Assembly: GCA_049999805.1 (NCBI GenBank) | Contig: JBNGIO010005803.1 | Coordinates: forward strand, 1 to 44,366 | Direction: 5' to 3' | Source: Folioceros fuciformis | Taxonomy: Eukaryota | Length of the DNA: 44,366 nucleotides | Shown: positions 1 to 44,366 of the stretch, piece after piece | Numbering within the stretch: the first letter of the stretch is position 1 | Layout: every line of letters begins with the position of its first letter | Made by a program: the position numbers and the translations under genes | The notes under the pieces: model-generated | What the model was told of the DNA's origin: nothing | Databases searched by the model: none | The model's input: only the letters and a program-made list of their open reading frames with translations

Positions 1-8
1 CCAGTGTT

Positions 9-2474
9 ATGGATCCAGCACGTCTGAGAAATGGGATGCTTGGGGGTGAAGTTTCCAGCGATTGTAGCCGCCAGCAGCAGCAGCAGGCGGCTTTGTGGCG
101 AAAATTTTTCCTGGACCCTGGCATGTGGTGGGATAACCGGAGGGGTGGGGAGAGCTTTGGTTCGCCTGACTTCCGATGTAAGGAGTCCAGTGAGGTCCTC
201 TGGTTAAACAGCATGTTCAAGCCTGCTTGGGTGGACGAGCGGCTCGTGTCTTTGGATATGCAGATGGGTCGAAGTTCCTCTCCTTCTAAGCCGAGCTCTT
301 TGCATAAGTCTGAGCCTGGCAGGTTTCCAGGATCGGAATTGTGTGTCGTCATGGCTGAAACCGTGAGCACCTTATGTCAGCAGTCGAAGCTGACTGAGGC
401 TGTTGGAACCTTGGAATCTCTTGTACAGACAGGCAGTCCTGTTTCTCAGTCTCTCTTCTATATTGTGTTAAAACTGTGCGCATCTAAGAAGAATCTGGTT
501 GCGGGGCGACGAGTTCATAATCTGACTGTCAAACTTGGGTACGAGTCAAATACATTTCTAGGAAACCATATTTTGCGCATGTATGCATCTGGAGGTAGGC
601 TACAGGAGGCCATGGATGTGTTCACCCGGGTGGGTCAGCCAGATGCCTTTATGTGGGTTTCTATAATTTCTGCCTATGCGAAACACGGGAAACCTAGTGA
701 GGCCATACAACTGTACCAGGAGATGCGCAACTCAGGAGTCAAGGCGACTGCTCACGTGTTTGTGGCAGCCCTTCAGGCTTGTGCATTGGCTGGGGACTTG
801 AAATCTGGCAGAGAAGTGCACTGTGATGTATTGCACAGTGGCATTCCTGCTAACGTTTTTGTTGGAAACTGCCTGGTGGGGATGTATGCAAAATGTGGGG
901 ACCTGGAAGATGCTCGCAGGGTTTTTGACAGCTTAGGCACAAAGGATATTGTGACATGGACGGCTCTGATAGCTGGGTATGCAAATCATGGGCCTGAACA
1001 ACAGGCTCTTGTTCTTTACGAACAAATGGATCAGGAGGGCCTGGTCGTTGCTGACCATGTTACTTTTGCTTGTCTTTTGAAAGCATGTGCAAGCACTGGT
1101 GCTTTACAGAAGGGCAGGGAGCTGCACTCACAAATTGTGGAAAGAGGACAGCTAGATGACATACTTGTGGGTACTTCCCTTGTAGACATGTACGCAAAGT
1201 GTGGCGAGCTGGAGGATGCACGTCGAGTTTTTGACAGCTTGGCCGCAAAAGATGTGGTGACATGGACTGCCCTGATTGCGGAGTATGCACAGCAAGGTCT
1301 CGGCCAAGAGGCACTTACTTTGTATGGACAAATGGAGCAAGAAGGCTTGATTGTGGCTGACTGTGTTACCTTTGCTTGCCTTCTCAAGGCTTGTGCTAAC
1401 GCTGGTGCCTTACAGAAGGGCCGGCAGCTGCACTCACAGATCGTGGAAAGAGGACAGCTAGATGACATAATTGTGGGCACTTGCCTGGTGGACATGTATG
1501 CAAAGTGTGGTGAACTCGAAGAGGCACAGCGTGTTTTTGACAGCTTAGCAACAAAGAATGTTGTGACATGGAATGCCCTGATAGGTGGGTGGGGCGCTTG
1601 TGATGAAGGTCGCAATGCCCTAGCTTGTTTTGAGGAGATGTTAGTCTCCGGTATTGAGCCAGATGCTACTACTTTCACTTGCGTTTTAGGGGCATGCAGT
1701 CACGGGGGACTGGTGAATGAGGGTTGCAGGCACTTCGATTCCATAGTTCAATACCATGGCATCAAGCCTACTACTGAGCATTACAATTGCATGATTGATC
1801 TTCTTGGGCGTGCAGGCCTTTTAGATGAGGCTGAGAACATGCTACTATCATGTGAGAGCCAAAGCAACCTCGTGGGGTTGACTTCTTTGTTGAATGCTTG
1901 CAAAAATCATGGGGATATAGAGAGAGCAACACGGTGTTTTGAAAGTCTCGTTAGACTTGAGCCTCAGTGTGCATCTCCGTATGTGCTCATGGCCAATGCC
2001 TACGCAGATGCAGGCCGGTGGTCTGATGTTGAAAGGATCGAAACACAGAGAATGTTAGCAGGAGCTAACAAGAAGCCTGCAGTGGCGGGCATTGAGGTGA
2101 AAAAGCAAGTACACACATTTGTGGTGGGAGAACGGAGAGATGACCTTGCTCTTCAAGTAGAGAGCACGAATGCACGTCTGAAGCAGGAAGGAGGTCACGT
2201 ACCACACACAAAGTTGGTGTTGAAGCCACTGCCTGAGAAGGAAAAGGAAGACGTGCTTTGCGGGCATGCGGAGAAGTTAGCTCTGGCTTTTGGTCTCTTG
2301 AACACTCCCAGCGGCACGCCTCTGGTGGTCACGAAAAATCTACGCATGTGTAGCGACTGTCACAATTCCACGGAGATCATGTCAAGGGTAGAAAAGAGAG
2401 ACATTGTTGTGAGGGATGGATACCGTGTGCATCGATTCGCAGCTGGTTTTTGCAGTTGTAAGGCTCGACCTTGA
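9..2474 (+). CDS. PLS-class PPR protein with E1/E2 and DYW:KP (ARP-ending) domain; candidate U-to-C RNA editing factor; N-terminus probably truncated by the window edge
   Basis: Intronless 821-aa ORF with P-L-S repeats (VVTWTALIAxY / VTFACLLKAC / LVDMYAKCG), P2-L2-S2, E domains, KKPAVAGIEV, HAEKLA, CSDCH and C-terminal CSCKARP. The frame is open upstream of base 9 and paralogues have ~45 more N-terminal residues. Confidence 0.95.
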   Translation: MDPARLRNGMLGGEVSSDCSRQQQQQAALWRKFFLDPGMWWDNRRGGESFGSPDFRCKESSEVLWLNSMFKPAWVDERLVSLDMQMGRSSSPSKPSSLHKSEPGRFPGSELCVVMAETVSTLCQQSKLTEAVGTLESLVQTGSPVSQSLFYIVLKLCASKKNLVAGRRVHNLTVKLGYESNTFLGNHILRMYASGGRLQEAMDVFTRVGQPDAFMWVSIISAYAKHGKPSEAIQLYQEMRNSGVKATAHVFVAALQACALAGDLKSGREVHCDVLHSGIPANVFVGNCLVGMYAKCGDLEDARRVFDSLGTKDIVTWTALIAGYANHGPEQQALVLYEQMDQEGLVVADHVTFACLLKACASTGALQKGRELHSQIVERGQLDDILVGTSLVDMYAKCGELEDARRVFDSLAAKDVVTWTALIAEYAQQGLGQEALTLYGQMEQEGLIVADCVTFACLLKACANAGALQKGRQLHSQIVERGQLDDIIVGTCLVDMYAKCGELEEAQRVFDSLATKNVVTWNALIGGWGACDEGRNALACFEEMLVSGIEPDATTFTCVLGACSHGGLVNEGCRHFDSIVQYHGIKPTTEHYNCMIDLLGRAGLLDEAENMLLSCESQSNLVGLTSLLNACKNHGDIERATRCFESLVRLEPQCASPYVLMANAYADAGRWSDVERIETQRMLAGANKKPAVAGIEVKKQVHTFVVGERRDDLALQVESTNARLKQEGGHVPHTKLVLKPLPEKEKEDVLCGHAEKLALAFGLLNTPSGTPLVVTKNLRMCSDCHNSTEIMSRVEKRDIVVRDGYRVHRFAAGFCSCKARP

Positions 2475-3029
2475 GAATGAAACGCATAAGGGAGGGCTCA
2501 TCATCGAGCACACGACAAGTTCGAGTTTGCGTGCTGGGCGAAGACGCAGGGAATCCATGTTAATGTCATGGGACACTCACCGAAGCAAGCGTTGCAGGGA
2601 ATGTCTCAAAACGTCGCAGATGGCCCACCGCTCATGGGGCCGCTCGGTTCCGTGAGCCACTCGGGCCTGCCTCCTGTTCCAATTCCACTTTCGGGTGCGA
2701 GCCTGTCCGCAGTGTCCGGAAGCCTGCAAGTGCTTTTCTTGCTATGAACCTCTGGGTTGGCAGTCAATGGATCATGCCCACAGGACAAAGACTTTCAGCC
2801 ACTTAACTGCCCATCAAAAAATCTTGTTTCGGAGACGAATTGTGTAGGCCCATTAGCCCCACAAGCTTCTCTGCGCTGTACTGAAATGATGTTCCCTGCT
2901 CCGAGTATTGTTCCCATCCATACGTATCTTCTCTGCTGCGCTTCTTCAGGGTGGTGTAGTCATGCATGGTACTTCAAGCCGAAGATGGGCCTGTTGTGCG
3001 TGTCATCTCAGCGAATGGGTGCCTGTTAG

Positions 3030-5933
3030 ATGGCCACTCTATGGCAGCCGAATGCCTTGTGTTCCCACCAAACCGATGGCTGTACAGCAAGTCTACGAGA
3101 AGCTCCCCCTCACCTGACCTTGGTCAATCAGCCGCTGGCGAACAGTCAAGCCTCTAGGTCCAGCAGTGTAGGGAACCCAGCAGTTCCGAGGAAATGGTTG
3201 GCAAGGGAAGGATTTTCCAAAGCTGGTGGTCATCAGGAGAAGTCCCAGGAGCTAGTGTGGCGGCGACTTATTGTGGACCCTGCCATGTGCTGGGAGAACG
3301 GGCGACGCAGGAAGAGCTCTTCTTCCCCTTGCTCCCGGCGTAAGGGGTCTGGCGATGTCCTCTGGTTAAACAACACGGTCAAGCCAGACTGGGTGGATGT
3401 GCATACGCAAACAGATCATGATGCCTCTCCTTCCAAGTCTAGCGCCTCGGACAGGTCTCCGCCTGACAGACGTGCAGGACCGGAGGAGATGGGCGTCGTG
3501 ACGGCTGCAACCTTGAGCACGTTATGTGAGCAGGAGAAGCTTGATGAGGCCGTTGAAGCCCTGGAATCTCTGGCGCAGACAGAGTTTCCTATCCCTCAGT
3601 TTCTCATTTACAATGTGCTAAAACTGTGTGCAGCTAAGAAGGATCTGCGTGTAGGGCGACGAGTTCATGATATCACTATCAAGCTTGGGTACGAGTCGAA
3701 TACATACTTGGCGAACCATATCTTACGCATGTATGCAAGTGGAGGTAGGCTGCAGGAGGCCATGGATGTGTTCACCAGAATGGACAAACCAGATGTGTTC
3801 ATGTGGATTTCCATAATCTCTGCCCATGCCAAACATGGGCAACCTAGTGTGGCTATACGACTGTACCATGAGATGCGTAGCTCAGATGTGAAGGCTAATG
3901 CGTACGTCTTTGTTGCAGCTCTTCAAGCTTGTGCATTTGCTACCGACTTGGATTCGGGCAAACAAGTGCACTGTGACGTGTTGAACAGTGGCATTGCACC
4001 TAACTTGTTTGTTGGCAGCTGCCTCGTGGACATGTATGCCAAATGCGGCGCACTGGGCGATGCACACAGGGTTTTTGACAGTCTGGCCTCGAAGGACGTG
4101 GTTACATGGAACGCCCTGATAGGTGGGTATGCGAATCAGGGACTCGAGCAAGAGGCGCTTGTACTGTATGAGCAAATGGAGCAGGAGGGCCTGATTGTGA
4201 GTAGTCCTGTCACTTTTGCTTGCCTTCTGAAGGCTTGTGCAAGCACTGGTGCCTTGCAGACGGGCAGGCAACTGCACTCGCAGATAGTGGAAAGAGGACA
4301 GCTAGATGACATACTTGTCGGCACTGGCCTGGTAGATATGTATGCAAAGTGTGGTGAACTGGAAGAAGCACGCAGAGTTTTTGACAGCTTGTCTGCAAAA
4401 AATGTGGTGACATGGACAGCTCTAATTGCCGGGCATGTACAGCAAGGTCTTGGCCAGGAGGCTCTTGTCTTGTACGAGAAAATGGAGCAGGAAGGCCTGA
4501 TTGTGGGTAATCACGTTACTTACGCTTGCCTTCTGAAGGCTTGTGCAAGTGCCGGTGACTTGCAGAAGGGCAAGCAGCTGCACTCTCAGATCGTGGATAG
4601 GGGGCAGTTGGGTAGTTTACTTGTGAGCACTTGCCTGGTAGACATGTATGCAAAGTGTGGCGAATTGGAAGAGGCACGCAGAGTTTTTGACAGCTTGGCC
4701 ACAAAAAACGTGGTGACATGGACAGCCCTGATTGCCGGGTATGCACAGCAAGATCTCGGCTACGAGGCACTTGTTCTGTATGGTCAAATGGAGCAGGAGG
4801 GCCTCATAGTGCCTGATTCTGTCACTTTTGTTTGCCTTCTCAAGGCCTGTGCTAGCTCCGGTGCCTTGCAGAAGGGCAGGCAGCTGCACTCACAGATCGT
4901 GGAAAGAGGACAGTTGGATACCAACATACTTGTGGGCAACTCCCTGGTGGACATGTATGCAAAATGTGGTGCCCTGGAAGACGCTCGCCGGGTTTTTGAC
5001 AGCCTGGCCACCAAGGACGTGGTGACATGGAACGCCCTGATAGCTGGGTTTGGTGCCTGTGATGAAGGTCACATGGCATTAGCCTGTTTCGAGGAGATGT
5101 TAGCTGCCGGTATCCAGCCTAATGACGCCACTTTTTCTTGCCTTCTAGTTGCGTGCGGTCATGCTGGACTGGTGAATGAGGGTCGCAAGCACTTCGATTC
5201 CATGTTGGAACAGCATGGCGTGAAACCTACCAGTGAGCATCACAATTGCATGATTGATCTACTCGGGCGGGCAGGTCATCTAGAGGAGGCAGAAACCTTG
5301 TTATTAGCCTGTGAGAGCGGAAGCAACGTGGTGGGGTTGACGTCTTTGCTGAATGCCTGCAAATGTCATGGAGACGTTGAAAGGGCTGCATGGTGTTTTG
5401 AACGTCTGGTTAGGCTGCAGCCTCACGGTGCATCCGCATACGTTCTGATGGCGAACGTCTACGCGGACGCAGGTAGGTGGGCCGATGTATCCCGGACCGA
5501 AACACACCGAGTAGTAGCAGGCGCTACCAAGAAACCAGCAGCGGCGACCGTCGAGGTGAAGAAGCAAGTACACACGTTTGTGGTAGGAGAAAGAAGAGAC
5601 GACCTTGCTCTTCAAGTAGAGAGCACGAATGCTCGTCTGCAGCAGGAGGGGGGCCACGTGCCACGCACCAAGTTGGTGTTGAAGCCACTTTCCGAGGAGG
5701 AGAAGGAAGACGCTCTTTGCGGGCATGCTGAGAAGCTGGCTTTGGCGTTTGGTCTCTTGAATACTCCCAGTGGCACACCTCTGGTGGTAACGAAGAATCT
5801 ACGCATGTGCAGTGACTGCCACAGTTCCACGGAGATCATGTCACGGATCGAAAAGAGAGACATTGTTGTAAGGGATGGGTACCGTGTGCATCGATTCGCA
5901 GCTGGCTCTTGTAGTTGTGACGGTCGACCGTGA
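3030..5933 (+). CDS. PLS-class PPR protein with DYW:KP (GRP) domain
   Basis: 967-aa intronless ORF starting MATLWQP; three 36-35-31 aa triplets; KKPAAATVEV, HAEKLA, CSDCH, ends CSCDGRP. Confidence 0.95.
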   Translation: MATLWQPNALCSHQTDGCTASLREAPPHLTLVNQPLANSQASRSSSVGNPAVPRKWLAREGFSKAGGHQEKSQELVWRRLIVDPAMCWENGRRRKSSSSPCSRRKGSGDVLWLNNTVKPDWVDVHTQTDHDASPSKSSASDRSPPDRRAGPEEMGVVTAATLSTLCEQEKLDEAVEALESLAQTEFPIPQFLIYNVLKLCAAKKDLRVGRRVHDITIKLGYESNTYLANHILRMYASGGRLQEAMDVFTRMDKPDVFMWISIISAHAKHGQPSVAIRLYHEMRSSDVKANAYVFVAALQACAFATDLDSGKQVHCDVLNSGIAPNLFVGSCLVDMYAKCGALGDAHRVFDSLASKDVVTWNALIGGYANQGLEQEALVLYEQMEQEGLIVSSPVTFACLLKACASTGALQTGRQLHSQIVERGQLDDILVGTGLVDMYAKCGELEEARRVFDSLSAKNVVTWTALIAGHVQQGLGQEALVLYEKMEQEGLIVGNHVTYACLLKACASAGDLQKGKQLHSQIVDRGQLGSLLVSTCLVDMYAKCGELEEARRVFDSLATKNVVTWTALIAGYAQQDLGYEALVLYGQMEQEGLIVPDSVTFVCLLKACASSGALQKGRQLHSQIVERGQLDTNILVGNSLVDMYAKCGALEDARRVFDSLATKDVVTWNALIAGFGACDEGHMALACFEEMLAAGIQPNDATFSCLLVACGHAGLVNEGRKHFDSMLEQHGVKPTSEHHNCMIDLLGRAGHLEEAETLLLACESGSNVVGLTSLLNACKCHGDVERAAWCFERLVRLQPHGASAYVLMANVYADAGRWADVSRTETHRVVAGATKKPAAATVEVKKQVHTFVVGERRDDLALQVESTNARLQQEGGHVPRTKLVLKPLSEEEKEDALCGHAEKLALAFGLLNTPSGTPLVVTKNLRMCSDCHSSTEIMSRIEKRDIVVRDGYRVHRFAAGSCSCDGRP

Positions 5934-6254
5934 GACTTGAAGAAGTGGTAGGGGAGTGACTATTATGAAATCAGACAGCCCAAGGAATATGACACAGAGC
6001 CCAAAGCGTATCTATTGGCCCCAAGGATTCAGTGACGTACTTCGTGCAGGAGCAGGTAATTACTGCAACTGCGGTCCTCAAGGTTGCACAAGATTGAAAA
6101 CTTGACTGGTGGCCGGGCTTTCTTGAAGTTAGACGACAGCTTGTGTGAGAGCTCATTGCACCCAACAAAGCAGACTTCAAATGCAAGGATGTTCCGATGT
6201 GGCGTCAAGTTGCAGATGTGGTGCCCATTATGGACCTTGCTCATGCAACAGGGC

Positions 6255-8115
6255 TTACGAGATACGTAAGCATCTCTCCTTGATCATCCTAATGACTGCC
6301 TCGGCATCAACCGTCACCCCCACCTTCACCGAGGGGTGGCCGCTCCACTCTGTAGGGGGGTCCCATCTGCGCGGAATAACATGCCACAAAGTAATCAGTC
6401 TAAGCAACATTGAAGGACCACCTGCCGAACGGGAAGTCTACTCACTCTTTGTCGTTGCTGTTGAAGATAGTCAGGCCCCTACTGATACCATCTTGCTGGA
6501 CCCTGATGACCCCTTCAGAGTAGGTCAGAAGCGTTGGATCTATGGTAGCAACTACTGTCGTCGGATCATGAAGATAGATCGCTGATACCACAAGGGAACA
6601 TCAGGTTCTGGAAACGTAGGTTCCACAACCTACGTGAACCATGCTTGTGTGATCACAAAGCAGTAACTTTATCAAAACGAGAATGGATGTGGCATACCAT
6701 CTATACCATAGGCCTCTCGATGGTAACTGAAGTAGAACTGGGAAATGTTGTACAGATACTTGCTGAACCTGCCGTTGCTTGTTTGCCATTGCCTCATATC
6801 AGATCCTGCAGGAGAGGGTACGTAACTGCCTCACAATTTCCAACAACTTTATCCCCATTCCTTGTAGCAACTGTGATCATGCCTGCCCACACACGTCCAC
6901 AATCCATACCTGTCAACTGCACCTGATGGGTGATGTTCAGGCCCACAACCAAGATATCAGCACCAGAAGTGAAGACGATGTCGGCAGCTTCCGGGTCTCC
7001 GAGCATCTGCCACGAACAACGAGATATCAAGAGCCTCCCGTCTTCAAAAGCTCCAACAAACCGATACAGGTTTGTGTGAACAACAATCGGAAACTCACAT
7101 TTGCTTCGGCAGCGGGATTGACGTTCCCATTGACGAAGAAGGCTCCCCCAAGAACAACGATCTGAGCTACTTTAGCGGCAAACGAGGGGTCATCTTCAAT
7201 TGCCTGGAGACAGAAAGTCCTAATGCGCTAACGTCAGATGTCTTTCGACAGGGTCTGTCCGCTTGAAACACAACGCAGCCAAGTGGCAGTCCTTCCAAAC
7301 CATCCCCATCTACCTTGGCCAAATTCGTCAGGGGCCCGAGCGCCACGACAGTGATCATCCCAGGCTCCGCACTCACTTTCTGATTGAGGAAATCTGGGGC
7401 CGAGAGAGATATCGCTTTACCCTTGGGCGCAGGCGGATACGTATTTCCGAGCCCATCAGCCCCATGCACAAAATCTGCAATCCGTTCTTTCGCAGCTCCC
7501 TGCATACAAGCTCGGGCACGCTGGTATGAGAGAAACCCAGCCCAAGCTGAGCTTATGCTTGGCAGACATTGTGCACACTAACTGCCCTCATCCAAATCAG
7601 GGGTCCCCTACAGTTGCTTCGCTGGACTGCAGACTCGAATTTCCACGTCGGGCAAGAAGCTTACCCTGAGAGAAGTAAGCAGCCCCTGTGAAACCGGGAT
7701 GTCCTCTCTGCCAGCCACCTCGAGCTACACCACGGGACGGGACAACGAACCCAGTCATAAGTCAGCCAGACGAAGAGCCCACAACAAAGCGCACAGCCTC
7801 TGCAGCACACGCATGCATCAACCCCCACCAAATGCAAGGCATTCTGCGTTGCCATGGCAGTCCGCACGTTGCCAAAGGTCGTAGTCAGCCCGATGACATC
7901 CAACTCCTCCGACTCCAGAGCAAGAAAGATGGCCATGGCGTCATCTGCATCACCCACATCCAGCAACCACACCACCCTCCCCTCGTCTCTTAGTCACCAC
8001 CACCCACCCGCCGAACAACGACCGGTGTTTGGGTCCTGTGAAAGGGGAGTAACTGACCGACACCAGGATCCGTGTCGATGATCACTTTCTTCTTGGAGGC
8101 AGAGCTGACGCCCAT
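6255..8115 (-). CDS. URH2: Inosine/uridine-preferring nucleoside hydrolase (URH2/NSH2-like), multi-exon
   Basis: Spliced exons with GT-AG boundaries give MGVSSASKKKVIIDTDPGV|DDAMAIFLAL, IADFVHGADGLGN, ITVVALGPLTNLA, GGAFFVNGNVNPAAEAN, GDPEAADIVFTSGAD, IYLHDP and VKVGVTVDAEAV. ATG at 8115, TAA at 6257-6255. The DxDxxxDD motif is diagnostic of the family. Confidence 0.93.
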
Positions 8116-9209
8116 GGTGACCTCACCGTGAGCTGAGCGGAATCGCCTTCCTTACCCGGGAGGTAACAAATACGGGGCCAGGTTCTGGGTTTGTGCCTTC
8201 ATGTACCATCCGTGAACGATTTGGGATTCACGCCCCGTTCTATGGACTGGTCTAGCCCTACATATGTGTACTGTCTGTTAGCTGCCGGAAGCCATCGCCT
8301 GTGCGGGAAGCAATGCCCAGCCTTCCTGCTGCCCCCTGCAGCTTGGCCGCTGGGCTGGGCAGGGCAGAGGATTGAGCCATCCAGCCACACCATTGTCGCC
8401 GCGGCATTCCGGTCTTGAGGCTACGAGTCTCCTGACTCCATTTTCGCAAGTGCGTCTCTGGGACACGGTTTTTGTTGTACATATTATTGATTCTAATAAT
8501 ATATATTCAATACCTATTCAAATATCTTTATATATATATATAACTTTGCATTTTATCTTTCTTCATTTCATGTGAAGAGAGAACAACCAAATCCCGTGAA
8601 TTATATTTCAAAAGGTTGTGTTATTCCAATACCACTTGAAGGCCACATTGTCGTCAAGTGATCAGCTAATTTTTATAATATCTTGAATTTATTCAGGTGA
8701 AAGTTATGTAGTGTCTTATCTTACTTGAATTATTCATACGTGCAGATTTTTTAGGTATAACTCAAAAATATTTAACTTATATTTTATTTGCTCATGCACT
8801 ACAAACGTGGAAAAATCTTGGGGACACATGCCATCTCAAAGTTTTTTCGATGTGAGCCTAATTATGGCTGTCGATTCGATCTCATGCATGGAATTGCTCA
8901 TTTATTTTTCCCATAATCTTGGGGTATACAACAACATGTGTTGTACTTCACCTCTACAAAATAATGGGTTGAAGACCTCCAGGCCTACATGATATTTGAA
9001 CTATTCCATGCTTGAAGAAAGACAATCATCTCTAGGAAGTTTGATCCTTCAATCCAAGGCTAAGAGACAGTTTACAAAGTGCATATTGTTGGGGTGCACT
9101 CTTCTTGTTTTCATCCATTGTTACGATAATTTGAGCAAGTCTAATACACGAGTCCATGGATCATTTTACATGGAAGTGTTATCTGTAGCTCACTTTCAAA
9201 GGAAACAAA

Positions 9210-10627
9210 ATGATGCTCTCCAATGAAAGCATCTACAATATTATCCTCCCACCAGAAGAGGAGCCACAAAAGCTCAAACCACTTCGATCAAAGGTAGTTT
9301 CTATGATGCTTTGGTTTCTACACCTTGTGAAAGTTTAGGAAAGCTCATTCATTTGATGAACCGAAGTTTGTGTTGGAATGTTTAGCAAGAGAAGAAACTA
9401 GATATCTTCATTCAAAAGATAAAGGAATCCGAGTTTTTGAGACCAGCAGCTACCTTTGGATATAGACTTGGATCCTTGAAGCCAGATACAACTAAGTTTA
9501 TGAAGAAGCATGCTAAAGAGCCTATCATCATTCATGGTTAAATCTAGCACCATTTGAGACAACCCAATATTATAAATAATGTGGAAACTAATCTATAATT
9601 TACATGATGATTTGTATGATTCACATTTTGAATCCAAAAAGTATGGTATTGATTAATTCTTTTCATGGATGAATATCAGCACCCATTCGATGTTCTGCCA
9701 AAGCAAAATACAAAATGCAGTGCCCACATGAGCCTCCGGTAAATAGTAATCCTCATCATTTATTTTAATTTTTTCATACTTTTTACAAGAAAAAAAAAAA
9801 TCTATTCACCTTGAAATGGAATGCAGATATACAACATGTGGAGTGGAGCTAATTTCATCAACAAAAATGCTTGTGCTCAAATTCATTCACGTAATCACAT
9901 ATTTTTGAATTATATATATATTTCTTTATTTGTAGAATTTTCTCCTAAAATCATGCAAGTCTCTTGAAACTCAAACGACATCTTCTTTCTATTCTCTTAA
10001 AGATGCTAAGCCGCCACCTCCACCTGCAAGAAGATATGTGACCAAAAAGAACTACGGCAAGATACCTAATTATTTAGGTCTGAGAATTGAGGAGGCCATG
10101 AAGATAACAAGAGCAAGAATTGAAGCATTGGAGAAGCATGAAATGGGCATCTGTGCCCATCCAGGAACCCATAAGTATACTTTTGTCCTACTAGATTGTT
10201 ATGTTATGTTTGTTTTGAAAGTGTTTTCTTCTTGTGTAATACTTTGTGCTCTTGTAGGTTGGAGGAAAGGGAAAGGTGGGAGCTTTTGCACATATTGAAA
10301 ACGAAATGGAAGGAAATCAATGATCAGTATCAAAGATTGTCATGTGTTCTCGATACTGAATCCAAGAAAAGACGCAAAGAACGGTGAGATAAAGGATGCA
10401 TATGTGTAGTGTAGTGTGCTTGAATAGTAAAATTAATTCTAATACTTTTTTTTGTGTGAGCTTGCAGATATGAGGCTCACTTGGCCCAAATAGAAAGCGA
10501 TGTTAACACATTAAGTCGTAGGGTAATCTTAGTTGTGCAAGGAGCTAAACGGGGTAGCGAATCGGATTGGAGCAAGACCGGTAGCAAAACAAGAGAAGCA
10601 TATTCCAGATCTGCTACCGTGAAATAG
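9210..10627 (+). CDS. ENKUR: Enkurin-like flagellar/axonemal protein, multi-exon
   Basis: Exons encode MMLSNESIYNIILPP...LRSK (9210-9293), PPPPARRYVTKKNYGKIPNYL (~10003-10174), LEERERWELLHILKTKWKEINDQYQRLSCVLDTESKKRRKER (10258-10383) and YEAHLAQIESDVNTLSRRVILV...stop (10468-10627). These match the enkurin N-terminal ESIYN and C-terminal YGxxPxYL / WxxxxxxYQ patterns. Middle exons are uncertain. Confidence 0.75.
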
Positions 10628-11830
10628 AAGTAGGATCCTGTGGAACAGATCAGTATCGTGACACCATTTCGGCCGGATACCTCATAGGTATGAACAAATT
10701 TTGAATGTGAGATTGTAGATTATGACAATACATCGATTTCGGATACGGATTGAGGTCTCCCCAATCAAACACAGCATGCGATCCTACCCCCACAGTCACA
10801 CCAGGGGAAATCGACTCAATCCAAGTGGCGCAGGTTTTGCAGCAGGCATGACGTACGGCAAGGACCATCAAACTGTGGAGCTGTCGCCTGGTCATTTGAG
10901 GGTAGTGACTGCCTGCTGGATTTCTTCAGCCTTTGTCAGGAGCCGGAATCAGTGGCCATCAACCAGATGGTACAGAGGAGCACAAGATGCTGTGTCTCAA
11001 TCCCCGAGGTGATTAATGCTCTGGCATGTACGGCTGTCTCACTGGCCTCTCACAATGTCCGTGACGGGGCCCCCTTACTTTCAGCACAAGGTGAAGCCCA
11101 TCCGAGGGCAGCACCAGGGCAAATCGCGCGGCGTAGCACCATCGCCGTCGTCGTGTAGCATGCTGGCGGCCACCGACTTCCAGGAGATGCGCAAGCCGGC
11201 TTGGGTGCTGAGACATCCACGAATAATGCACACTCTGGCTGCTGAATCCGCTCGGTCCTCGGTCCGACACACAGTGAGGATGATCACGTTCGGTTGGTCG
11301 GAAATGAAAAAAGAAATGGAGAACTGGGGCATCCGAAATGGCATGTCCAGACAAGAGCAGGATTGAACACCTGACTGTCGTGCTCGTACTGGACGCACCT
11401 TACATGGCCCATCCTTTGCAGACATGACGTCGGTAGCCCCTACCAACAGAAGTGCCGTGCGCAGCAGACTATGATATAAGCAGCTCCTGTGCCGAAGACA
11501 GCCTGGGCCAATATCTCACTCCGCCTCGTCTCTTGCTGTCCGTCATACGTGCATGCATCAAGCTCCTCGAGTGTTCACATCCGCTGATGCAGGTGGAGCC
11601 TGCTCGTGCCGCCTTGATAAAGGACCCTCACGTCTGCTGCAGTCGGTCTCAAAACCCTCTCCTCCTGCTTCCGGTAAGCAAGAGTGTCAAGGAAGTGCTA
11701 AGCTTCTTGGCCAACCCCATGGCCTCTGCTGCAGGCTGGTTCTTGAAATTGAGGATGAAAGGGTTTGTGAAGCAATCCTTGATGCTTGCTTGAAACAGTA
11801 AGCTTGCCAGCGCCAGCGAGTCAGCTCTGC

Positions 11831-12202
11831 ATGTCCATGGCGGAGTACTACGCACCCGAGAGACCGCCTCCTCCTGCGCCATGGATGCCTCTCTTCTTCC
11901 TAGCCGTGCTGGCCTCCATTTGGGCTCTCCCACTGTGGCTCCACTTCCAACCGCTGCTCACGTTGGCTGTTAAACAGTTCGGCACGTTGGTGAGCCTGCT
12001 CGTGCCTGTCATGCTGGCGCTTCTTCTCTACTGGAACTATGCTCCACGCCATAACCAGCACTTGGAGTATCCCAACTCCACGCAGGGCAGTCGTGTCACC
12101 TACCATGGCTCCCACGCAGGCTTCATCGATATCTCTAGCTGGCTCATCGTCGTCATGCTCGTCCTCTTCTTTCTGCTCAACACCACAGCTCGTACCATCT
12201 AA
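11831..12202 (+). CDS. Small intronless membrane protein (~120 aa, three hydrophobic segments), function unknown
   Basis: First ATGs at 11831/11837; GC-rich coding-like sequence; Pro-rich N-terminus followed by hydrophobic stretches WMPLFFLAVLASIWALPLW, LVSLLVPVMLALLLYW and SWLIVVMLVLFFLL. Confidence 0.6.
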   Translation: MSMAEYYAPERPPPPAPWMPLFFLAVLASIWALPLWLHFQPLLTLAVKQFGTLVSLLVPVMLALLLYWNYAPRHNQHLEYPNSTQGSRVTYHGSHAGFIDISSWLIVVMLVLFFLLNTTARTI

Positions 12203-13097
12203 GCAGGGAACTTTGCGAGCTCGTCAGACTTTGCACCAGGTCTCCCGGTGGAAGAACCTTGGCAATGGTAGGCTGAGAGCCGGGACTTGGAAGCCCGACC
12301 TTCATGCGTCCCAATTCAAACAACCCGACTGGAAGTGTGTGACGACACTTCCTGCCTCGCATTTCACCTAACTCTCTTTTAGCTAGGAAAGTAGAGTCTA
12401 GACTGGGCTTTGCAACATACGTCTTGGTAGCTCACTTTACAATAAGTTATAGCTCCTCTTTCAGGGAAAGATTAGTCATGTAATCGTCATAAGTTAACGT
12501 GTACGTGTGTGTGGATAATGGTGTATGGCACGATTAATCAGGCTACATAATAAACACATGTCAGTATCTTAAAGAGGGTTAACAGACTAGCCTGAAAAGG
12601 CTTAAGATAATGACTTGTGCCACGCTCAAGAAACCATACAAGGAAGCGAAGATGAGCAAGCGATGAATTACAGGGGACAAAGACGGTGATAATCACCAGA
12701 AATCGGCCCGAGCACTCTGGACGAGTGTGACAAACAGGTGAGACGTAGGATGAAGCAAAAGGATTGCCATTGGTCAGAGTGGATCCATGTAGTACAGGAT
12801 ATGGTACACATGTCACCTTGCTAACTTGTCCTTCGTCAGGTTCTGTAGTGATGATGCACCAAGAACAGCGAAGCAAATACTATTGGCATTTTCTGTTCCA
12901 GAATGGACCTCGCCGGGAGATCGTGGACCTCAGTCTACAGTAAAGCACAGGAAAGGGAAGTGCCTTGGAGAACATCAACACTTGACTGATTCGTGGAGAC
13001 TGCGAGTATTCAAGGGGAAGTATGTCCAGACTGCGGACTTCTCCACAATGCCGGCAGGGTGAATGGAAGCACGTGCCAAGGTCACCATTCTTCGTTC

Positions 13098-16000
13098 TCA
13101 GGGTCGGCCCTTACAACTGCAACAACCTGCTTCGAATCGATGCACACGGTACCCATCTCTTACAACGATGTCCCTCTGCTCAACCCTTGACATGATCTCG
13201 GTAGACCTGTGGCAGTCACTACACATGCGTAGATTCTTCGTCACCACTAAAGGTGTGCCACTCGGAGTGTTCAAGAGACCAAACGCCAGAGCTAGCTTCT
13301 CAGCATGCCCACAAAGCGCATCTTCCTTTTCCTTCTCAGACAGTGGCTTCAAAACCAACTTCGTGTGTGGAACGTGTCCTCCTTCCTGCTTCAGACGTGC
13401 ATTTGTGCTCTCTACTTGGAGAGCCAGATCATCTCTTCGTTCTCCCACCACAAATGTGTGTACCTGCTCCTTCACCTCAATGCCCGCCACGGCAGGTTTT
13501 TTGTTGGCTCCTGCTACTATTCTCTGTCTTTCGATCCTATCTACATCGGCCCACCTACCTGCATCCGCATACGCATTGGCCATGAGCACATATGGGGACG
13601 CACTCTGAGGCTCCAGCCTTACAAGACTTTCAAAACACTTTGTCGCCCTCTTTAAATCTCCGTGACTTTTGCAGGCATTCAGCAAAGACATAAACCCCAC
13701 AACATTGCTTTGGCTTTCACATGACAATAGCGTGCTCTCTGCCTCATCTAAATGGCCTGCACGCCCAAGAAGATCAATCATGCAATTGTAATGCTCGACA
13801 GTGGGTTTGATGCCATGCTGTTCAAACATGGAATCAAAGTACTTACGACCCTCGTTCACCAGTCCTGCATGACTGCATGCTACCAAAAGGCAAGTGAAAG
13901 TTGCATCATCAGGCTGGATGCCATCGACCAACATCTCCTCAAAGCAAGCTAGTGCGCTGTGCCCCTCATCACAAGTACCACACCCAGCTATCAGGACATT
14001 CCATGTCACCACATTTTTTGTCGCCAAGTTGTCAAAGACTCTGCGCGCGTCTTTAAGTTTGCCACATTTTGCATACATGTCCACCAGGCAAGTGCCCACA
14101 AGTGTGTTATCCAGCAGTCCTATTTCCACAATCTGAGAGTGCAGCTGCCTACCTTTCTCTAAGGCACCAGCAGTGGCACAGGCCTTGAGAACGCAGGCAA
14201 AAGTAACATGGTTACCAACAATAAGGCCTTCCTGCTCCATTTGGTCGTAGACAACAAGCGCCTCTTGCCCAAGCCCCTGATTTGCATACCCAGCTATAAG
14301 AGACGTCCATGTCACCACATCCTTTGTGGCCAAGCTGTCAAACACCCTGCGTGCGTCTTCCAGTTCGCCACATTTTGCGTACATGTCCACCAAACAGTTG
14401 GCCACCAGTCTGTTATCTAGCTGTCCTCTTTCCACGATCTGTGAGTGCAGCTCTCTGCCCTTCTGCAAGGCACCTGAGCTTGCGCAGGCCTTCAGAAGGC
14501 AAGCAAAGGTTACATGGTTACTGACGATAAGCCCTTCCTCCTCCATTTGTTCGTGTAGTTTGAGTGCGTCTTCTCCAAGTCCATGGTTCGCATACCCAGC
14601 TATCAGGGACGTCCATGTCACCACATCCTTTATAGCCAAGTTTTCAAATACCTTGCGTGAATCCCCCAGCTCGCCACATTTTGCGTACATGTCCACCAGG
14701 CAGTTGCCCACCAATAAGTTATCCAGCTGTCCTCTCTCCACAATCTGCGAATGGAGCTGCCTTCCCTTCTGCAAGGCACCAGCGCTTGCACAGGCCTTCA
14801 GAAGGCAAGCGAAAGTAACATGGTTACAAACCATCCAGCCCTCCTGCTCCATTTTCTCGTACAGAAAAAGTGCCTCCTGACCAAGACCTTGCTGTGCATA
14901 CCCAGCAATCAGAGCCGTCCATGTCACAACATCCTTTTTGGTGAGGCTGTCAAAAACGCGACGTGCATCTTCCAATTCGCCACACTTTACATACATGTCC
15001 ACCAGGCAAGTGCCCACAAGCACGCTATCTAGCTGTCCTCTATCTACAATCTGTGAATGCAGCTGCCTGCCCTTTCGTAAGTCAGCAGCACTTGCACACG
15101 CCTTCAGAAGGCAAGCAAAAGTTACGTGGTTTCCCACAATAAGGCCCTCCTCCTCCATTTGTCCATACAGAACAAGCGCCTCCTGGCCGAGGCCATGATC
15201 TGCATAGCCAGCAATCAGGGCCGTCCATGTCACCACATCCTTGGTAACCAAGCTTTCAAAAACCCTGCGTGCATCTTGCAGTTCACCGCACTTTGCATAC
15301 ATGTCCACGAGGCAGTTGCCGATGAACACGTTAGGAGGAATGCCACTGTGCACAACATCGCTGTGAACTCTTCTCCCAGATTTCAAGTCCACCGCAGCTG
15401 CACATGCTTGAAGGGCTGCTACAAAGACATGAGCATCCGCCTTCACACCCGAGCTTCGCATCGCATGGTACAGTTCGATGGCCTCGCGGGGTTTCCCATG
15501 TCTGGCATGAGCAGAGATTATGGAAAACAACATAAAGGCATCTGGTTTGCCATTCCTGATGAACACATCCATGGCCTCTTCTAGTCTACCTCCATACGCA
15601 TACATGCGCAAGATATGGTTCCCCAAAAATGTACTCGATTCGTAACCATGTTCAACAATGAGATCATGAACTCGTCGCCCCGCAACCAGATCCTTCCTAC
15701 CTGCGCACAGTTTTAGCACAGCATAGAACAGAGACTCAGATATAGGACGGTCGGTTTGGGCCAGACATTCCAGGGCCCCCACGGCCTCAGTGAGCTTCCC
15801 CTGCTCACATAACGAGCCCACGATTACAGGCGTGACGACGCCCGTTCTTGATCCTGCACACCTACCAGCCCCAGGCTTATCCGGAGGTCTCGACGTGGAA
15901 GGAGATGTGCCGTCATCCACCTGCATATCCAAGGAAACCAGCTGCTTATCCACCCAAGCTGGCTTGAACATGCTGTTTAACCAGAGGAGCTCACCAGACC

Positions 16001-16316
16001 CTTTACGTCGGAAGTCAGGCGAACCAGAGCTCTTCTTATCTCGCCTGTTATCCCACCACATTGCAGGGTCCAGAAAGAACTGTCGCCACAGCAGCTCCTG
16101 TTCCTGCTCATTGCGGCTACCGTGGCTGGAAAATCCGTCCGCGGCAGCCCAATCTGTCGCAAGTGTTGTGTCCCTTACACTGTTGCACCTGGAGGACTGG
16201 TAGCTTGCCAGAGCTTGACTACCATAAGTGAGATGGGTGGGAGCTCGTGGTAGAAGCCCAGTAGCTCCACCGATTTGCTGGGTCCGCAACGGATCCAATT
16301 GCGATACGTTGCCCAT
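13098..16316 (-). CDS. PLS-class PPR protein with DYW:KP (GRP) domain
   Basis: Intronless ORF. The track start at 16352 is a TTG; the ATG at 16316 (MGNVSQLDPL) aligns with paralogue starts. Four triplets; KKPAVAGIEV, HAEKLA, CSDCH, ends CSCKGRP. Confidence 0.95.
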   Translation of the reverse strand: MGNVSQLDPLRTQQIGGATGLLPRAPTHLTYGSQALASYQSSRCNSVRDTTLATDWAAADGFSSHGSRNEQEQELLWRQFFLDPAMWWDNRRDKKSSGSPDFRRKGSGELLWLNSMFKPAWVDKQLVSLDMQVDDGTSPSTSRPPDKPGAGRCAGSRTGVVTPVIVGSLCEQGKLTEAVGALECLAQTDRPISESLFYAVLKLCAGRKDLVAGRRVHDLIVEHGYESSTFLGNHILRMYAYGGRLEEAMDVFIRNGKPDAFMLFSIISAHARHGKPREAIELYHAMRSSGVKADAHVFVAALQACAAAVDLKSGRRVHSDVVHSGIPPNVFIGNCLVDMYAKCGELQDARRVFESLVTKDVVTWTALIAGYADHGLGQEALVLYGQMEEEGLIVGNHVTFACLLKACASAADLRKGRQLHSQIVDRGQLDSVLVGTCLVDMYVKCGELEDARRVFDSLTKKDVVTWTALIAGYAQQGLGQEALFLYEKMEQEGWMVCNHVTFACLLKACASAGALQKGRQLHSQIVERGQLDNLLVGNCLVDMYAKCGELGDSRKVFENLAIKDVVTWTSLIAGYANHGLGEDALKLHEQMEEEGLIVSNHVTFACLLKACASSGALQKGRELHSQIVERGQLDNRLVANCLVDMYAKCGELEDARRVFDSLATKDVVTWTSLIAGYANQGLGQEALVVYDQMEQEGLIVGNHVTFACVLKACATAGALEKGRQLHSQIVEIGLLDNTLVGTCLVDMYAKCGKLKDARRVFDNLATKNVVTWNVLIAGCGTCDEGHSALACFEEMLVDGIQPDDATFTCLLVACSHAGLVNEGRKYFDSMFEQHGIKPTVEHYNCMIDLLGRAGHLDEAESTLLSCESQSNVVGFMSLLNACKSHGDLKRATKCFESLVRLEPQSASPYVLMANAYADAGRWADVDRIERQRIVAGANKKPAVAGIEVKEQVHTFVVGERRDDLALQVESTNARLKQEGGHVPHTKLVLKPLSEKEKEDALCGHAEKLALAFGLLNTPSGTPLVVTKNLRMCSDCHRSTEIMSRVEQRDIVVRDGYRVHRFEAGCCSCKGRP

Positions 16317-16972
16317 CGTCGGGGCACCACAGTCGATATCTGAGACGCACAAGAAACTGTGCCAACGTTAGCAGGATGCTTAGGTCCGATGCTTGAGCGC
16401 ACCATGCTTAGCAAGCGCAGTGCAGACGGCTTGCCTATAACCAGGAAACCACACCAGCAACGACACACTCACGACGGGCGACAACAGCATGACTAGGCGG
16501 AGGTTGTCAAGGTTCATCCGCAAGCAAGGATCGGGAGGGGATGGGATTGTGATGCTTTCTGTTCCTGGACAAACAAATGCCAAAAATGTACATCATGGTG
16601 TGCTGAGAGGGCAGACTTGGCCTTCAGTTTACGACGCGTAACGACCACGAGTTCATGTGCCCTCTGTGAGACCTGGGTACGAGTCAAAGAAAATGCATCA
16701 CTTGGGGAATCATATCTTGCTTTGTCCTCCTTGTCACCCGCAATGGGACATACGAAGAGTGGAGGCTCGTGTCGAGGTACCCCAAGATGGTACGGCAGGA
16801 GAAGCTTGTGGGGAGAATTACAGCCCGCGTTTTCGAATGAAGTTTCAGGCTTGAAGTCATCTCCAATGTGAGAATGGTTCCAGTGCAAATCCTCCAGTAC
16901 GTGTTCTGACTTGGTTTCTAGAAAGCAAGATTCCTGAGCCGCTCCAGACATCGAGATGGACATTCTGCACCA

Positions 16973-16990
16973 CCCCCCCCCCCCCCCCCC
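16973..16990. repeat. Poly-C homopolymer (18 nt)
   Basis: Uninterrupted C run in the intergenic region. Confidence 0.9.
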
Positions 16991-17575
16991 AGCTCGATGT
17001 CCAGCTGCTTTTTCCTCTGCGTGTGCTTGCCTCCAACGGTGCCGTAAAGTCTCATGTGTAGTCTTGTAATTATACTCCAGTGCCGATGATGGTCCCAGGC
17101 TTCCAAGAGGCGGAAATGTAGCTTCGCTTGCCGGGAATGTCTACAGTCAACACTTCAACAATGCAAAGGTAGACTTTCTTCGGCAACTTCCATGCTTCTG
17201 TTTCAGCTTTGGGGAATATGCAGCACATTGCAACCACTCACGACTTCGGTGCTTTTGCGTCATCTGGGCATGTCCAACACGCTGCACTAGCATAGCCCTA
17301 TTCTCCGGCGCACCTTGCTGCTGCTACTGGTTTTCTTGCGGACTGAGCTGCCCTGTCAGGCTTGGCACCTCCACCCTACACAAAGATGGCTCAATATGTT
17401 GAACCAAAGAAAAAAGGCGGCATACTGTTCCTAGAAACGATACCATGAAAACCATTGCATTGGCACAGTCAAGACGCCCACCTTCGATTCCAACTGACAG
17501 CTGATTCTTCACCCTACTCCCGACTGCAACATTTCACAAGCTGGGCATTCGCTAGCTCTTCCTTCTTCTCAAGGC

Positions 17576-20479
17576 TCAAGGTCGACCTTTGCAAGTGCAG
17601 CGACCCCCTGCAAATCGATGCACCCGGTACCCATCCCTCACAACAATGTCTCTCTTTTCAACCCTTGACATTATCTCAGTGGAACTGTGGCAGTCACTGC
17701 ACATGCGGAGATTCTTCGTTACCACCAGAGGTGTGCCACTAGGGGTGTTCAAGAGACCAAACGCCAGAGCTAGCTTCTCAGCATGCCCACAAAGCGCATC
17801 TTCCTTTTCCTTCTCAGACAGTGGCTTCAAAACCAACTTCGTGTGTGGTACGTGGCCCCCTTCCTGTTTCAGACGTGTACTTGTGCTCTCTGCTTGAAGA
17901 GCAAGATCGTCTCTGTTCTCTCCTACCACAAATGTATGTACCTGCTTGTTCACCTCAATGCCCGCCACGGCAGGTTTTTTGTTGGCTCCGGCTACTATTC
18001 TCTGTCTTTCAATCCTATCTACATCGGTCCACCTACCTGCATCTGCATATGCATTGGCCATGAGCACATATGGGGATGCACTCTGAGGCTCCAGTCTAAC
18101 GAGCCTTTCAAAACACCACCTCGCCCTCTCTAGATCTCCATGATTTTTGCAGGCAGTCAGCAAAGATGTAAACCCCACAACATTGCTTTGGCTCTCGCAT
18201 GATAATAGCATGTTCTCTGCCTCATCCAAATGGCCTGCACGCCCAAGGAGATCAACCATGCAATTGTAGTGCTCCACGGTAGGTTTGACTCCATGCTGTT
18301 CAACCATGGAATCGAAATACTGGCGACCCTCTTTCACCAGACCCTCGTGACTGCAAGCTAGTAAAAGGCAAGTAAAGGTAGCATCATCAGGCTGAACACC
18401 AGCAGATAACATATCTTCAAAACAAGATACTGCGTTGTGACCTTCATCACAAGTACCACACCCACCTATAAGGGCATTCCATGTGACCACGTTCTTTGTG
18501 ACCAAGCTGTCAAAAACCTGGCGAGCATCCTCTAATTCTCCACATTTTGCATACATGTCCACCAGACCAGTGCCCACAATGATGTTATTATCTAACTGTC
18601 CTCTTTCCACAATCTGTGAGTGCAGCTGCCTGCCCTTCTGTAAGGCACCAGCACTAGCACAGGCCTTCAGGAGGCAAGCAAAAGTGACATGGTTCGCTAC
18701 AACCAGGCCCTCCTCCTCCATTTGTCCGTACAGAGCAAGCGCCTCTTGGCCGAGCCCATGCTGTGCATATCCAGAAATCAGGGTATTCCATGTCACCACA
18801 TCTTTTGTGCCTAAGCTGGCGAAAACCTGGCGTGCATCAGCCAGTTCGCCAAATTTTGCATACATATCCACCAAGCAGTTACCCACAAGTATTTTACCAA
18901 GCTGTCCTCGTTCAACAATCTTTAAATGCAGCTGCCTGCCCTTATTCACAGCACCCGCGTTTGCACAGGCCTTCAGAAGACAAGCAAAAGTAACCTCGTC
19001 CGCCACAATCAGGCCCTCCTGCTCCATTTCTTCGTACAACACGAGCGCCTGTTGGCCGTAACCTTGCTGCGCAAACCCAGCAATCAAGGTCGTCCATGTC
19101 ACTACATCCTTCACGGGCATGTTGTCAAAAACCTGGCGTGCATCTTCCAGTTCACCACATTTTACATACATGTCCACGAGTGAGTTGCCTACAAGTACGT
19201 TATCTACCTGTCCACTGTCTACGACCTGTGAGTGCAGCTGCCTGCCCTTCTGTAAGGCACCAGCGCTCCCACAGGCCTTCAGAAGGCAAGCGAAAGTAAC
19301 ATGGTTGCCCACAATCAGGCCTTCCTCCTCCATTTGACCATACAGGACAAGTGCCACTTGGCCCAGACCATGATTAGCGTATCCACATATCAGGGCCGTC
19401 CATGTGACAACATCCTTAGTGACCAAGCTGTCAAAAACCCTGCGTGCATCTTCCAGTTCGCCGCATTTCGCATACATGTCCACCAGGCAGTTGCCGACAA
19501 ACAAGTTAGGGGGGATGCCACTAGCCAAGAGATCATGGTGCACCTTCCTGCCAGATTCCAAGTCCGTGGCAAATGCACAAGCTTGAAGGGCTGCCACAAA
19601 GACGTGAGCATCTGCCTTCAGACCTGACATACGCATCTCATGGTAGAGTTGTATGGCTCGAACAGGTTTCCCGTGCTTAGCATGAGCGGAGATGATGGAA
19701 AACCACATGAAGACATTTGGTCTGCCAACCCTGGTGAACACATCCATGGCCTCCTGTAGCCTACCTCCATACGCATACATCCGCAATAAGTGGTTCCCCA
19801 CATAGGCATTTGACTCGTACCCAAGTTTGACAGTGAGATCATGGACTCTCCGCCCCACAGCCACGTCCTTCTTAGCTGCACACAGTTTCAGCACAGTGTA
19901 TAAGAGAGTTTGGGGAACAGGACAGTTCGCCTGCGCCAGAGAGTCCAGGGCCCCTACGGCCTCAGCAAGCTTCCCCTGCCGACAGAAATTTCTCACGGTC
20001 ACTGCCGTCACGATGCCCGTTTCCAGTTCCGCACTCCTGCTAAGCTCACAAGCATCCAGAGAATGGAGCCCGGAAGGAGAGTCACCTTGACCCAGATGCA
20101 TATCCAAACTAACGAGATGCTCATCCACCCAAGGCGGCTTGAACACGCTGTTTAACCAGAGAACCTCGTCGGACCCCTTACGCCGGAAGTCAGGCGACCG
20201 AGCGCTCTTCTTACTTCGCCTGTTATCCCACCACATGCCAGGGTGCAGGAAAAGTTGCCGCCACAAGATCTCCTGCTCCTGCTCCTGCTCCTGCTCCAGC
20301 CCCTGGCGACCACCATCGCTAGAAAACCTTCCCCCGGCTACCCACTTGCTCGGAGGTCCTGAGTTTCCCAGACTGCTGCGACTGGAGGATTGCGTGTTTG
20401 CTAGAGTTCCTGCTACAGTCTCTGTGCATCCACCAATGTGTTGGGTCCACACCGGACTTGGTTGCCATAGTCTGGCCAT
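17576..20479 (-). CDS. PLS-class PPR protein with DYW:KP (GRP) domain
   Basis: 967-aa intronless ORF starting MARLWQP; three triplets; KKPAVAGIEV, HAEKLA, CSDCH, ends CTCKGRP. Confidence 0.95.
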   Translation of the reverse strand: MARLWQPSPVWTQHIGGCTETVAGTLANTQSSSRSSLGNSGPPSKWVAGGRFSSDGGRQGLEQEQEQEQEILWRQLFLHPGMWWDNRRSKKSARSPDFRRKGSDEVLWLNSVFKPPWVDEHLVSLDMHLGQGDSPSGLHSLDACELSRSAELETGIVTAVTVRNFCRQGKLAEAVGALDSLAQANCPVPQTLLYTVLKLCAAKKDVAVGRRVHDLTVKLGYESNAYVGNHLLRMYAYGGRLQEAMDVFTRVGRPNVFMWFSIISAHAKHGKPVRAIQLYHEMRMSGLKADAHVFVAALQACAFATDLESGRKVHHDLLASGIPPNLFVGNCLVDMYAKCGELEDARRVFDSLVTKDVVTWTALICGYANHGLGQVALVLYGQMEEEGLIVGNHVTFACLLKACGSAGALQKGRQLHSQVVDSGQVDNVLVGNSLVDMYVKCGELEDARQVFDNMPVKDVVTWTTLIAGFAQQGYGQQALVLYEEMEQEGLIVADEVTFACLLKACANAGAVNKGRQLHLKIVERGQLGKILVGNCLVDMYAKFGELADARQVFASLGTKDVVTWNTLISGYAQHGLGQEALALYGQMEEEGLVVANHVTFACLLKACASAGALQKGRQLHSQIVERGQLDNNIIVGTGLVDMYAKCGELEDARQVFDSLVTKNVVTWNALIGGCGTCDEGHNAVSCFEDMLSAGVQPDDATFTCLLLACSHEGLVKEGRQYFDSMVEQHGVKPTVEHYNCMVDLLGRAGHLDEAENMLLSCESQSNVVGFTSLLTACKNHGDLERARWCFERLVRLEPQSASPYVLMANAYADAGRWTDVDRIERQRIVAGANKKPAVAGIEVNKQVHTFVVGENRDDLALQAESTSTRLKQEGGHVPHTKLVLKPLSEKEKEDALCGHAEKLALAFGLLNTPSGTPLVVTKNLRMCSDCHSSTEIMSRVEKRDIVVRDGYRVHRFAGGRCTCKGRP

Positions 20480-22326
20480 CGCGCGGGCTCAAACATGAGG
20501 CACTTAGAACAAGTCTATCCAGGCCCTGCAGGGCGACATGGTGCTTCTGTGCGTGCCACAGTGTGTATGTGTAGGAACGTTTCACACGGGATGCCTGAAA
20601 AGGTTCGATCTCATTTCACTCCCTGGTACCTTAAACGATCGCATCCCGACTTTATTACGAAAAACAATTATTACCTAGGTGATATATACATATAATTGAG
20701 ACGTACAAAGTTTCATGCGGACTATTTCTTGGTGGTATACCATGGTACAAATTGAAATCCGTCCTTATGAATTGTGAAAGAAGTTGTGATAAACTTCTTC
20801 TTTGTTAGAACTTTTCAAAGTTTTATCAAATAATATGCAAAAGTATTTCATACTTAAGAAAGAAATTTGTTGCATATCATGCTTGAAGGAAGGAGATTCT
20901 AGTTTTTCCTCCATGGCATCTTCCATTAAGAAGAGTTTTCCTTCTCGTTGCAAAGAATTCTTTGGACAATGTGTCATAGTGAGACTTCTTTCAACAATGT
21001 GTCTCCTCCACTTTACAAAGTTGGCTAATACAGTCTTTTAAGACATTTCACATTTTCATCATTTGATATTTAGACATAATAGAATAATAGGTAATTATGC
21101 AAGTGAAACTCGGGAGGGCTAGTCCCCTTTCTCACTAACCCCTTTTCTTGAACTTCATCCCCTTAGATTGTTCTCTTCGTTTTTTTTTTATATTGGTACA
21201 TAGATCTTCTATATCTTTTCCAATAAAATTAATGACATGTTTCAATTACCTTATAGAAGTATAATGTGTATACATACACAAACATTCATATACATATAAA
21301 TATAATATGCACGTACATTACAACATCATTACATCATGATAGAACCATTGAAGAGAAGAATACAAATATCTCATATAAAGAGAAGAATATGCCCATACCT
21401 TCTAGTGATGTCTCATACATAATGATAAGCTCGTCTTCAAGTTGCCTCGGAGGGTAACATAATATAATCATAAGCTTGCCTTCAAGTACCAATAATACCA
21501 GAAGTACTTCATCTTGGAAAGAGGTTCCAATTGCAACATCTCATCCCTATCCGGTACTTCCCTCGTTAGTCCCATTGTTCCTAAAACTTAGTGGTGTCAA
21601 AGATTCAGAAGAACCATACCTTTTTGAGTTTCCAAAATAAAACTCTGAAGTGGCCTCCTGGCCCCATGTATCACACGTACGCGATAGATGAATCTTATGA
21701 GCCTTGAATTTCAAAGTTGGAGGACCAGGACTGTGAACTTTGGTCTACATAGCAACTTTGGTCGGAAATGGTACGACAATTTCGAGGATTCTCTTAACGT
21801 GGCATGCCTCCGAATCAGTACCAAAACTTCACCATGTGACTCCCCTGGAAGAATTGACGACCCTGAATAGCAAGTGCATGTGGCCATGAACGAGTAACCT
21901 GTCCCTTGCACGGCAAAAGACAAACACCAACTCCAAAATACACGATTGTCAGCTCAGTGTATACCAACTGAAAAATGCAACCAGTAGGAACTTGCCGGCT
22001 CGAGCAGATATGTCAGGTACTGCACCCTCATCGTGGCAACACAGGTTGAGGGCGTGTGGATCATTTTCCAGTACTTCGTGACAGCTATGGGCAACAGAAG
22101 TTCAGAAGCTCTTTCAAGGGAATTGCATTCCATCAGTTGTACTGGATGTGAATCACGTATGTACACAAATGCACCACAGGTTGGCTTGGGCTTTGAAACT
22201 ATTGGAGTGGAGCGAAAGCTAACATTACCAAAACTGCTCCTCGTCTAGCTTGGTGCCCACATCCAGTATCGGAGACAGCAGGCACACACTATTCAACAGA
22301 GGACATCAATACCAGACCAGACGCGA

Positions 22327-24278
22327 TCATCTCTGACCTTTGGGAGCCCACACGGTCTTGGCCGTTATGATCACTGACCCATCACCCTTCCTCAGGGTAT
22401 GCCACAATCGTGAAGTCCCATCCGGGTTTATGGTTGGCGTCCGAGAAGCTGGTTGCGTGGGGGACCCCATTGCACCTCTTTTAGCCAACGAGGTGTCTTC
22501 TGGGCTAGTGAGGGAAACCACTATGTCTTGCTGATGACATTCCCGACGATACTCCATAGTAATGCTCCTTAGTTCGGATGCGTCTAACACCTCAGACGGT
22601 ACGCTCTGCATCGAATTTCGCTCGCTTTAGAAGAAAAGCCTACGAACTCTTGTGTAACGCACAAAACATGGAGCTGGATTGGTGGAAAGGAACCTCAAGT
22701 ATCCAGGGAATGTACTTGACATTGTTTACATGTCGATTCAAATCCAGATCATTTCGGTGAGGCTGCACGTTTCGGAATAAACACGTCAGCCCGGCATCCC
22801 GCACAAAAATCCGGAGGAGCCCTTATCCCTAGCCTTTGCTAATTGAAGATCAAATAGCATGAACACACGGACATCTCACCTTCAGGCCAGGTTGCACGTA
22901 GGTTGCCGAATCATCCAGCTCTCGAATCTTCTGAAAAACTTCAGTTGAAATGGCATGCTTGTCGTGGAAAAAAGGAGTGACTTCCTCTCTCACTTGGCTG
23001 GGCATTTTTGCCATTCTCCGTGTCTGCATGTTCATGAGCACCCACTGACTGCCAAACGCGTTGTCCAGACGAGCATTCCAAGTTAAGGTCAAGGGCCATT
23101 CTCTGGACAGGGAAGCCATCAAGCGAGAAAACGGCAATTACCTAGTTCCTCGGGCAATAACTCGTTGTGTATCAAAGTCACGGGCAATCCAGTCCCTTCG
23201 CATGCCATTTGACGCCTGACCGTGTGAAGCTACCCATGAGTCTATCTCGATCATACTACCCCTGTCAAACCGCACTCAAATTCAGAAAGAGCGAGGCCGT
23301 AACGATTGGGCAAGGGACTCCAAGATAGTCTAGTCTGTCAGCGATGCGCCAATACTTGAGAGCTCAGCTGCAGCAGCTTGGCATAGGCAATCACAAACAC
23401 ATTGGACAACAAACAAAGCCGCGGAAGGAGAATCCGTACCACGCAGGATATTGGTCAACTTCCACATGCATGCGCCTCACCACCCAAATCAACCCACACT
23501 CAAACATAGCCTTTGTTGATCCAAAACCCCCTGCTCCAATCCCTGAGTATAAAACATGATTCAGCGCAACCTCCTGCCAAAGACCAAACACAAGCAGGAT
23601 TAGACGACTTGGTGGAATCTGAATCTTAGGATACCAGAAATTGCGGTTGGGATCCGCTACCTGAAAAAGATTTGTCACCGTTTCAATGGACGCGGCTTTG
23701 TCGGCCCCGACTTCGGAGTACCGAATCACGAACGCCTGTCTGTAAAGTTCCTTATTCTGCGTGAGGCACCCCTTCCTAAGGGCTTCTAGTGGCCGACTCC
23801 CCGGCACGTGTGGCTCCAGAATGAGACTGGAGAGCGCTACCCTCAGCGCGCAAAGAACATCAGCGGAGGGTAGCCTGACAACTTCACTGGGAGCAGCAAT
23901 GTCAGGGGAGGTAACACCCTGAGCTTCCGGCAGCTTGCTACTGACGACATTGCTCCTGGAAAACCTCTTCCTGCTCCACGTCTTTCCGTAGGCTTCTCCA
24001 AGGAGCGGAAAATTTCGGCAAGCCCCAAACGCTTTCGATCCCCGTGTTCGCCGAACTCTCAGCCCTGCGCACACCTCCGATGTTCCGATGGCAGGCCACT
24101 CCATCTTCAAGTCATTGAACGGGGGGAAGGAAGCAGCTGAACTATGAAGACTGTGGCACATTGTGCTCCGGTCATCACAATCCGAAGCTGTCCTGAGAAT
24201 GGCCTCCGTCCTAGCGGAAAGGTCCACCAGGGCAGGCGATTGGATAGCTCCCATCAGGCTGGCCGAAGAAAATCTCAT
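22327..24278 (-). CDS. Plastid acyl-ACP thioesterase (FatA/FatB family), multi-exon
   Basis: Exons give YRQAFVIRYSEVGADKAASIETVTNLFQ|EVALNH, GFGSTKAM, LIWVVRRMHVEVDQYPAW, NGMRRDWI, WVLMNMQTRRMAKMP, DLDLNRHVNNVKYIPWILE and ITMEYRREC (catalytic N-x-H and Cys motifs). Ser-rich N-terminal extension; first in-frame ATG at 24278 (start uncertain). Confidence 0.92.
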
Positions 24279-24492
24279 TTCACAATTCAACCGATCCTAC
24301 ACGCGCAAGACACACACAACTTCTGTCTCGGGAAAGCAGCAGTCGTCGCAACCACAATCTGCGGACATGCAGAGAAGAGAGACAAAGACTCTCCCGACGG
24401 CCGACAAGCAGCCAGCACAACCAGCGGCAAGCAGGTGGACACACGGCTGCCATTCCCTTGAACCTTAGAAAATACAGCCCCTCGGAAAGCCC

Positions 24493-24502
24493 TATATATA
24501 TA
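24493..24502 (-). promoter_or_regulatory. Putative TATA box of the thioesterase gene
   Basis: TATATATATA in otherwise GC-rich sequence ~215 bp upstream of the ATG. Confidence 0.4.
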
Positions 24503-25000
24503 GCCTACCTCTTCCACCTCCGTCGGTGACGGCGCCTCCACTGTCGTCCGCAGAACCTAAGTTTCAAGAATTCCAAATACAGTCGACTCTCCGTCAAGGG
24601 ATCGTCTCGGAGCGGGCCTGCACGTACAGCTCCCAGTACGAGGTGCCACAGTTCGACTTTTTCTATCATTATTTACAACGAGAAGTATAAGATTTATTTA
24701 AAAATAAACTAAAATCCATAAATATCGTATATTAAATTAATTTTTTATACAAAATTCTATCGTTCAGGCAATGAGGACAAGGATGAACTTTTATGGTGGA
24801 GGTGCTAGGGATTGAGAGAGCACCAAATATAGAGCTTCCATAGCCATGTTGTGCAAAGCTTTTCCACAACCATGTTGTGCAACTTGCTAGTAGTGGCCTC
24901 TCCCTCATAGAGCCTCCAAGCTATCCACTAAAGTGAAGGGTTGCCCCATCCACAAAAGGTTTATGAAGGGCAATAGGACTTGCTCTCTAATGCCTTATTA

Positions 25001-25790
25001 CATCTTGTTGTACTTATTCTTAACCTTGAAAGCCTTAAGAAGAGACAATCTAGTTGGCTCGCATCTTGTTGTACTTATTCTGAAGAGGCCCATCTTGTTG
25101 TACATCTTCGTAACCTTGAAAACCTCAAAAAGAGGATGCGATCTAGTCCACTCTCGCCTTGTTGTACTTCTTAACCTTGAAAGTGTCAGGAACAAGTGAT
25201 TTGGTTTGCTTCCGCCTAGATGTACTTCATAATCTTCTTAACCTTGAAAGTGTCAGAAAGAAGCAATCTAGTATGCTCACACCTTATTGTACTTCTTATC
25301 CTTGAAACTGTCAGGGAGTTGTTGTCTCGTTTGAGCATATCTTGTTGTACTTCTTAACCTTAAAAGAGTCAACAAGAGGCTCACACCTTATTGTACTTCG
25401 TATCCTTGAAAGTGTTAAGGAGATGTTGTCTCATTTGAGCACATCTTGTTGTAATTCTTACCTTTAAAAGAGTCAGCAAGAGGCTCACACGTTATTGTAC
25501 TTCTTATGCTTCAAAGCGTTAAGAAGAGGCTATCCCGTTTGTGTACATCTTGTTGTACTTCTAACCTTGAAAGTGTTGGGAAGAGGCAATCTAGTCTGCA
25601 TTCATCTTGTTGCACGTTTGATCTTGAAAGTGTCAGGAAGAGGTGATCTGGTCTGCTTACATCTTGTTGTACTTCTTATGGAAGACACAATCTATAAACT
25701 CACATCTCATTGTACACACTTGTTCTTGTCCTTGAAAGCCTTCATAAAGAGGTGGTATGTTTGTACTTCTCCTTGAGCTTGAAAGCCACG
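25001..25790. repeat. Degenerate tandem repeat, ~57-60 bp unit (CATCTTGTTGTACTTCTTAACCTTGAAAGTGTCAGGAAGAGG...), roughly 13-14 copies
   Basis: The core TTGTTGTACTT...ACCTTGAAAG recurs at about 45-65 bp spacing through the interval. Confidence 0.85.
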
Positions 25791-25837
25791 AGACTCTGAC
25801 AAATCTCTAGTTGGATAGTTCGTGATGACCAGAGCAA

Positions 25838-26195
25838 AGTATACAATTTGTCACAAGCAAGGAGTAGAGATGCTGTTGCATGCAAATGCAAAGAGTACAA
25901 TTTGTCACAAGCAAGGAGTAGAGATGCTGTCGCATGCAAATGCAAAGAGTAGAGATGTTATTTGTGTGCGTCACCTGCAAGAAGTAGAGATGCTATTTGT
26001 GCGTGTCATATGCAACAAGTAGCGATGCTATCTATGCAACAAGTAGAGATGCTATCTATGCAACAAGTAGAGATACTATCTATGCAACAAGTAGAGATGC
26101 TATCTATGCNNNNNNNNNNACAAGTAGAGATACTATCTATGCAACAAGTAGAGATGCTATCTATGCGTATCCCCTGCATGGAGTAGAGATGCTAC
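25838..26195. repeat. Minisatellite with 24-bp unit ATGCAACAAGTAGAGATGCTATCT, preceded by a ~56-bp duplication sharing the GTAGAGATGCT core; contains assembly gap (N at 26110-26119)
   Basis: Near-perfect 24-bp repeats at ~26010-26167; ten Ns lie inside the array. Confidence 0.9.
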
Positions 26196-27035
26196 CGCAA
26201 ATAAGGTGTAAAGTATAGTGCAAGTTTATTAACTACTAGATCTATTACCAAAACCTAATCACTGTACATATATAAAAAATGAGCCTCAATTACACAACTT
26301 ACATGAAGGACTTTTGCAAGTTATGGCAAACCTGCTCCTTCCATTTCTCAAGTTGTGGCAAACAAGACATAGAGACCTAATGTAACTATTATAACATGAA
26401 TGGCTATAAGTGACTATTGTGACATGAATGGCTGTCAGTCCCCTAATAAACAGGGATCTACATTTCAAGAGTTAGCTACAATAGGCTAAAATTTGCGCTG
26501 TGTACTCCCTTTTCAGTCCCTTTACCCGCCTTGTGGCATGACAGTTTTGGTCATGATCTTCACTGCTCTATGCATTTAGGTAGCACCACTTCTATTGGCA
26601 TTTACTTGTCTGTAGTTTGTCATTGCAGGTTTACGAGCATCGTGGGTTGTCACCGAGGCTTCCCGCTGAGGCTCCGAAGTTGAATAAATTTTATCAATTC
26701 AAAATACTCCATGATTCCGATGCGTTTGCTTCGCTGGGCATGTCCAACACGCTGCACTAGCATAGCCCCCCTCTCCTGTATACCTTGCTGCTGCTACTGG
26801 CATTCTTGCGGGTTGAGATGCACTGGCCAGAAATGGCATCTCCACCCTACATGTAGGATGTATTATGTTAAATCAAATAAAAAGACGGCAAAATGTCACT
26901 GTACAACGATGCCATGAGGAACATTGCATTGGCACAGTCAAAACGCCCACCTCCGATTCCAACCGACAGCTGAGTCTTACTCCCTATTCCCGAATGCAAT
27001 TTTTCACCTGTTGAGCGTTGACTGCTCACTCCTTC

Positions 27036-29948
27036 TCATGGTCGACCTTTACATGTGCAACAACCACCTGCAAATCGATGCACTCTGTACCCATCCCTCA
27101 CAACAATCTCCCTCTTTTCAACTCTTGACATGATCTGTGTGGAACTGTGGCAGTCACTGCACATGCGGAGGTTCTTCGTTACCACCAGAGGTGTGCCAGT
27201 GGGAGTGTTCAACAGACCAAACGCAAGAGCTAGCTTCTCAGCATGCCCGCAAAGAGCATCTTCCTTCTCCTTCTCAGAGAGTGGCTTCAAAGTGAGCTTC
27301 GTGTTTGGTATGTGGCCCCCATCCTGCTTCATTCGTGCATTTGTGCTCTCTATTTGAAGAGCAAGATCGTCTCTTCGTTCTCCCACCACAAATGTATGTA
27401 CCTGCTTGTTCACCTCAATCCCGGCTACAGCAGGTTTCTTGCTAGCTCCTACCAACAATCTCTGTGCTTCAATCCTATCTACGTCACTCCACCTACCTGC
27501 ATCTGCATACGCATTGGCCATGAGCACGTACGAGGATGCACTCTGAGGTTCCAGTCTAACGAGACTTTCAAAACATCGCGTGGCTCTATCGATATCCCCG
27601 TGACTTCTGCAGGCGTTCAGCAAAGACTTCAACCCCACAACATTGCTTTGGCTCTCACATAATCGTAGCATCGTCTCTGCCTCATCTAAATGGCCTGCAC
27701 GCCCAAGAAGATCAACCATGCAGTTGTAGTGCTCTACAGTAGGTTTGATGCCATGCTGTTCGACCATGGAGTCAAAGTACTTGCGACCCTCATTCACAAG
27801 TCCTCCGTGACTGCATGCTACTAACAGGCAAGTGAAGGTGGCATCATCAGGCTTCGTGCCGGCAATTAGCATGTCCTCAAAACAGGCCAGCGCATCGTGA
27901 GCCTCATCACAGAGACCACAACCACCTATCAGGGAGTTCCACGTCACCACATCCTTCGTGGCCAAGCTGTGGAAAACCCGACATGCATCTTCCACAGCGC
28001 CACACTTTGCATACATGTCCACCAGGGAGTTGCCCACCAGTACGCTATCCAGCTGCCCTCTTGCCACAATTTGCGAGTGCAGCTGCCTGCCATTTTGTAA
28101 TGCACCAGCGCCTGCACAAGCATTGAGAAGGCAAGCGAAAGTAACATGGTCACCCACAATCAGACCTTCCTGGTCCATTTCTCCATACAGAACAAGTGCC
28201 TCCTCACCAAGACCTTGCTGTGCATACCCTGCAATCAGGGCTGTCCACGTGACCAAATTTTTTGTAGACAAGCTGTCAAAAACCCTGCGAGCTTCCTCCA
28301 GTTCCCCACATTTTGCATACATATCTACTACGCAAGTCCCCACGATTATGTTATCTAGCTGTCCTCTTTCCACAAGCTGTAAGTGCAGCTGCCTGCCCTT
28401 CTGCAAGGCACCAGCACTTGCACACGCCTTCAGAACGCAAGCAAAAGTGACCTCGTCAGCCACAATCAGACCTTCGCGCTCCATTTGGCCGTACATGTCA
28501 AGCGCCTCCTGCCCGAGGCCTTGCTGTGCATACCCTGCAATCAGGGCATTCCATGTGACAATATCCTTCGAGGCCAAGCTGTCAAACACATGGCGGGCAT
28601 CTTCCAGTTCACCACATTTCACATACATGTCAACCAGGCAGTTGCCGACGAGTACGTTATCTACCTGTCCCCTTTTCACAATCTGTGAGTGCAGCTGCCT
28701 GCCCTCGTACAAGGCACCAACACTTGCACATGCCTTCAGAAGGCAGGCAAAAGTCACATGGTCAGCCACAACCAGGCACTGCTGCTCCATTTGTCCATAC
28801 AGAACAAGCGCCTCTTGGCCCAAACCGTGTTTTGCATACCCAGCGATCAGGGAAGTCCATGTCACAACATCCTTAGTTACCAAGCTGTCAAAAACCCTAC
28901 GTGCATCTTCCAGTTCGCCACATTTTGCATACATATTCACCAGGCAGTTGCCAACAAACAAGCTAGGAGGCATGCCACACTCCCACACATCACGGTGCAC
29001 TCTTCTGCCCGATTCCAAGTCCCCACATGACGCACAAGCCTGAAGCGTTGCGACAAAGATGTGCGCATCTGCCTTTACTCCTGAGCTACGCATTTCTTGG
29101 TACAGTTGCACAGCCACATTGGGTCTCCCTAGTTTCGCATTGGCGGAGATGATGGAATACCAAGTGAAGACACTTGGCCTGCCAACTCTGGTGAACACAT
29201 CCATGGCCTCCGGTAGCCTACCTCCAAATGCATACATACGTAAGATATGATTCCCCACATATGAATCTGACTCGTAGCCAAGCGTGACGATGAGATCATG
29301 AACTCGTCGCCCCAAAACAACATCCTTCTTAACCGCACAAAGCTTCAACACACTACAACAGAGAGAACGAGAGATACGAAAGTCTGCCTGCGCCAGAGAT
29401 TCCAAAGCTCCAACGGCCTCTGGAAGCTTCCCCTGTTGACAAAAAGTGCTTACTGTTGCAGCCGTTACCACGCCCATCTCCGATCCTGCACGCCTGCCAG
29501 GCTCAGGCTTATTCAAAAAGCTCCACTTGGAAAGAGAGGCACCAGAACCCATCTGCATATCCAAAGAAACCAGCTTCCCATCCACCCATGCTGGCTTCCA
29601 CGTGCTGTTTAACCAGAGAACCTCGTCGGACTCCTTGCACCGAAAGTCTGGCGAATCTGAGCTCTTCTTGCCTACTCTGTTATCCCACCACATGGCCGGG
29701 TCCAGAAAAAATCGTCGCCACAAGAGCTCCTGCTCCTGCCCCTGCCCATCTTTATCGGTGGACAATACTTCCCCAGCCATACATTTGCTTGAAGATGCGG
29801 AGCTTCTTACACTGCTGCACCGACACGCTTGGCTGCTCGCCAGAGGTTGTCTCCATAACGTTGAGTGACCAGGAGCTCCAGGTAGAATCCGTGTACACTC
29901 ACCAGTTTGTTGGGCCCATGACGGATCAGCTGGCCACACTTTGGCCAT
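27036..29948 (-). CDS. PLS-class PPR protein with DYW:KP (GRP) domain
   Basis: 970-aa intronless ORF starting MAKVWPADP; three triplets; KKPAVAGIEV, HAEKLA, CSDCH, ends CTCKGRP. Confidence 0.95.
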   Translation of the reverse strand: MAKVWPADPSWAQQTGECTRILPGAPGHSTLWRQPLASSQACRCSSVRSSASSSKCMAGEVLSTDKDGQGQEQELLWRRFFLDPAMWWDNRVGKKSSDSPDFRCKESDEVLWLNSTWKPAWVDGKLVSLDMQMGSGASLSKWSFLNKPEPGRRAGSEMGVVTAATVSTFCQQGKLPEAVGALESLAQADFRISRSLCCSVLKLCAVKKDVVLGRRVHDLIVTLGYESDSYVGNHILRMYAFGGRLPEAMDVFTRVGRPSVFTWYSIISANAKLGRPNVAVQLYQEMRSSGVKADAHIFVATLQACASCGDLESGRRVHRDVWECGMPPSLFVGNCLVNMYAKCGELEDARRVFDSLVTKDVVTWTSLIAGYAKHGLGQEALVLYGQMEQQCLVVADHVTFACLLKACASVGALYEGRQLHSQIVKRGQVDNVLVGNCLVDMYVKCGELEDARHVFDSLASKDIVTWNALIAGYAQQGLGQEALDMYGQMEREGLIVADEVTFACVLKACASAGALQKGRQLHLQLVERGQLDNIIVGTCVVDMYAKCGELEEARRVFDSLSTKNLVTWTALIAGYAQQGLGEEALVLYGEMDQEGLIVGDHVTFACLLNACAGAGALQNGRQLHSQIVARGQLDSVLVGNSLVDMYAKCGAVEDACRVFHSLATKDVVTWNSLIGGCGLCDEAHDALACFEDMLIAGTKPDDATFTCLLVACSHGGLVNEGRKYFDSMVEQHGIKPTVEHYNCMVDLLGRAGHLDEAETMLRLCESQSNVVGLKSLLNACRSHGDIDRATRCFESLVRLEPQSASSYVLMANAYADAGRWSDVDRIEAQRLLVGASKKPAVAGIEVNKQVHTFVVGERRDDLALQIESTNARMKQDGGHIPNTKLTLKPLSEKEKEDALCGHAEKLALAFGLLNTPTGTPLVVTKNLRMCSDCHSSTQIMSRVEKREIVVRDGYRVHRFAGGCCTCKGRP

Positions 29949-30437
29949 CCCACAGGCCCCTCCTTCAGAGAATCAGACCCACAACAAACTACGCAGCCTG
30001 TTGTTGGACTGGCCATAGTTTTGCTTACCACGTTGTCCATTCTGGCATTCAATCATCAGGCTGATATTGGTACATGATAGGTATTTACAAATTTATTGAA
30101 TTTAATCTCAAGAATTCATACCAAAGAGGAATCCATCTGTTTCACAGCGTATTGGCATCTCATGCATCACATGCACGCCCGCAAGGCGAAGAGTGGGGAC
30201 CATCCCAGGTTCCAAGCCCCTTTGACCCCTCCATCCGTGGCCCTGTGGATCATGCTGCTGTTGGAAGGCGTGCGTGTTCTATTTTCTTGTGTAGGCGGCT
30301 ATTCCATCGGTAAACTGTCTGCACTGCCCAGACAAAGCAAGCAGCACTAATGCTGTGGTGATTGACAGGACCTGGGCACCCCGAAACTTCCTGGGTTGAT
30401 TTTGTGTGTCTTATGTTCCCAAATCGGGGTCTGGAAG

Positions 30438-32548
30438 ATGGCCACAGTATGGCAACCGGATGCCCTGTGGGTCCAACAAAATGGTGGGTGTACAGGTATT
30501 CTATCAGACGCTACCGCTCACCACTTGTTGAGTAATCAATCGCCGGCAAGTAGCCATTCCACCAGCTGCAGCAGCGCAGGGAGCCCAACTCTTCCTGGAA
30601 AGTGGATGACCGGGGAACGATTTCCCAGCGATCGCAGTCGCAAGGAGCAAGAGCTCTTGTGGCAACAATTTTTTCTGGACCCTGCAATGTGATGGGATAA
30701 CAGGCGAGGTAAGAAGAGTTGTGGTTCGCCCGATTTCCGCGGAAGGTGTCCGGCGAGGTCCTCTGGTTACACAGCACGTTCAAGTCAGTATGGGTCGATG
30801 AGCAGCTGGTTTCTTTGGATATGCTGGTTTCTTAGTGACTCGCTTCACAAGTCTAGCTCTCCTATTGATCCTGATGCAAGAGCAGATGTGGGTGTCGGAA
30901 CTGCTGTATCAGTGAGCACGTTATGTCTACAGGGGAATCTTACGTGGGCAGTTGAAGCCCTGGAATCTTTGACGCAGGGAGGCTGTTCTATTTCTCAGTC
31001 TCTCTTTTGCAGTGTGCTAAATCTGTGTGCAGCTAAGAAAGATCGGGTTACTGGCAGACGAGGTCATATCTTACTGTGAAACTTGGGTACGAGTCAGATA
31101 CGTTCTTTGGGAACCATGCCTTGCGATTGTATGAAGGCGGAGGAATGCTACAGGAGGCCATGAATGTGTTCACCAGGGTGTGGTGTGGGCAAGTCATATG
31201 CCTTCATGTGGTTTTCCATAATCTCTGCACATGTTAAACTTGGGACACCCAATGAGGCCATCAGACTGTACAACGAGATGTGTAGCTCAGGTTTGCAGGC
31301 GAATGCTCATGTTTTTGTCGCAGCCCTTCAAGCTACGGCCTCTGCCGTGGACTTGGAACCTGGCCAAAAGGTACACCGTGACGTGTAGCACAGCGGCCTT
31401 CCTCCTAACTTCTTTGTTGGTAACTGCTTGGTGGACATTTACGTGCAAGTGCTGGTTCCTTACAGAAGGGCAGGCAGCTGCACTCGCAGATTGTGGGAAG
31501 AGGCCGGCTGGATATCGTCCTGATAGGGAACTGCTTGGTGGACATGTACGCAAAGTGAGGCGAGGTGAAAGATGCACATCATGTTTTTGACAGTTTGGAC
31601 ACCAAGAATCTGGTGACTTGAATGCCTGATAGCTGGGTATGGTTCTTGCCATGAAGGTTGCAAAGCACTGGCTTGTTTTGAGGGGATGGTAATGGCCGGG
31701 ATTCAGCCTGATGATGCTACTTTTACTTGCCTTCTAGTAGCGCGCAGTCATGCAGGGCTGGTGGATGAGAGAGGCATGCACTTTGACGCTATGGTTGAAC
31801 AGCATGGCATCAAATCTACTGTTGAGCATTACAGTTGCATGATAGATCTGCTTGGCGGTGCTGGCCATTTAGGTGAAGGAGAGAACGTGCTACTATCATG
31901 TGAGAGTCAAAGCGATGCTGTGGGCTTGATGGCTTTTCTGAATACCAGCAAAAATCATGGAGATGTGGTTAGAGCGATGCGGTGTTTTGAAAGTCTCGTG
32001 AAACATGGGCTTCAAGTTGCATCTGCGTCTGTGCTCATGGCCAACGACTATGCCAAATGCATGTCGGTGGGCCGATGTTGAGGGATTGAAACACTAAGAA
32101 CGGCATCAGGATCTAACAAGACACCTGCAGTGGCTGGTATTGAGGTGAAGAGGCAGGTACATACCTTTGTAGTGGGAGAGAACAGAGATGATGATGTAGA
32201 TGACATTTGTAGCGGGAGAGAACAGAGAAGCGTGCTCTCAAGCGCCCAAGCTAGAGAGCACACCTCTCAAGCAGGTGGGGGGCTATGCACGACATACAAA
32301 ATTTGTTTCCAAGCCACTCTCTGAGAAGGAGAAAGAAGATGCGGGCACGCTGAGAAGCTTGCTCTTGCGTTTGGTCTCTGGAACACTCCGGCTGGCACAC
32401 CTCTAGTGGTATCCAAGGACTTGAGGATGTGCAGTAACTGCCACAGGTCCACAGATATCCTTTCTAAGGTTGAACACAGAGACATAGTTGTAAGTGATGG
32501 GTACCGAGCGCATCGATTCGCCGCTGGTTGTTGGAGTTGTCACCTTGA
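30438..32548 (+). pseudogene. Pseudogene of the same PPR-DYW:KP family
   Basis: Starts MATVWQPDALW and is collinear with the intact paralogues. Stops at 30690 (TGG>TGA), 31386 and 31556; several frameshifts; central triplets deleted; a deletion just before HAEKL (32346); residual KTPAVAGIEV and CSNCH. Confidence 0.92.
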
Positions 32549-33109
32549 GAATGACAGCTGTAGTACGTAGCCAATTCACGTGTCTTGGGCTCGCCAAACT
32601 ACCTGAATTATTTACGTGCTTCACCGTCAGTCGTGAAGAGCCATGACCTTGATGTCTTCGTGCGTGGGCTTTCTGTAGCTTATTCAGACCTCGCTCACTC
32701 TTGAGAGTAAAGCCTTGGCAACACTTCGGAACATTCGAGAATGTCTGACTGACGTTACAAAAGAGTTTGGCCACATCAATGTTCCCTGCTTCGTGGGTGA
32801 GAGTATATAAACCCAGGAGTCTGACGCGCGTTTTGAAAGCAGACGACAATTCGATCCTCTATTCCCATCCTGGGCTGTGTCCCTCTTCTGATGGAAGGCA
32901 CCATTCTCATGCATGACGATGATACTCGGGGGTGCTCTCTCTGTTCATCTGCAAACAAAGCTGGAACGTTTGCTTCCTATCCACCTGCTCGTCGCATACA
33001 TCGTAGAACAAAAATAAAAGAAACAACACGGGGAAACCAGTATCCTCTGTGAGCCCACGGTAGCTGGGAAGGAGTAGGAGCATGTACCCACGTTCCAAAG
33101 ACAATTTCA

Positions 33110-33215
33110 GGGGGCAGAAGTACTCGAAATGGCACCCCTTCTCAAAAACAATGGCGTTTGCCAGTAATATCTTCCCACAACCAGAGGGTGCGTGGAAGAG
33201 AACATCCAGAAGAGG
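33110..33215 (-). pseudogene. Degenerate AAA-ATPase (CDC48/p97-like) Walker A fragment
   Basis: Translation VLFHAPSGCGKILLANAIVFEKGCHF resembles CDC48 D2 [26 protein letters not shown]; no other AAA motifs visible nearby. Confidence 0.45.
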
Positions 33216-33377
33216 CTGTAGACCTGCTTGTCTACACGCCTCGGAACGGCCCAGTGGCCGGGGCCTCACCTTGTTATGTAAAGTCTTGGATAGAGATATG
33301 CATATGACACCCGCCACTTCCCCGATGTCTCCAAAAGGAATTTTCTATATAGGAGCTTGTATAACGAGCCTATTTCT

Positions 33378-33393
33378 AGGGTTAGGTTTGTAT
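33378..33393 (+). promoter_or_regulatory. Telo-box-like element upstream of RPS15A
   Basis: TAGGGTTAGGTTT ~120 bp upstream of the ATG. Telo-boxes (AAACCCTA) are typical of plant ribosomal-protein promoters, but this match is imperfect. Confidence 0.3.
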
Positions 33394-33507
33394 AAAAACC
33401 AAGCCCTGTATCTATAGTTGGTTTTCTTGGACAAACCTCGGGTTGCAATTCGCTTGGACGTCCTCATCTTCGAGCTTCGTGTGCGCGCCTTCCACAGTGG
33501 GAGCAAG

Positions 33508-34175
<668 letters not shown>

Positions 34176-35404
34176 TCTTCCGGCCCTGCGATGCAGAGCC
34201 AGGGTACTGGGTACCGTTCTGTACCGCTTGCAGCGAAGCTATTGAGACAGCAGCTACGTGTAGGCTGCTCCAATTTTGCAGTGAAAAACGGCTGTCGTCT
34301 ATACCACCAGCTTCGGTCATTGATGATTGGTACTTAGATCCGTGTCCCTGAGGGGTTCACGCTATGCTTGTGCTTTAGTTGGCAGCGATGTGGGAGCTGC
34401 TCCAGTTTTGCAGTGAAAAGTGTCCTTGATTTCTTTGAAATCTTAACCTACTTCCAGAGATTATACCATCTTGCTGTGGCGTATATGTGCATCTGTGTAG
34501 GGTAGAATTTGTTTGACTTTGGTTTAGGTGTAATCTCTGTGTTCCACTCATGGAAACCGGAGTGCGATCGATACATCATTTTAAGCTGTTTCGCTGTCGC
34601 TCTCCTCCCTTGATAACAGACTTCCTTGCGATTAACAATTGTCATGGTCATTTATCTCGCGCCCTTTCTTTAATCAGACTCCACCTGCGCACTTCGTGGT
34701 CAAGGATCCGGTGGCGTGGATCTCCGCACGGTCGTCGTCCGTCTCACAGGTGGAATAGAGCCACTCTTGTCCTCACCGTTTTGTTCTCGGAGCAGGAAAC
34801 TCCTCTAGTTTCATGTTCATGATTCAGTCGGGCATGCAAAAGTTGTGAGTAGGACAGCTTAGAGCAACTAGCAGTCCTCATAAAAATGTAAGAGCTGAAC
34901 TGAGCCTTCCCGCTTAGTGAGATTGAGAGGAGTCTCCCTCTTATAGATGCTTCCCTCTCAATCTGATGCTTCCTGCTTGATCACATGGAGAGGATTCTCC
35001 ACTCTTTGAAAAATCGTCAATCAAATCAAGGCTTCAACTGTGAAAGGAGTCCTCCGATCACCTTCAGGTTTAAGCATCCACATGATGGCATGGCAAACGA
35101 CAGTCCTAACTGGAGGCATGAAACTGACAGGCTCTATGTTGAAAGGGATCACGACCCGTGCATTTCTTACTCCTGATGCAAATGGGGGAGCCGCTAGAAC
35201 GAGTAGGCCTGCTGTGTAGATGAATTCAACGTCCATTTACCCCACTACTGCGTGAGGTCCTCAAAAGTTCTGCCGAGGCCGAATATGGCCCACTTGCTCA
35301 ATCTTTGAGGCAACCAGCTGGCCTGCCTTAATGGCTGACGTGACTGCCATCTCAATCCTCACCCAGCAAACTCCAAGATACGGGTGGTCAAATCCACAGC
35401 ATTG

Positions 35405-38400
35405 TCAGGGCCGACCCTTACAGCTGCAAGCACCAGCAGCAAATCGGTGCACTCGATACCCATCCCTTACAACGATGTCTCTCTTTTCAACCCTTGACAT
35501 GATCTCCGTAGAACTGTGGCAGTCGCTGCACATGCGCAAATTCTTCGTTACCACCAGAGGTGTGCCACTCGGAGTATTCAAGAGACCAAACGCCAGAGCT
35601 AGCTTCTCGGCATGCCCGCAAAGCGCATCTTCCTTCTCCTTCTCCGACAGGGGCTTCAAAACCAACTTTGTGTGTGGTACGTAGCCCCCTTCTTGCTTCA
35701 GACGTGCATTTGTGCTCTCTACTTGGAGAGCAAGATCATCTTTTCGCTCTCCCACAGTAAATGTATGTACCTGGTTCTTCACTTCAATGCCCGCCACTGC
35801 AGGTTTCTTGTTAGCTCCTGCTACCTTCCTCTGTGTTTCAATCCGTTGTACATCAGTCCACCTACCTGCATCTGCATAGGTATTGGCCATGAGTACATAT
35901 GCAGATGCCCCCTGAGGGTCTAGTCCGACGAGACTTTCAAAGCACCGGGTTGCCCTCTCTACATCCCCGTGATTTTTGCAGGAATTCAGCAAAGAAGTCC
36001 AACCCACAACATCGCTTTGGCTTTCACACGATAACAGCATGTTCTCTGCCTCGTCTAAACTGCCTGCACGCCCGAGAAGATCGATCATACAATTGTAATG
36101 CTCAGTCGTAGGTTTGATGCCATGCTGTTCGACCATGGAATCGAAGTACCTGCGACCCTCCTTCACCAGTCCCTCATGACTGCATGCTGCTAAAAGGCAA
36201 GTGAAAGTAGCATCATCTGGCTCAATACCAGCAACTAACATTTCCTCAAAGCAAGCTAGTGCGCCGTGACCTTCATCACAAGAACCACACCCACCTATCA
36301 AGGCATTCCATGTCACCACATTTTTTGTTGCCAAGCTGTCGAAGACCTCGCGTGCATCTTCCAGTTCACCACACTTTGCATACATGTCTATCAGGCACGT
36401 GCCCACAAGTATGCTATCCAGCTGTCTACTTTCTATAATCTGTGAGTGTAGCTGTCTGCCCTTATGTAAGGCGCCAGCACCTGCACAGGCTTTCAGAAGG
36501 CATGCAAAAGTAACCTCGTCAGCCACCGTGAGGCCCTCCTGCTCCATTTGTTCATACAGCACAAGCGCCTCTTGGCTGAGATCTTGTTGTGCATACCCAG
36601 CAATCAGGGTTGTCCATGTCACCACATCCTTTGCATTCAAGCTGTCAAAAACCTGGCGTGCTTCCTCCAATTCGCCACATTTTGCATACATGTCCACCAG
36701 GCAAGTGCCTACAAGCATGTGATCCAGCTGTCCCCTTTCCACAATCTGTGTGTGCAGCTGCCTGCCCTTCTGTAAGGCACCGGTGCTTGCACATGCTTTC
36801 AGAAGGCAAGCAAAAGTCACATGGTTACCTAGAATCAGGCCCTCCTGCTCCATTTGTTCATGCAGAACCAGCGCCTCCTTACCAAGTCCGTGATTTGCGT
36901 ACCCCGAAATCAGGGCAGTCCAAGTCACCACATTTTTCGTAGTCAACCTGTCAAAAACTCCGCGCGCTTCTTCCAGTTCGCCACACTTCGCATACATGTC
37001 TACCAGGGAAGTTCCAACAAGCATGTTATCGAGCTGTCCTCTTTCTACAACTAGTGAATGCAGCTGCCTGCCCCCCTGTAAACAACCAGTAATTGCACAA
37101 GCTTTGAGAAGGCAAGCAAAAGTGATATGGTTGCCTACGATCAAGCCCTCCTGCTTCATTAGTCCATACAGAACAAGCGCCTCTTGCCCGAGCCCATGAT
37201 TTACATATCCAGCTATCAGGGCATTCCACGTAACAACATCCTTTGTGACCAAGGCGTCAAAAACTCGACGCGCATCTTGAAGTTCACCACACTTTGCATA
37301 CATGTCCACCAGGCAAGTGCCCACAAGCATGTTCTGTAGGTGCCCTCTTGCTATAATCTGAGAATGCAGATGCCTCCCCTCGTGTAAGGCACCAGTTATT
37401 GCACAGGCTTTGAGAAGGCAAGCAAAAGTGACATGATTGCCCACAATCACGCCCTCCTGCTCCATTTGTCCGTACAAAACAAGCGCCTGTGGTCCCATCC
37501 CATGATTTGCATACCCAGATATCAGAGAATTCCACGTTACCACATCCTTTGTAGCCAAGCTGTCGAACACCCTGCGTGCATCTTCCAGTTCGCCACATTT
37601 TGCATACATGTCCACCAGGCAGCTGCCAACAAACAAGTTAGGAGGAATGCCACTATGCAACACATCACAATGCACTTTTCTGCCAGATTCCAAGTCCGCA
37701 ACGGATGCACAAGCTTGAAGCACTGCCACAAAGACATGAGGATTCGCCTTCACACCTGAGCTACGCATCTCATGGTACAGTTGTATGGCCTCATTAGACT
37801 TCCCATGTTTAGCATGAGCAGAGATAATGGAAAACCACATGAAGGCATCTGGTTTGCCCATCCTGGTGAACACATCCATGGCCTCTTGAAGCCTACCTCG
37901 ACATGCATACATGCGTAAGATATGGTTTCCCACGATTGTATTTGACTCGTACCCAAGTTGAACAGTGAGATAATGAACTCGCCGCCCCATAGCCACATCC
38001 TTCTTGGCTGCACATAATTTTAGCACTGTACAGAACAGAGTCTGAGAAATAGGAGAGTCCGTCTGGGCCAAAGCTTCCAGAACTCCGACGGCCTCCGTAA
38101 GCTTTCCCTGCTGACACAACGTGTTCACTGTTGCAGGTGTTACGGCGCTCATTTCCGCTCCTGTACGCCTGCCAGGTTCAGGCTTGTCCAGAGAGGTCCA
38201 TTTGGAAGTAAAGGAAGCATGCCCCATCTTTCTATCCAACGAAAGTAGCTGCTTACCAGCCCAAGCTGGCTTGAATGTGCTGTTTAGCCAGAGTACATCG
38301 CCAGACCCCTTGCGCCGGAAGTTAGGCGAGCGAGTACTCTTTTCAACTCCTCTGTTAGCCCTCCACCTCGCAGGGTCCAGAAAATACTGTCGCCACAACG

Positions 38401-38635
38401 ACTCCTCCTCCCGTTCCTGTTCATGCTCCTGGCGACTGACATCGCTAGAAAATCCTTCCCTAGCCATCCATGATGTCGGAAGTGCTAATTTCTTTACACT
38501 GCTGCACCTGGAGGGCTGGTTGTTTGCCACCGACTGCCTCCCTGAAGTGAGGTGAGCGGGAGCTGCTGGTCGAATCCGTGTACAGCCACCGATTTGTTCT
38601 ATACACAAGGGATCCGGTTGCCATACTGTGGCCAT
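35405..38635 (-). CDS. PLS-class PPR protein with DYW:KP (GRP) domain
   Basis: 1076-aa intronless ORF starting MATVWQPDPL; four triplets; KKPAVAGIEV, HAEKLA, CSDCH, ends CSCKGRP. Confidence 0.95.
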   Translation of the reverse strand: MATVWQPDPLCIEQIGGCTRIRPAAPAHLTSGRQSVANNQPSRCSSVKKLALPTSWMAREGFSSDVSRQEHEQEREEESLWRQYFLDPARWRANRGVEKSTRSPNFRRKGSGDVLWLNSTFKPAWAGKQLLSLDRKMGHASFTSKWTSLDKPEPGRRTGAEMSAVTPATVNTLCQQGKLTEAVGVLEALAQTDSPISQTLFCTVLKLCAAKKDVAMGRRVHYLTVQLGYESNTIVGNHILRMYACRGRLQEAMDVFTRMGKPDAFMWFSIISAHAKHGKSNEAIQLYHEMRSSGVKANPHVFVAVLQACASVADLESGRKVHCDVLHSGIPPNLFVGSCLVDMYAKCGELEDARRVFDSLATKDVVTWNSLISGYANHGMGPQALVLYGQMEQEGVIVGNHVTFACLLKACAITGALHEGRHLHSQIIARGHLQNMLVGTCLVDMYAKCGELQDARRVFDALVTKDVVTWNALIAGYVNHGLGQEALVLYGLMKQEGLIVGNHITFACLLKACAITGCLQGGRQLHSLVVERGQLDNMLVGTSLVDMYAKCGELEEARGVFDRLTTKNVVTWTALISGYANHGLGKEALVLHEQMEQEGLILGNHVTFACLLKACASTGALQKGRQLHTQIVERGQLDHMLVGTCLVDMYAKCGELEEARQVFDSLNAKDVVTWTTLIAGYAQQDLSQEALVLYEQMEQEGLTVADEVTFACLLKACAGAGALHKGRQLHSQIIESRQLDSILVGTCLIDMYAKCGELEDAREVFDSLATKNVVTWNALIGGCGSCDEGHGALACFEEMLVAGIEPDDATFTCLLAACSHEGLVKEGRRYFDSMVEQHGIKPTTEHYNCMIDLLGRAGSLDEAENMLLSCESQSDVVGWTSLLNSCKNHGDVERATRCFESLVGLDPQGASAYVLMANTYADAGRWTDVQRIETQRKVAGANKKPAVAGIEVKNQVHTFTVGERKDDLALQVESTNARLKQEGGYVPHTKLVLKPLSEKEKEDALCGHAEKLALAFGLLNTPSGTPLVVTKNLRMCSDCHSSTEIMSRVEKRDIVVRDGYRVHRFAAGACSCKGRP

Positions 38636-39050
38636 CTTCCGGGAACCACGAGCTTGCTATCCAAGCAGTGACAGGATGCCTAGGCACTGTGCATGGCAAC
38701 CATGGTGACACCACCCTGCGCAAGAGCAGGGCAGAAAGTTCACCGATGTAACCCAAGAGAACAGCCACACCATATGCTGCACAGGCGCAGGAAGCTGTTG
38801 ACCCACGGGCTTACCAGACGACCGATATACGGAGTACTTCCTTTGTTCATGTTGGCATGCAGTCGATATGCTGGTGAAACTGCATCGACTGAGACAACCA
38901 ATAGGGGTCGATAAAACAGCTTAAAAACGATTATTTACCCAAGGTACATGGTGTGTCAGCTCTGACTGACAGTCGAAGCGCAGGAAACGGACGTGCGCGC
39001 TAGACTAGCTTCATTGAGCATTTTTTCACACTGGCAAATTTGTGAATGCC

Positions 39051-42000
39051 TCAAGTGATCCTAAAAGTCGGGAATGTCCGTGGAGGAAGGAGGCTCCATT
39101 GCGCTCCCTTTCTGTCTGTACAGACGCAATGCGTGCTGATTTGATACAACCCACAAGGTAATCTCCTGACATCTATTATGCAGGACGCAAAGCCTCTGCC
39201 TGATTCATCTAGCGGAACGGAAACAAAGCACCTTGGGTCACTGTCTTGCCCTCCATTGCCAGTCTTGTCCGCCAATCCCCTTTCCCTCAGCACCAGTTCT
39301 TCAATCAATGCCACATCGAACAGCTGGTCAGCATGCTTGCCCTCATGCCAACCAACTCTCCATCCTACGCAAGCATCTTCCTCTTGTGAAACTGTGGTCT
39401 TGGCAGGTTGGACAGTAAGTGCGCAACAGAGAGATTTTCCCCTATTTTTGGGTAGGAAATGAACCAGTAGGAAACCCAGACCCAAGGAAAGGAAAGATCC
39501 TTGCTTAATAGACATTTCACCGTTTCCGAGCTGTGCAGCAAGCACTTCAAACCCAGTTCGGGGTCTGCAGTCACCAACAGGGATGGTTAGTATGGTGGTT
39601 TTTCAAGCTTGTCTCGCACAAGTTCCTTGTAACAGACGCGCTTATGAGAGTGCTTCACTCACCTTGTACTGAAGAAGCAGCTTGGAAGCAACCACGGTAA
39701 GGCTGACCATCTATCTAGCAACTTTTTCAGGAAAGCAAGACCCTGGAATTGAAGCCAAGGGACACTATTGCTCTTGGAACGCATTCGGTATAAGATGACC
39801 ACTTCCTGGACTGCCCACCTGCAAACGCTCAGAAGTGGCTGCCCATGGGATTCATAACAGTAGTTGGCCCTCAAGCCATCACTTGCGCCATGAATGGCTC
39901 CGTATTCTAGGCAGAGAAGAGTAAGTTCTTCCCACTCGTCTCCATATGCATGTTCAAGGCGTTGCAGCAAATCATATACTGCAAGGCCTATGTCTACATG
40001 CGTTGATGTGACCTCGGGCTTTGCACCGGAGACCTTTGGGAAAAGCGCAAAGGTGATGCAAAATGCCAGTAAGGAACACTGTAGGCTGGCCTGAGAAAGA
40101 ATCTGTAGACTTTCTACATCTGTGCCCATAAAACTGAGACAAAGAAGATCAAACTCCTCAGACAATCTTTTGAACTCAGACGCTAGCCAATCAGCCTTTT
40201 CAGCAATGGCTTGCAGCCTGGAAGCCGTAACAGCTGAATCCAGCTTCTCCACTTCACTAAGGGATCCAGAGGGGCTTGGACCTTGTTGCACGCACATCAT
40301 GTCTAGAGTCCCCCTGTCTACCAGTCCGACCAGTTCTGCAGTTCGTTGAAGCTTGGAGCGTCTAAGTGTTATGAACCACCGTTGAAATTCAAAAGATCGA
40401 TCAAGACATACACCAGCACCCAGAAGTTGAATTGCATTTTGAAAGAGAGGTAAGGAAGCCACTGCTCGTTCTGCGTATACAGTTCGACCACCATCTTTTT
40501 TCTGGTCATAATGACTAGGTCCTTGTACCTGCTGATTGGATTCCTGAAACTTTCTCTCAGCAGGAGGGCAGTCTGGGGTGCTCATCACATCAACCTCCAT
40601 TGCCTGGAGAGCATCGCTGCCCTTCTCTGCAGAACCCCCATGAAGGACATCCGCAGTGGCCACTGTCCTCCCCTGGCAAAGAATTGCCTCGGCCCCTGAC
40701 ACTTGTGCAAGCGCATCAAGCCATAGGTGGGCGCCTTCTGATATGACTTTGTCTCTCAAGCAAATGAAAGTGGACTCTGCCAGCGGCCACTGACAGGCAT
40801 AGGTGGCTTGCTCTCCAACTTTGTAGAGAGCCCAGTACTTGGACCTTGATCTCATCGTCTCAGCTGCTTTGAAAATGCTCTCTCTTAGACGTTCGGCAGA
40901 GCTATCTGTAGGGCTTGCCGCCAGCTGTTTGACGCTCTGCTGCTGAAACTGCTGGGACTTCCCAGCCAGCAGAACATCGCAGTGGCTTCTTAGCCGATGA
41001 TTGATCGATGCTTTGACTGCCACAGGCAGTAGAGAAATAAGGAAATCACCTGACGCTTCAGCATTAGCGAGATATGTTGCAAGGCTGCACAGCCGAGAGC
41101 AGATCAGGCCACAAGTCTGTTCTTCCACAGCATCAGCCACACAAGCTTGTAAACATCGAACCAAGATTGATGCTAATGGCAAGATCGATGCAGCTTCTCG
41201 TATCTCATCGTGTGAGCCCTCCGTTGGAACGGTTCTTCCATCTACTTCCATATCAGTCGAACCTCGTTCAAACTGCTTTTCCACACTCTGTAGTGACGTT
41301 CTGGTTGCCAGGGACTCCAACACACCAGCCAAGTAGTCAACCATGGTAAATCCTACTTTAGGACAACCTCGAACTAAGCATGCCAACAGACGACACAGAG
41401 TAGTACATCTTTCATGCCTTGAAGGTTCTCCTGATTGATAAGATTTTCCATGAAAGTCATGTTCATTTCCTGGCTGCTCCAACAGAAAAGTGGCTGACAC
41501 GTGGTCACAGAGTAGTAACGTAACCCGTGTTGGAAGATCAAGTTGAATTGATCTTTGTTCGAGGCTAGCTGAAGTTGCGTCCGTCTTCCTCTGGGTGGCG
41601 GCGGTCTTCCTCTGGGTAAAGGCAGAGTCAAGTTTGGTTCCAGCTGGTGCGCTGCGCTTATGCTCTGTTATACTGCAAGCCAGTTCCACCAGCAGAGCCA
41701 AGGATGCTTGGACAACTGACCAGTCACTATGTAATGAAAACAGTTCAGACAGGCTTACTAACTCCTCTACACGGCTGCTCTGCGATGTACCAAGGTAGGT
41801 GGGTACAAGCTGCATACAACCAACCAAGAAGTGATTATTGCAAGACTGAGGACGCGTCACTACCCAAACAAACGCACTTGATATAAACAGCACAGACACG
41901 CGGCAGCAAAAGAACGCCCTAAGATAACCCCATGAAGAATTGACAAAAACAAAGAAACGCAATAGCAAAAAGTGTGGTGGTAGAAACTGGACACTTGGAA

Positions 42001-43468
42001 TTGCTACCTTCCGCAAAAGCTGCAAAGTAGACACATGTAGAATAGATGGTGGGCCAGGCTCACACAAAACAGCAAATAGGAGATCGAAGTCTTCCCCTGT
42101 GAGTAAGCTCGAGAGTTTCGCTTGTGAAGCCAGCGTGATAAGGCAGTTCAGTGCCACTGCCCTGATATTGGCACGCGGGTCGGAGCTGGCATAAGAAAGA
42201 AGCAGTTTTACCTGCGCTAATTTGAATGTCACGAAGTTTGAAAAGACGCCGATTGTGAAAATTCATGAACACTGCTACGAAATCACGTCAGAAAAGAAGC
42301 ATGCAAGCCAAACACGTAAATAAGTGTTCACCTGTTGTTCCATGGTCTCTAATGCTTGGGTAGCAAGGTTTGTAAGAGCCAGCAAAACCGTCTTCACAAG
42401 GTCTTCAGCCGGAATCCGTAGGATTAGCGTTCTGCCCGCCTGAACATGAAGGCAAACTAGTTCACTAGTTGAAATGGAAAGAATATGCACTTTTTCATGA
42501 TGTAGAGAACTCTAACCAACCTCATGGGTTTCTAGTGACAACTGAGGTGAAAGGCTCATTTTTGCAAAAATTCTGGCAGCTAGTCTTTTAACTTCAGGGG
42601 GTGTTGCCATGGCCTTCACTAAACCCACAATTTTCTTCAGCGCTTGTGCTGAAAACACCACGGACACTTCACAAAGGCAGCCAATTGCGAAAAAAGCCCC
42701 TTCAACCTTCACAAGCATATACACAAATCCTTCAATAACAGATCTTAATCAGTGATAGCATCAAGTAGGCTTGCCAGTGAAAAACTCTACACATACAGGG
42801 TTGACCGGACACATCAAGGTTATACCTCTTGGCGATGCGGGGACTGGATAGCATCCAATACGAGACGATGCACATCCATGCTGTCACTGGCTAGATCAGC
42901 AAGACAACCTATTGCTCGTAGAGCAAGTGCCCTAGCTACTTGATCTCCACTGTCCAGGACACCCTTCAACCTGCGAATTGGCACCTCATAATTGGGGATC
43001 CTACCTTTTGTTAGCAAGCCTGCATGACCTTTGGCCATTGACTGCTTACGGCCTCTGTACTCAAGAAGAAACACTTTCAGAATGCACAGTCTTGTAAAAT
43101 TGTTTCCATGTTGAAAAGCATCCGCAAGACGCCTAACAATAGCGTTGGCCAAGACTTGATCCTGTCCAGGTTCCAACTTGAAGAGGCCCGCTGTGATTTC
43201 TGCAACAACAGGCTCTTGGCTAAGCTTCAGGAGCCGAGGACCCAGTCTCAGGGCCGCCTCAACTTGAGCTCCTGCGAGAAAAACAGCAAAAGGTTCAAGC
43301 CCCTCGTTACGTCCGTAAGCTCATGTGCACTCCACAAGACTGAAGGTCACCTGAACGGAGGCCACGATCCAACTCCACATTCCATTCCAGGACCTTTGCA
43401 GCAGCTATGTCCCCCATCACCGCAGGTGCTGTGGCACCTCCATAGCCAGCCTGTCCTTGGCGCATCAT
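39051..43468 (-). CDS. INTS7: Integrator complex subunit 7, multi-exon (start at 43468 or 43417)
   Basis: Exons give AKVLEWNVELDRGLRS, LANAIVRRLADAFQHGNNFTRLCILKVF, DQVARALALRAIG, DPRANIRAVALNCL and C-terminal GFASCIIDVRRLPCGLYQI...QWSLLP. These match remembered INTS7 N-terminal HEAT and plant C-terminal motifs. Confidence 0.85.
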
Positions 43469-44167
43469 GGCTTTACGATTGGACACCCATCTGGAATACT
43501 AAGTGCCTGACCAAAGCGCGCAGCAATCTCGTCCTTTTCAGACCATGAGAAGTTGCTGCATCACCAGGAAGCAGAAATGATGCCAATTGGACAAACATCT
43601 TACGATGTCCTAGTCCGCTAAACGTGAACTTGAGCTTACGAAGAACTACAAGTCTCTGACGGTTCAAGCGATTCCTGATGGAGCAACCCTGAGCCCGTGT
43701 GCAAGAATTGCAAACCTCCAGGAGAAAACGAGGCCACAGTTAGCGCCGTGCAACATACACGTTCAAACGCGATCACTCTGGCCCGCTTGTCCATTCCCGC
43801 AAGATGCAAACCGTGCGCTAATCGTGGTCGCCCCTCCTGCAGAACGAGCAGGTATCACTAATAGTAATCACAGCTGATTTCAGGCTCGTCGGCAGGCTAT
43901 TCACGCTAACGAACTGAGTCTTGAGAAGGACCCGACCAAAAGGCGGATCGGGTAGTAATTATCACAGCATGATGACAGGCACCTCCCTGCAGCTGAGCAG
44001 AGTGTGCTCCGCTGTGGAGCGGGGCTGACGGGAGCCCCACGTGCAGAGTAAGAGCGTTCATTCTCGTGGGGCGTGTGAAAGTGCGAGACACCCTGCCAAA
44101 TTTGCGCGGGCTTTCCGTGTGTGCTGGGAGCTGAAACTCAAAGACATGCATCCGTGCTCAAATTCCA

Positions 44168-44366
44168 CTACCAGCAGCATTCGGGGACGTCGCGGATCGT
44201 GCGCACAAATTCCGTGTGAACAAACTGTATGATATTTTTTGAAAACAGAAAGGAGTGGAGCGGAGTGGTTTTGAAGCTTCCGGTTGTTAGTTTGCAGAGC
44301 TGCACCTGCACCTCACTAGGGTATGAAGAAAACCCACTTCGCTTGTAATCTCCACCAATTTCCATG
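44168..44366 (-). CDS. Possible 3' end of an unidentified gene running off the window edge
   Basis: EIGGDYKRSGFSSYPSE, then a plausible GT...pyrimidine-rich...CAG intron, then FVHTEFVRTIRDVPECCW-stop; no family recognised. Confidence 0.25.
   Translation of the reverse strand, partial: MEIGGDYKRSGFSSYPSEVQVQLCKLTTGSFKTTPLHSFLFSKNIIQFVHTEFVRTIRDVPECCW

Follow-up and report, generated by a model that had tools for sequence, protein, structure and literature searches.

GRP-subtype DYW:KP proteins encoded in a PPR gene cluster of Folioceros fuciformis: candidate factors for organellar U-to-C RNA editing

Organellar U-to-C editing occurs in hornworts, lycophytes and ferns. The primary descriptions of the KP proteins are reportedly those of Gerke 2020 and Gutmann 2020, and Zaegel 2006 is said to be the paper on the PDF motif. 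A Lys-Pro pair is described as the defining feature of DYW:KP (PMC11845758), and GRP as a hornwort subgroup of this class (PMC9478123). Further marks of the subtype are Ala or Cys after the His of the HxE...CxxC zinc motif, and a length of 132-133 aa with loss of xHP. KP2 and KP3 are designer consensus proteins built from GRP proteins; in E. coli they perform U-to-C editing at about 26% and 22%, respectively, with no detected C-to-U editing (PMC9478123). Lys88 is described as essential for the U-to-C reaction in KP2, KP3 and KP6, which is abolished by K88A (PMC11845758), and has been proposed as the nitrogen donor via an RNA-protein crosslink (PMC11845758, PMC11332814). With designer KP enzymes in bacteria, this crosslink and not free C is the reported endpoint (PMC11332814). 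Up to 2025, according to PMC11845758, assays had not extended to any natural DYW:KP protein. A preliminary description of the locus had called these domains accepted candidates whose chemistry and amino donor are poorly understood; as KP2 and KP3 already edit U to C through Lys88, this wording is out of date (PMC9478123, PMC11845758, PMC11332814).

Other related systems are the DRH-subtype hornwort DYW:KP proteins, the canonical DYW:PG proteins (OTP86, 7o4e/7o4f; a synthetic PPR-DYW protein, 9kfx) and the OSB proteins, which carry PDF motifs at the C-terminus. The PDF motif of AtOSB1 has been reported, in a review, to be sufficient for ssDNA binding (PMC6963530).

The DNA analysed here, referred to as the window, is a stretch of 44,366 nucleotides from Folioceros fuciformis (contig JBNGIO010005803.1, positions 1 to 44,366, assembly GCA_049999805.1). 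Six PLS-class PPR genes that are intact and lack introns appear in the ORF listing of the whole window, and a seventh copy is a pseudogene. They occupy both strands and stand among ordinary spliced genes:

9..2474, strand +: P1, PLS-E-DYW:KP gene, 821 aa within the window, 5 PLS triplets, C-terminus ARP, N-terminus probably cut by the window edge
3030..5933, strand +: P2, PLS-E-DYW:KP gene, 967 aa, 6 PLS triplets, C-terminus GRP
13098..16316, strand -: P3, PLS-E-DYW:KP gene, 1072 aa, 7 PLS triplets, C-terminus GRP
17576..20479, strand -: P4, PLS-E-DYW:KP gene, 967 aa, 6 PLS triplets, C-terminus GRP
27036..29948, strand -: P5, PLS-E-DYW:KP gene, 970 aa, 6 PLS triplets, C-terminus GRP
~30438..32540, strand +: pseudogene of the same family, found by tblastn of the six proteins against the window
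35405..38635, strand -: P6, PLS-E-DYW:KP gene, 1076 aa, 7 PLS triplets, C-terminus GRP

The interleaved genes encode an inosine-uridine nucleoside hydrolase, an acyl-ACP thioesterase, ribosomal protein uS8/S15a and Integrator subunit 7; a homolog search with the exon of the last gave no hit at 1e-10. This inventory, as first described from the letters, is confirmed by the ORF listing, Pfam and tblastn. The Pfam models PPR, E_motif and DYW_deaminase are matched in all six proteins, the last with E-values from 5e-33 to 8e-32. A correction concerns P1, which had been taken to begin at base 9: its frame is open up to window base 1 and in the six-way alignment its first in-window Met lines up near residue 47 of its paralogs, so that base 9 is probably not the true start. 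An Rfam scan of the whole window gave no match. Among the contigs of X3, a sequencing run presumed to be RNA, one is spliced across the uS8 gene (GT..AG intron, 33640-33742). Others are identical to the window at 37898-38797, over the 5′ end of P6, and at 31713-33313, over the 3′ part of the pseudogene. Since X3 consists of contigs only and covers 27 of 30 window bins, non-coding stretches included, it is evidence neither for nor against transcription of the PPR genes.

The DYW:KP domain is found at the C-terminus of each intact protein:

2073..2471, strand +: DYW:KP domain of P1, 133 aa
5532..5930, strand +: DYW:KP domain of P2, 133 aa
13101..13499, strand -: DYW:KP domain of P3, 133 aa
17579..17977, strand -: DYW:KP domain of P4, 133 aa
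27039..27437, strand -: DYW:KP domain of P5, 133 aa
35408..35806, strand -: DYW:KP domain of P6, 133 aa, the copy modelled by AlphaFold2

In the six-way alignment and in the alignment to 9kfx, the position of the PG box reads KPAVAG, without Trp (KPAAAT in P2), and the Lys-Pro pair replaces Pro-Gly at this N-terminal box in 6/6 intact copies. HSE is changed to HAE in all six and FHHF to VHRF, and the C-terminal triplet is GRP in five, ARP in P1; the motifs first read from the sequence thus hold in both alignments. The SHP segment had also been described as missing. The domain length supports this: every copy has 133 aa, whereas domains retaining xHP have 136 aa (PMC9478123), and HP is absent from the aligned position. 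Where precisely the residues were lost varies with the alignment, since HMMER puts the three-residue gap further downstream than SHP by about 20 residues. Met92 is present in 6/6 domains. So is Lys88, which is invariant in the KP alignment and whose numbering is consistent with that of Met92. At the position of DYW:PG Lys103, Glu occurs in five copies and Gln in P5; Glu there is reported for GRP proteins (PMC9478123). The zinc ligands and the catalytic residues are invariant in all six copies, and H65, E67, C93 and C96 are so across 40 aligned KP domains. Because the six are paralogs in one clade, their common motif pattern does not amount to six independent coincidences.

A quick ML search with IQ-TREE on 101 DYW domains puts the six window domains in one clade with SH-aLRT 100, placed inside a clade with four GRP-ending database proteins (support 98). 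The GRP clade adjoins the DRH rows within a KP clade of 35 rows (support 95), and the PG rows lie outside. These GRP and DRH relatives point to a hornwort as the host. Grouping with canonical DYW:PG, which had been named beforehand as the outcome contrary to the assignment, did not occur, and the preliminary assignment to DYW:KP/GRP proves right: the domains are DYW:KP domains of the GRP subtype.

The window proteins resemble the hornwort GRP proteins and KP2/KP3 in the KP box, HAE, Met92, Lys88, the 133-aa domain, Glu at the PG-Lys103 position, the GRP end and the PLS-E1-E2 architecture. They differ from them in the ARP end of P1 and the Gln of P5, and over the DYW domain they share only 67-74% identity with the closest GRP proteins in the database. 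A further difference is the PDF motif near the N-terminus of every one of them, of which the text consulted of PMC9478123 makes no mention. The DRH subtype has the same KP marks and forms the neighbouring group in the tree, but its C-terminal triplet is other than GRP and it has Lys, not Glu, after the CxxCH motif. With canonical DYW:PG proteins, the window proteins share the zinc-binding HxE...CxxC core, the active-site Lys, the PLS-E architecture and the fold (TM 0.8-0.88). In contrast, they have KP for the PG box, no Trp, HAE for HSE, a domain three residues shorter and no DYW end, and the KP designs are reported to work in the opposite direction of reaction. The fold comparison is based on the AlphaFold2 model of the P6 domain (pLDDT 87.4), which superposes on 9kfx (TM 0.88, rmsd 1.9 A) and on the OTP86 DYW domain 7o4f (TM 0.80); as modelled, the P6 domain matches the cytidine-deaminase-like DYW deaminase fold.

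The catalytic core of HxE, CxxC and Lys88 is common to the window domains and DYW:PG, and since these residues also occur in C-to-U enzymes, no residue observed here proves the direction of editing. The window proteins might be C-to-U or dual-direction editors despite their KP-type domain. For KP6, a design of the fern type, C-to-U activity has been reported as well; replacement of Lys88 switches KP designs to C-to-U, and a few substitutions shift the direction (PMC11845758). However, the designs derived from GRP proteins, KP2 and KP3, edit U to C with no C-to-U editing detectable in E. coli (PMC9478123). Lys88 is kept in all six copies and the window domains lie deep inside the KP clade, both of which argue against C-to-U editing, and we regard this explanation as unlikely.

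The rest of each protein has the architecture of a PLS-class PPR editing factor. P-L-S triplets of 35/36 + 35/36 + 31 aa, five to seven per protein, are followed by P2-L2-S2, E1 and E2, and the tandem period of the PPR tract is 306 nt. At residues 5 and last of the repeats, 274 pairwise comparisons gave 121 differences (0.44), as against 0.27 for the other positions of the same repeats (Fisher p = 2e-9); the register was counted from the C-terminus and the copies differ in triplet number, so that some of the compared repeats may not be orthologous. Across the 15 paralog pairs, only 1-6 of 10 code pairs are in common, and no two paralogs have an identical PPR code. This divergence at the predicted specificity positions fits different targets, which makes the earlier view of site-specific editors plausible.

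Taken as a whole, the cluster probably consists of nuclear genes for organelle RNA editing factors, PLS-class PPR proteins of the DYW:KP GRP subtype, which most likely act on different U-to-C sites. For the natural window proteins, the U-to-C activity and the targets are what we infer. A presequence of about 70-80 residues with few acidic residues would be an organelle transit peptide, and it is followed by one PDF-type motif, the 5-7 P-L-S triplets, E1 and E2. Going by the PPR code, residues 5 and last of each repeat would read RNA that lies upstream of the target. The conserved Lys88 may attack C4 of uridine, as homology to KP2 and KP3 suggests. The seven copies would derive from old local duplication, with whole 306-nt triplet units gained or lost; the copies would then have diverged at the specificity positions, the catalytic domain staying nearly fixed. 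Such divergence over a nearly fixed catalytic domain suggests that the six intact copies serve different U-to-C sites. Only consensus designs have been assayed so far, and natural full-length genes of the GRP type could serve as material for the native reaction. The present set is well suited to this, as its six paralogs have nearly the same catalytic domain but differ in predicted specificity.

The N-terminal region contains a further motif of 63 aa:

84..272, strand +: PDF-type motif of P1, 63 aa
3246..3434, strand +: PDF-type motif of P2, degraded signature, P-C-S for P-D-F
15912..16100, strand -: PDF-type motif of P3, 63 aa, the copy folded
20087..20275, strand -: PDF-type motif of P4
29544..29732, strand -: PDF-type motif of P5
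38219..38407, strand -: PDF-type motif of P6, P-N-F for P-D-F

Homology of this motif to the OSB PDF motif is found in 7/7 copies, the pseudogene included. Against the C-terminal PDF motif of a Populus OSB1-like protein, hhalign gives a probability of 98.3%, E 1.4e-14 and 50% identity over 58 columns. Several other searches gave no match: in Pfam no model was found for the motif up to E 10, a word-based homolog search of the motif against shorter proteins returned nothing, and the motif fold had no Foldseek match in the PDB at E <= 0.001. In VIA-align against 48,161 chains the best Z was 3.1, which does not demonstrate a new fold, and the best ESM Atlas score for the motif region (0.80, phage clusters) is at noise level. 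Classification of the window proteins as OSB proteins was considered and rejected: the motif is common to both, but the OB-fold (SSB-like) domain is absent, with no Pfam match to an OB-fold/SSB domain in any of the six proteins. In place of it, a single N-terminal motif is followed by the PPR array and the deaminase-like domain.

The copies are 75-83% identical in DNA, with pairwise dS of 0.29-1.15. At dS of about 0.6-0.75, values of dN/dS are 0.09 for the DYW domain, 0.16 for P2-E2, 0.24 for the N-terminal repeats and 0.31 for the PDF motif, which is the least constrained part. The intact copies are under purifying selection. The seventh copy is a pseudogene, as an 811-nt deletion relative to P5, further frame-breaking indels and five stops in the P5 frame indicate. 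It has many in-frame stops in every frame; remnants of the KP box, of HAE and of the PDF motif, this last interrupted by a stop, can still be read. The cluster had been described as locally expanding. With one copy dead and with such identity and dS values, it is instead old and maintained, and not recently expanding. It illustrates how such families diversify: genes duplicate locally, entire PLS triplets are gained and lost, and specificity residues change faster.

The loss of one copy in seven could also mean that the others are redundant or in decay, with no function of their own, or that they still bind RNA but have ceased to catalyse. The PDF motif of P2 is devoid of its signature residues, and hornworts carry 1,583-2,308 PPR genes each (PMC13386178), so that turnover is expected. 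However, six frames have stayed intact despite divergence of dS about 0.4-1.1, the low dN/dS of the DYW domain goes together with invariant zinc ligands and catalytic residues, and the PPR codes differ among the copies, all of which makes this explanation very improbable. An action mainly on organelle DNA through the PDF motif, in nucleoid or recombination control as for OSB, with the PPR-DYW part secondary, has the homology and the reported ssDNA binding in its favor, but it is the least probable explanation given the absent OB-fold/SSB domain, a motif that is the least constrained part and degraded in P2, and the standard editing-factor architecture of most of each protein.

In the preferred reading as organelle RNA editing factors, the PDF motif might add unspecific single-strand nucleic-acid binding or nucleoid association, which is speculative. 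If functional, it would link RNA editing with the nucleoid or with single-stranded nucleic acid; editing might then take place on nascent transcripts, or PPR tracts of great length might gain affinity in general. No description of a PDF-PPR fusion was found in the literature searched, where the primary PDF and KP papers are represented by papers that cite them; if functional and undescribed, the fusion would provide plant editing factors with an accessory module of a new kind. We tentatively suggest, from sequence comparison, that in non-seed land plants a subset of the PLS-class PPR editing factors, this whole seven-copy cluster included, may have a PDF motif of the OSB type ahead of the PPR array, although we hold this to be rather doubtful. 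A full HMMER search with the six-motif profile returned 543 proteins, many of them with SSB domains and 2-13 C-terminal copies of the motif. Purpose-built HMMs were used to classify 149 PDF-motif matches, and the motif is also present in PPR proteins of ferns, lycophytes and a liverwort (Ceratopteris, Adiantum, Pteridium, Selaginella, Diphasiastrum and Calypogeia).

The window carries six intact PLS-class PPR genes (P1-P6 in coordinate order), each a long intronless ORF in the ORF listing, and a seventh copy located by tblastn with the P1-P6 proteins against the window. All six proteins match the Pfam models PPR, E_motif and DYW_deaminase, with E-values between 5e-33 and 8e-32 for DYW_deaminase. 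The ORFs, the Pfam matches and tblastn thus bear out the seven copies, six intact and one pseudogene, noted in the preliminary description.

Genes and neighbours in the window (position, strand, description)
9-2474, +, P1
3030-5933, +, P2
6797-7993, -, inosine-uridine nucleoside hydrolase (exons within these limits), spliced gene between PPR copies
10175-10384, +, 70-aa ORF in an AT-richer stretch
13098-16316, -, P3
17576-20479, -, P4
22330-24296, -, acyl-ACP thioesterase, spliced gene between PPR copies
27036-29948, -, P5
~30438-32540, +, pseudogene, seventh copy
from ~33418, +, ribosomal protein uS8/S15a, spliced gene between PPR copies
35405-38635, -, P6
39054-43320, -, Integrator subunit 7, ordinary spliced gene

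The N-terminus of P1 is probably cut off by the window edge, since its reading frame is open up to base 1 and the first Met corresponds to roughly residue 47 in the other copies. The seventh copy is a pseudogene: stops occur in all three frames, and compared with P5 it shows 74% DNA identity, 811 missing nt, more frame-breaking indels and five stops in the P5 frame. A probable RNA run contains an identical 1601-nt contig (31713-33313) covering its 3′ part and the next 770 nt, which could come from pseudogene transcripts or from carried-over DNA. In the same run, a spliced contig over the plus-strand uS8/S15a gene joins 33525-33639, 33743-33900 and 34073-35498; it extends 94 nt into the 3′ end of the convergent P6, so the 3′ ends of the two genes may overlap. 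Elsewhere, short tandem repeats (periods 24-104 nt) at 25167-26166 flank a stretch of 10 N (26110-26119) that is probably a gap in the assembly. A 342-aa ORF lying antisense to the P5 repeats (28015-29043, +) most likely results from repeat composition. ORFs of 70-120 aa occur at 9936-10384 (+), where the DNA is richer in AT (GC 0.39 at 8-10 kb); a Pfam search gave no match for the longest, of 120 aa (9936-10295).

The C-terminal domains belong to the DYW:KP class, in which KP stands in place of the canonical PG. Aligned with 9kfx, a solved canonical synthetic PPR-DYW protein (E 1.2e-57), all six have KP without Trp at the PG box, HAE for HSE and VHRF for FHHF. The proteins end in GRP, except P1, which ends in ARP. 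The available text of PMC9478123 and PMC11845758 gives as marks of the class KP for PG, a catalytic His followed by Ala or Cys, C-terminal triplets that vary, a length of 132-133 residues without xHP, Met92 and a conserved Lys88. These sources also name GRP and DRH as the hornwort subgroups, GRP proteins having Glu for the PG-type Lys103. All the defining marks are found in P1-P6, with Glu at the Lys103 position in five copies and Gln in P5; H65, E67, K88, C93 and C96 are invariant across 40 aligned KP domains. Of 99 database proteins that match the C-terminal region, the most similar (72-61% identity) terminate in GRP or DRH, and the best named ones are from lycophytes and ferns.

A quick maximum-likelihood tree was built from 101 DYW domains, after removal of P0074 and P0082 for odd length; P0096 lacked the HxE...CxxCH pattern, as did P0099, which was left out. 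The six window domains form one clade (SH-aLRT 100), nested with four GRP-ending matches (98) and adjoined by DRH sequences. This GRP clade lies within a KP clade of 35 members (95), with the PG-type domains outside. The assignment to DYW:KP/GRP made in the preliminary description is therefore upheld by both the marks and the phylogeny. Modelled with AlphaFold2 (pLDDT 87.4), the P6 domain superposes on canonical 9kfx (TM 0.88, rmsd 1.9 Å) and on the solved OTP86 domain (TM ~0.8).

KP2 and KP3, consensus designs derived from GRP proteins, are described in the accessible part of PMC9478123 as editing U to C in E. coli at ~26% and ~22%, with C-to-U not detected. In KP2, KP3 and KP6, K88A is reported to abolish U-to-C editing and to shift activity towards C-to-U (PMC11845758, available portion). 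Editing leaves the RNA crosslinked to the protein, and an enzymatic lysine has been proposed as nitrogen donor, the enzymes possibly being consumed in the reaction (PMC11332814, as far as accessible). Because of these results, the class has to be regarded as already described and its chemistry as partly worked out, rather than poorly understood as previously stated; P1-P6 accordingly add new members to a known class. As of the accessible text of PMC11845758, the activity of natural KP proteins was still unknown, and a search for hornwort studies published since 2020 listed no assay of a natural GRP protein. By homology to the assayed consensus designs, the most likely function of P1-P6 would be U-to-C editing at distinct organelle sites, a reading held with good though not full confidence.

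In the 5/last code of PPR repeats, T+D specifies G, T/S+N A, N+D U, N+S C, and N+N C or U. Applied to the P and S repeats of each copy, it gives the following predictions.

Predicted nucleotides (positions -18, -16, -15, -13, -12, -10, -9, -7, -6, -4)
P1: ?, U, ?, U, G, G, G, A, U, Y
P2: ?, G, C, A, A, A, G, U, Y, Y
P3: A, G, A, U, A, U, A, A, U, Y
P4: ?, U, A, U, G, U, Y, A, U, Y
P5: ?, U, G, U, U, A, G, U, U, Y
P6: Y, G, Y, A, A, G, G, A, U, U

Two paralogs have only 1-6 of 10 code pairs in common (15 pairs). The rate of difference is 0.44 for code residues (121 of 274 comparisons) but 0.27 for the remaining residues of these repeats (Fisher p = 2e-9), in a comparison whose register across unequal triplet numbers may match non-orthologous repeats.

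P1 is 74-77% identical to the other five proteins. Each consists of a presequence of 71-79 residues with few acidic residues (28 in the truncated P1), a conserved 63-residue motif, PLS triplets of 35/36 + 35/36 + 31 residues, E1 and E2, and a 133-residue DYW domain. Including P2-L2-S2, there are five triplets in P1, six each in P2, P4 and P5, and seven each in P3 and P6. At the DNA level they form tandem arrays of 306-nt period (2.3-4.4 copies, 76-79% identity) at 882-1584, 4009-5038, 13982-15314, 18471-19500, 27928-28952 and 36297-37640. The paralogs differ in length by entire units, a pattern that points to unequal crossing-over as a route to altered tract length.

DNA identity among paralogs is 75-83%, with the similarity limited to the coding region. 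Beyond it, only ~15-40 nt of 5′ flank at each gene and a ~330-nt 3′ flank common to P4 and P5 (17239-17575 and 26710-27035) are alike, the remaining copies having almost no flanking similarity. By the Nei-Gojobori method over 15 paralog pairs, mean dS and dN/dS are 0.68 and 0.31 for the 63-residue motif, 0.67 and 0.24 for the N-terminal repeats, 0.76 and 0.16 for P2-E2, and 0.62 and 0.09 for DYW, pairwise dS ranging over 0.29-1.15. Judged by these values, the cluster is old and kept by purifying selection, with no present expansion; the earlier view of a locally expanding battery does not hold. Since the 1,583-2,308 PPR genes of each hornwort genome are mostly spread by dispersed duplication (PMC13386178, accessible part), a local cluster is a less common mode, yet not remarkable.

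The 63-residue motif occurs once per protein, between presequence and first repeat, at 84-272 (P1), 3246-3434 (P2), 15912-16100 (P3), 20087-20275 (P4), 29544-29732 (P5) and 38219-38407 (P6). No Pfam model matches it. A profile of the six copies, searched against 1.84 billion representative proteins, matched 543 at E ≤ 0.001, of which 121 reach E ≤ 1e-10. Many of these proteins contain 2-13 copies; one is named OSB1, mitochondrial-like (Populus nigra). With this protein hhalign gave 98.3% probability (E 1.4e-14, 50% identity over 58 columns, residues 294-351 of 371). On profile similarity, it is the PDF motif known from OSB (organellar ssDNA-binding) proteins, described in reviews as ~50 residues long and as sufficient for binding ssDNA in AtOSB1 (PMC6963530 and PMC4166229, available portions). 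The Pfam SSB domain exceeded the cut-off in 2 of 10 sampled matches, where motif copies lie C-terminal to it, whereas the window proteins have a single motif N-terminal to the repeats. P2 has a degraded signature and P6 an altered one; in the pseudogene a stop breaks the motif. The P3 copy is predicted with high confidence (pLDDT 93.6) to have three short strands between two helices.

In the literature accessible to the search, no paper linking this motif with PPR proteins was found, and the motif goes unmentioned in the accessible part of a 2026 survey on the domain fusions of editing factors. The PDF-PPR fusion may be the one new feature here, and its function is a matter of speculation. Of the 99 DYW matches, many of which may be N-terminally incomplete, 4 contain the motif: two GRP proteins, one DRH protein and a canonical DYW:PG protein from the liverwort Calypogeia. 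Among the best 150 of the 543 motif matches, a triplet HMM identified 15 PPR proteins with 1-3 motif copies, always N-terminal to the repeats; those named are from Ceratopteris, Adiantum, Pteridium, Selaginella and Diphasiastrum. The fusion is thus also seen in fern, lycophyte and liverwort PPR proteins.

What the first reader, a model, noticed from the sequence alone, without database searches (positions are those of the whole stretch)
96..240. OSB/PDF-like single-stranded nucleic-acid-binding motif fused N-terminally to every editing factor
Seen: between the leader and the first PPR, each gene has a ~48-aa non-PPR module, consensus LWRxFFLDPxMWWDNRxxKKSxxSPDFRxKxSxExLWLNSxxKPAWVD. Copies lie at 96-240, 3258-3398, 15945-16088, 20120-20263, 29577-29720, 30660-30800 and 38252-38395. 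Known: this closely resembles the PDF motif (WWDNR.K...PDFKHK..GEALWL) that binds ssDNA in plant organellar OSB proteins; ordinary PLS-DYW factors lack it. Inference: it may be an accessory module that melts or holds RNA, tethers editors to nucleoids for co-transcriptional editing, or mediates dimerisation, and may be specific to U-to-C editors. A conserved N-terminal domain may already have been noted in hornwort candidates, so novelty needs checking.
Basis: partly seen in the sequence, partly recalled or inferred. Interest (0 to 1): 0.78.

Follow-up and report, generated by a model that had tools for sequence, protein, structure and literature searches.

The report
OSB-type PDF domain on PPR editors
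Each RNA-editing-factor gene in this plant gene cluster starts with a small conserved domain that is a true relative of the DNA-binding "PDF motif" of organellar OSB proteins, and the same fusion turns up in fern, lycophyte and moss editing-type proteins, though I found no description of it in the papers I could search.

Summary
The window holds seven intronless PLS-type PPR genes of the DYW:KP kind that end in GRP, the hornwort type. Six are intact and one is a pseudogene. All seven carry one ~59-aa module between the leader and the first PPR, at the stated coordinates.

The module is a real homologue of the OSB PDF motif:
- A profile of the six copies finds 522 proteins, among them a named OSB1.
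- hhalign gives 98.4% probability against Populus OSB1, and BLASTP gives 49% identity to Brachypodium OSB2.

It behaves as a discrete, selected domain. Its dN/dS is 0.31, against 0.66 for the leader and 0.84 for the linker. AlphaFold2 models it confidently (pLDDT 86) as a small alpha/beta unit with no solved look-alike.

The idea that it is specific to U-to-C editors fails. The lycophyte Diphasiastrum fuses 1-3 copies to canonical PG/DYW and E-only PPRs, ferns fuse it to PPRs without a DYW domain, and Sphagnum-type PPRs carry it too. Many KP relatives lack it.

Its function, a tethered single-strand binder next to the RNA 5' of the PPR footprint, is inferred. I found no prior description in the searchable literature, but two key papers were not held.

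The parts
90..263 (+). PDF-type module of gene 1 (ALWRKFFLDPGMWWDNRR...SPDFRCK...LWLNSMFKPAWVD)
   Evidence: hmmsearch with the A3 profile, score 99.8, i-E 2e-32; alignment
3..2474 (+). Gene 1: PLS PPR + E motif + DYW:KP deaminase ending in ARP. Its 5' end is cut by the window edge.
   Evidence: ORF open at the 5' end; Pfam PPR, E_motif and DYW_deaminase
3249..3413 (+). PDF-type module of gene 2. It is degenerate: WW has become CW, DN has become EN, PDF has become PCS, and 5 residues are deleted at the end.
   Evidence: score 82.9, i-E 3.7e-27; alignment
3030..5933 (+). Gene 2: intact 967-aa PLS PPR-DYW:KP, ending in GRP
15921..16097 (-). PDF-type module of gene 3, the copy closest to the consensus. 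It was used as the first row for the structure model.
   Evidence: score 108.7, i-E 3.3e-35; AlphaFold2 pLDDT 86.4
13098..16316 (-). Gene 3: intact 1072-aa PLS PPR-DYW:KP, ending in GRP
20096..20272 (-). PDF-type module of gene 4
   Evidence: score 103.4, i-E 1.5e-33
17576..20479 (-). Gene 4: intact 967-aa PLS PPR-DYW:KP, ending in GRP
29553..29729 (-). PDF-type module of gene 5
   Evidence: score 102.1, i-E 3.8e-33
27036..29948 (-). Gene 5: intact 970-aa PLS PPR-DYW:KP, ending in GRP
30651..30823 (+). PDF-type module of the pseudogene. It has an in-frame TGA at 30690-30692 inside the WW pair and a frameshift that splits the match into two frames.
   Evidence: two half matches, 30651-30740 and 30734-30823; sequence; ORF fragments
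30438..32570 (+). Pseudogene of the same family. It has a stop codon, several frameshifts, a shortened PPR array, and a DYW region only 60% identical to that of gene 3.
38228..38404 (-). PDF-type module of gene 6. It is partly degenerate: WWDNR has become RWRANR and PDF has become PNF.
   Evidence: score 89.4, i-E 3.7e-29; alignment
35405..38635 (-). Gene 6: intact 1076-aa PLS PPR-DYW:KP, ending in GRP

Best explanation
The module is a genuine PDF domain, the ~50-aa motif known from plant organellar OSB single-stranded-DNA-binding proteins. It has been recruited to the N-terminus of PLS-class PPR proteins. In this window it sits after a serine-rich leader (a presumed transit peptide) and is joined to the first PPR by a ~30-residue linker that evolves almost freely.

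The most likely mechanism, which is inferred and not shown, is this. The module is a flexibly tethered, sequence-unspecific binder of single-stranded nucleic acid. PPR arrays lie on RNA with their N-terminal repeats toward the 5' side of the target, so the module would touch the RNA just upstream of the PPR footprint. There it would add affinity and keep the region unpaired, while the C-terminal DYW:KP domain acts at the edited base.

It is an accessory of PLS PPR proteins in general (KP, PG and E-only types) in hornworts, lycophytes, ferns and at least some mosses. It is not part of the U-to-C chemistry. My confidence is about 0.95 that it is a PDF domain and about 0.45 in the stated mechanism.
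For: Identity
- A profile of the six window copies finds 522 proteins at E<=1e-3 and 113 at E<=1e-10 among 1.84 billion representatives. Most carry 2-13 tandem 'PDF' units.
- P0038, with two C-terminal matches, is named 'protein OSB1, mitochondrial-like [Populus nigra]'. It has a weak SSB-domain match.
- Many other hits are named OSB1, OSB2 or OSB3.
- hhalign gives 98.4% probability and BLASTP gives 49% identity over 53 residues.

A domain under selection
- Mean dN/dS over 15 gene pairs is 0.31 for the module, 0.66 for the leader, 0.84 for the linker and 0.25 for the first PPRs.
- AlphaFold2 with 33 aligned rows gives pLDDT 86.4: helix 3-20, strands 25-27 and 40-42, helix 59-73.

An old, general fusion
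- PPR proteins with 1-3 N-terminal modules are named from Selaginella, Diphasiastrum, Adiantum, Ceratopteris and Pteridium.
- A Sphagnum model (P0276) carries the module but shows no clear PPR. Unnamed metagenome proteins that the source labels 'pentatricopeptide repeat protein' (P0283, P0285) join the module to clear PLS repeats.
- By my count, 55 of the 120 proteins listed carry PPR Pfam domains.
- In a tree of 127 modules, all 54 PPR-borne copies fall in one subtree of 61 rows (SH-aLRT 88). The other 7 rows are short fragments, some labelled PPR protein.

Mechanism, by analogy
- Review passages state that the PDF motif of AtOSB1 is sufficient for ssDNA binding and that OSBs carry 1-3 PDF copies (PMC6963530; PMC4166229).
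- The copy number varies in the same way (1-3) on Diphasiastrum and Pteridium PPRs.
- The invariant or near-invariant positions are mostly aromatic or basic: W, W, D, R, K, P, D, F, L, W, P, W.
- On PPR polarity, the last repeat faces position -4 and N-terminal repeats lie further 5' (passage in PMC10482289).
Against: - No binding data exist for any PPR-borne PDF module.
- A review passage says AtOSB1 and AtOSB2 prefer ssDNA over dsDNA or RNA (PMC4166229). That fits a DNA tether better than an RNA clamp.
- The module is not needed for catalysis. Designer DYW:KP proteins built only from PLS repeats plus C-terminal domains edit U to C in E. coli at 22-50% (passages of PMC9478123).
- It is dispensable in evolution. 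Two of the six intact window copies have lost the WW or PDF signature. Of 9 KP-type relatives with a long N-terminus, 5 lack it.
- Net charge is not uniformly basic. The pI of the 59-aa module ranges from 5.2 to 11.3 among the window copies.
- The model has no solved relative, so the fold says nothing about a binding mode.
- Whether the module survives transit-peptide cleavage was not testable here.
Confidence: 0.5

Rival explanations
1. Nucleoid tether. The module binds single-stranded organellar DNA, as OSB PDF motifs do. It would concentrate the editing factor at transcribed or replicating DNA, so that editing happens co-transcriptionally.
For: Review passages say the PDF motif of AtOSB1 suffices for ssDNA binding (PMC6963530). 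They also say OSB1 and OSB2 prefer ssDNA to RNA (PMC4166229). The homology to OSB PDF motifs is strong.
Against: There is no localisation or binding evidence for PPR-borne modules. The PPR-borne copies form their own subtree, apart from the OSB copies, and so could have changed ligand. The module is absent from many paralogues that presumably work in the same organelles.
Confidence: 0.2
2. Protein-protein adaptor. The module mediates self-association or recruits a partner, for example OSB-like or other PDF-bearing proteins, or a helper for DYW-less E-type PPRs, rather than binding nucleic acid.
For: Fern and many Diphasiastrum module-bearing PPRs lack a DYW domain and would need a deaminase in trans. 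AtOSB2 is reported to be a tetramer (passage in PMC6963530). The motif also occurs on an unrelated kinesin (P0054), as mobile adaptor modules often do.
Against: The only experimental role reported for the motif in the passages I read is ssDNA binding. No partner is known.
Confidence: 0.15
3. The module is a dispensable relic, or part of the import sequence, with no role in the mature protein.
For: Two window copies have lost signature residues, one KP relative keeps only a remnant (P0305), and many paralogues lack the module. In Selaginella and Adiantum gene models the module begins at residue 6-21, where a presequence would be expected.
Against: Its dN/dS is 0.31 (0.22 in the four best copies), against 0.66-1.0 for the flanking leader and linker. 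It is conserved with the same invariant W/P/W core from hornworts to ferns and has a confident folded model. In OSBs the same motif is C-terminal, so it is not a targeting signal in itself.
Confidence: 0.07

Closest known systems
PDF motif of plant organellar ssDNA-binding proteins OSB1-OSB4 (Zaegel et al. 2006, known to me only through review passages in PMC6963530 and PMC4166229)
   Same: The length is about 50-60 aa. The signature is the same: W...P..WWDNR..K.....PDF.HK...E.LWL....P.WV. Identity to Populus OSB1 and Brachypodium OSB2 motifs is 43-49%. Copy number on one protein is variable (1-3) in lycophyte and fern PPRs, as in OSBs.
   Different: Here the motif is N-terminal and single, and it is attached to a PLS PPR array with a DYW:KP deaminase. 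OSBs carry it C-terminal to an OB/SSB-like domain, and no SSB domain is found in the window proteins. The PPR-borne copies form their own subtree. Their ligand is untested.
GRP subgroup of hornwort PPR-DYW:KP proteins, candidate and engineered U-to-C editors (Gerke 2020 and Gutmann 2020 as cited in PMC9478123)
   Same: The window proteins have a PLS array, an E motif, a DYW deaminase with KKPAVAGIEV in place of the PG box, and a C-terminal GRP triplet in 5 of the 6 intact genes (gene 1 ends in ARP). This matches the description in PMC9478123.
   Different: The passages I could read describe only the PPR and C-terminal domains, and the designer proteins omit any N-terminal module. An N-terminal PDF domain is not mentioned in any text I could search.
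PPR proteins with accessory nucleic-acid-binding domains, e.g. PPR4 with an N-terminal RRM. The accessory domains listed for Physcomitrium PPRs are RRM, LAGLIDADG, SMR, NYN, CBS and SAP (PMC9459714).
   Same: The architectural logic is the same: a helical-repeat RNA reader plus a small extra nucleic-acid-binding domain at one end.
   Different: Those cases are P-class proteins, and PDF is not among the listed domains. Here the host is the PLS editing class.
MORF/RIP helper proteins of seed-plant editosomes
   Same: They may share a functional role as a non-catalytic helper of PLS PPR editing factors. This is inference only.
   Different: MORFs are separate proteins with a different, PA-like domain and are reported as exclusive to seed plants (PMC13386178). 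The PDF module is fused in cis, and on PPRs I saw it only in non-seed plants.

Membership tests
PDF motif (OSB-type) | A motif of about 50 amino acids | tested here: met
   There are 59 profile positions, aligned across the six intact copies. The definition comes from review passages.
PDF motif (OSB-type) | Conserved Pro-Asp-Phe signature | tested here: met
   PDF is present in 4 of 6 intact copies and in the pseudogene. It is replaced by PCS in gene 2 and PNF in gene 6. In the 33-row alignment P is invariant and D and F are at least 90% conserved.
PDF motif (OSB-type) | Significant sequence similarity to PDF motifs of named OSB proteins | tested here: met
   hmmsearch E 1.4e-18 to P0038, named OSB1 of Populus nigra. 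hhalign probability 98.4%, E 5.3e-15. BLASTP E 2e-14, 49% identity, to the OSB2 of Brachypodium.
PDF motif (OSB-type) | Binds single-stranded DNA | not testable with these tools
   This needs EMSA or an equivalent assay with the recombinant module.
OSB protein family | An OB-fold/SSB-like domain preceding the PDF motif(s) | tested here: not met
   A Pfam scan of two full window proteins and of one 172-aa N-terminus finds no SSB domain at E<=1. The OSB hits P0038 and P0031 do show it. The window proteins are therefore not OSBs.
PLS-class PPR, DYW:KP, GRP subgroup | PLS-type PPR array followed by an E motif and a DYW deaminase domain | tested here: met
   Pfam PPR families, E_motif (E 4.6e-14) and DYW_deaminase (E 1.9e-32). 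Seven DYW loci are found in the window.
PLS-class PPR, DYW:KP, GRP subgroup | A KP-type box instead of the PG box, and a C-terminal GRP triplet | tested here: met
   KKPAVAGIEV and a GRP ending in 5 of 6 intact genes (gene 1 ends in ARP). The definitions of PG/KP and of GRP/DRH come from passages of PMC9478123. The label 'KPAxA' is recalled.
PLS-class PPR, DYW:KP, GRP subgroup | U-to-C editing activity on an organellar target | not testable with these tools
   I made no expression or editing assay and did not attempt target prediction.
   The best Foldseek match against the PDB has E 7.5. With VIA-align against 48,161 chains, 0 reach Z>=5 and the best is Z 4.6 to an unrelated chain.

The most novel reading that the evidence does not exclude
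The PDF module could be the built-in, cis-acting counterpart of the trans-acting helper proteins of seed-plant editosomes. An early land-plant PLS PPR captured an OSB-type single-strand-binding motif, which then spread with the family (1-3 copies per protein) in hornworts, mosses, lycophytes and ferns. It helps both C-to-U and U-to-C editors to engage structured organellar RNA. It became dispensable, and was lost from PPRs, in the seed-plant lineage, where MORF proteins arose. If so, adding PDF modules should raise the low efficiency of synthetic GRP-type U-to-C editors.
Probability: 0.15. Interest if true: 0.8.

Novelty: new variant of a known kind. Interest (0 to 1): 0.6.

Why it matters
PLS-class PPR proteins are the specificity factors of plant organellar RNA editing, and the KP type is being engineered as the only known programmable U-to-C editor. 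Work on them has focused on the PPR array and the C-terminal domains.

A conserved, folded N-terminal domain that is homologous to an experimentally characterised single-stranded-DNA-binding motif adds a third functional part. It is present on PG-, KP- and E-type proteins across non-seed land plants. That gives concrete experiments: binding assays, deletion, and grafting onto designer editors.

It also extends the known range of the PDF motif beyond OSB proteins. And it offers a candidate answer to how editing factors work in lineages that lack MORF helpers.

Tried and rejected
I used protein databases instead.
- The first word-index search, with the module as a region of a full-length gene, gave 4 candidates and no hit. 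An alignment query with lengths 'longer' worked.
- Pfam has no model for the module. There was no hit at E<=1 on the 172-aa N-terminus apart from a chance DUF2398 match at E 0.22.
- A PDB sequence search with the A3 profile gave only CP29 N-termini at E 0.12-0.15. I take these as chance.
- Fold searches found nothing: Foldseek against the PDB gave a best E of 7.5, and VIA-align wide gave a best Z of 4.6 with 0 of 48,161 chains at Z>=5.
- The ESM Atlas feature search gave phage gp49 clusters at 0.83, below the level at which a hit means anything.
- The homodimer prediction of the 84-aa module returned 'no answer', with scores 0.00 and 0.00. My alignment was not used and no controls were run. 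This is no evidence either way.
- For expression, no RNA holder was listed. The one run that holds the stretch (X1, kind guessed) also covers intergenic DNA on both sides of the gene with fragmented contigs, so it says nothing about transcription or splicing.
- Earlier-findings look-ups returned nothing.
- Papers not held: Gerke et al. 2020, Gutmann et al. 2020 and Zaegel et al. 2006.
- I rejected the idea that the seven copies are a simple DNA repeat. They lie in frame in seven paralogous genes with synonymous divergence of about 0.7.
Full report
What is in the window

Read with the standard code, the window holds six long intronless ORFs: 3/9-2474 (+), 3030-5933 (+), 13098-16316 (-), 17576-20479 (-), 27036-29948 (-) and 35405-38635 (-). 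They are 821-1076 aa long and clearly paralogous. A seventh, broken copy lies at about 30438-32570 (+).

Pfam finds PPR repeats, an E motif and a DYW deaminase domain in the two proteins I scanned. The deaminase begins KKPAVAGIEV. Five of the six intact genes end in GRP and gene 1 ends in ARP. [quoted passage not shown] So this is a tandem cluster of hornwort-type GRP candidate U-to-C editing factors in a nuclear genome.

The neighbours are ordinary nuclear genes:
- exons of an Integrator subunit 7 gene
- an acyl-ACP thioesterase exon
- a ribosomal uS8 exon

Checking the observation

There are seven PPR-DYW loci, so every locus has one module. The six intact copies share 17 invariant columns of 59. 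A loose pattern for the core matched 6 times in the window and 0 times in 100 shuffles.

The seventh copy has a TGA inside the WW pair and a frameshift. Two intact copies have drifted at the name-giving residues: CWENG/PCS in gene 2 and RWRANR/PNF in gene 6. The first gene's short leader is an edge effect, because its ORF is open at the window start.

Is it a domain?

I computed Nei-Gojobori dN/dS over the 15 pairs of intact genes:

| Region | dN/dS |
|---|---|
| Leader | 0.66 |
| Module | 0.31 |
| ~30-residue linker | 0.84 |
| First PPRs | 0.25 |
| C-terminal 330 residues | 0.13 |

With the two drifted genes left out, the module is at 0.22 and the linker at 1.02. The module is therefore a constrained island between two nearly free segments.

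AlphaFold2 on an 84-residue piece, with a 33-row alignment of window copies and short database proteins, gave mean pLDDT 86.4 and pTM 0.68. The model has a helix (3-20), a small sheet (strands 25-27 and 40-42) and a helix (59-73).

Is it the PDF motif?

Pfam has no model for it. A profile of the six copies searched against 1.84 billion representative proteins gave 522 hits at E<=1e-3, 113 at E<=1e-10 and 15 at E<=1e-30. The best 150 were listed. Most carry 2-13 tandem units, each with a literal 'PDF'.

- P0038 has two C-terminal matches. It is named OSB1 of Populus and has a weak SSB-domain match.
- A second search lists many proteins named OSB1, OSB2 or OSB3 from angiosperms.
- hhalign of the window alignment against P0038 gives probability 98.4%, E 5.3e-15 and 43% identity over 58 columns.
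- BLASTP of one window module against Brachypodium OSB2 gives 49% identity and E 2e-14, with a second, weaker match to its other PDF unit.

Review passages define the PDF motif as a ~50-aa motif named for its conserved P, D and F. It is present in 1-3 copies C-terminal to the OB-like domain of OSBs, and in AtOSB1 it is sufficient for ssDNA binding (PMC6963530; PMC4166229).

The window proteins are not OSBs, because they have no SSB/OB domain.

Where else is the fusion found?

Of the 150 listed hits, 16 contain PPR sequence by BLAST. Of the 120 listed (out of 227 at E<=1e-5), I count 55 with PPR Pfam domains:

| Source | Count |
|---|---|
| Diphasiastrum complanatum | 47 |
| Adiantum | 2 |
| Ceratopteris | 2 |
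| Selaginella | 1 |
| Pteridium | 1 |
| Unnamed | 2 |

Other look-ups add more Pteridium and Adiantum proteins. They also add a Sphagnum jensenii model that carries the module but has no clear PPR (P0276). Unnamed metagenome proteins that the source labels 'pentatricopeptide repeat protein' (P0283, P0285) show the module followed by clear PLS repeats. A short Calypogeia (liverwort) model holds the module alone.

No named PPR hit is from a seed plant, and all named angiosperm hits look like OSBs. However, only the top of each list was visible, so this is 'not seen', not 'absent'.

Diphasiastrum and Pteridium proteins carry up to three tandem modules. The motif also occurs on a kinesin (P0054).

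In a quick maximum-likelihood tree of 127 module copies, all 54 PPR-borne copies fall in one subtree of 61 rows (SH-aLRT 88, not starred). The 7 other rows there are short fragments, some labelled PPR protein. The window copies group with two other GRP proteins. The 127 copies were chosen from 588, with Diphasiastrum thinned at random to 14 proteins, and non-PPR proteins thinned at random to 45 with only their first and last unit kept. With 59 columns this is weak, but it is compatible with one old fusion.

Is it tied to U-to-C editing?

No. Among 66 module-bearing PPR proteins stored at that point, 16 have a DYW domain. Fifteen of these (all Diphasiastrum) have ...PGCSWIE... and end in GDYW. 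One is KP/GRP. The other 50 have no DYW domain, and the full-length fern proteins among them stop in or after the E motif.

I then searched with the window's KP deaminase domain, which returned 58 proteins. Among the 9 KP-like proteins with at least 60 residues ahead of the region homologous to the first PPRs:
- 3 have the module (two GRP, one DRH)
- 1 has a remnant
- 5 have none

That N-terminal measure is crude, because PPR repeats can align out of register and many of these ORFs may be incomplete.

How it probably works

Shown:
- The module is a PDF domain.
- It is under purifying selection.
- It is joined to the PPR array by a free-evolving linker.
- It occurs in variable copy number in other lineages.

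Inferred: it is a tethered, unspecific single-strand binder. N-terminal PPRs face the 5' part of the target (passage in PMC10482289). The module would therefore reach the RNA upstream of the footprint, adding affinity or keeping it unpaired.

Against this reading:
- OSB1 and OSB2 are reported to prefer ssDNA to RNA, which favours the rival reading of a nucleoid tether.
- Designer KP editors work without any such module.
- The module has been lost or eroded repeatedly.

A protein-adaptor role is a second rival, which would be attractive for the DYW-less fern and lycophyte proteins. The homodimer prediction gave no verdict and is not evidence.

Novelty

Full-text searches turned up no description of the fusion:
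- 'PDF motif' with 'pentatricopeptide' found only a replication review.
- 'WWDNR' found nothing relevant.
- 'organellar single-stranded DNA binding' with PPR and DYW found nothing.
- OSB with pentatricopeptide and lycophyte found 14 papers. Judging from the 10 listed titles and abstracts, and from one of them that I opened, none is on this topic.

A 2026 survey of editing-factor domain fusions in 364 genomes does not contain 'OSB' or 'PDF' in its main text (PMC13386178). The Physcomitrium PPR overview lists RRM, LAGLIDADG, SMR, NYN, CBS and SAP as extra domains, not PDF.

The two papers that defined the KP class, and the original OSB paper, were not held, and supplements were closed. A prior mention therefore cannot be excluded.

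I rate it as a new variant of a known kind: a known motif in a new host architecture. It is of moderate to high interest to the RNA-editing field.

Noticed in passing
window 30438-32570 (+): A decayed seventh member of the PPR cluster. It has an in-frame TGA at 30690-30692, several frameshifts, a PPR array of about 1.1 kb instead of about 2 kb, and a DYW region only 60% identical to that of gene 3.
   Followed up: partly
window 39051-43320 (-): A multi-exon Integrator complex subunit 7 gene. Pfam finds INTS7_N, INTS7_HB and the plant-specific INTS7_C in separate ORF pieces. It is unrelated to the PPR cluster and shows that the window is nuclear plant DNA.
   Followed up: partly
window 23391-24296 (-) and 33418-33660 (+): Exon-sized ORFs match the acyl-ACP thioesterase N-terminal domain (E 2e-08) and ribosomal protein S8/uS8 (E 4e-04). 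They are ordinary genes interspersed with the PPR genes.
   Followed up: no
P0054 (database protein, 1526 aa): A kinesin motor protein with three PDF-type units ahead of the motor domain. The motif is therefore a mobile module beyond OSBs and PPRs.
   Followed up: no
P0001 (Kingdonia uniflora, 1160 aa) and P0008 (908 aa): Proteins made almost entirely of 11-13 tandem PDF units, far more than the 1-3 described for OSBs in the reviews I read.
   Followed up: no
Diphasiastrum complanatum proteins, e.g. P0177-P0181 and P0235-P0267: A large lycophyte family of PLS PPRs carries 1-3 N-terminal PDF units. In one subgroup the first unit is reduced to a ~20-residue remnant ahead of a full unit.
   Followed up: partly
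P0103 (Selaginella), P0068 (Adiantum): In these gene models the module starts at residue 6 or 21, which leaves little room for a transit peptide. Either the models are N-terminally short or targeting works differently.
   Followed up: no
PDB chains 8bd3_R, 6kac_R, 9hd7_R (CP29): The N-terminus of CP29 (…ALWLPNTxRPxWLDGSL) resembles the LWLNS..KPAWVD part of the module at E 0.12-0.15. This is probably chance.
   Followed up: no

Follow-up and report, generated by a model that had tools for sequence, protein, structure and literature searches.

Six PPR-DYW:KP genes and a pseudogene

The window (the whole stretch of DNA analysed, 44,366 nt) is a gene-dense piece of nuclear genome, most likely from a hornwort, as the range described for the GRP subgroup in PMC9478123 suggests. 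It contains six long intronless ORFs, each with matches to PPR, E_motif and DYW_deaminase families in Pfam (6/6). The PPR genes are loosely clustered, with unrelated multi-exon genes in between, and a seventh paralogue is present as a pseudogene.

9..2474, plus strand: PPR-DYW:KP gene g9, 821 aa as read, 2 central triplets, ends in ARP
3030..5933, plus strand: PPR-DYW:KP gene g3030, 967 aa, 3 central triplets, ends in GRP
13098..16316, minus strand: PPR-DYW:KP gene g13098, 1072 aa counted from the first ATG, 4 central triplets, ends in GRP
17576..20479, minus strand: PPR-DYW:KP gene g17576, 967 aa, 3 central triplets, ends in GRP
27036..29948, minus strand: PPR-DYW:KP gene g27036, 970 aa, 3 central triplets, ends in GRP
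30438..32540, plus strand: seventh paralogue, a pseudogene, matching the N-terminus of g17576 and its P2-to-DYW part (47% identity)
35405..38635, minus strand: PPR-DYW:KP gene g35405, 1076 aa, 4 central triplets, ends in GRP, S2 pair ND instead of NN

The g9 gene is truncated at the left edge of the window. The reading frame is already open at base 3, and 25 residues precede its N-terminal motif, compared with 68–76 in the other five proteins. Because the frame is open up to the first bases of the window, the true start of g9 probably lies outside it. The pseudogene contains several in-frame stops and one frame change, lacks the central triplets, and represents the death of a gene within the cluster.

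Four sequence runs, in the form of contigs, were compared with positions 12500–30500. Contigs of run X3, whose RNA label is a guess, matched parts of g13098, g17576 and g27036 without differences, and left positions 24520–26322 without cover. Such contigs are no evidence of transcription, and thousands of look-alike contigs inflate the depth over the PPR genes.

From the N-terminus onward, each protein has a leader, a single PDF motif of the OSB type, 14–20 motifs forming the PLS tract, E1/E2, and a DYW:KP domain of 133 aa. Segmentation into motifs gave the same motif order in all six, L-S-P-L, S-(P36-L35/36-S31)n, P2-L2-S2-E1-E2-DYW, with n = 2, 3, 4, 3, 3 and 4 for g9, g3030, g13098, g17576, g27036 and g35405, and with P2, L2 and S2 of 35, 36 and 32 aa (6/6). 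The PF20431 E_motif exceeded its cut-off in every protein, and PF14432 (DYW_deaminase) scored 109–113 bits in all six. The DYW:KP domains, each 133 aa, are located as follows.

2073..2471, plus strand: g9 DYW:KP domain (KPAVAG..HAE..K88..M92-CSDCH..ARP)
5532..5930, plus strand: g3030 DYW:KP domain
13101..13499, minus strand: g13098 DYW:KP domain
17579..17977, minus strand: g17576 DYW:KP domain
27039..27437, minus strand: g27036 DYW:KP domain
35408..35806, minus strand: g35405 DYW:KP domain

All six domains start with KPAxA (KPAVAG or KPAAAT), have intact zinc-site residues (HAE and CxDCH, here CSDCH), and contain both Lys88 and Met92. The C-terminal GRP is present in five of the six, g9 ending in ARP. 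KP domains are 132–133 aa long, and Lys88 is essential for U-to-C editing (PMC11845758). DRH and GRP subgroups have been described in hornworts, and M92 is found in KP domains (PMC9478123). Judged by its sequence, the deaminase-like domain of all six proteins belongs to the DYW:KP type, associated in the literature with U-to-C editing.

The solved chains closest to the g17576 DYW:KP domain were 9kfx (a synthetic PPR-DYW, E = 1e-36), 7w86 and 7o4e, all of them PPR-DYW proteins. Two word-indexed searches returned database proteins, also ending in GGRP, with at most 60% identity over the full length and 71% over S2-DYW, and no close orthologue above these values.

The same PLS tract, E1/E2, 133-aa domain, KPAxA, HAE, K88, M92, CxxCH and GRP end are found in the PPR-DYW:KP proteins of the hornwort GRP subgroup, which are candidate U-to-C factors (the subgroup of Gerke et al. 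2020 and of Gutmann et al. 2020, following the description in PMC9478123). There is no difference in kind between this subgroup and the window genes, although the triplets of the latter are more uniform and g9 ends in ARP. The six genes are further members of a known plant family, in which a distinct predicted target for each copy is ordinary. The DYW:PG C-to-U factors (OTP86/At3g63370, DYW1, PPR56; PDB 7o4e, 7w86) share the fold family, zinc site, PLS code and register, but they have a PG box instead of the KP box, 136 instead of 133 aa, and a DYW instead of a GRP end, and the window proteins are expected to edit in the reverse direction (PMC9478123).

Recognition code and predicted targets

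The choice of base is set by the fifth and last residues of a motif (PMC11094755), and E1 is placed at −3 from the edited base (PMC9478123). We read the code from residue 5 and the last residue of the P and S motifs, using the table TN = A, TD/SD = G, ND = U, NS = C and NN = Y, with x for an L motif. A canonical pair (ND, TN, TD, NN, SD or NS) was present in 62 of 62 P and S motifs, the N-terminal P0 excluded. The variable cores, each from the first S to the last S before P2, give the following predicted readings.

855..1559, plus strand: g9 variable core, UGxGGxA, then P2-L2-S2 reading UxY
4005..5018, plus strand: g3030 variable core, GCxAAxAGxU, then YxY
14013..15329, minus strand: g13098 variable core, UAxGAxUAxUAxA, then UxY
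18491..19504, minus strand: g17576 variable core, UAxUGxUYxA, then UxY
27951..28961, minus strand: g27036 variable core, UGxUUxAGxU, then UxY
36320..37636, minus strand: g35405 variable core, GYxGYxAAxGGxA, then UxU

All six code strings of the initial annotation were recovered identically from the motif segmentation. They are all distinct, and the closest pairs, with S2 as the anchor of the alignment, share 6 of 8 and 7 of 10 informative positions, which supports the proposal that the six paralogues have six different predicted RNA specificities. The code is near-uniform at the ends of the tract (S0 mostly ND, P2 ND in 5/6, S2 NN in 5/6) and differs in the 2–4 central triplets, so the proteins are predicted to address six different sites that have U-x-Y in common shortly before the edited base. 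Because the L motifs and the non-canonical P0 are left unread, the strings overstate how precisely the binding preferences are known.

Based on the family literature, the protein would be imported into an organelle, and its PLS tract would lie parallel along single-stranded RNA with one motif per base, where the fifth and last residues of every P and S motif would choose the base. With S2 at −4 and E1 at −3 relative to the target, the DYW:KP domain would convert the target U to C, Lys88 probably attacking the uridine and cross-linking to it. The family probably originated in an old burst of local duplication, with gain and loss of triplets and single-base changes in code codons, and has been under purifying selection since then.

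Triplet variation, age and selection

The locus had been described as a near-constant repeat scaffold. The triplets are indeed similar both within and between genes, but their constancy was overstated: the 19 P-L-S triplets have a mean identity of 75% at the amino acid level and 78% at the nucleotide level (range 70–84%), and 77 of the 102 triplet columns vary. Identity was equal within genes (22 pairs) and between genes (149 pairs). Triplets are more uniform here (71–80% identity within a gene) than in related database proteins (51–63% in the eight measurable of ten).

Toggling of residue 5 and the last residue was also seen, but it is not limited to the code positions. On the triplet tree, the code columns changed 4–7 times (mean 5.75, versus 2.5 over all columns), while the non-code columns S28 (9), L35 (8), S22 (8), P35 (7) and S6 (7) changed as much or more. 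The excess at code columns gave P = 0.006–0.03 against all columns and P = 0.02–0.08 against variable columns only, and the mean pairwise difference was 0.50 in code columns versus 0.25 (P = 0.014). Depending on the measure, the four code columns rank 4th–30th of 102, and by pairwise difference 10th–30th. Code positions thus outvary others to a modest, method-dependent extent, which is borderline when only variable columns are considered.

The T/N/S toggles (AAY/ACN/AGC) and the D/N/S toggles (GAY/AAY/AGT) are each one nucleotide step, so point change suffices as their explanation. Duplication plus point change can accordingly stand as the proposed source of the different codes, but the repeat exchange suggested as an alternative left no trace in the PPR tracts, where the longest identical run between genes is 46 nt and no recent exchange was found. 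The single long identical run (104 nt, between g13098 and its neighbour g17576) lies inside the DYW domain. The trees built from the N-terminal and the C-terminal blocks were star-like, and their supports of 42–76 are too low for a comparison that would reveal recombination. The flanks have diverged apart from one 303-nt 3' stretch with 80% identity.

Values of dS were 0.62–0.81 between copies and 0.87 between triplets. dN/dS was 0.22 in the N-terminal PPR block, 0.16 in P2-S2, 0.17 in E1E2, 0.175 in the triplets and 0.09 in the DYW domain, the most constrained part of the gene. At code codons pN/pS was 0.227/0.768 = 0.30, versus 0.128/0.497 = 0.26 for the remaining codons; this crude per-column measure, applied to two-fold codons with synonymous sites near saturation, gave no sign of positive selection at code positions. 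These values do not support the view of the initial annotation that duplication is now generating new specificities. The constancy of the scaffold is due to purifying selection on the protein, not to homogenization at the DNA level as in TALEs, and there is a clear negative result for ongoing diversification: the code diversity is old and maintained, not arising now.

We conclude, with a probability of about 0.85, that the seven paralogues (six intact, one dead) are PLS-class PPR proteins of the DYW:KP 'GRP' subgroup, derived from old local duplications, with different predicted U-to-C targets, and under purifying selection since. The clustering, the triplet number of 2–4, the dead copy and the different code in each copy would also be expected of a fast-evolving TALE- or Rf-like repertoire, in which new specificities now emerge on a fixed chassis through recent duplications, the shuffling of repeats and positive selection on code residues, and Rf-like PPR clusters are known to evolve in this manner (PMC5075784). 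Such a repertoire is further suggested by the roughly two-fold higher change in code columns, and by the 104-nt run, which hints at a conversion tract. The dS and dN/dS values argue against it, as do the code-codon pN/pS close to that elsewhere, the equal likeness of triplets within and between genes, the diverged flanks, and the position of the 104-nt run outside the PPR tract. Moreover, up to 30 of 102 columns match or exceed the least variable code column, and we consider a repertoire of this kind improbable.

About equally improbable is the possibility that the proteins bind RNA as read, but act as C-to-U editors, dual editors, or plain RNA-binding or stabilizing factors. Natural KP activity is unproven in the literature, the designer KP6 also performs C-to-U editing, and single changes (K88A and others) switch the direction (PMC11845758); the zinc-site residues, too, are identical to those of C-to-U DYW domains. 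U-to-C editing is favored by the occurrence of Lys88 in 6/6 together with the KP and GRP features, by the strong constraint on the DYW domain, and by the behavior of the GRP-based designers KP2 and KP3, which gave U-to-C and no detected C-to-U editing in E. coli (PMC9478123). It is very improbable that retroposition or segmental duplication left most copies without function, their frames open by chance, even though the genes are intronless, one cluster copy is dead, and the hornwort PPR expansion has been ascribed mainly to dispersed duplication tied to retroposition (PMC13386178). Six frames of 821–1076 codons have remained open at dS 0.6–0.8 with low dN/dS in every domain, and the catalytic residues and canonical code pairs are all kept. 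True decay looks different here, as seen in the stops, frame shift and lost triplets of the pseudogene.

RFL PPR clusters have in common with the window genes the clustered paralogues, the turnover of motifs and genes, and a code of its own for each copy, but they are P-class proteins without a catalytic domain, and are marked by close similarity within clusters, recombination and diversifying selection (PMC5075784). The window genes are PLS-class with E1/E2 and DYW:KP, and consist of old copies (dS 0.6–0.9) under purifying selection, with no PPR-tract exchange seen. Their PLS motifs, E1/E2 and DYW:KP domain rule out RFL identity, since RFLs contain P-class 35-aa motifs only. TAL effectors bind DNA with one repeat per base, through two residues on a conserved repeat, and their 33–35-aa repeats are near-identical. 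In the window proteins two residues per repeat likewise choose the base, but the target is RNA, the 31–36-aa repeats are of three alternating types with 75% rather than near 100% identity, and constancy is at the protein level. They are not TAL effectors, Pfam showing only PPR/TPR-type repeat families, and 'TALE-like' is an analogy only.

The N-terminal PDF-type motif and programmable editing

Each protein contains one copy of a 59-aa N-terminal motif with the consensus W..F..P..WWDNR..K....PDF..K......LWL....P.WV.

84..260, plus strand: g9 PDF-type motif, 59 aa
3246..3422, plus strand: g3030 PDF-type motif, degenerate, PCS for PDF
15924..16100, minus strand: g13098 PDF-type motif
20099..20275, minus strand: g17576 PDF-type motif
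29556..29732, minus strand: g27036 PDF-type motif
38231..38407, minus strand: g35405 PDF-type motif, PNF for PDF

On profile evidence, this motif is a homologue of the PDF motif found in OSB proteins, a group of plant single-strand-binding proteins. The profile matched 816 representatives at E ≤ 0.001, of which 329 reached E ≤ 1e-10, and 8 of 20 scanned matches contained an SSB OB fold and 2–13 copies of the motif. PDF-PPR fusions are present in ferns and one lycophyte as well. At E values up to 10 the N-terminal region had no Pfam match, its best match in a protein atlas (0.76) was at chance level, and a word-indexed search of shorter proteins was empty. OSB-type proteins have repeated C-terminal PDF motifs and an SSB OB fold, whereas the window proteins have a single N-terminal motif, and no SSB/OB-fold match was found by Pfam in the six proteins or in their N-termini. 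They have the PDF motif of OSB proteins without the N-terminal OB-fold (SSB-like) domain. A literature search, outside which Gerke et al. 2020 and Gutmann et al. 2020 fell, found no published account of a PDF motif in these proteins.

The PDF motif of OSB1 is known to bind single-stranded DNA on its own. We hypothesize that the hornwort GRP/DRH factors are built of three modules, the PDF motif serving as a sequence-independent grip on the single-stranded transcript, upstream of the unusually uniform, strongly constrained PLS tract and the U-to-C domain, and that this accessory module, given the fusions in ferns and a lycophyte, may be a general component of the editing apparatus in seed-free plants that has so far gone undescribed. 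The hypothesis is tentative, and we hold it to be more doubtful than probable.

The main point is ordinary, in that differing codes among paralogous PPR editing factors are a known family trait, and a programmable chassis has already been built with the GRP subgroup. The suggestion that these genes offer a natural template for programmable editors has already been realized by the designer proteins KP2 and KP3, which are built on GRP proteins and gave U-to-C editing in E. coli of about 26% and 22% (PMC9478123). In both, a consensus PLS scaffold, altered only at residue 5 and the last residue, is joined to a C-terminal domain of the GRP-type consensus (PMC9478123; PMC11845758). KP2 and KP3 are synthetic consensus proteins with three triplets, whereas the window genes are natural, with 2–4 central triplets, conserved N-terminal motifs and a PDF motif.

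The new details are the seventh copy as a pseudogene and the putative PDF-type motif at the N-terminus of each protein. Six natural GRP-type genes side by side (g9 being cut by the window edge), with unusually uniform and strongly constrained triplets, are useful raw material. Natural KP proteins are unproven as editors, and their designer versions perform poorly. The PDF motif suggests an additional nucleic-acid-binding module, so far unused by designers, and, if the three-module hypothesis is true, it might be one ingredient lacking in the low-efficiency KP2 and KP3 editors.

Gene content and domain architecture

Six intact genes for PLS-class PPR-DYW:KP proteins are present in the 44-kb window, each named here by the letter g and its start coordinate. 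They are mixed with ordinary genes and do not form a strict tandem array.

9-2474, plus strand: g9, long uninterrupted reading frame
3030-5933, plus strand: g3030, long uninterrupted reading frame
7167-7577, minus strand: one exon of a multi-exon inosine-uridine nucleoside hydrolase gene, unrelated to PPR
13098-16316, minus strand: g13098, long uninterrupted reading frame
17576-20479, minus strand: g17576, long uninterrupted reading frame
~22.3-24.3 kb, minus strand: multi-exon acyl-ACP thioesterase gene, between two PPR genes
27036-29948, minus strand: g27036, long uninterrupted reading frame
35405-38635, minus strand: g35405, long uninterrupted reading frame
39051-43320 (~39.0-43.3 kb), minus strand: multi-exon Integrator subunit 7 gene (INTS7_N, INTS7_HB and plant INTS7 C-terminal domain)

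All six PPR frames matched the Pfam PPR families, the E motif (PF20431) and DYW_deaminase (PF14432, 109-113 bits). The g9 gene is truncated by the left window edge, its frame (3-2474, plus strand) being open from base 3. It has 25 residues ahead of a conserved N-terminal motif, compared with 68-76 in the other five, and its translation probably does not begin at the ATG at 9. A tblastn search of the window with one PPR protein gave 13 matches, of which 4 lay outside the six genes, all at 30438-32540 (plus strand). This seventh copy is a pseudogene, containing in-frame stops and a frame change and lacking the central triplets (P-L-S units), with HAE and CxxCH still visible. It stands head to head with g27036. 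In the acyl-ACP thioesterase gene, contigs from three runs link 22762 to 22880 (minus strand), skipping an intron of 117 bases with CT..AC at its ends, corresponding to GT..AG on the minus strand.

Each of the six proteins contains, in order, a leader, the conserved motif of 59 aa, L-S-P-L, an S motif, and then a P (36 aa)-L (35 or 36)-S (31) unit repeated n times, where n is 2, 3, 4, 3, 3 and 4 from g9 to g35405. C-terminal to these triplets are P2 (35)-L2 (36)-S2 (32), E1, E2 and a domain of 133 aa. In all six proteins this domain starts with KPAxA, and contains HAE at 65-67, Lys88, Met92 and CSDCH at 93-97. It ends in GRP in five proteins and in ARP in g9, and the six domains are 85-94% identical to each other. 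The closest solved chains are 9kfx (a synthetic PPR-DYW protein, E 1e-36), 7w86 (DYW1) and 7o4e (the OTP86 DYW domain), and the nearest database relatives of the PPR proteins show 60-71% identity. Met92 is present in KP domains, and the two hornwort subgroups, DRH and GRP, are named from the last three residues (PMC9478123). Because these domain features match the DYW:KP family, we read the proteins as U-to-C site-specificity factors. They would be targeted to organelles and bind ~14-20 nt upstream of a U, which a zinc site containing Lys88 would convert to C.

PPR code and variability of the code positions

In P and S motifs, residue 5 and the last residue determine which base is recognized (PMC11094755). 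Using these residues and the same code table, we reproduced exactly all six RNA strings of the initial annotation, which rightly identified a PPR code repertoire for U-to-C editing. A canonical code pair was found in 62/62 P and S motifs (ND 22, TN 15, TD 11, NN 10, SD 2, NS 2), a count that leaves out the non-canonical N-terminal P0. The six strings are all different, and with S2 as the alignment anchor the most similar pairs are compatible at 6/8 and 7/10 informative places; they omit the N-terminal S0 (ND in four, NN in one, NS in one), the odd P0 and all L motifs. E1 lies at -3 (PMC9478123), and therefore S2 at -4. P2 is ND in five of the six proteins and S2 is NN in five, so that a U-x-Y context at -6 to -4 is probably common to the family, with the individual site set by the central triplets. 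The proposed use of such proteins as a template for programmable editors is already in print, as the designer editors KP2 and KP3, based mainly on GRP proteins, gave ~26% and 22% U-to-C editing in E. coli, with C-to-U editing undetected (PMC9478123).

The repeat scaffold had been described as near-constant. The 19 triplets show mean identities of 75% (amino acid), 78% (nucleotide) and 61% (third position), equal whether the two triplets come from one gene (22 pairs) or from different genes (149 pairs), and 77 of the 102 columns vary, so that this description is too strong. The triplets are nevertheless more uniform than those of relatives, with within-gene identities of 71-80%, compared with 51-63% in GRP/DRH-type database proteins (ten taken, eight measurable, two with too few units).

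Changes per column (named by motif letter and residue position) were counted on a maximum-likelihood triplet tree built without the code codons. The code columns underwent 7 (S31), 6 (P36), 6 (S5) and 4 (P5) changes, a mean of 5.75 compared with 2.5 for all columns. The chance of four random columns reaching this mean was 0.006, or 0.019 among the 77 variable columns, on a tree that tilts slightly toward the code columns, since its construction used the other columns. A tree from all columns gave 0.03 and 0.08, and the tree-free pairwise difference (0.50 for code columns, 0.25 for the average column) gave 0.014 and 0.044, respectively. Several columns equalled or exceeded the code columns in changes (S28, 9; L35, 8; S22, 8; P35, 7; S6, 7), and a ranking of the 102 columns by pairwise difference placed the code columns 10th to 30th. 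Many of the most variable columns (L35, S28, S29, P35, S1, S6, P6) lie at motif junctions beside the last residue or at position 6. In the L motif, the last residue (N10 S4 D3 K1 H1), represented as x in the initial strings, is among the most variable and on par with the code positions, while L5 is almost invariant (A18 V1). Compared with the average column, the code positions change about twice as readily, but they are neither the only nor the most changeable ones, leaving the claim of greater variability at these positions borderline.

Age and history of the cluster

The initial annotation also proposed a TALE-like repertoire now generating new specificities through duplication plus point change or repeat exchange. 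The copies are old, with dS of 0.62-0.81 among the six genes, and dN/dS is 0.22 for the N-terminal PPR block, 0.16 for P2-S2, 0.17 for E1E2 and 0.09 for DYW. Comparison of triplet with triplet gave dS 0.87 and dN/dS 0.175. Pooled pN/pS was 0.30 (0.227/0.768) for the four code codons and 0.26 (0.128/0.497) for the other 98 codons, giving no indication that replacement changes exceed silent ones at the code codons, although these two-fold codons are near saturation.

Trees built from the N- and C-terminal blocks of the genes are star-like (supports 42-76). The triplet tree groups, with modest support, the last triplets of three genes, the first triplets of three genes and, in one case, two triplets of a single gene. 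With overlaps of neighbouring flanks set aside, the flanks of the copies are unrelated except for one 303-nt 3' stretch, 80% identical between g17576 (~17240-17540) and g27036 (~26710-27010). Each code toggle is a single base step (AAY, ACN, AGC at position 5; GAY, AAY, AGT at the last position). Within the PPR tracts, runs identical between genes reach 46 nt at most. A run of 104 nt in the DYW domain is identical between the neighbours g13098 and g17576 (13267-13370 and 17745-17848, minus strand) and may be a short gene-conversion tract; other gene pairs share runs of at most 46 nt.

Together, these substitution rates, trees, flanks, base steps and identical runs describe an old local duplication burst with triplet gain and loss, point changes, long purifying selection and one gene death. 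Point change suffices to account for the single-base toggles, and the PPR tracts bear no trace of repeat exchange. The evolutionary claim is weakened, as the age, the low dN/dS and the similar pN/pS at code and other codons do not support present generation of specificities.

The likeness to TALEs is an analogy only. Pfam matches indicate no homology, and the repeats here, unlike those of TALEs, are of three alternating types, with sameness held at the protein level and not at the DNA level (dS 0.87). A nearer evolutionary analogue is provided by Rf-like PPR clusters, which are documented to undergo recombination and diversifying selection at code residues (PMC5075784), although signs of both are absent from this cluster. 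A recent survey puts hornwort PPR expansion down mainly to dispersed duplication tied to retroposition (PMC13386178). One hornwort genome is reported to have a very greatly expanded PLS class and numerous tandem arrays, without a statement that the arrays include PPR genes (PMC7027989). In the 18 kb at 12500-30500, 4823 contigs of the best DNA data set matched at 90% likeness or higher, 1827 of them in two places, and nearly all stacked on its three PPR genes. This pile-up is consistent with the genome having a very large family of similar PPR genes, but is not proof of one.

N-terminal PDF motif

The conserved N-terminal motif (consensus QExLWRxFFLDPAMWWDNRxxKKSxxSPDFRxKxSxEVLWLNSxxKPAWVD) occurs once per gene, and no Pfam family was found for its 59 aa.

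84-260, plus strand: PDF motif of g9
3246-3422, plus strand: PDF motif of g3030
15924-16100, minus strand: PDF motif of g13098
20099-20275, minus strand: PDF motif of g17576
29556-29732, minus strand: PDF motif of g27036
38231-38407, minus strand: PDF motif of g35405

A profile of the six copies and three database relatives, searched against 1.84 billion representatives, yielded 816 protein matches at E <= 0.001, of which 329 reached E <= 1e-10; many of these proteins have 2-13 copies. Among 20 matches scanned, 8 contained an SSB OB fold (7 with motif copies after the fold, 1 with a weak SSB match near the C-terminal end), 5 were PPR proteins bearing the motif N-terminally, 1 was a kinesin and 6 had no Pfam family. 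Motif-bearing examples come from Sinapis (three clear copies in one protein), Ceratopteris, Welwitschia and Kingdonia. These profile matches indicate that the motif is homologous to the PDF motif of plant OSB single-stranded-DNA-binding proteins, whose OB fold is absent from the six PPR proteins. Two of the six copies depart from PDF, that of g3030 being degenerate (PCS) and that of g35405 altered (PNF). The ferns Ceratopteris and Adiantum and the lycophyte Diphasiastrum likewise have PDF-PPR fusions, as E-type proteins lacking the DYW domain. No paper was found that combines the PDF motif with pentatricopeptide or PPR proteins, and the primary papers on the subgroup or their supplements may describe the N-terminal motif or the clustering.

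The six paralogues are real, correctly decoded, additional members of a well-described family, and the PDF motif is the single lead that deserves follow-up.
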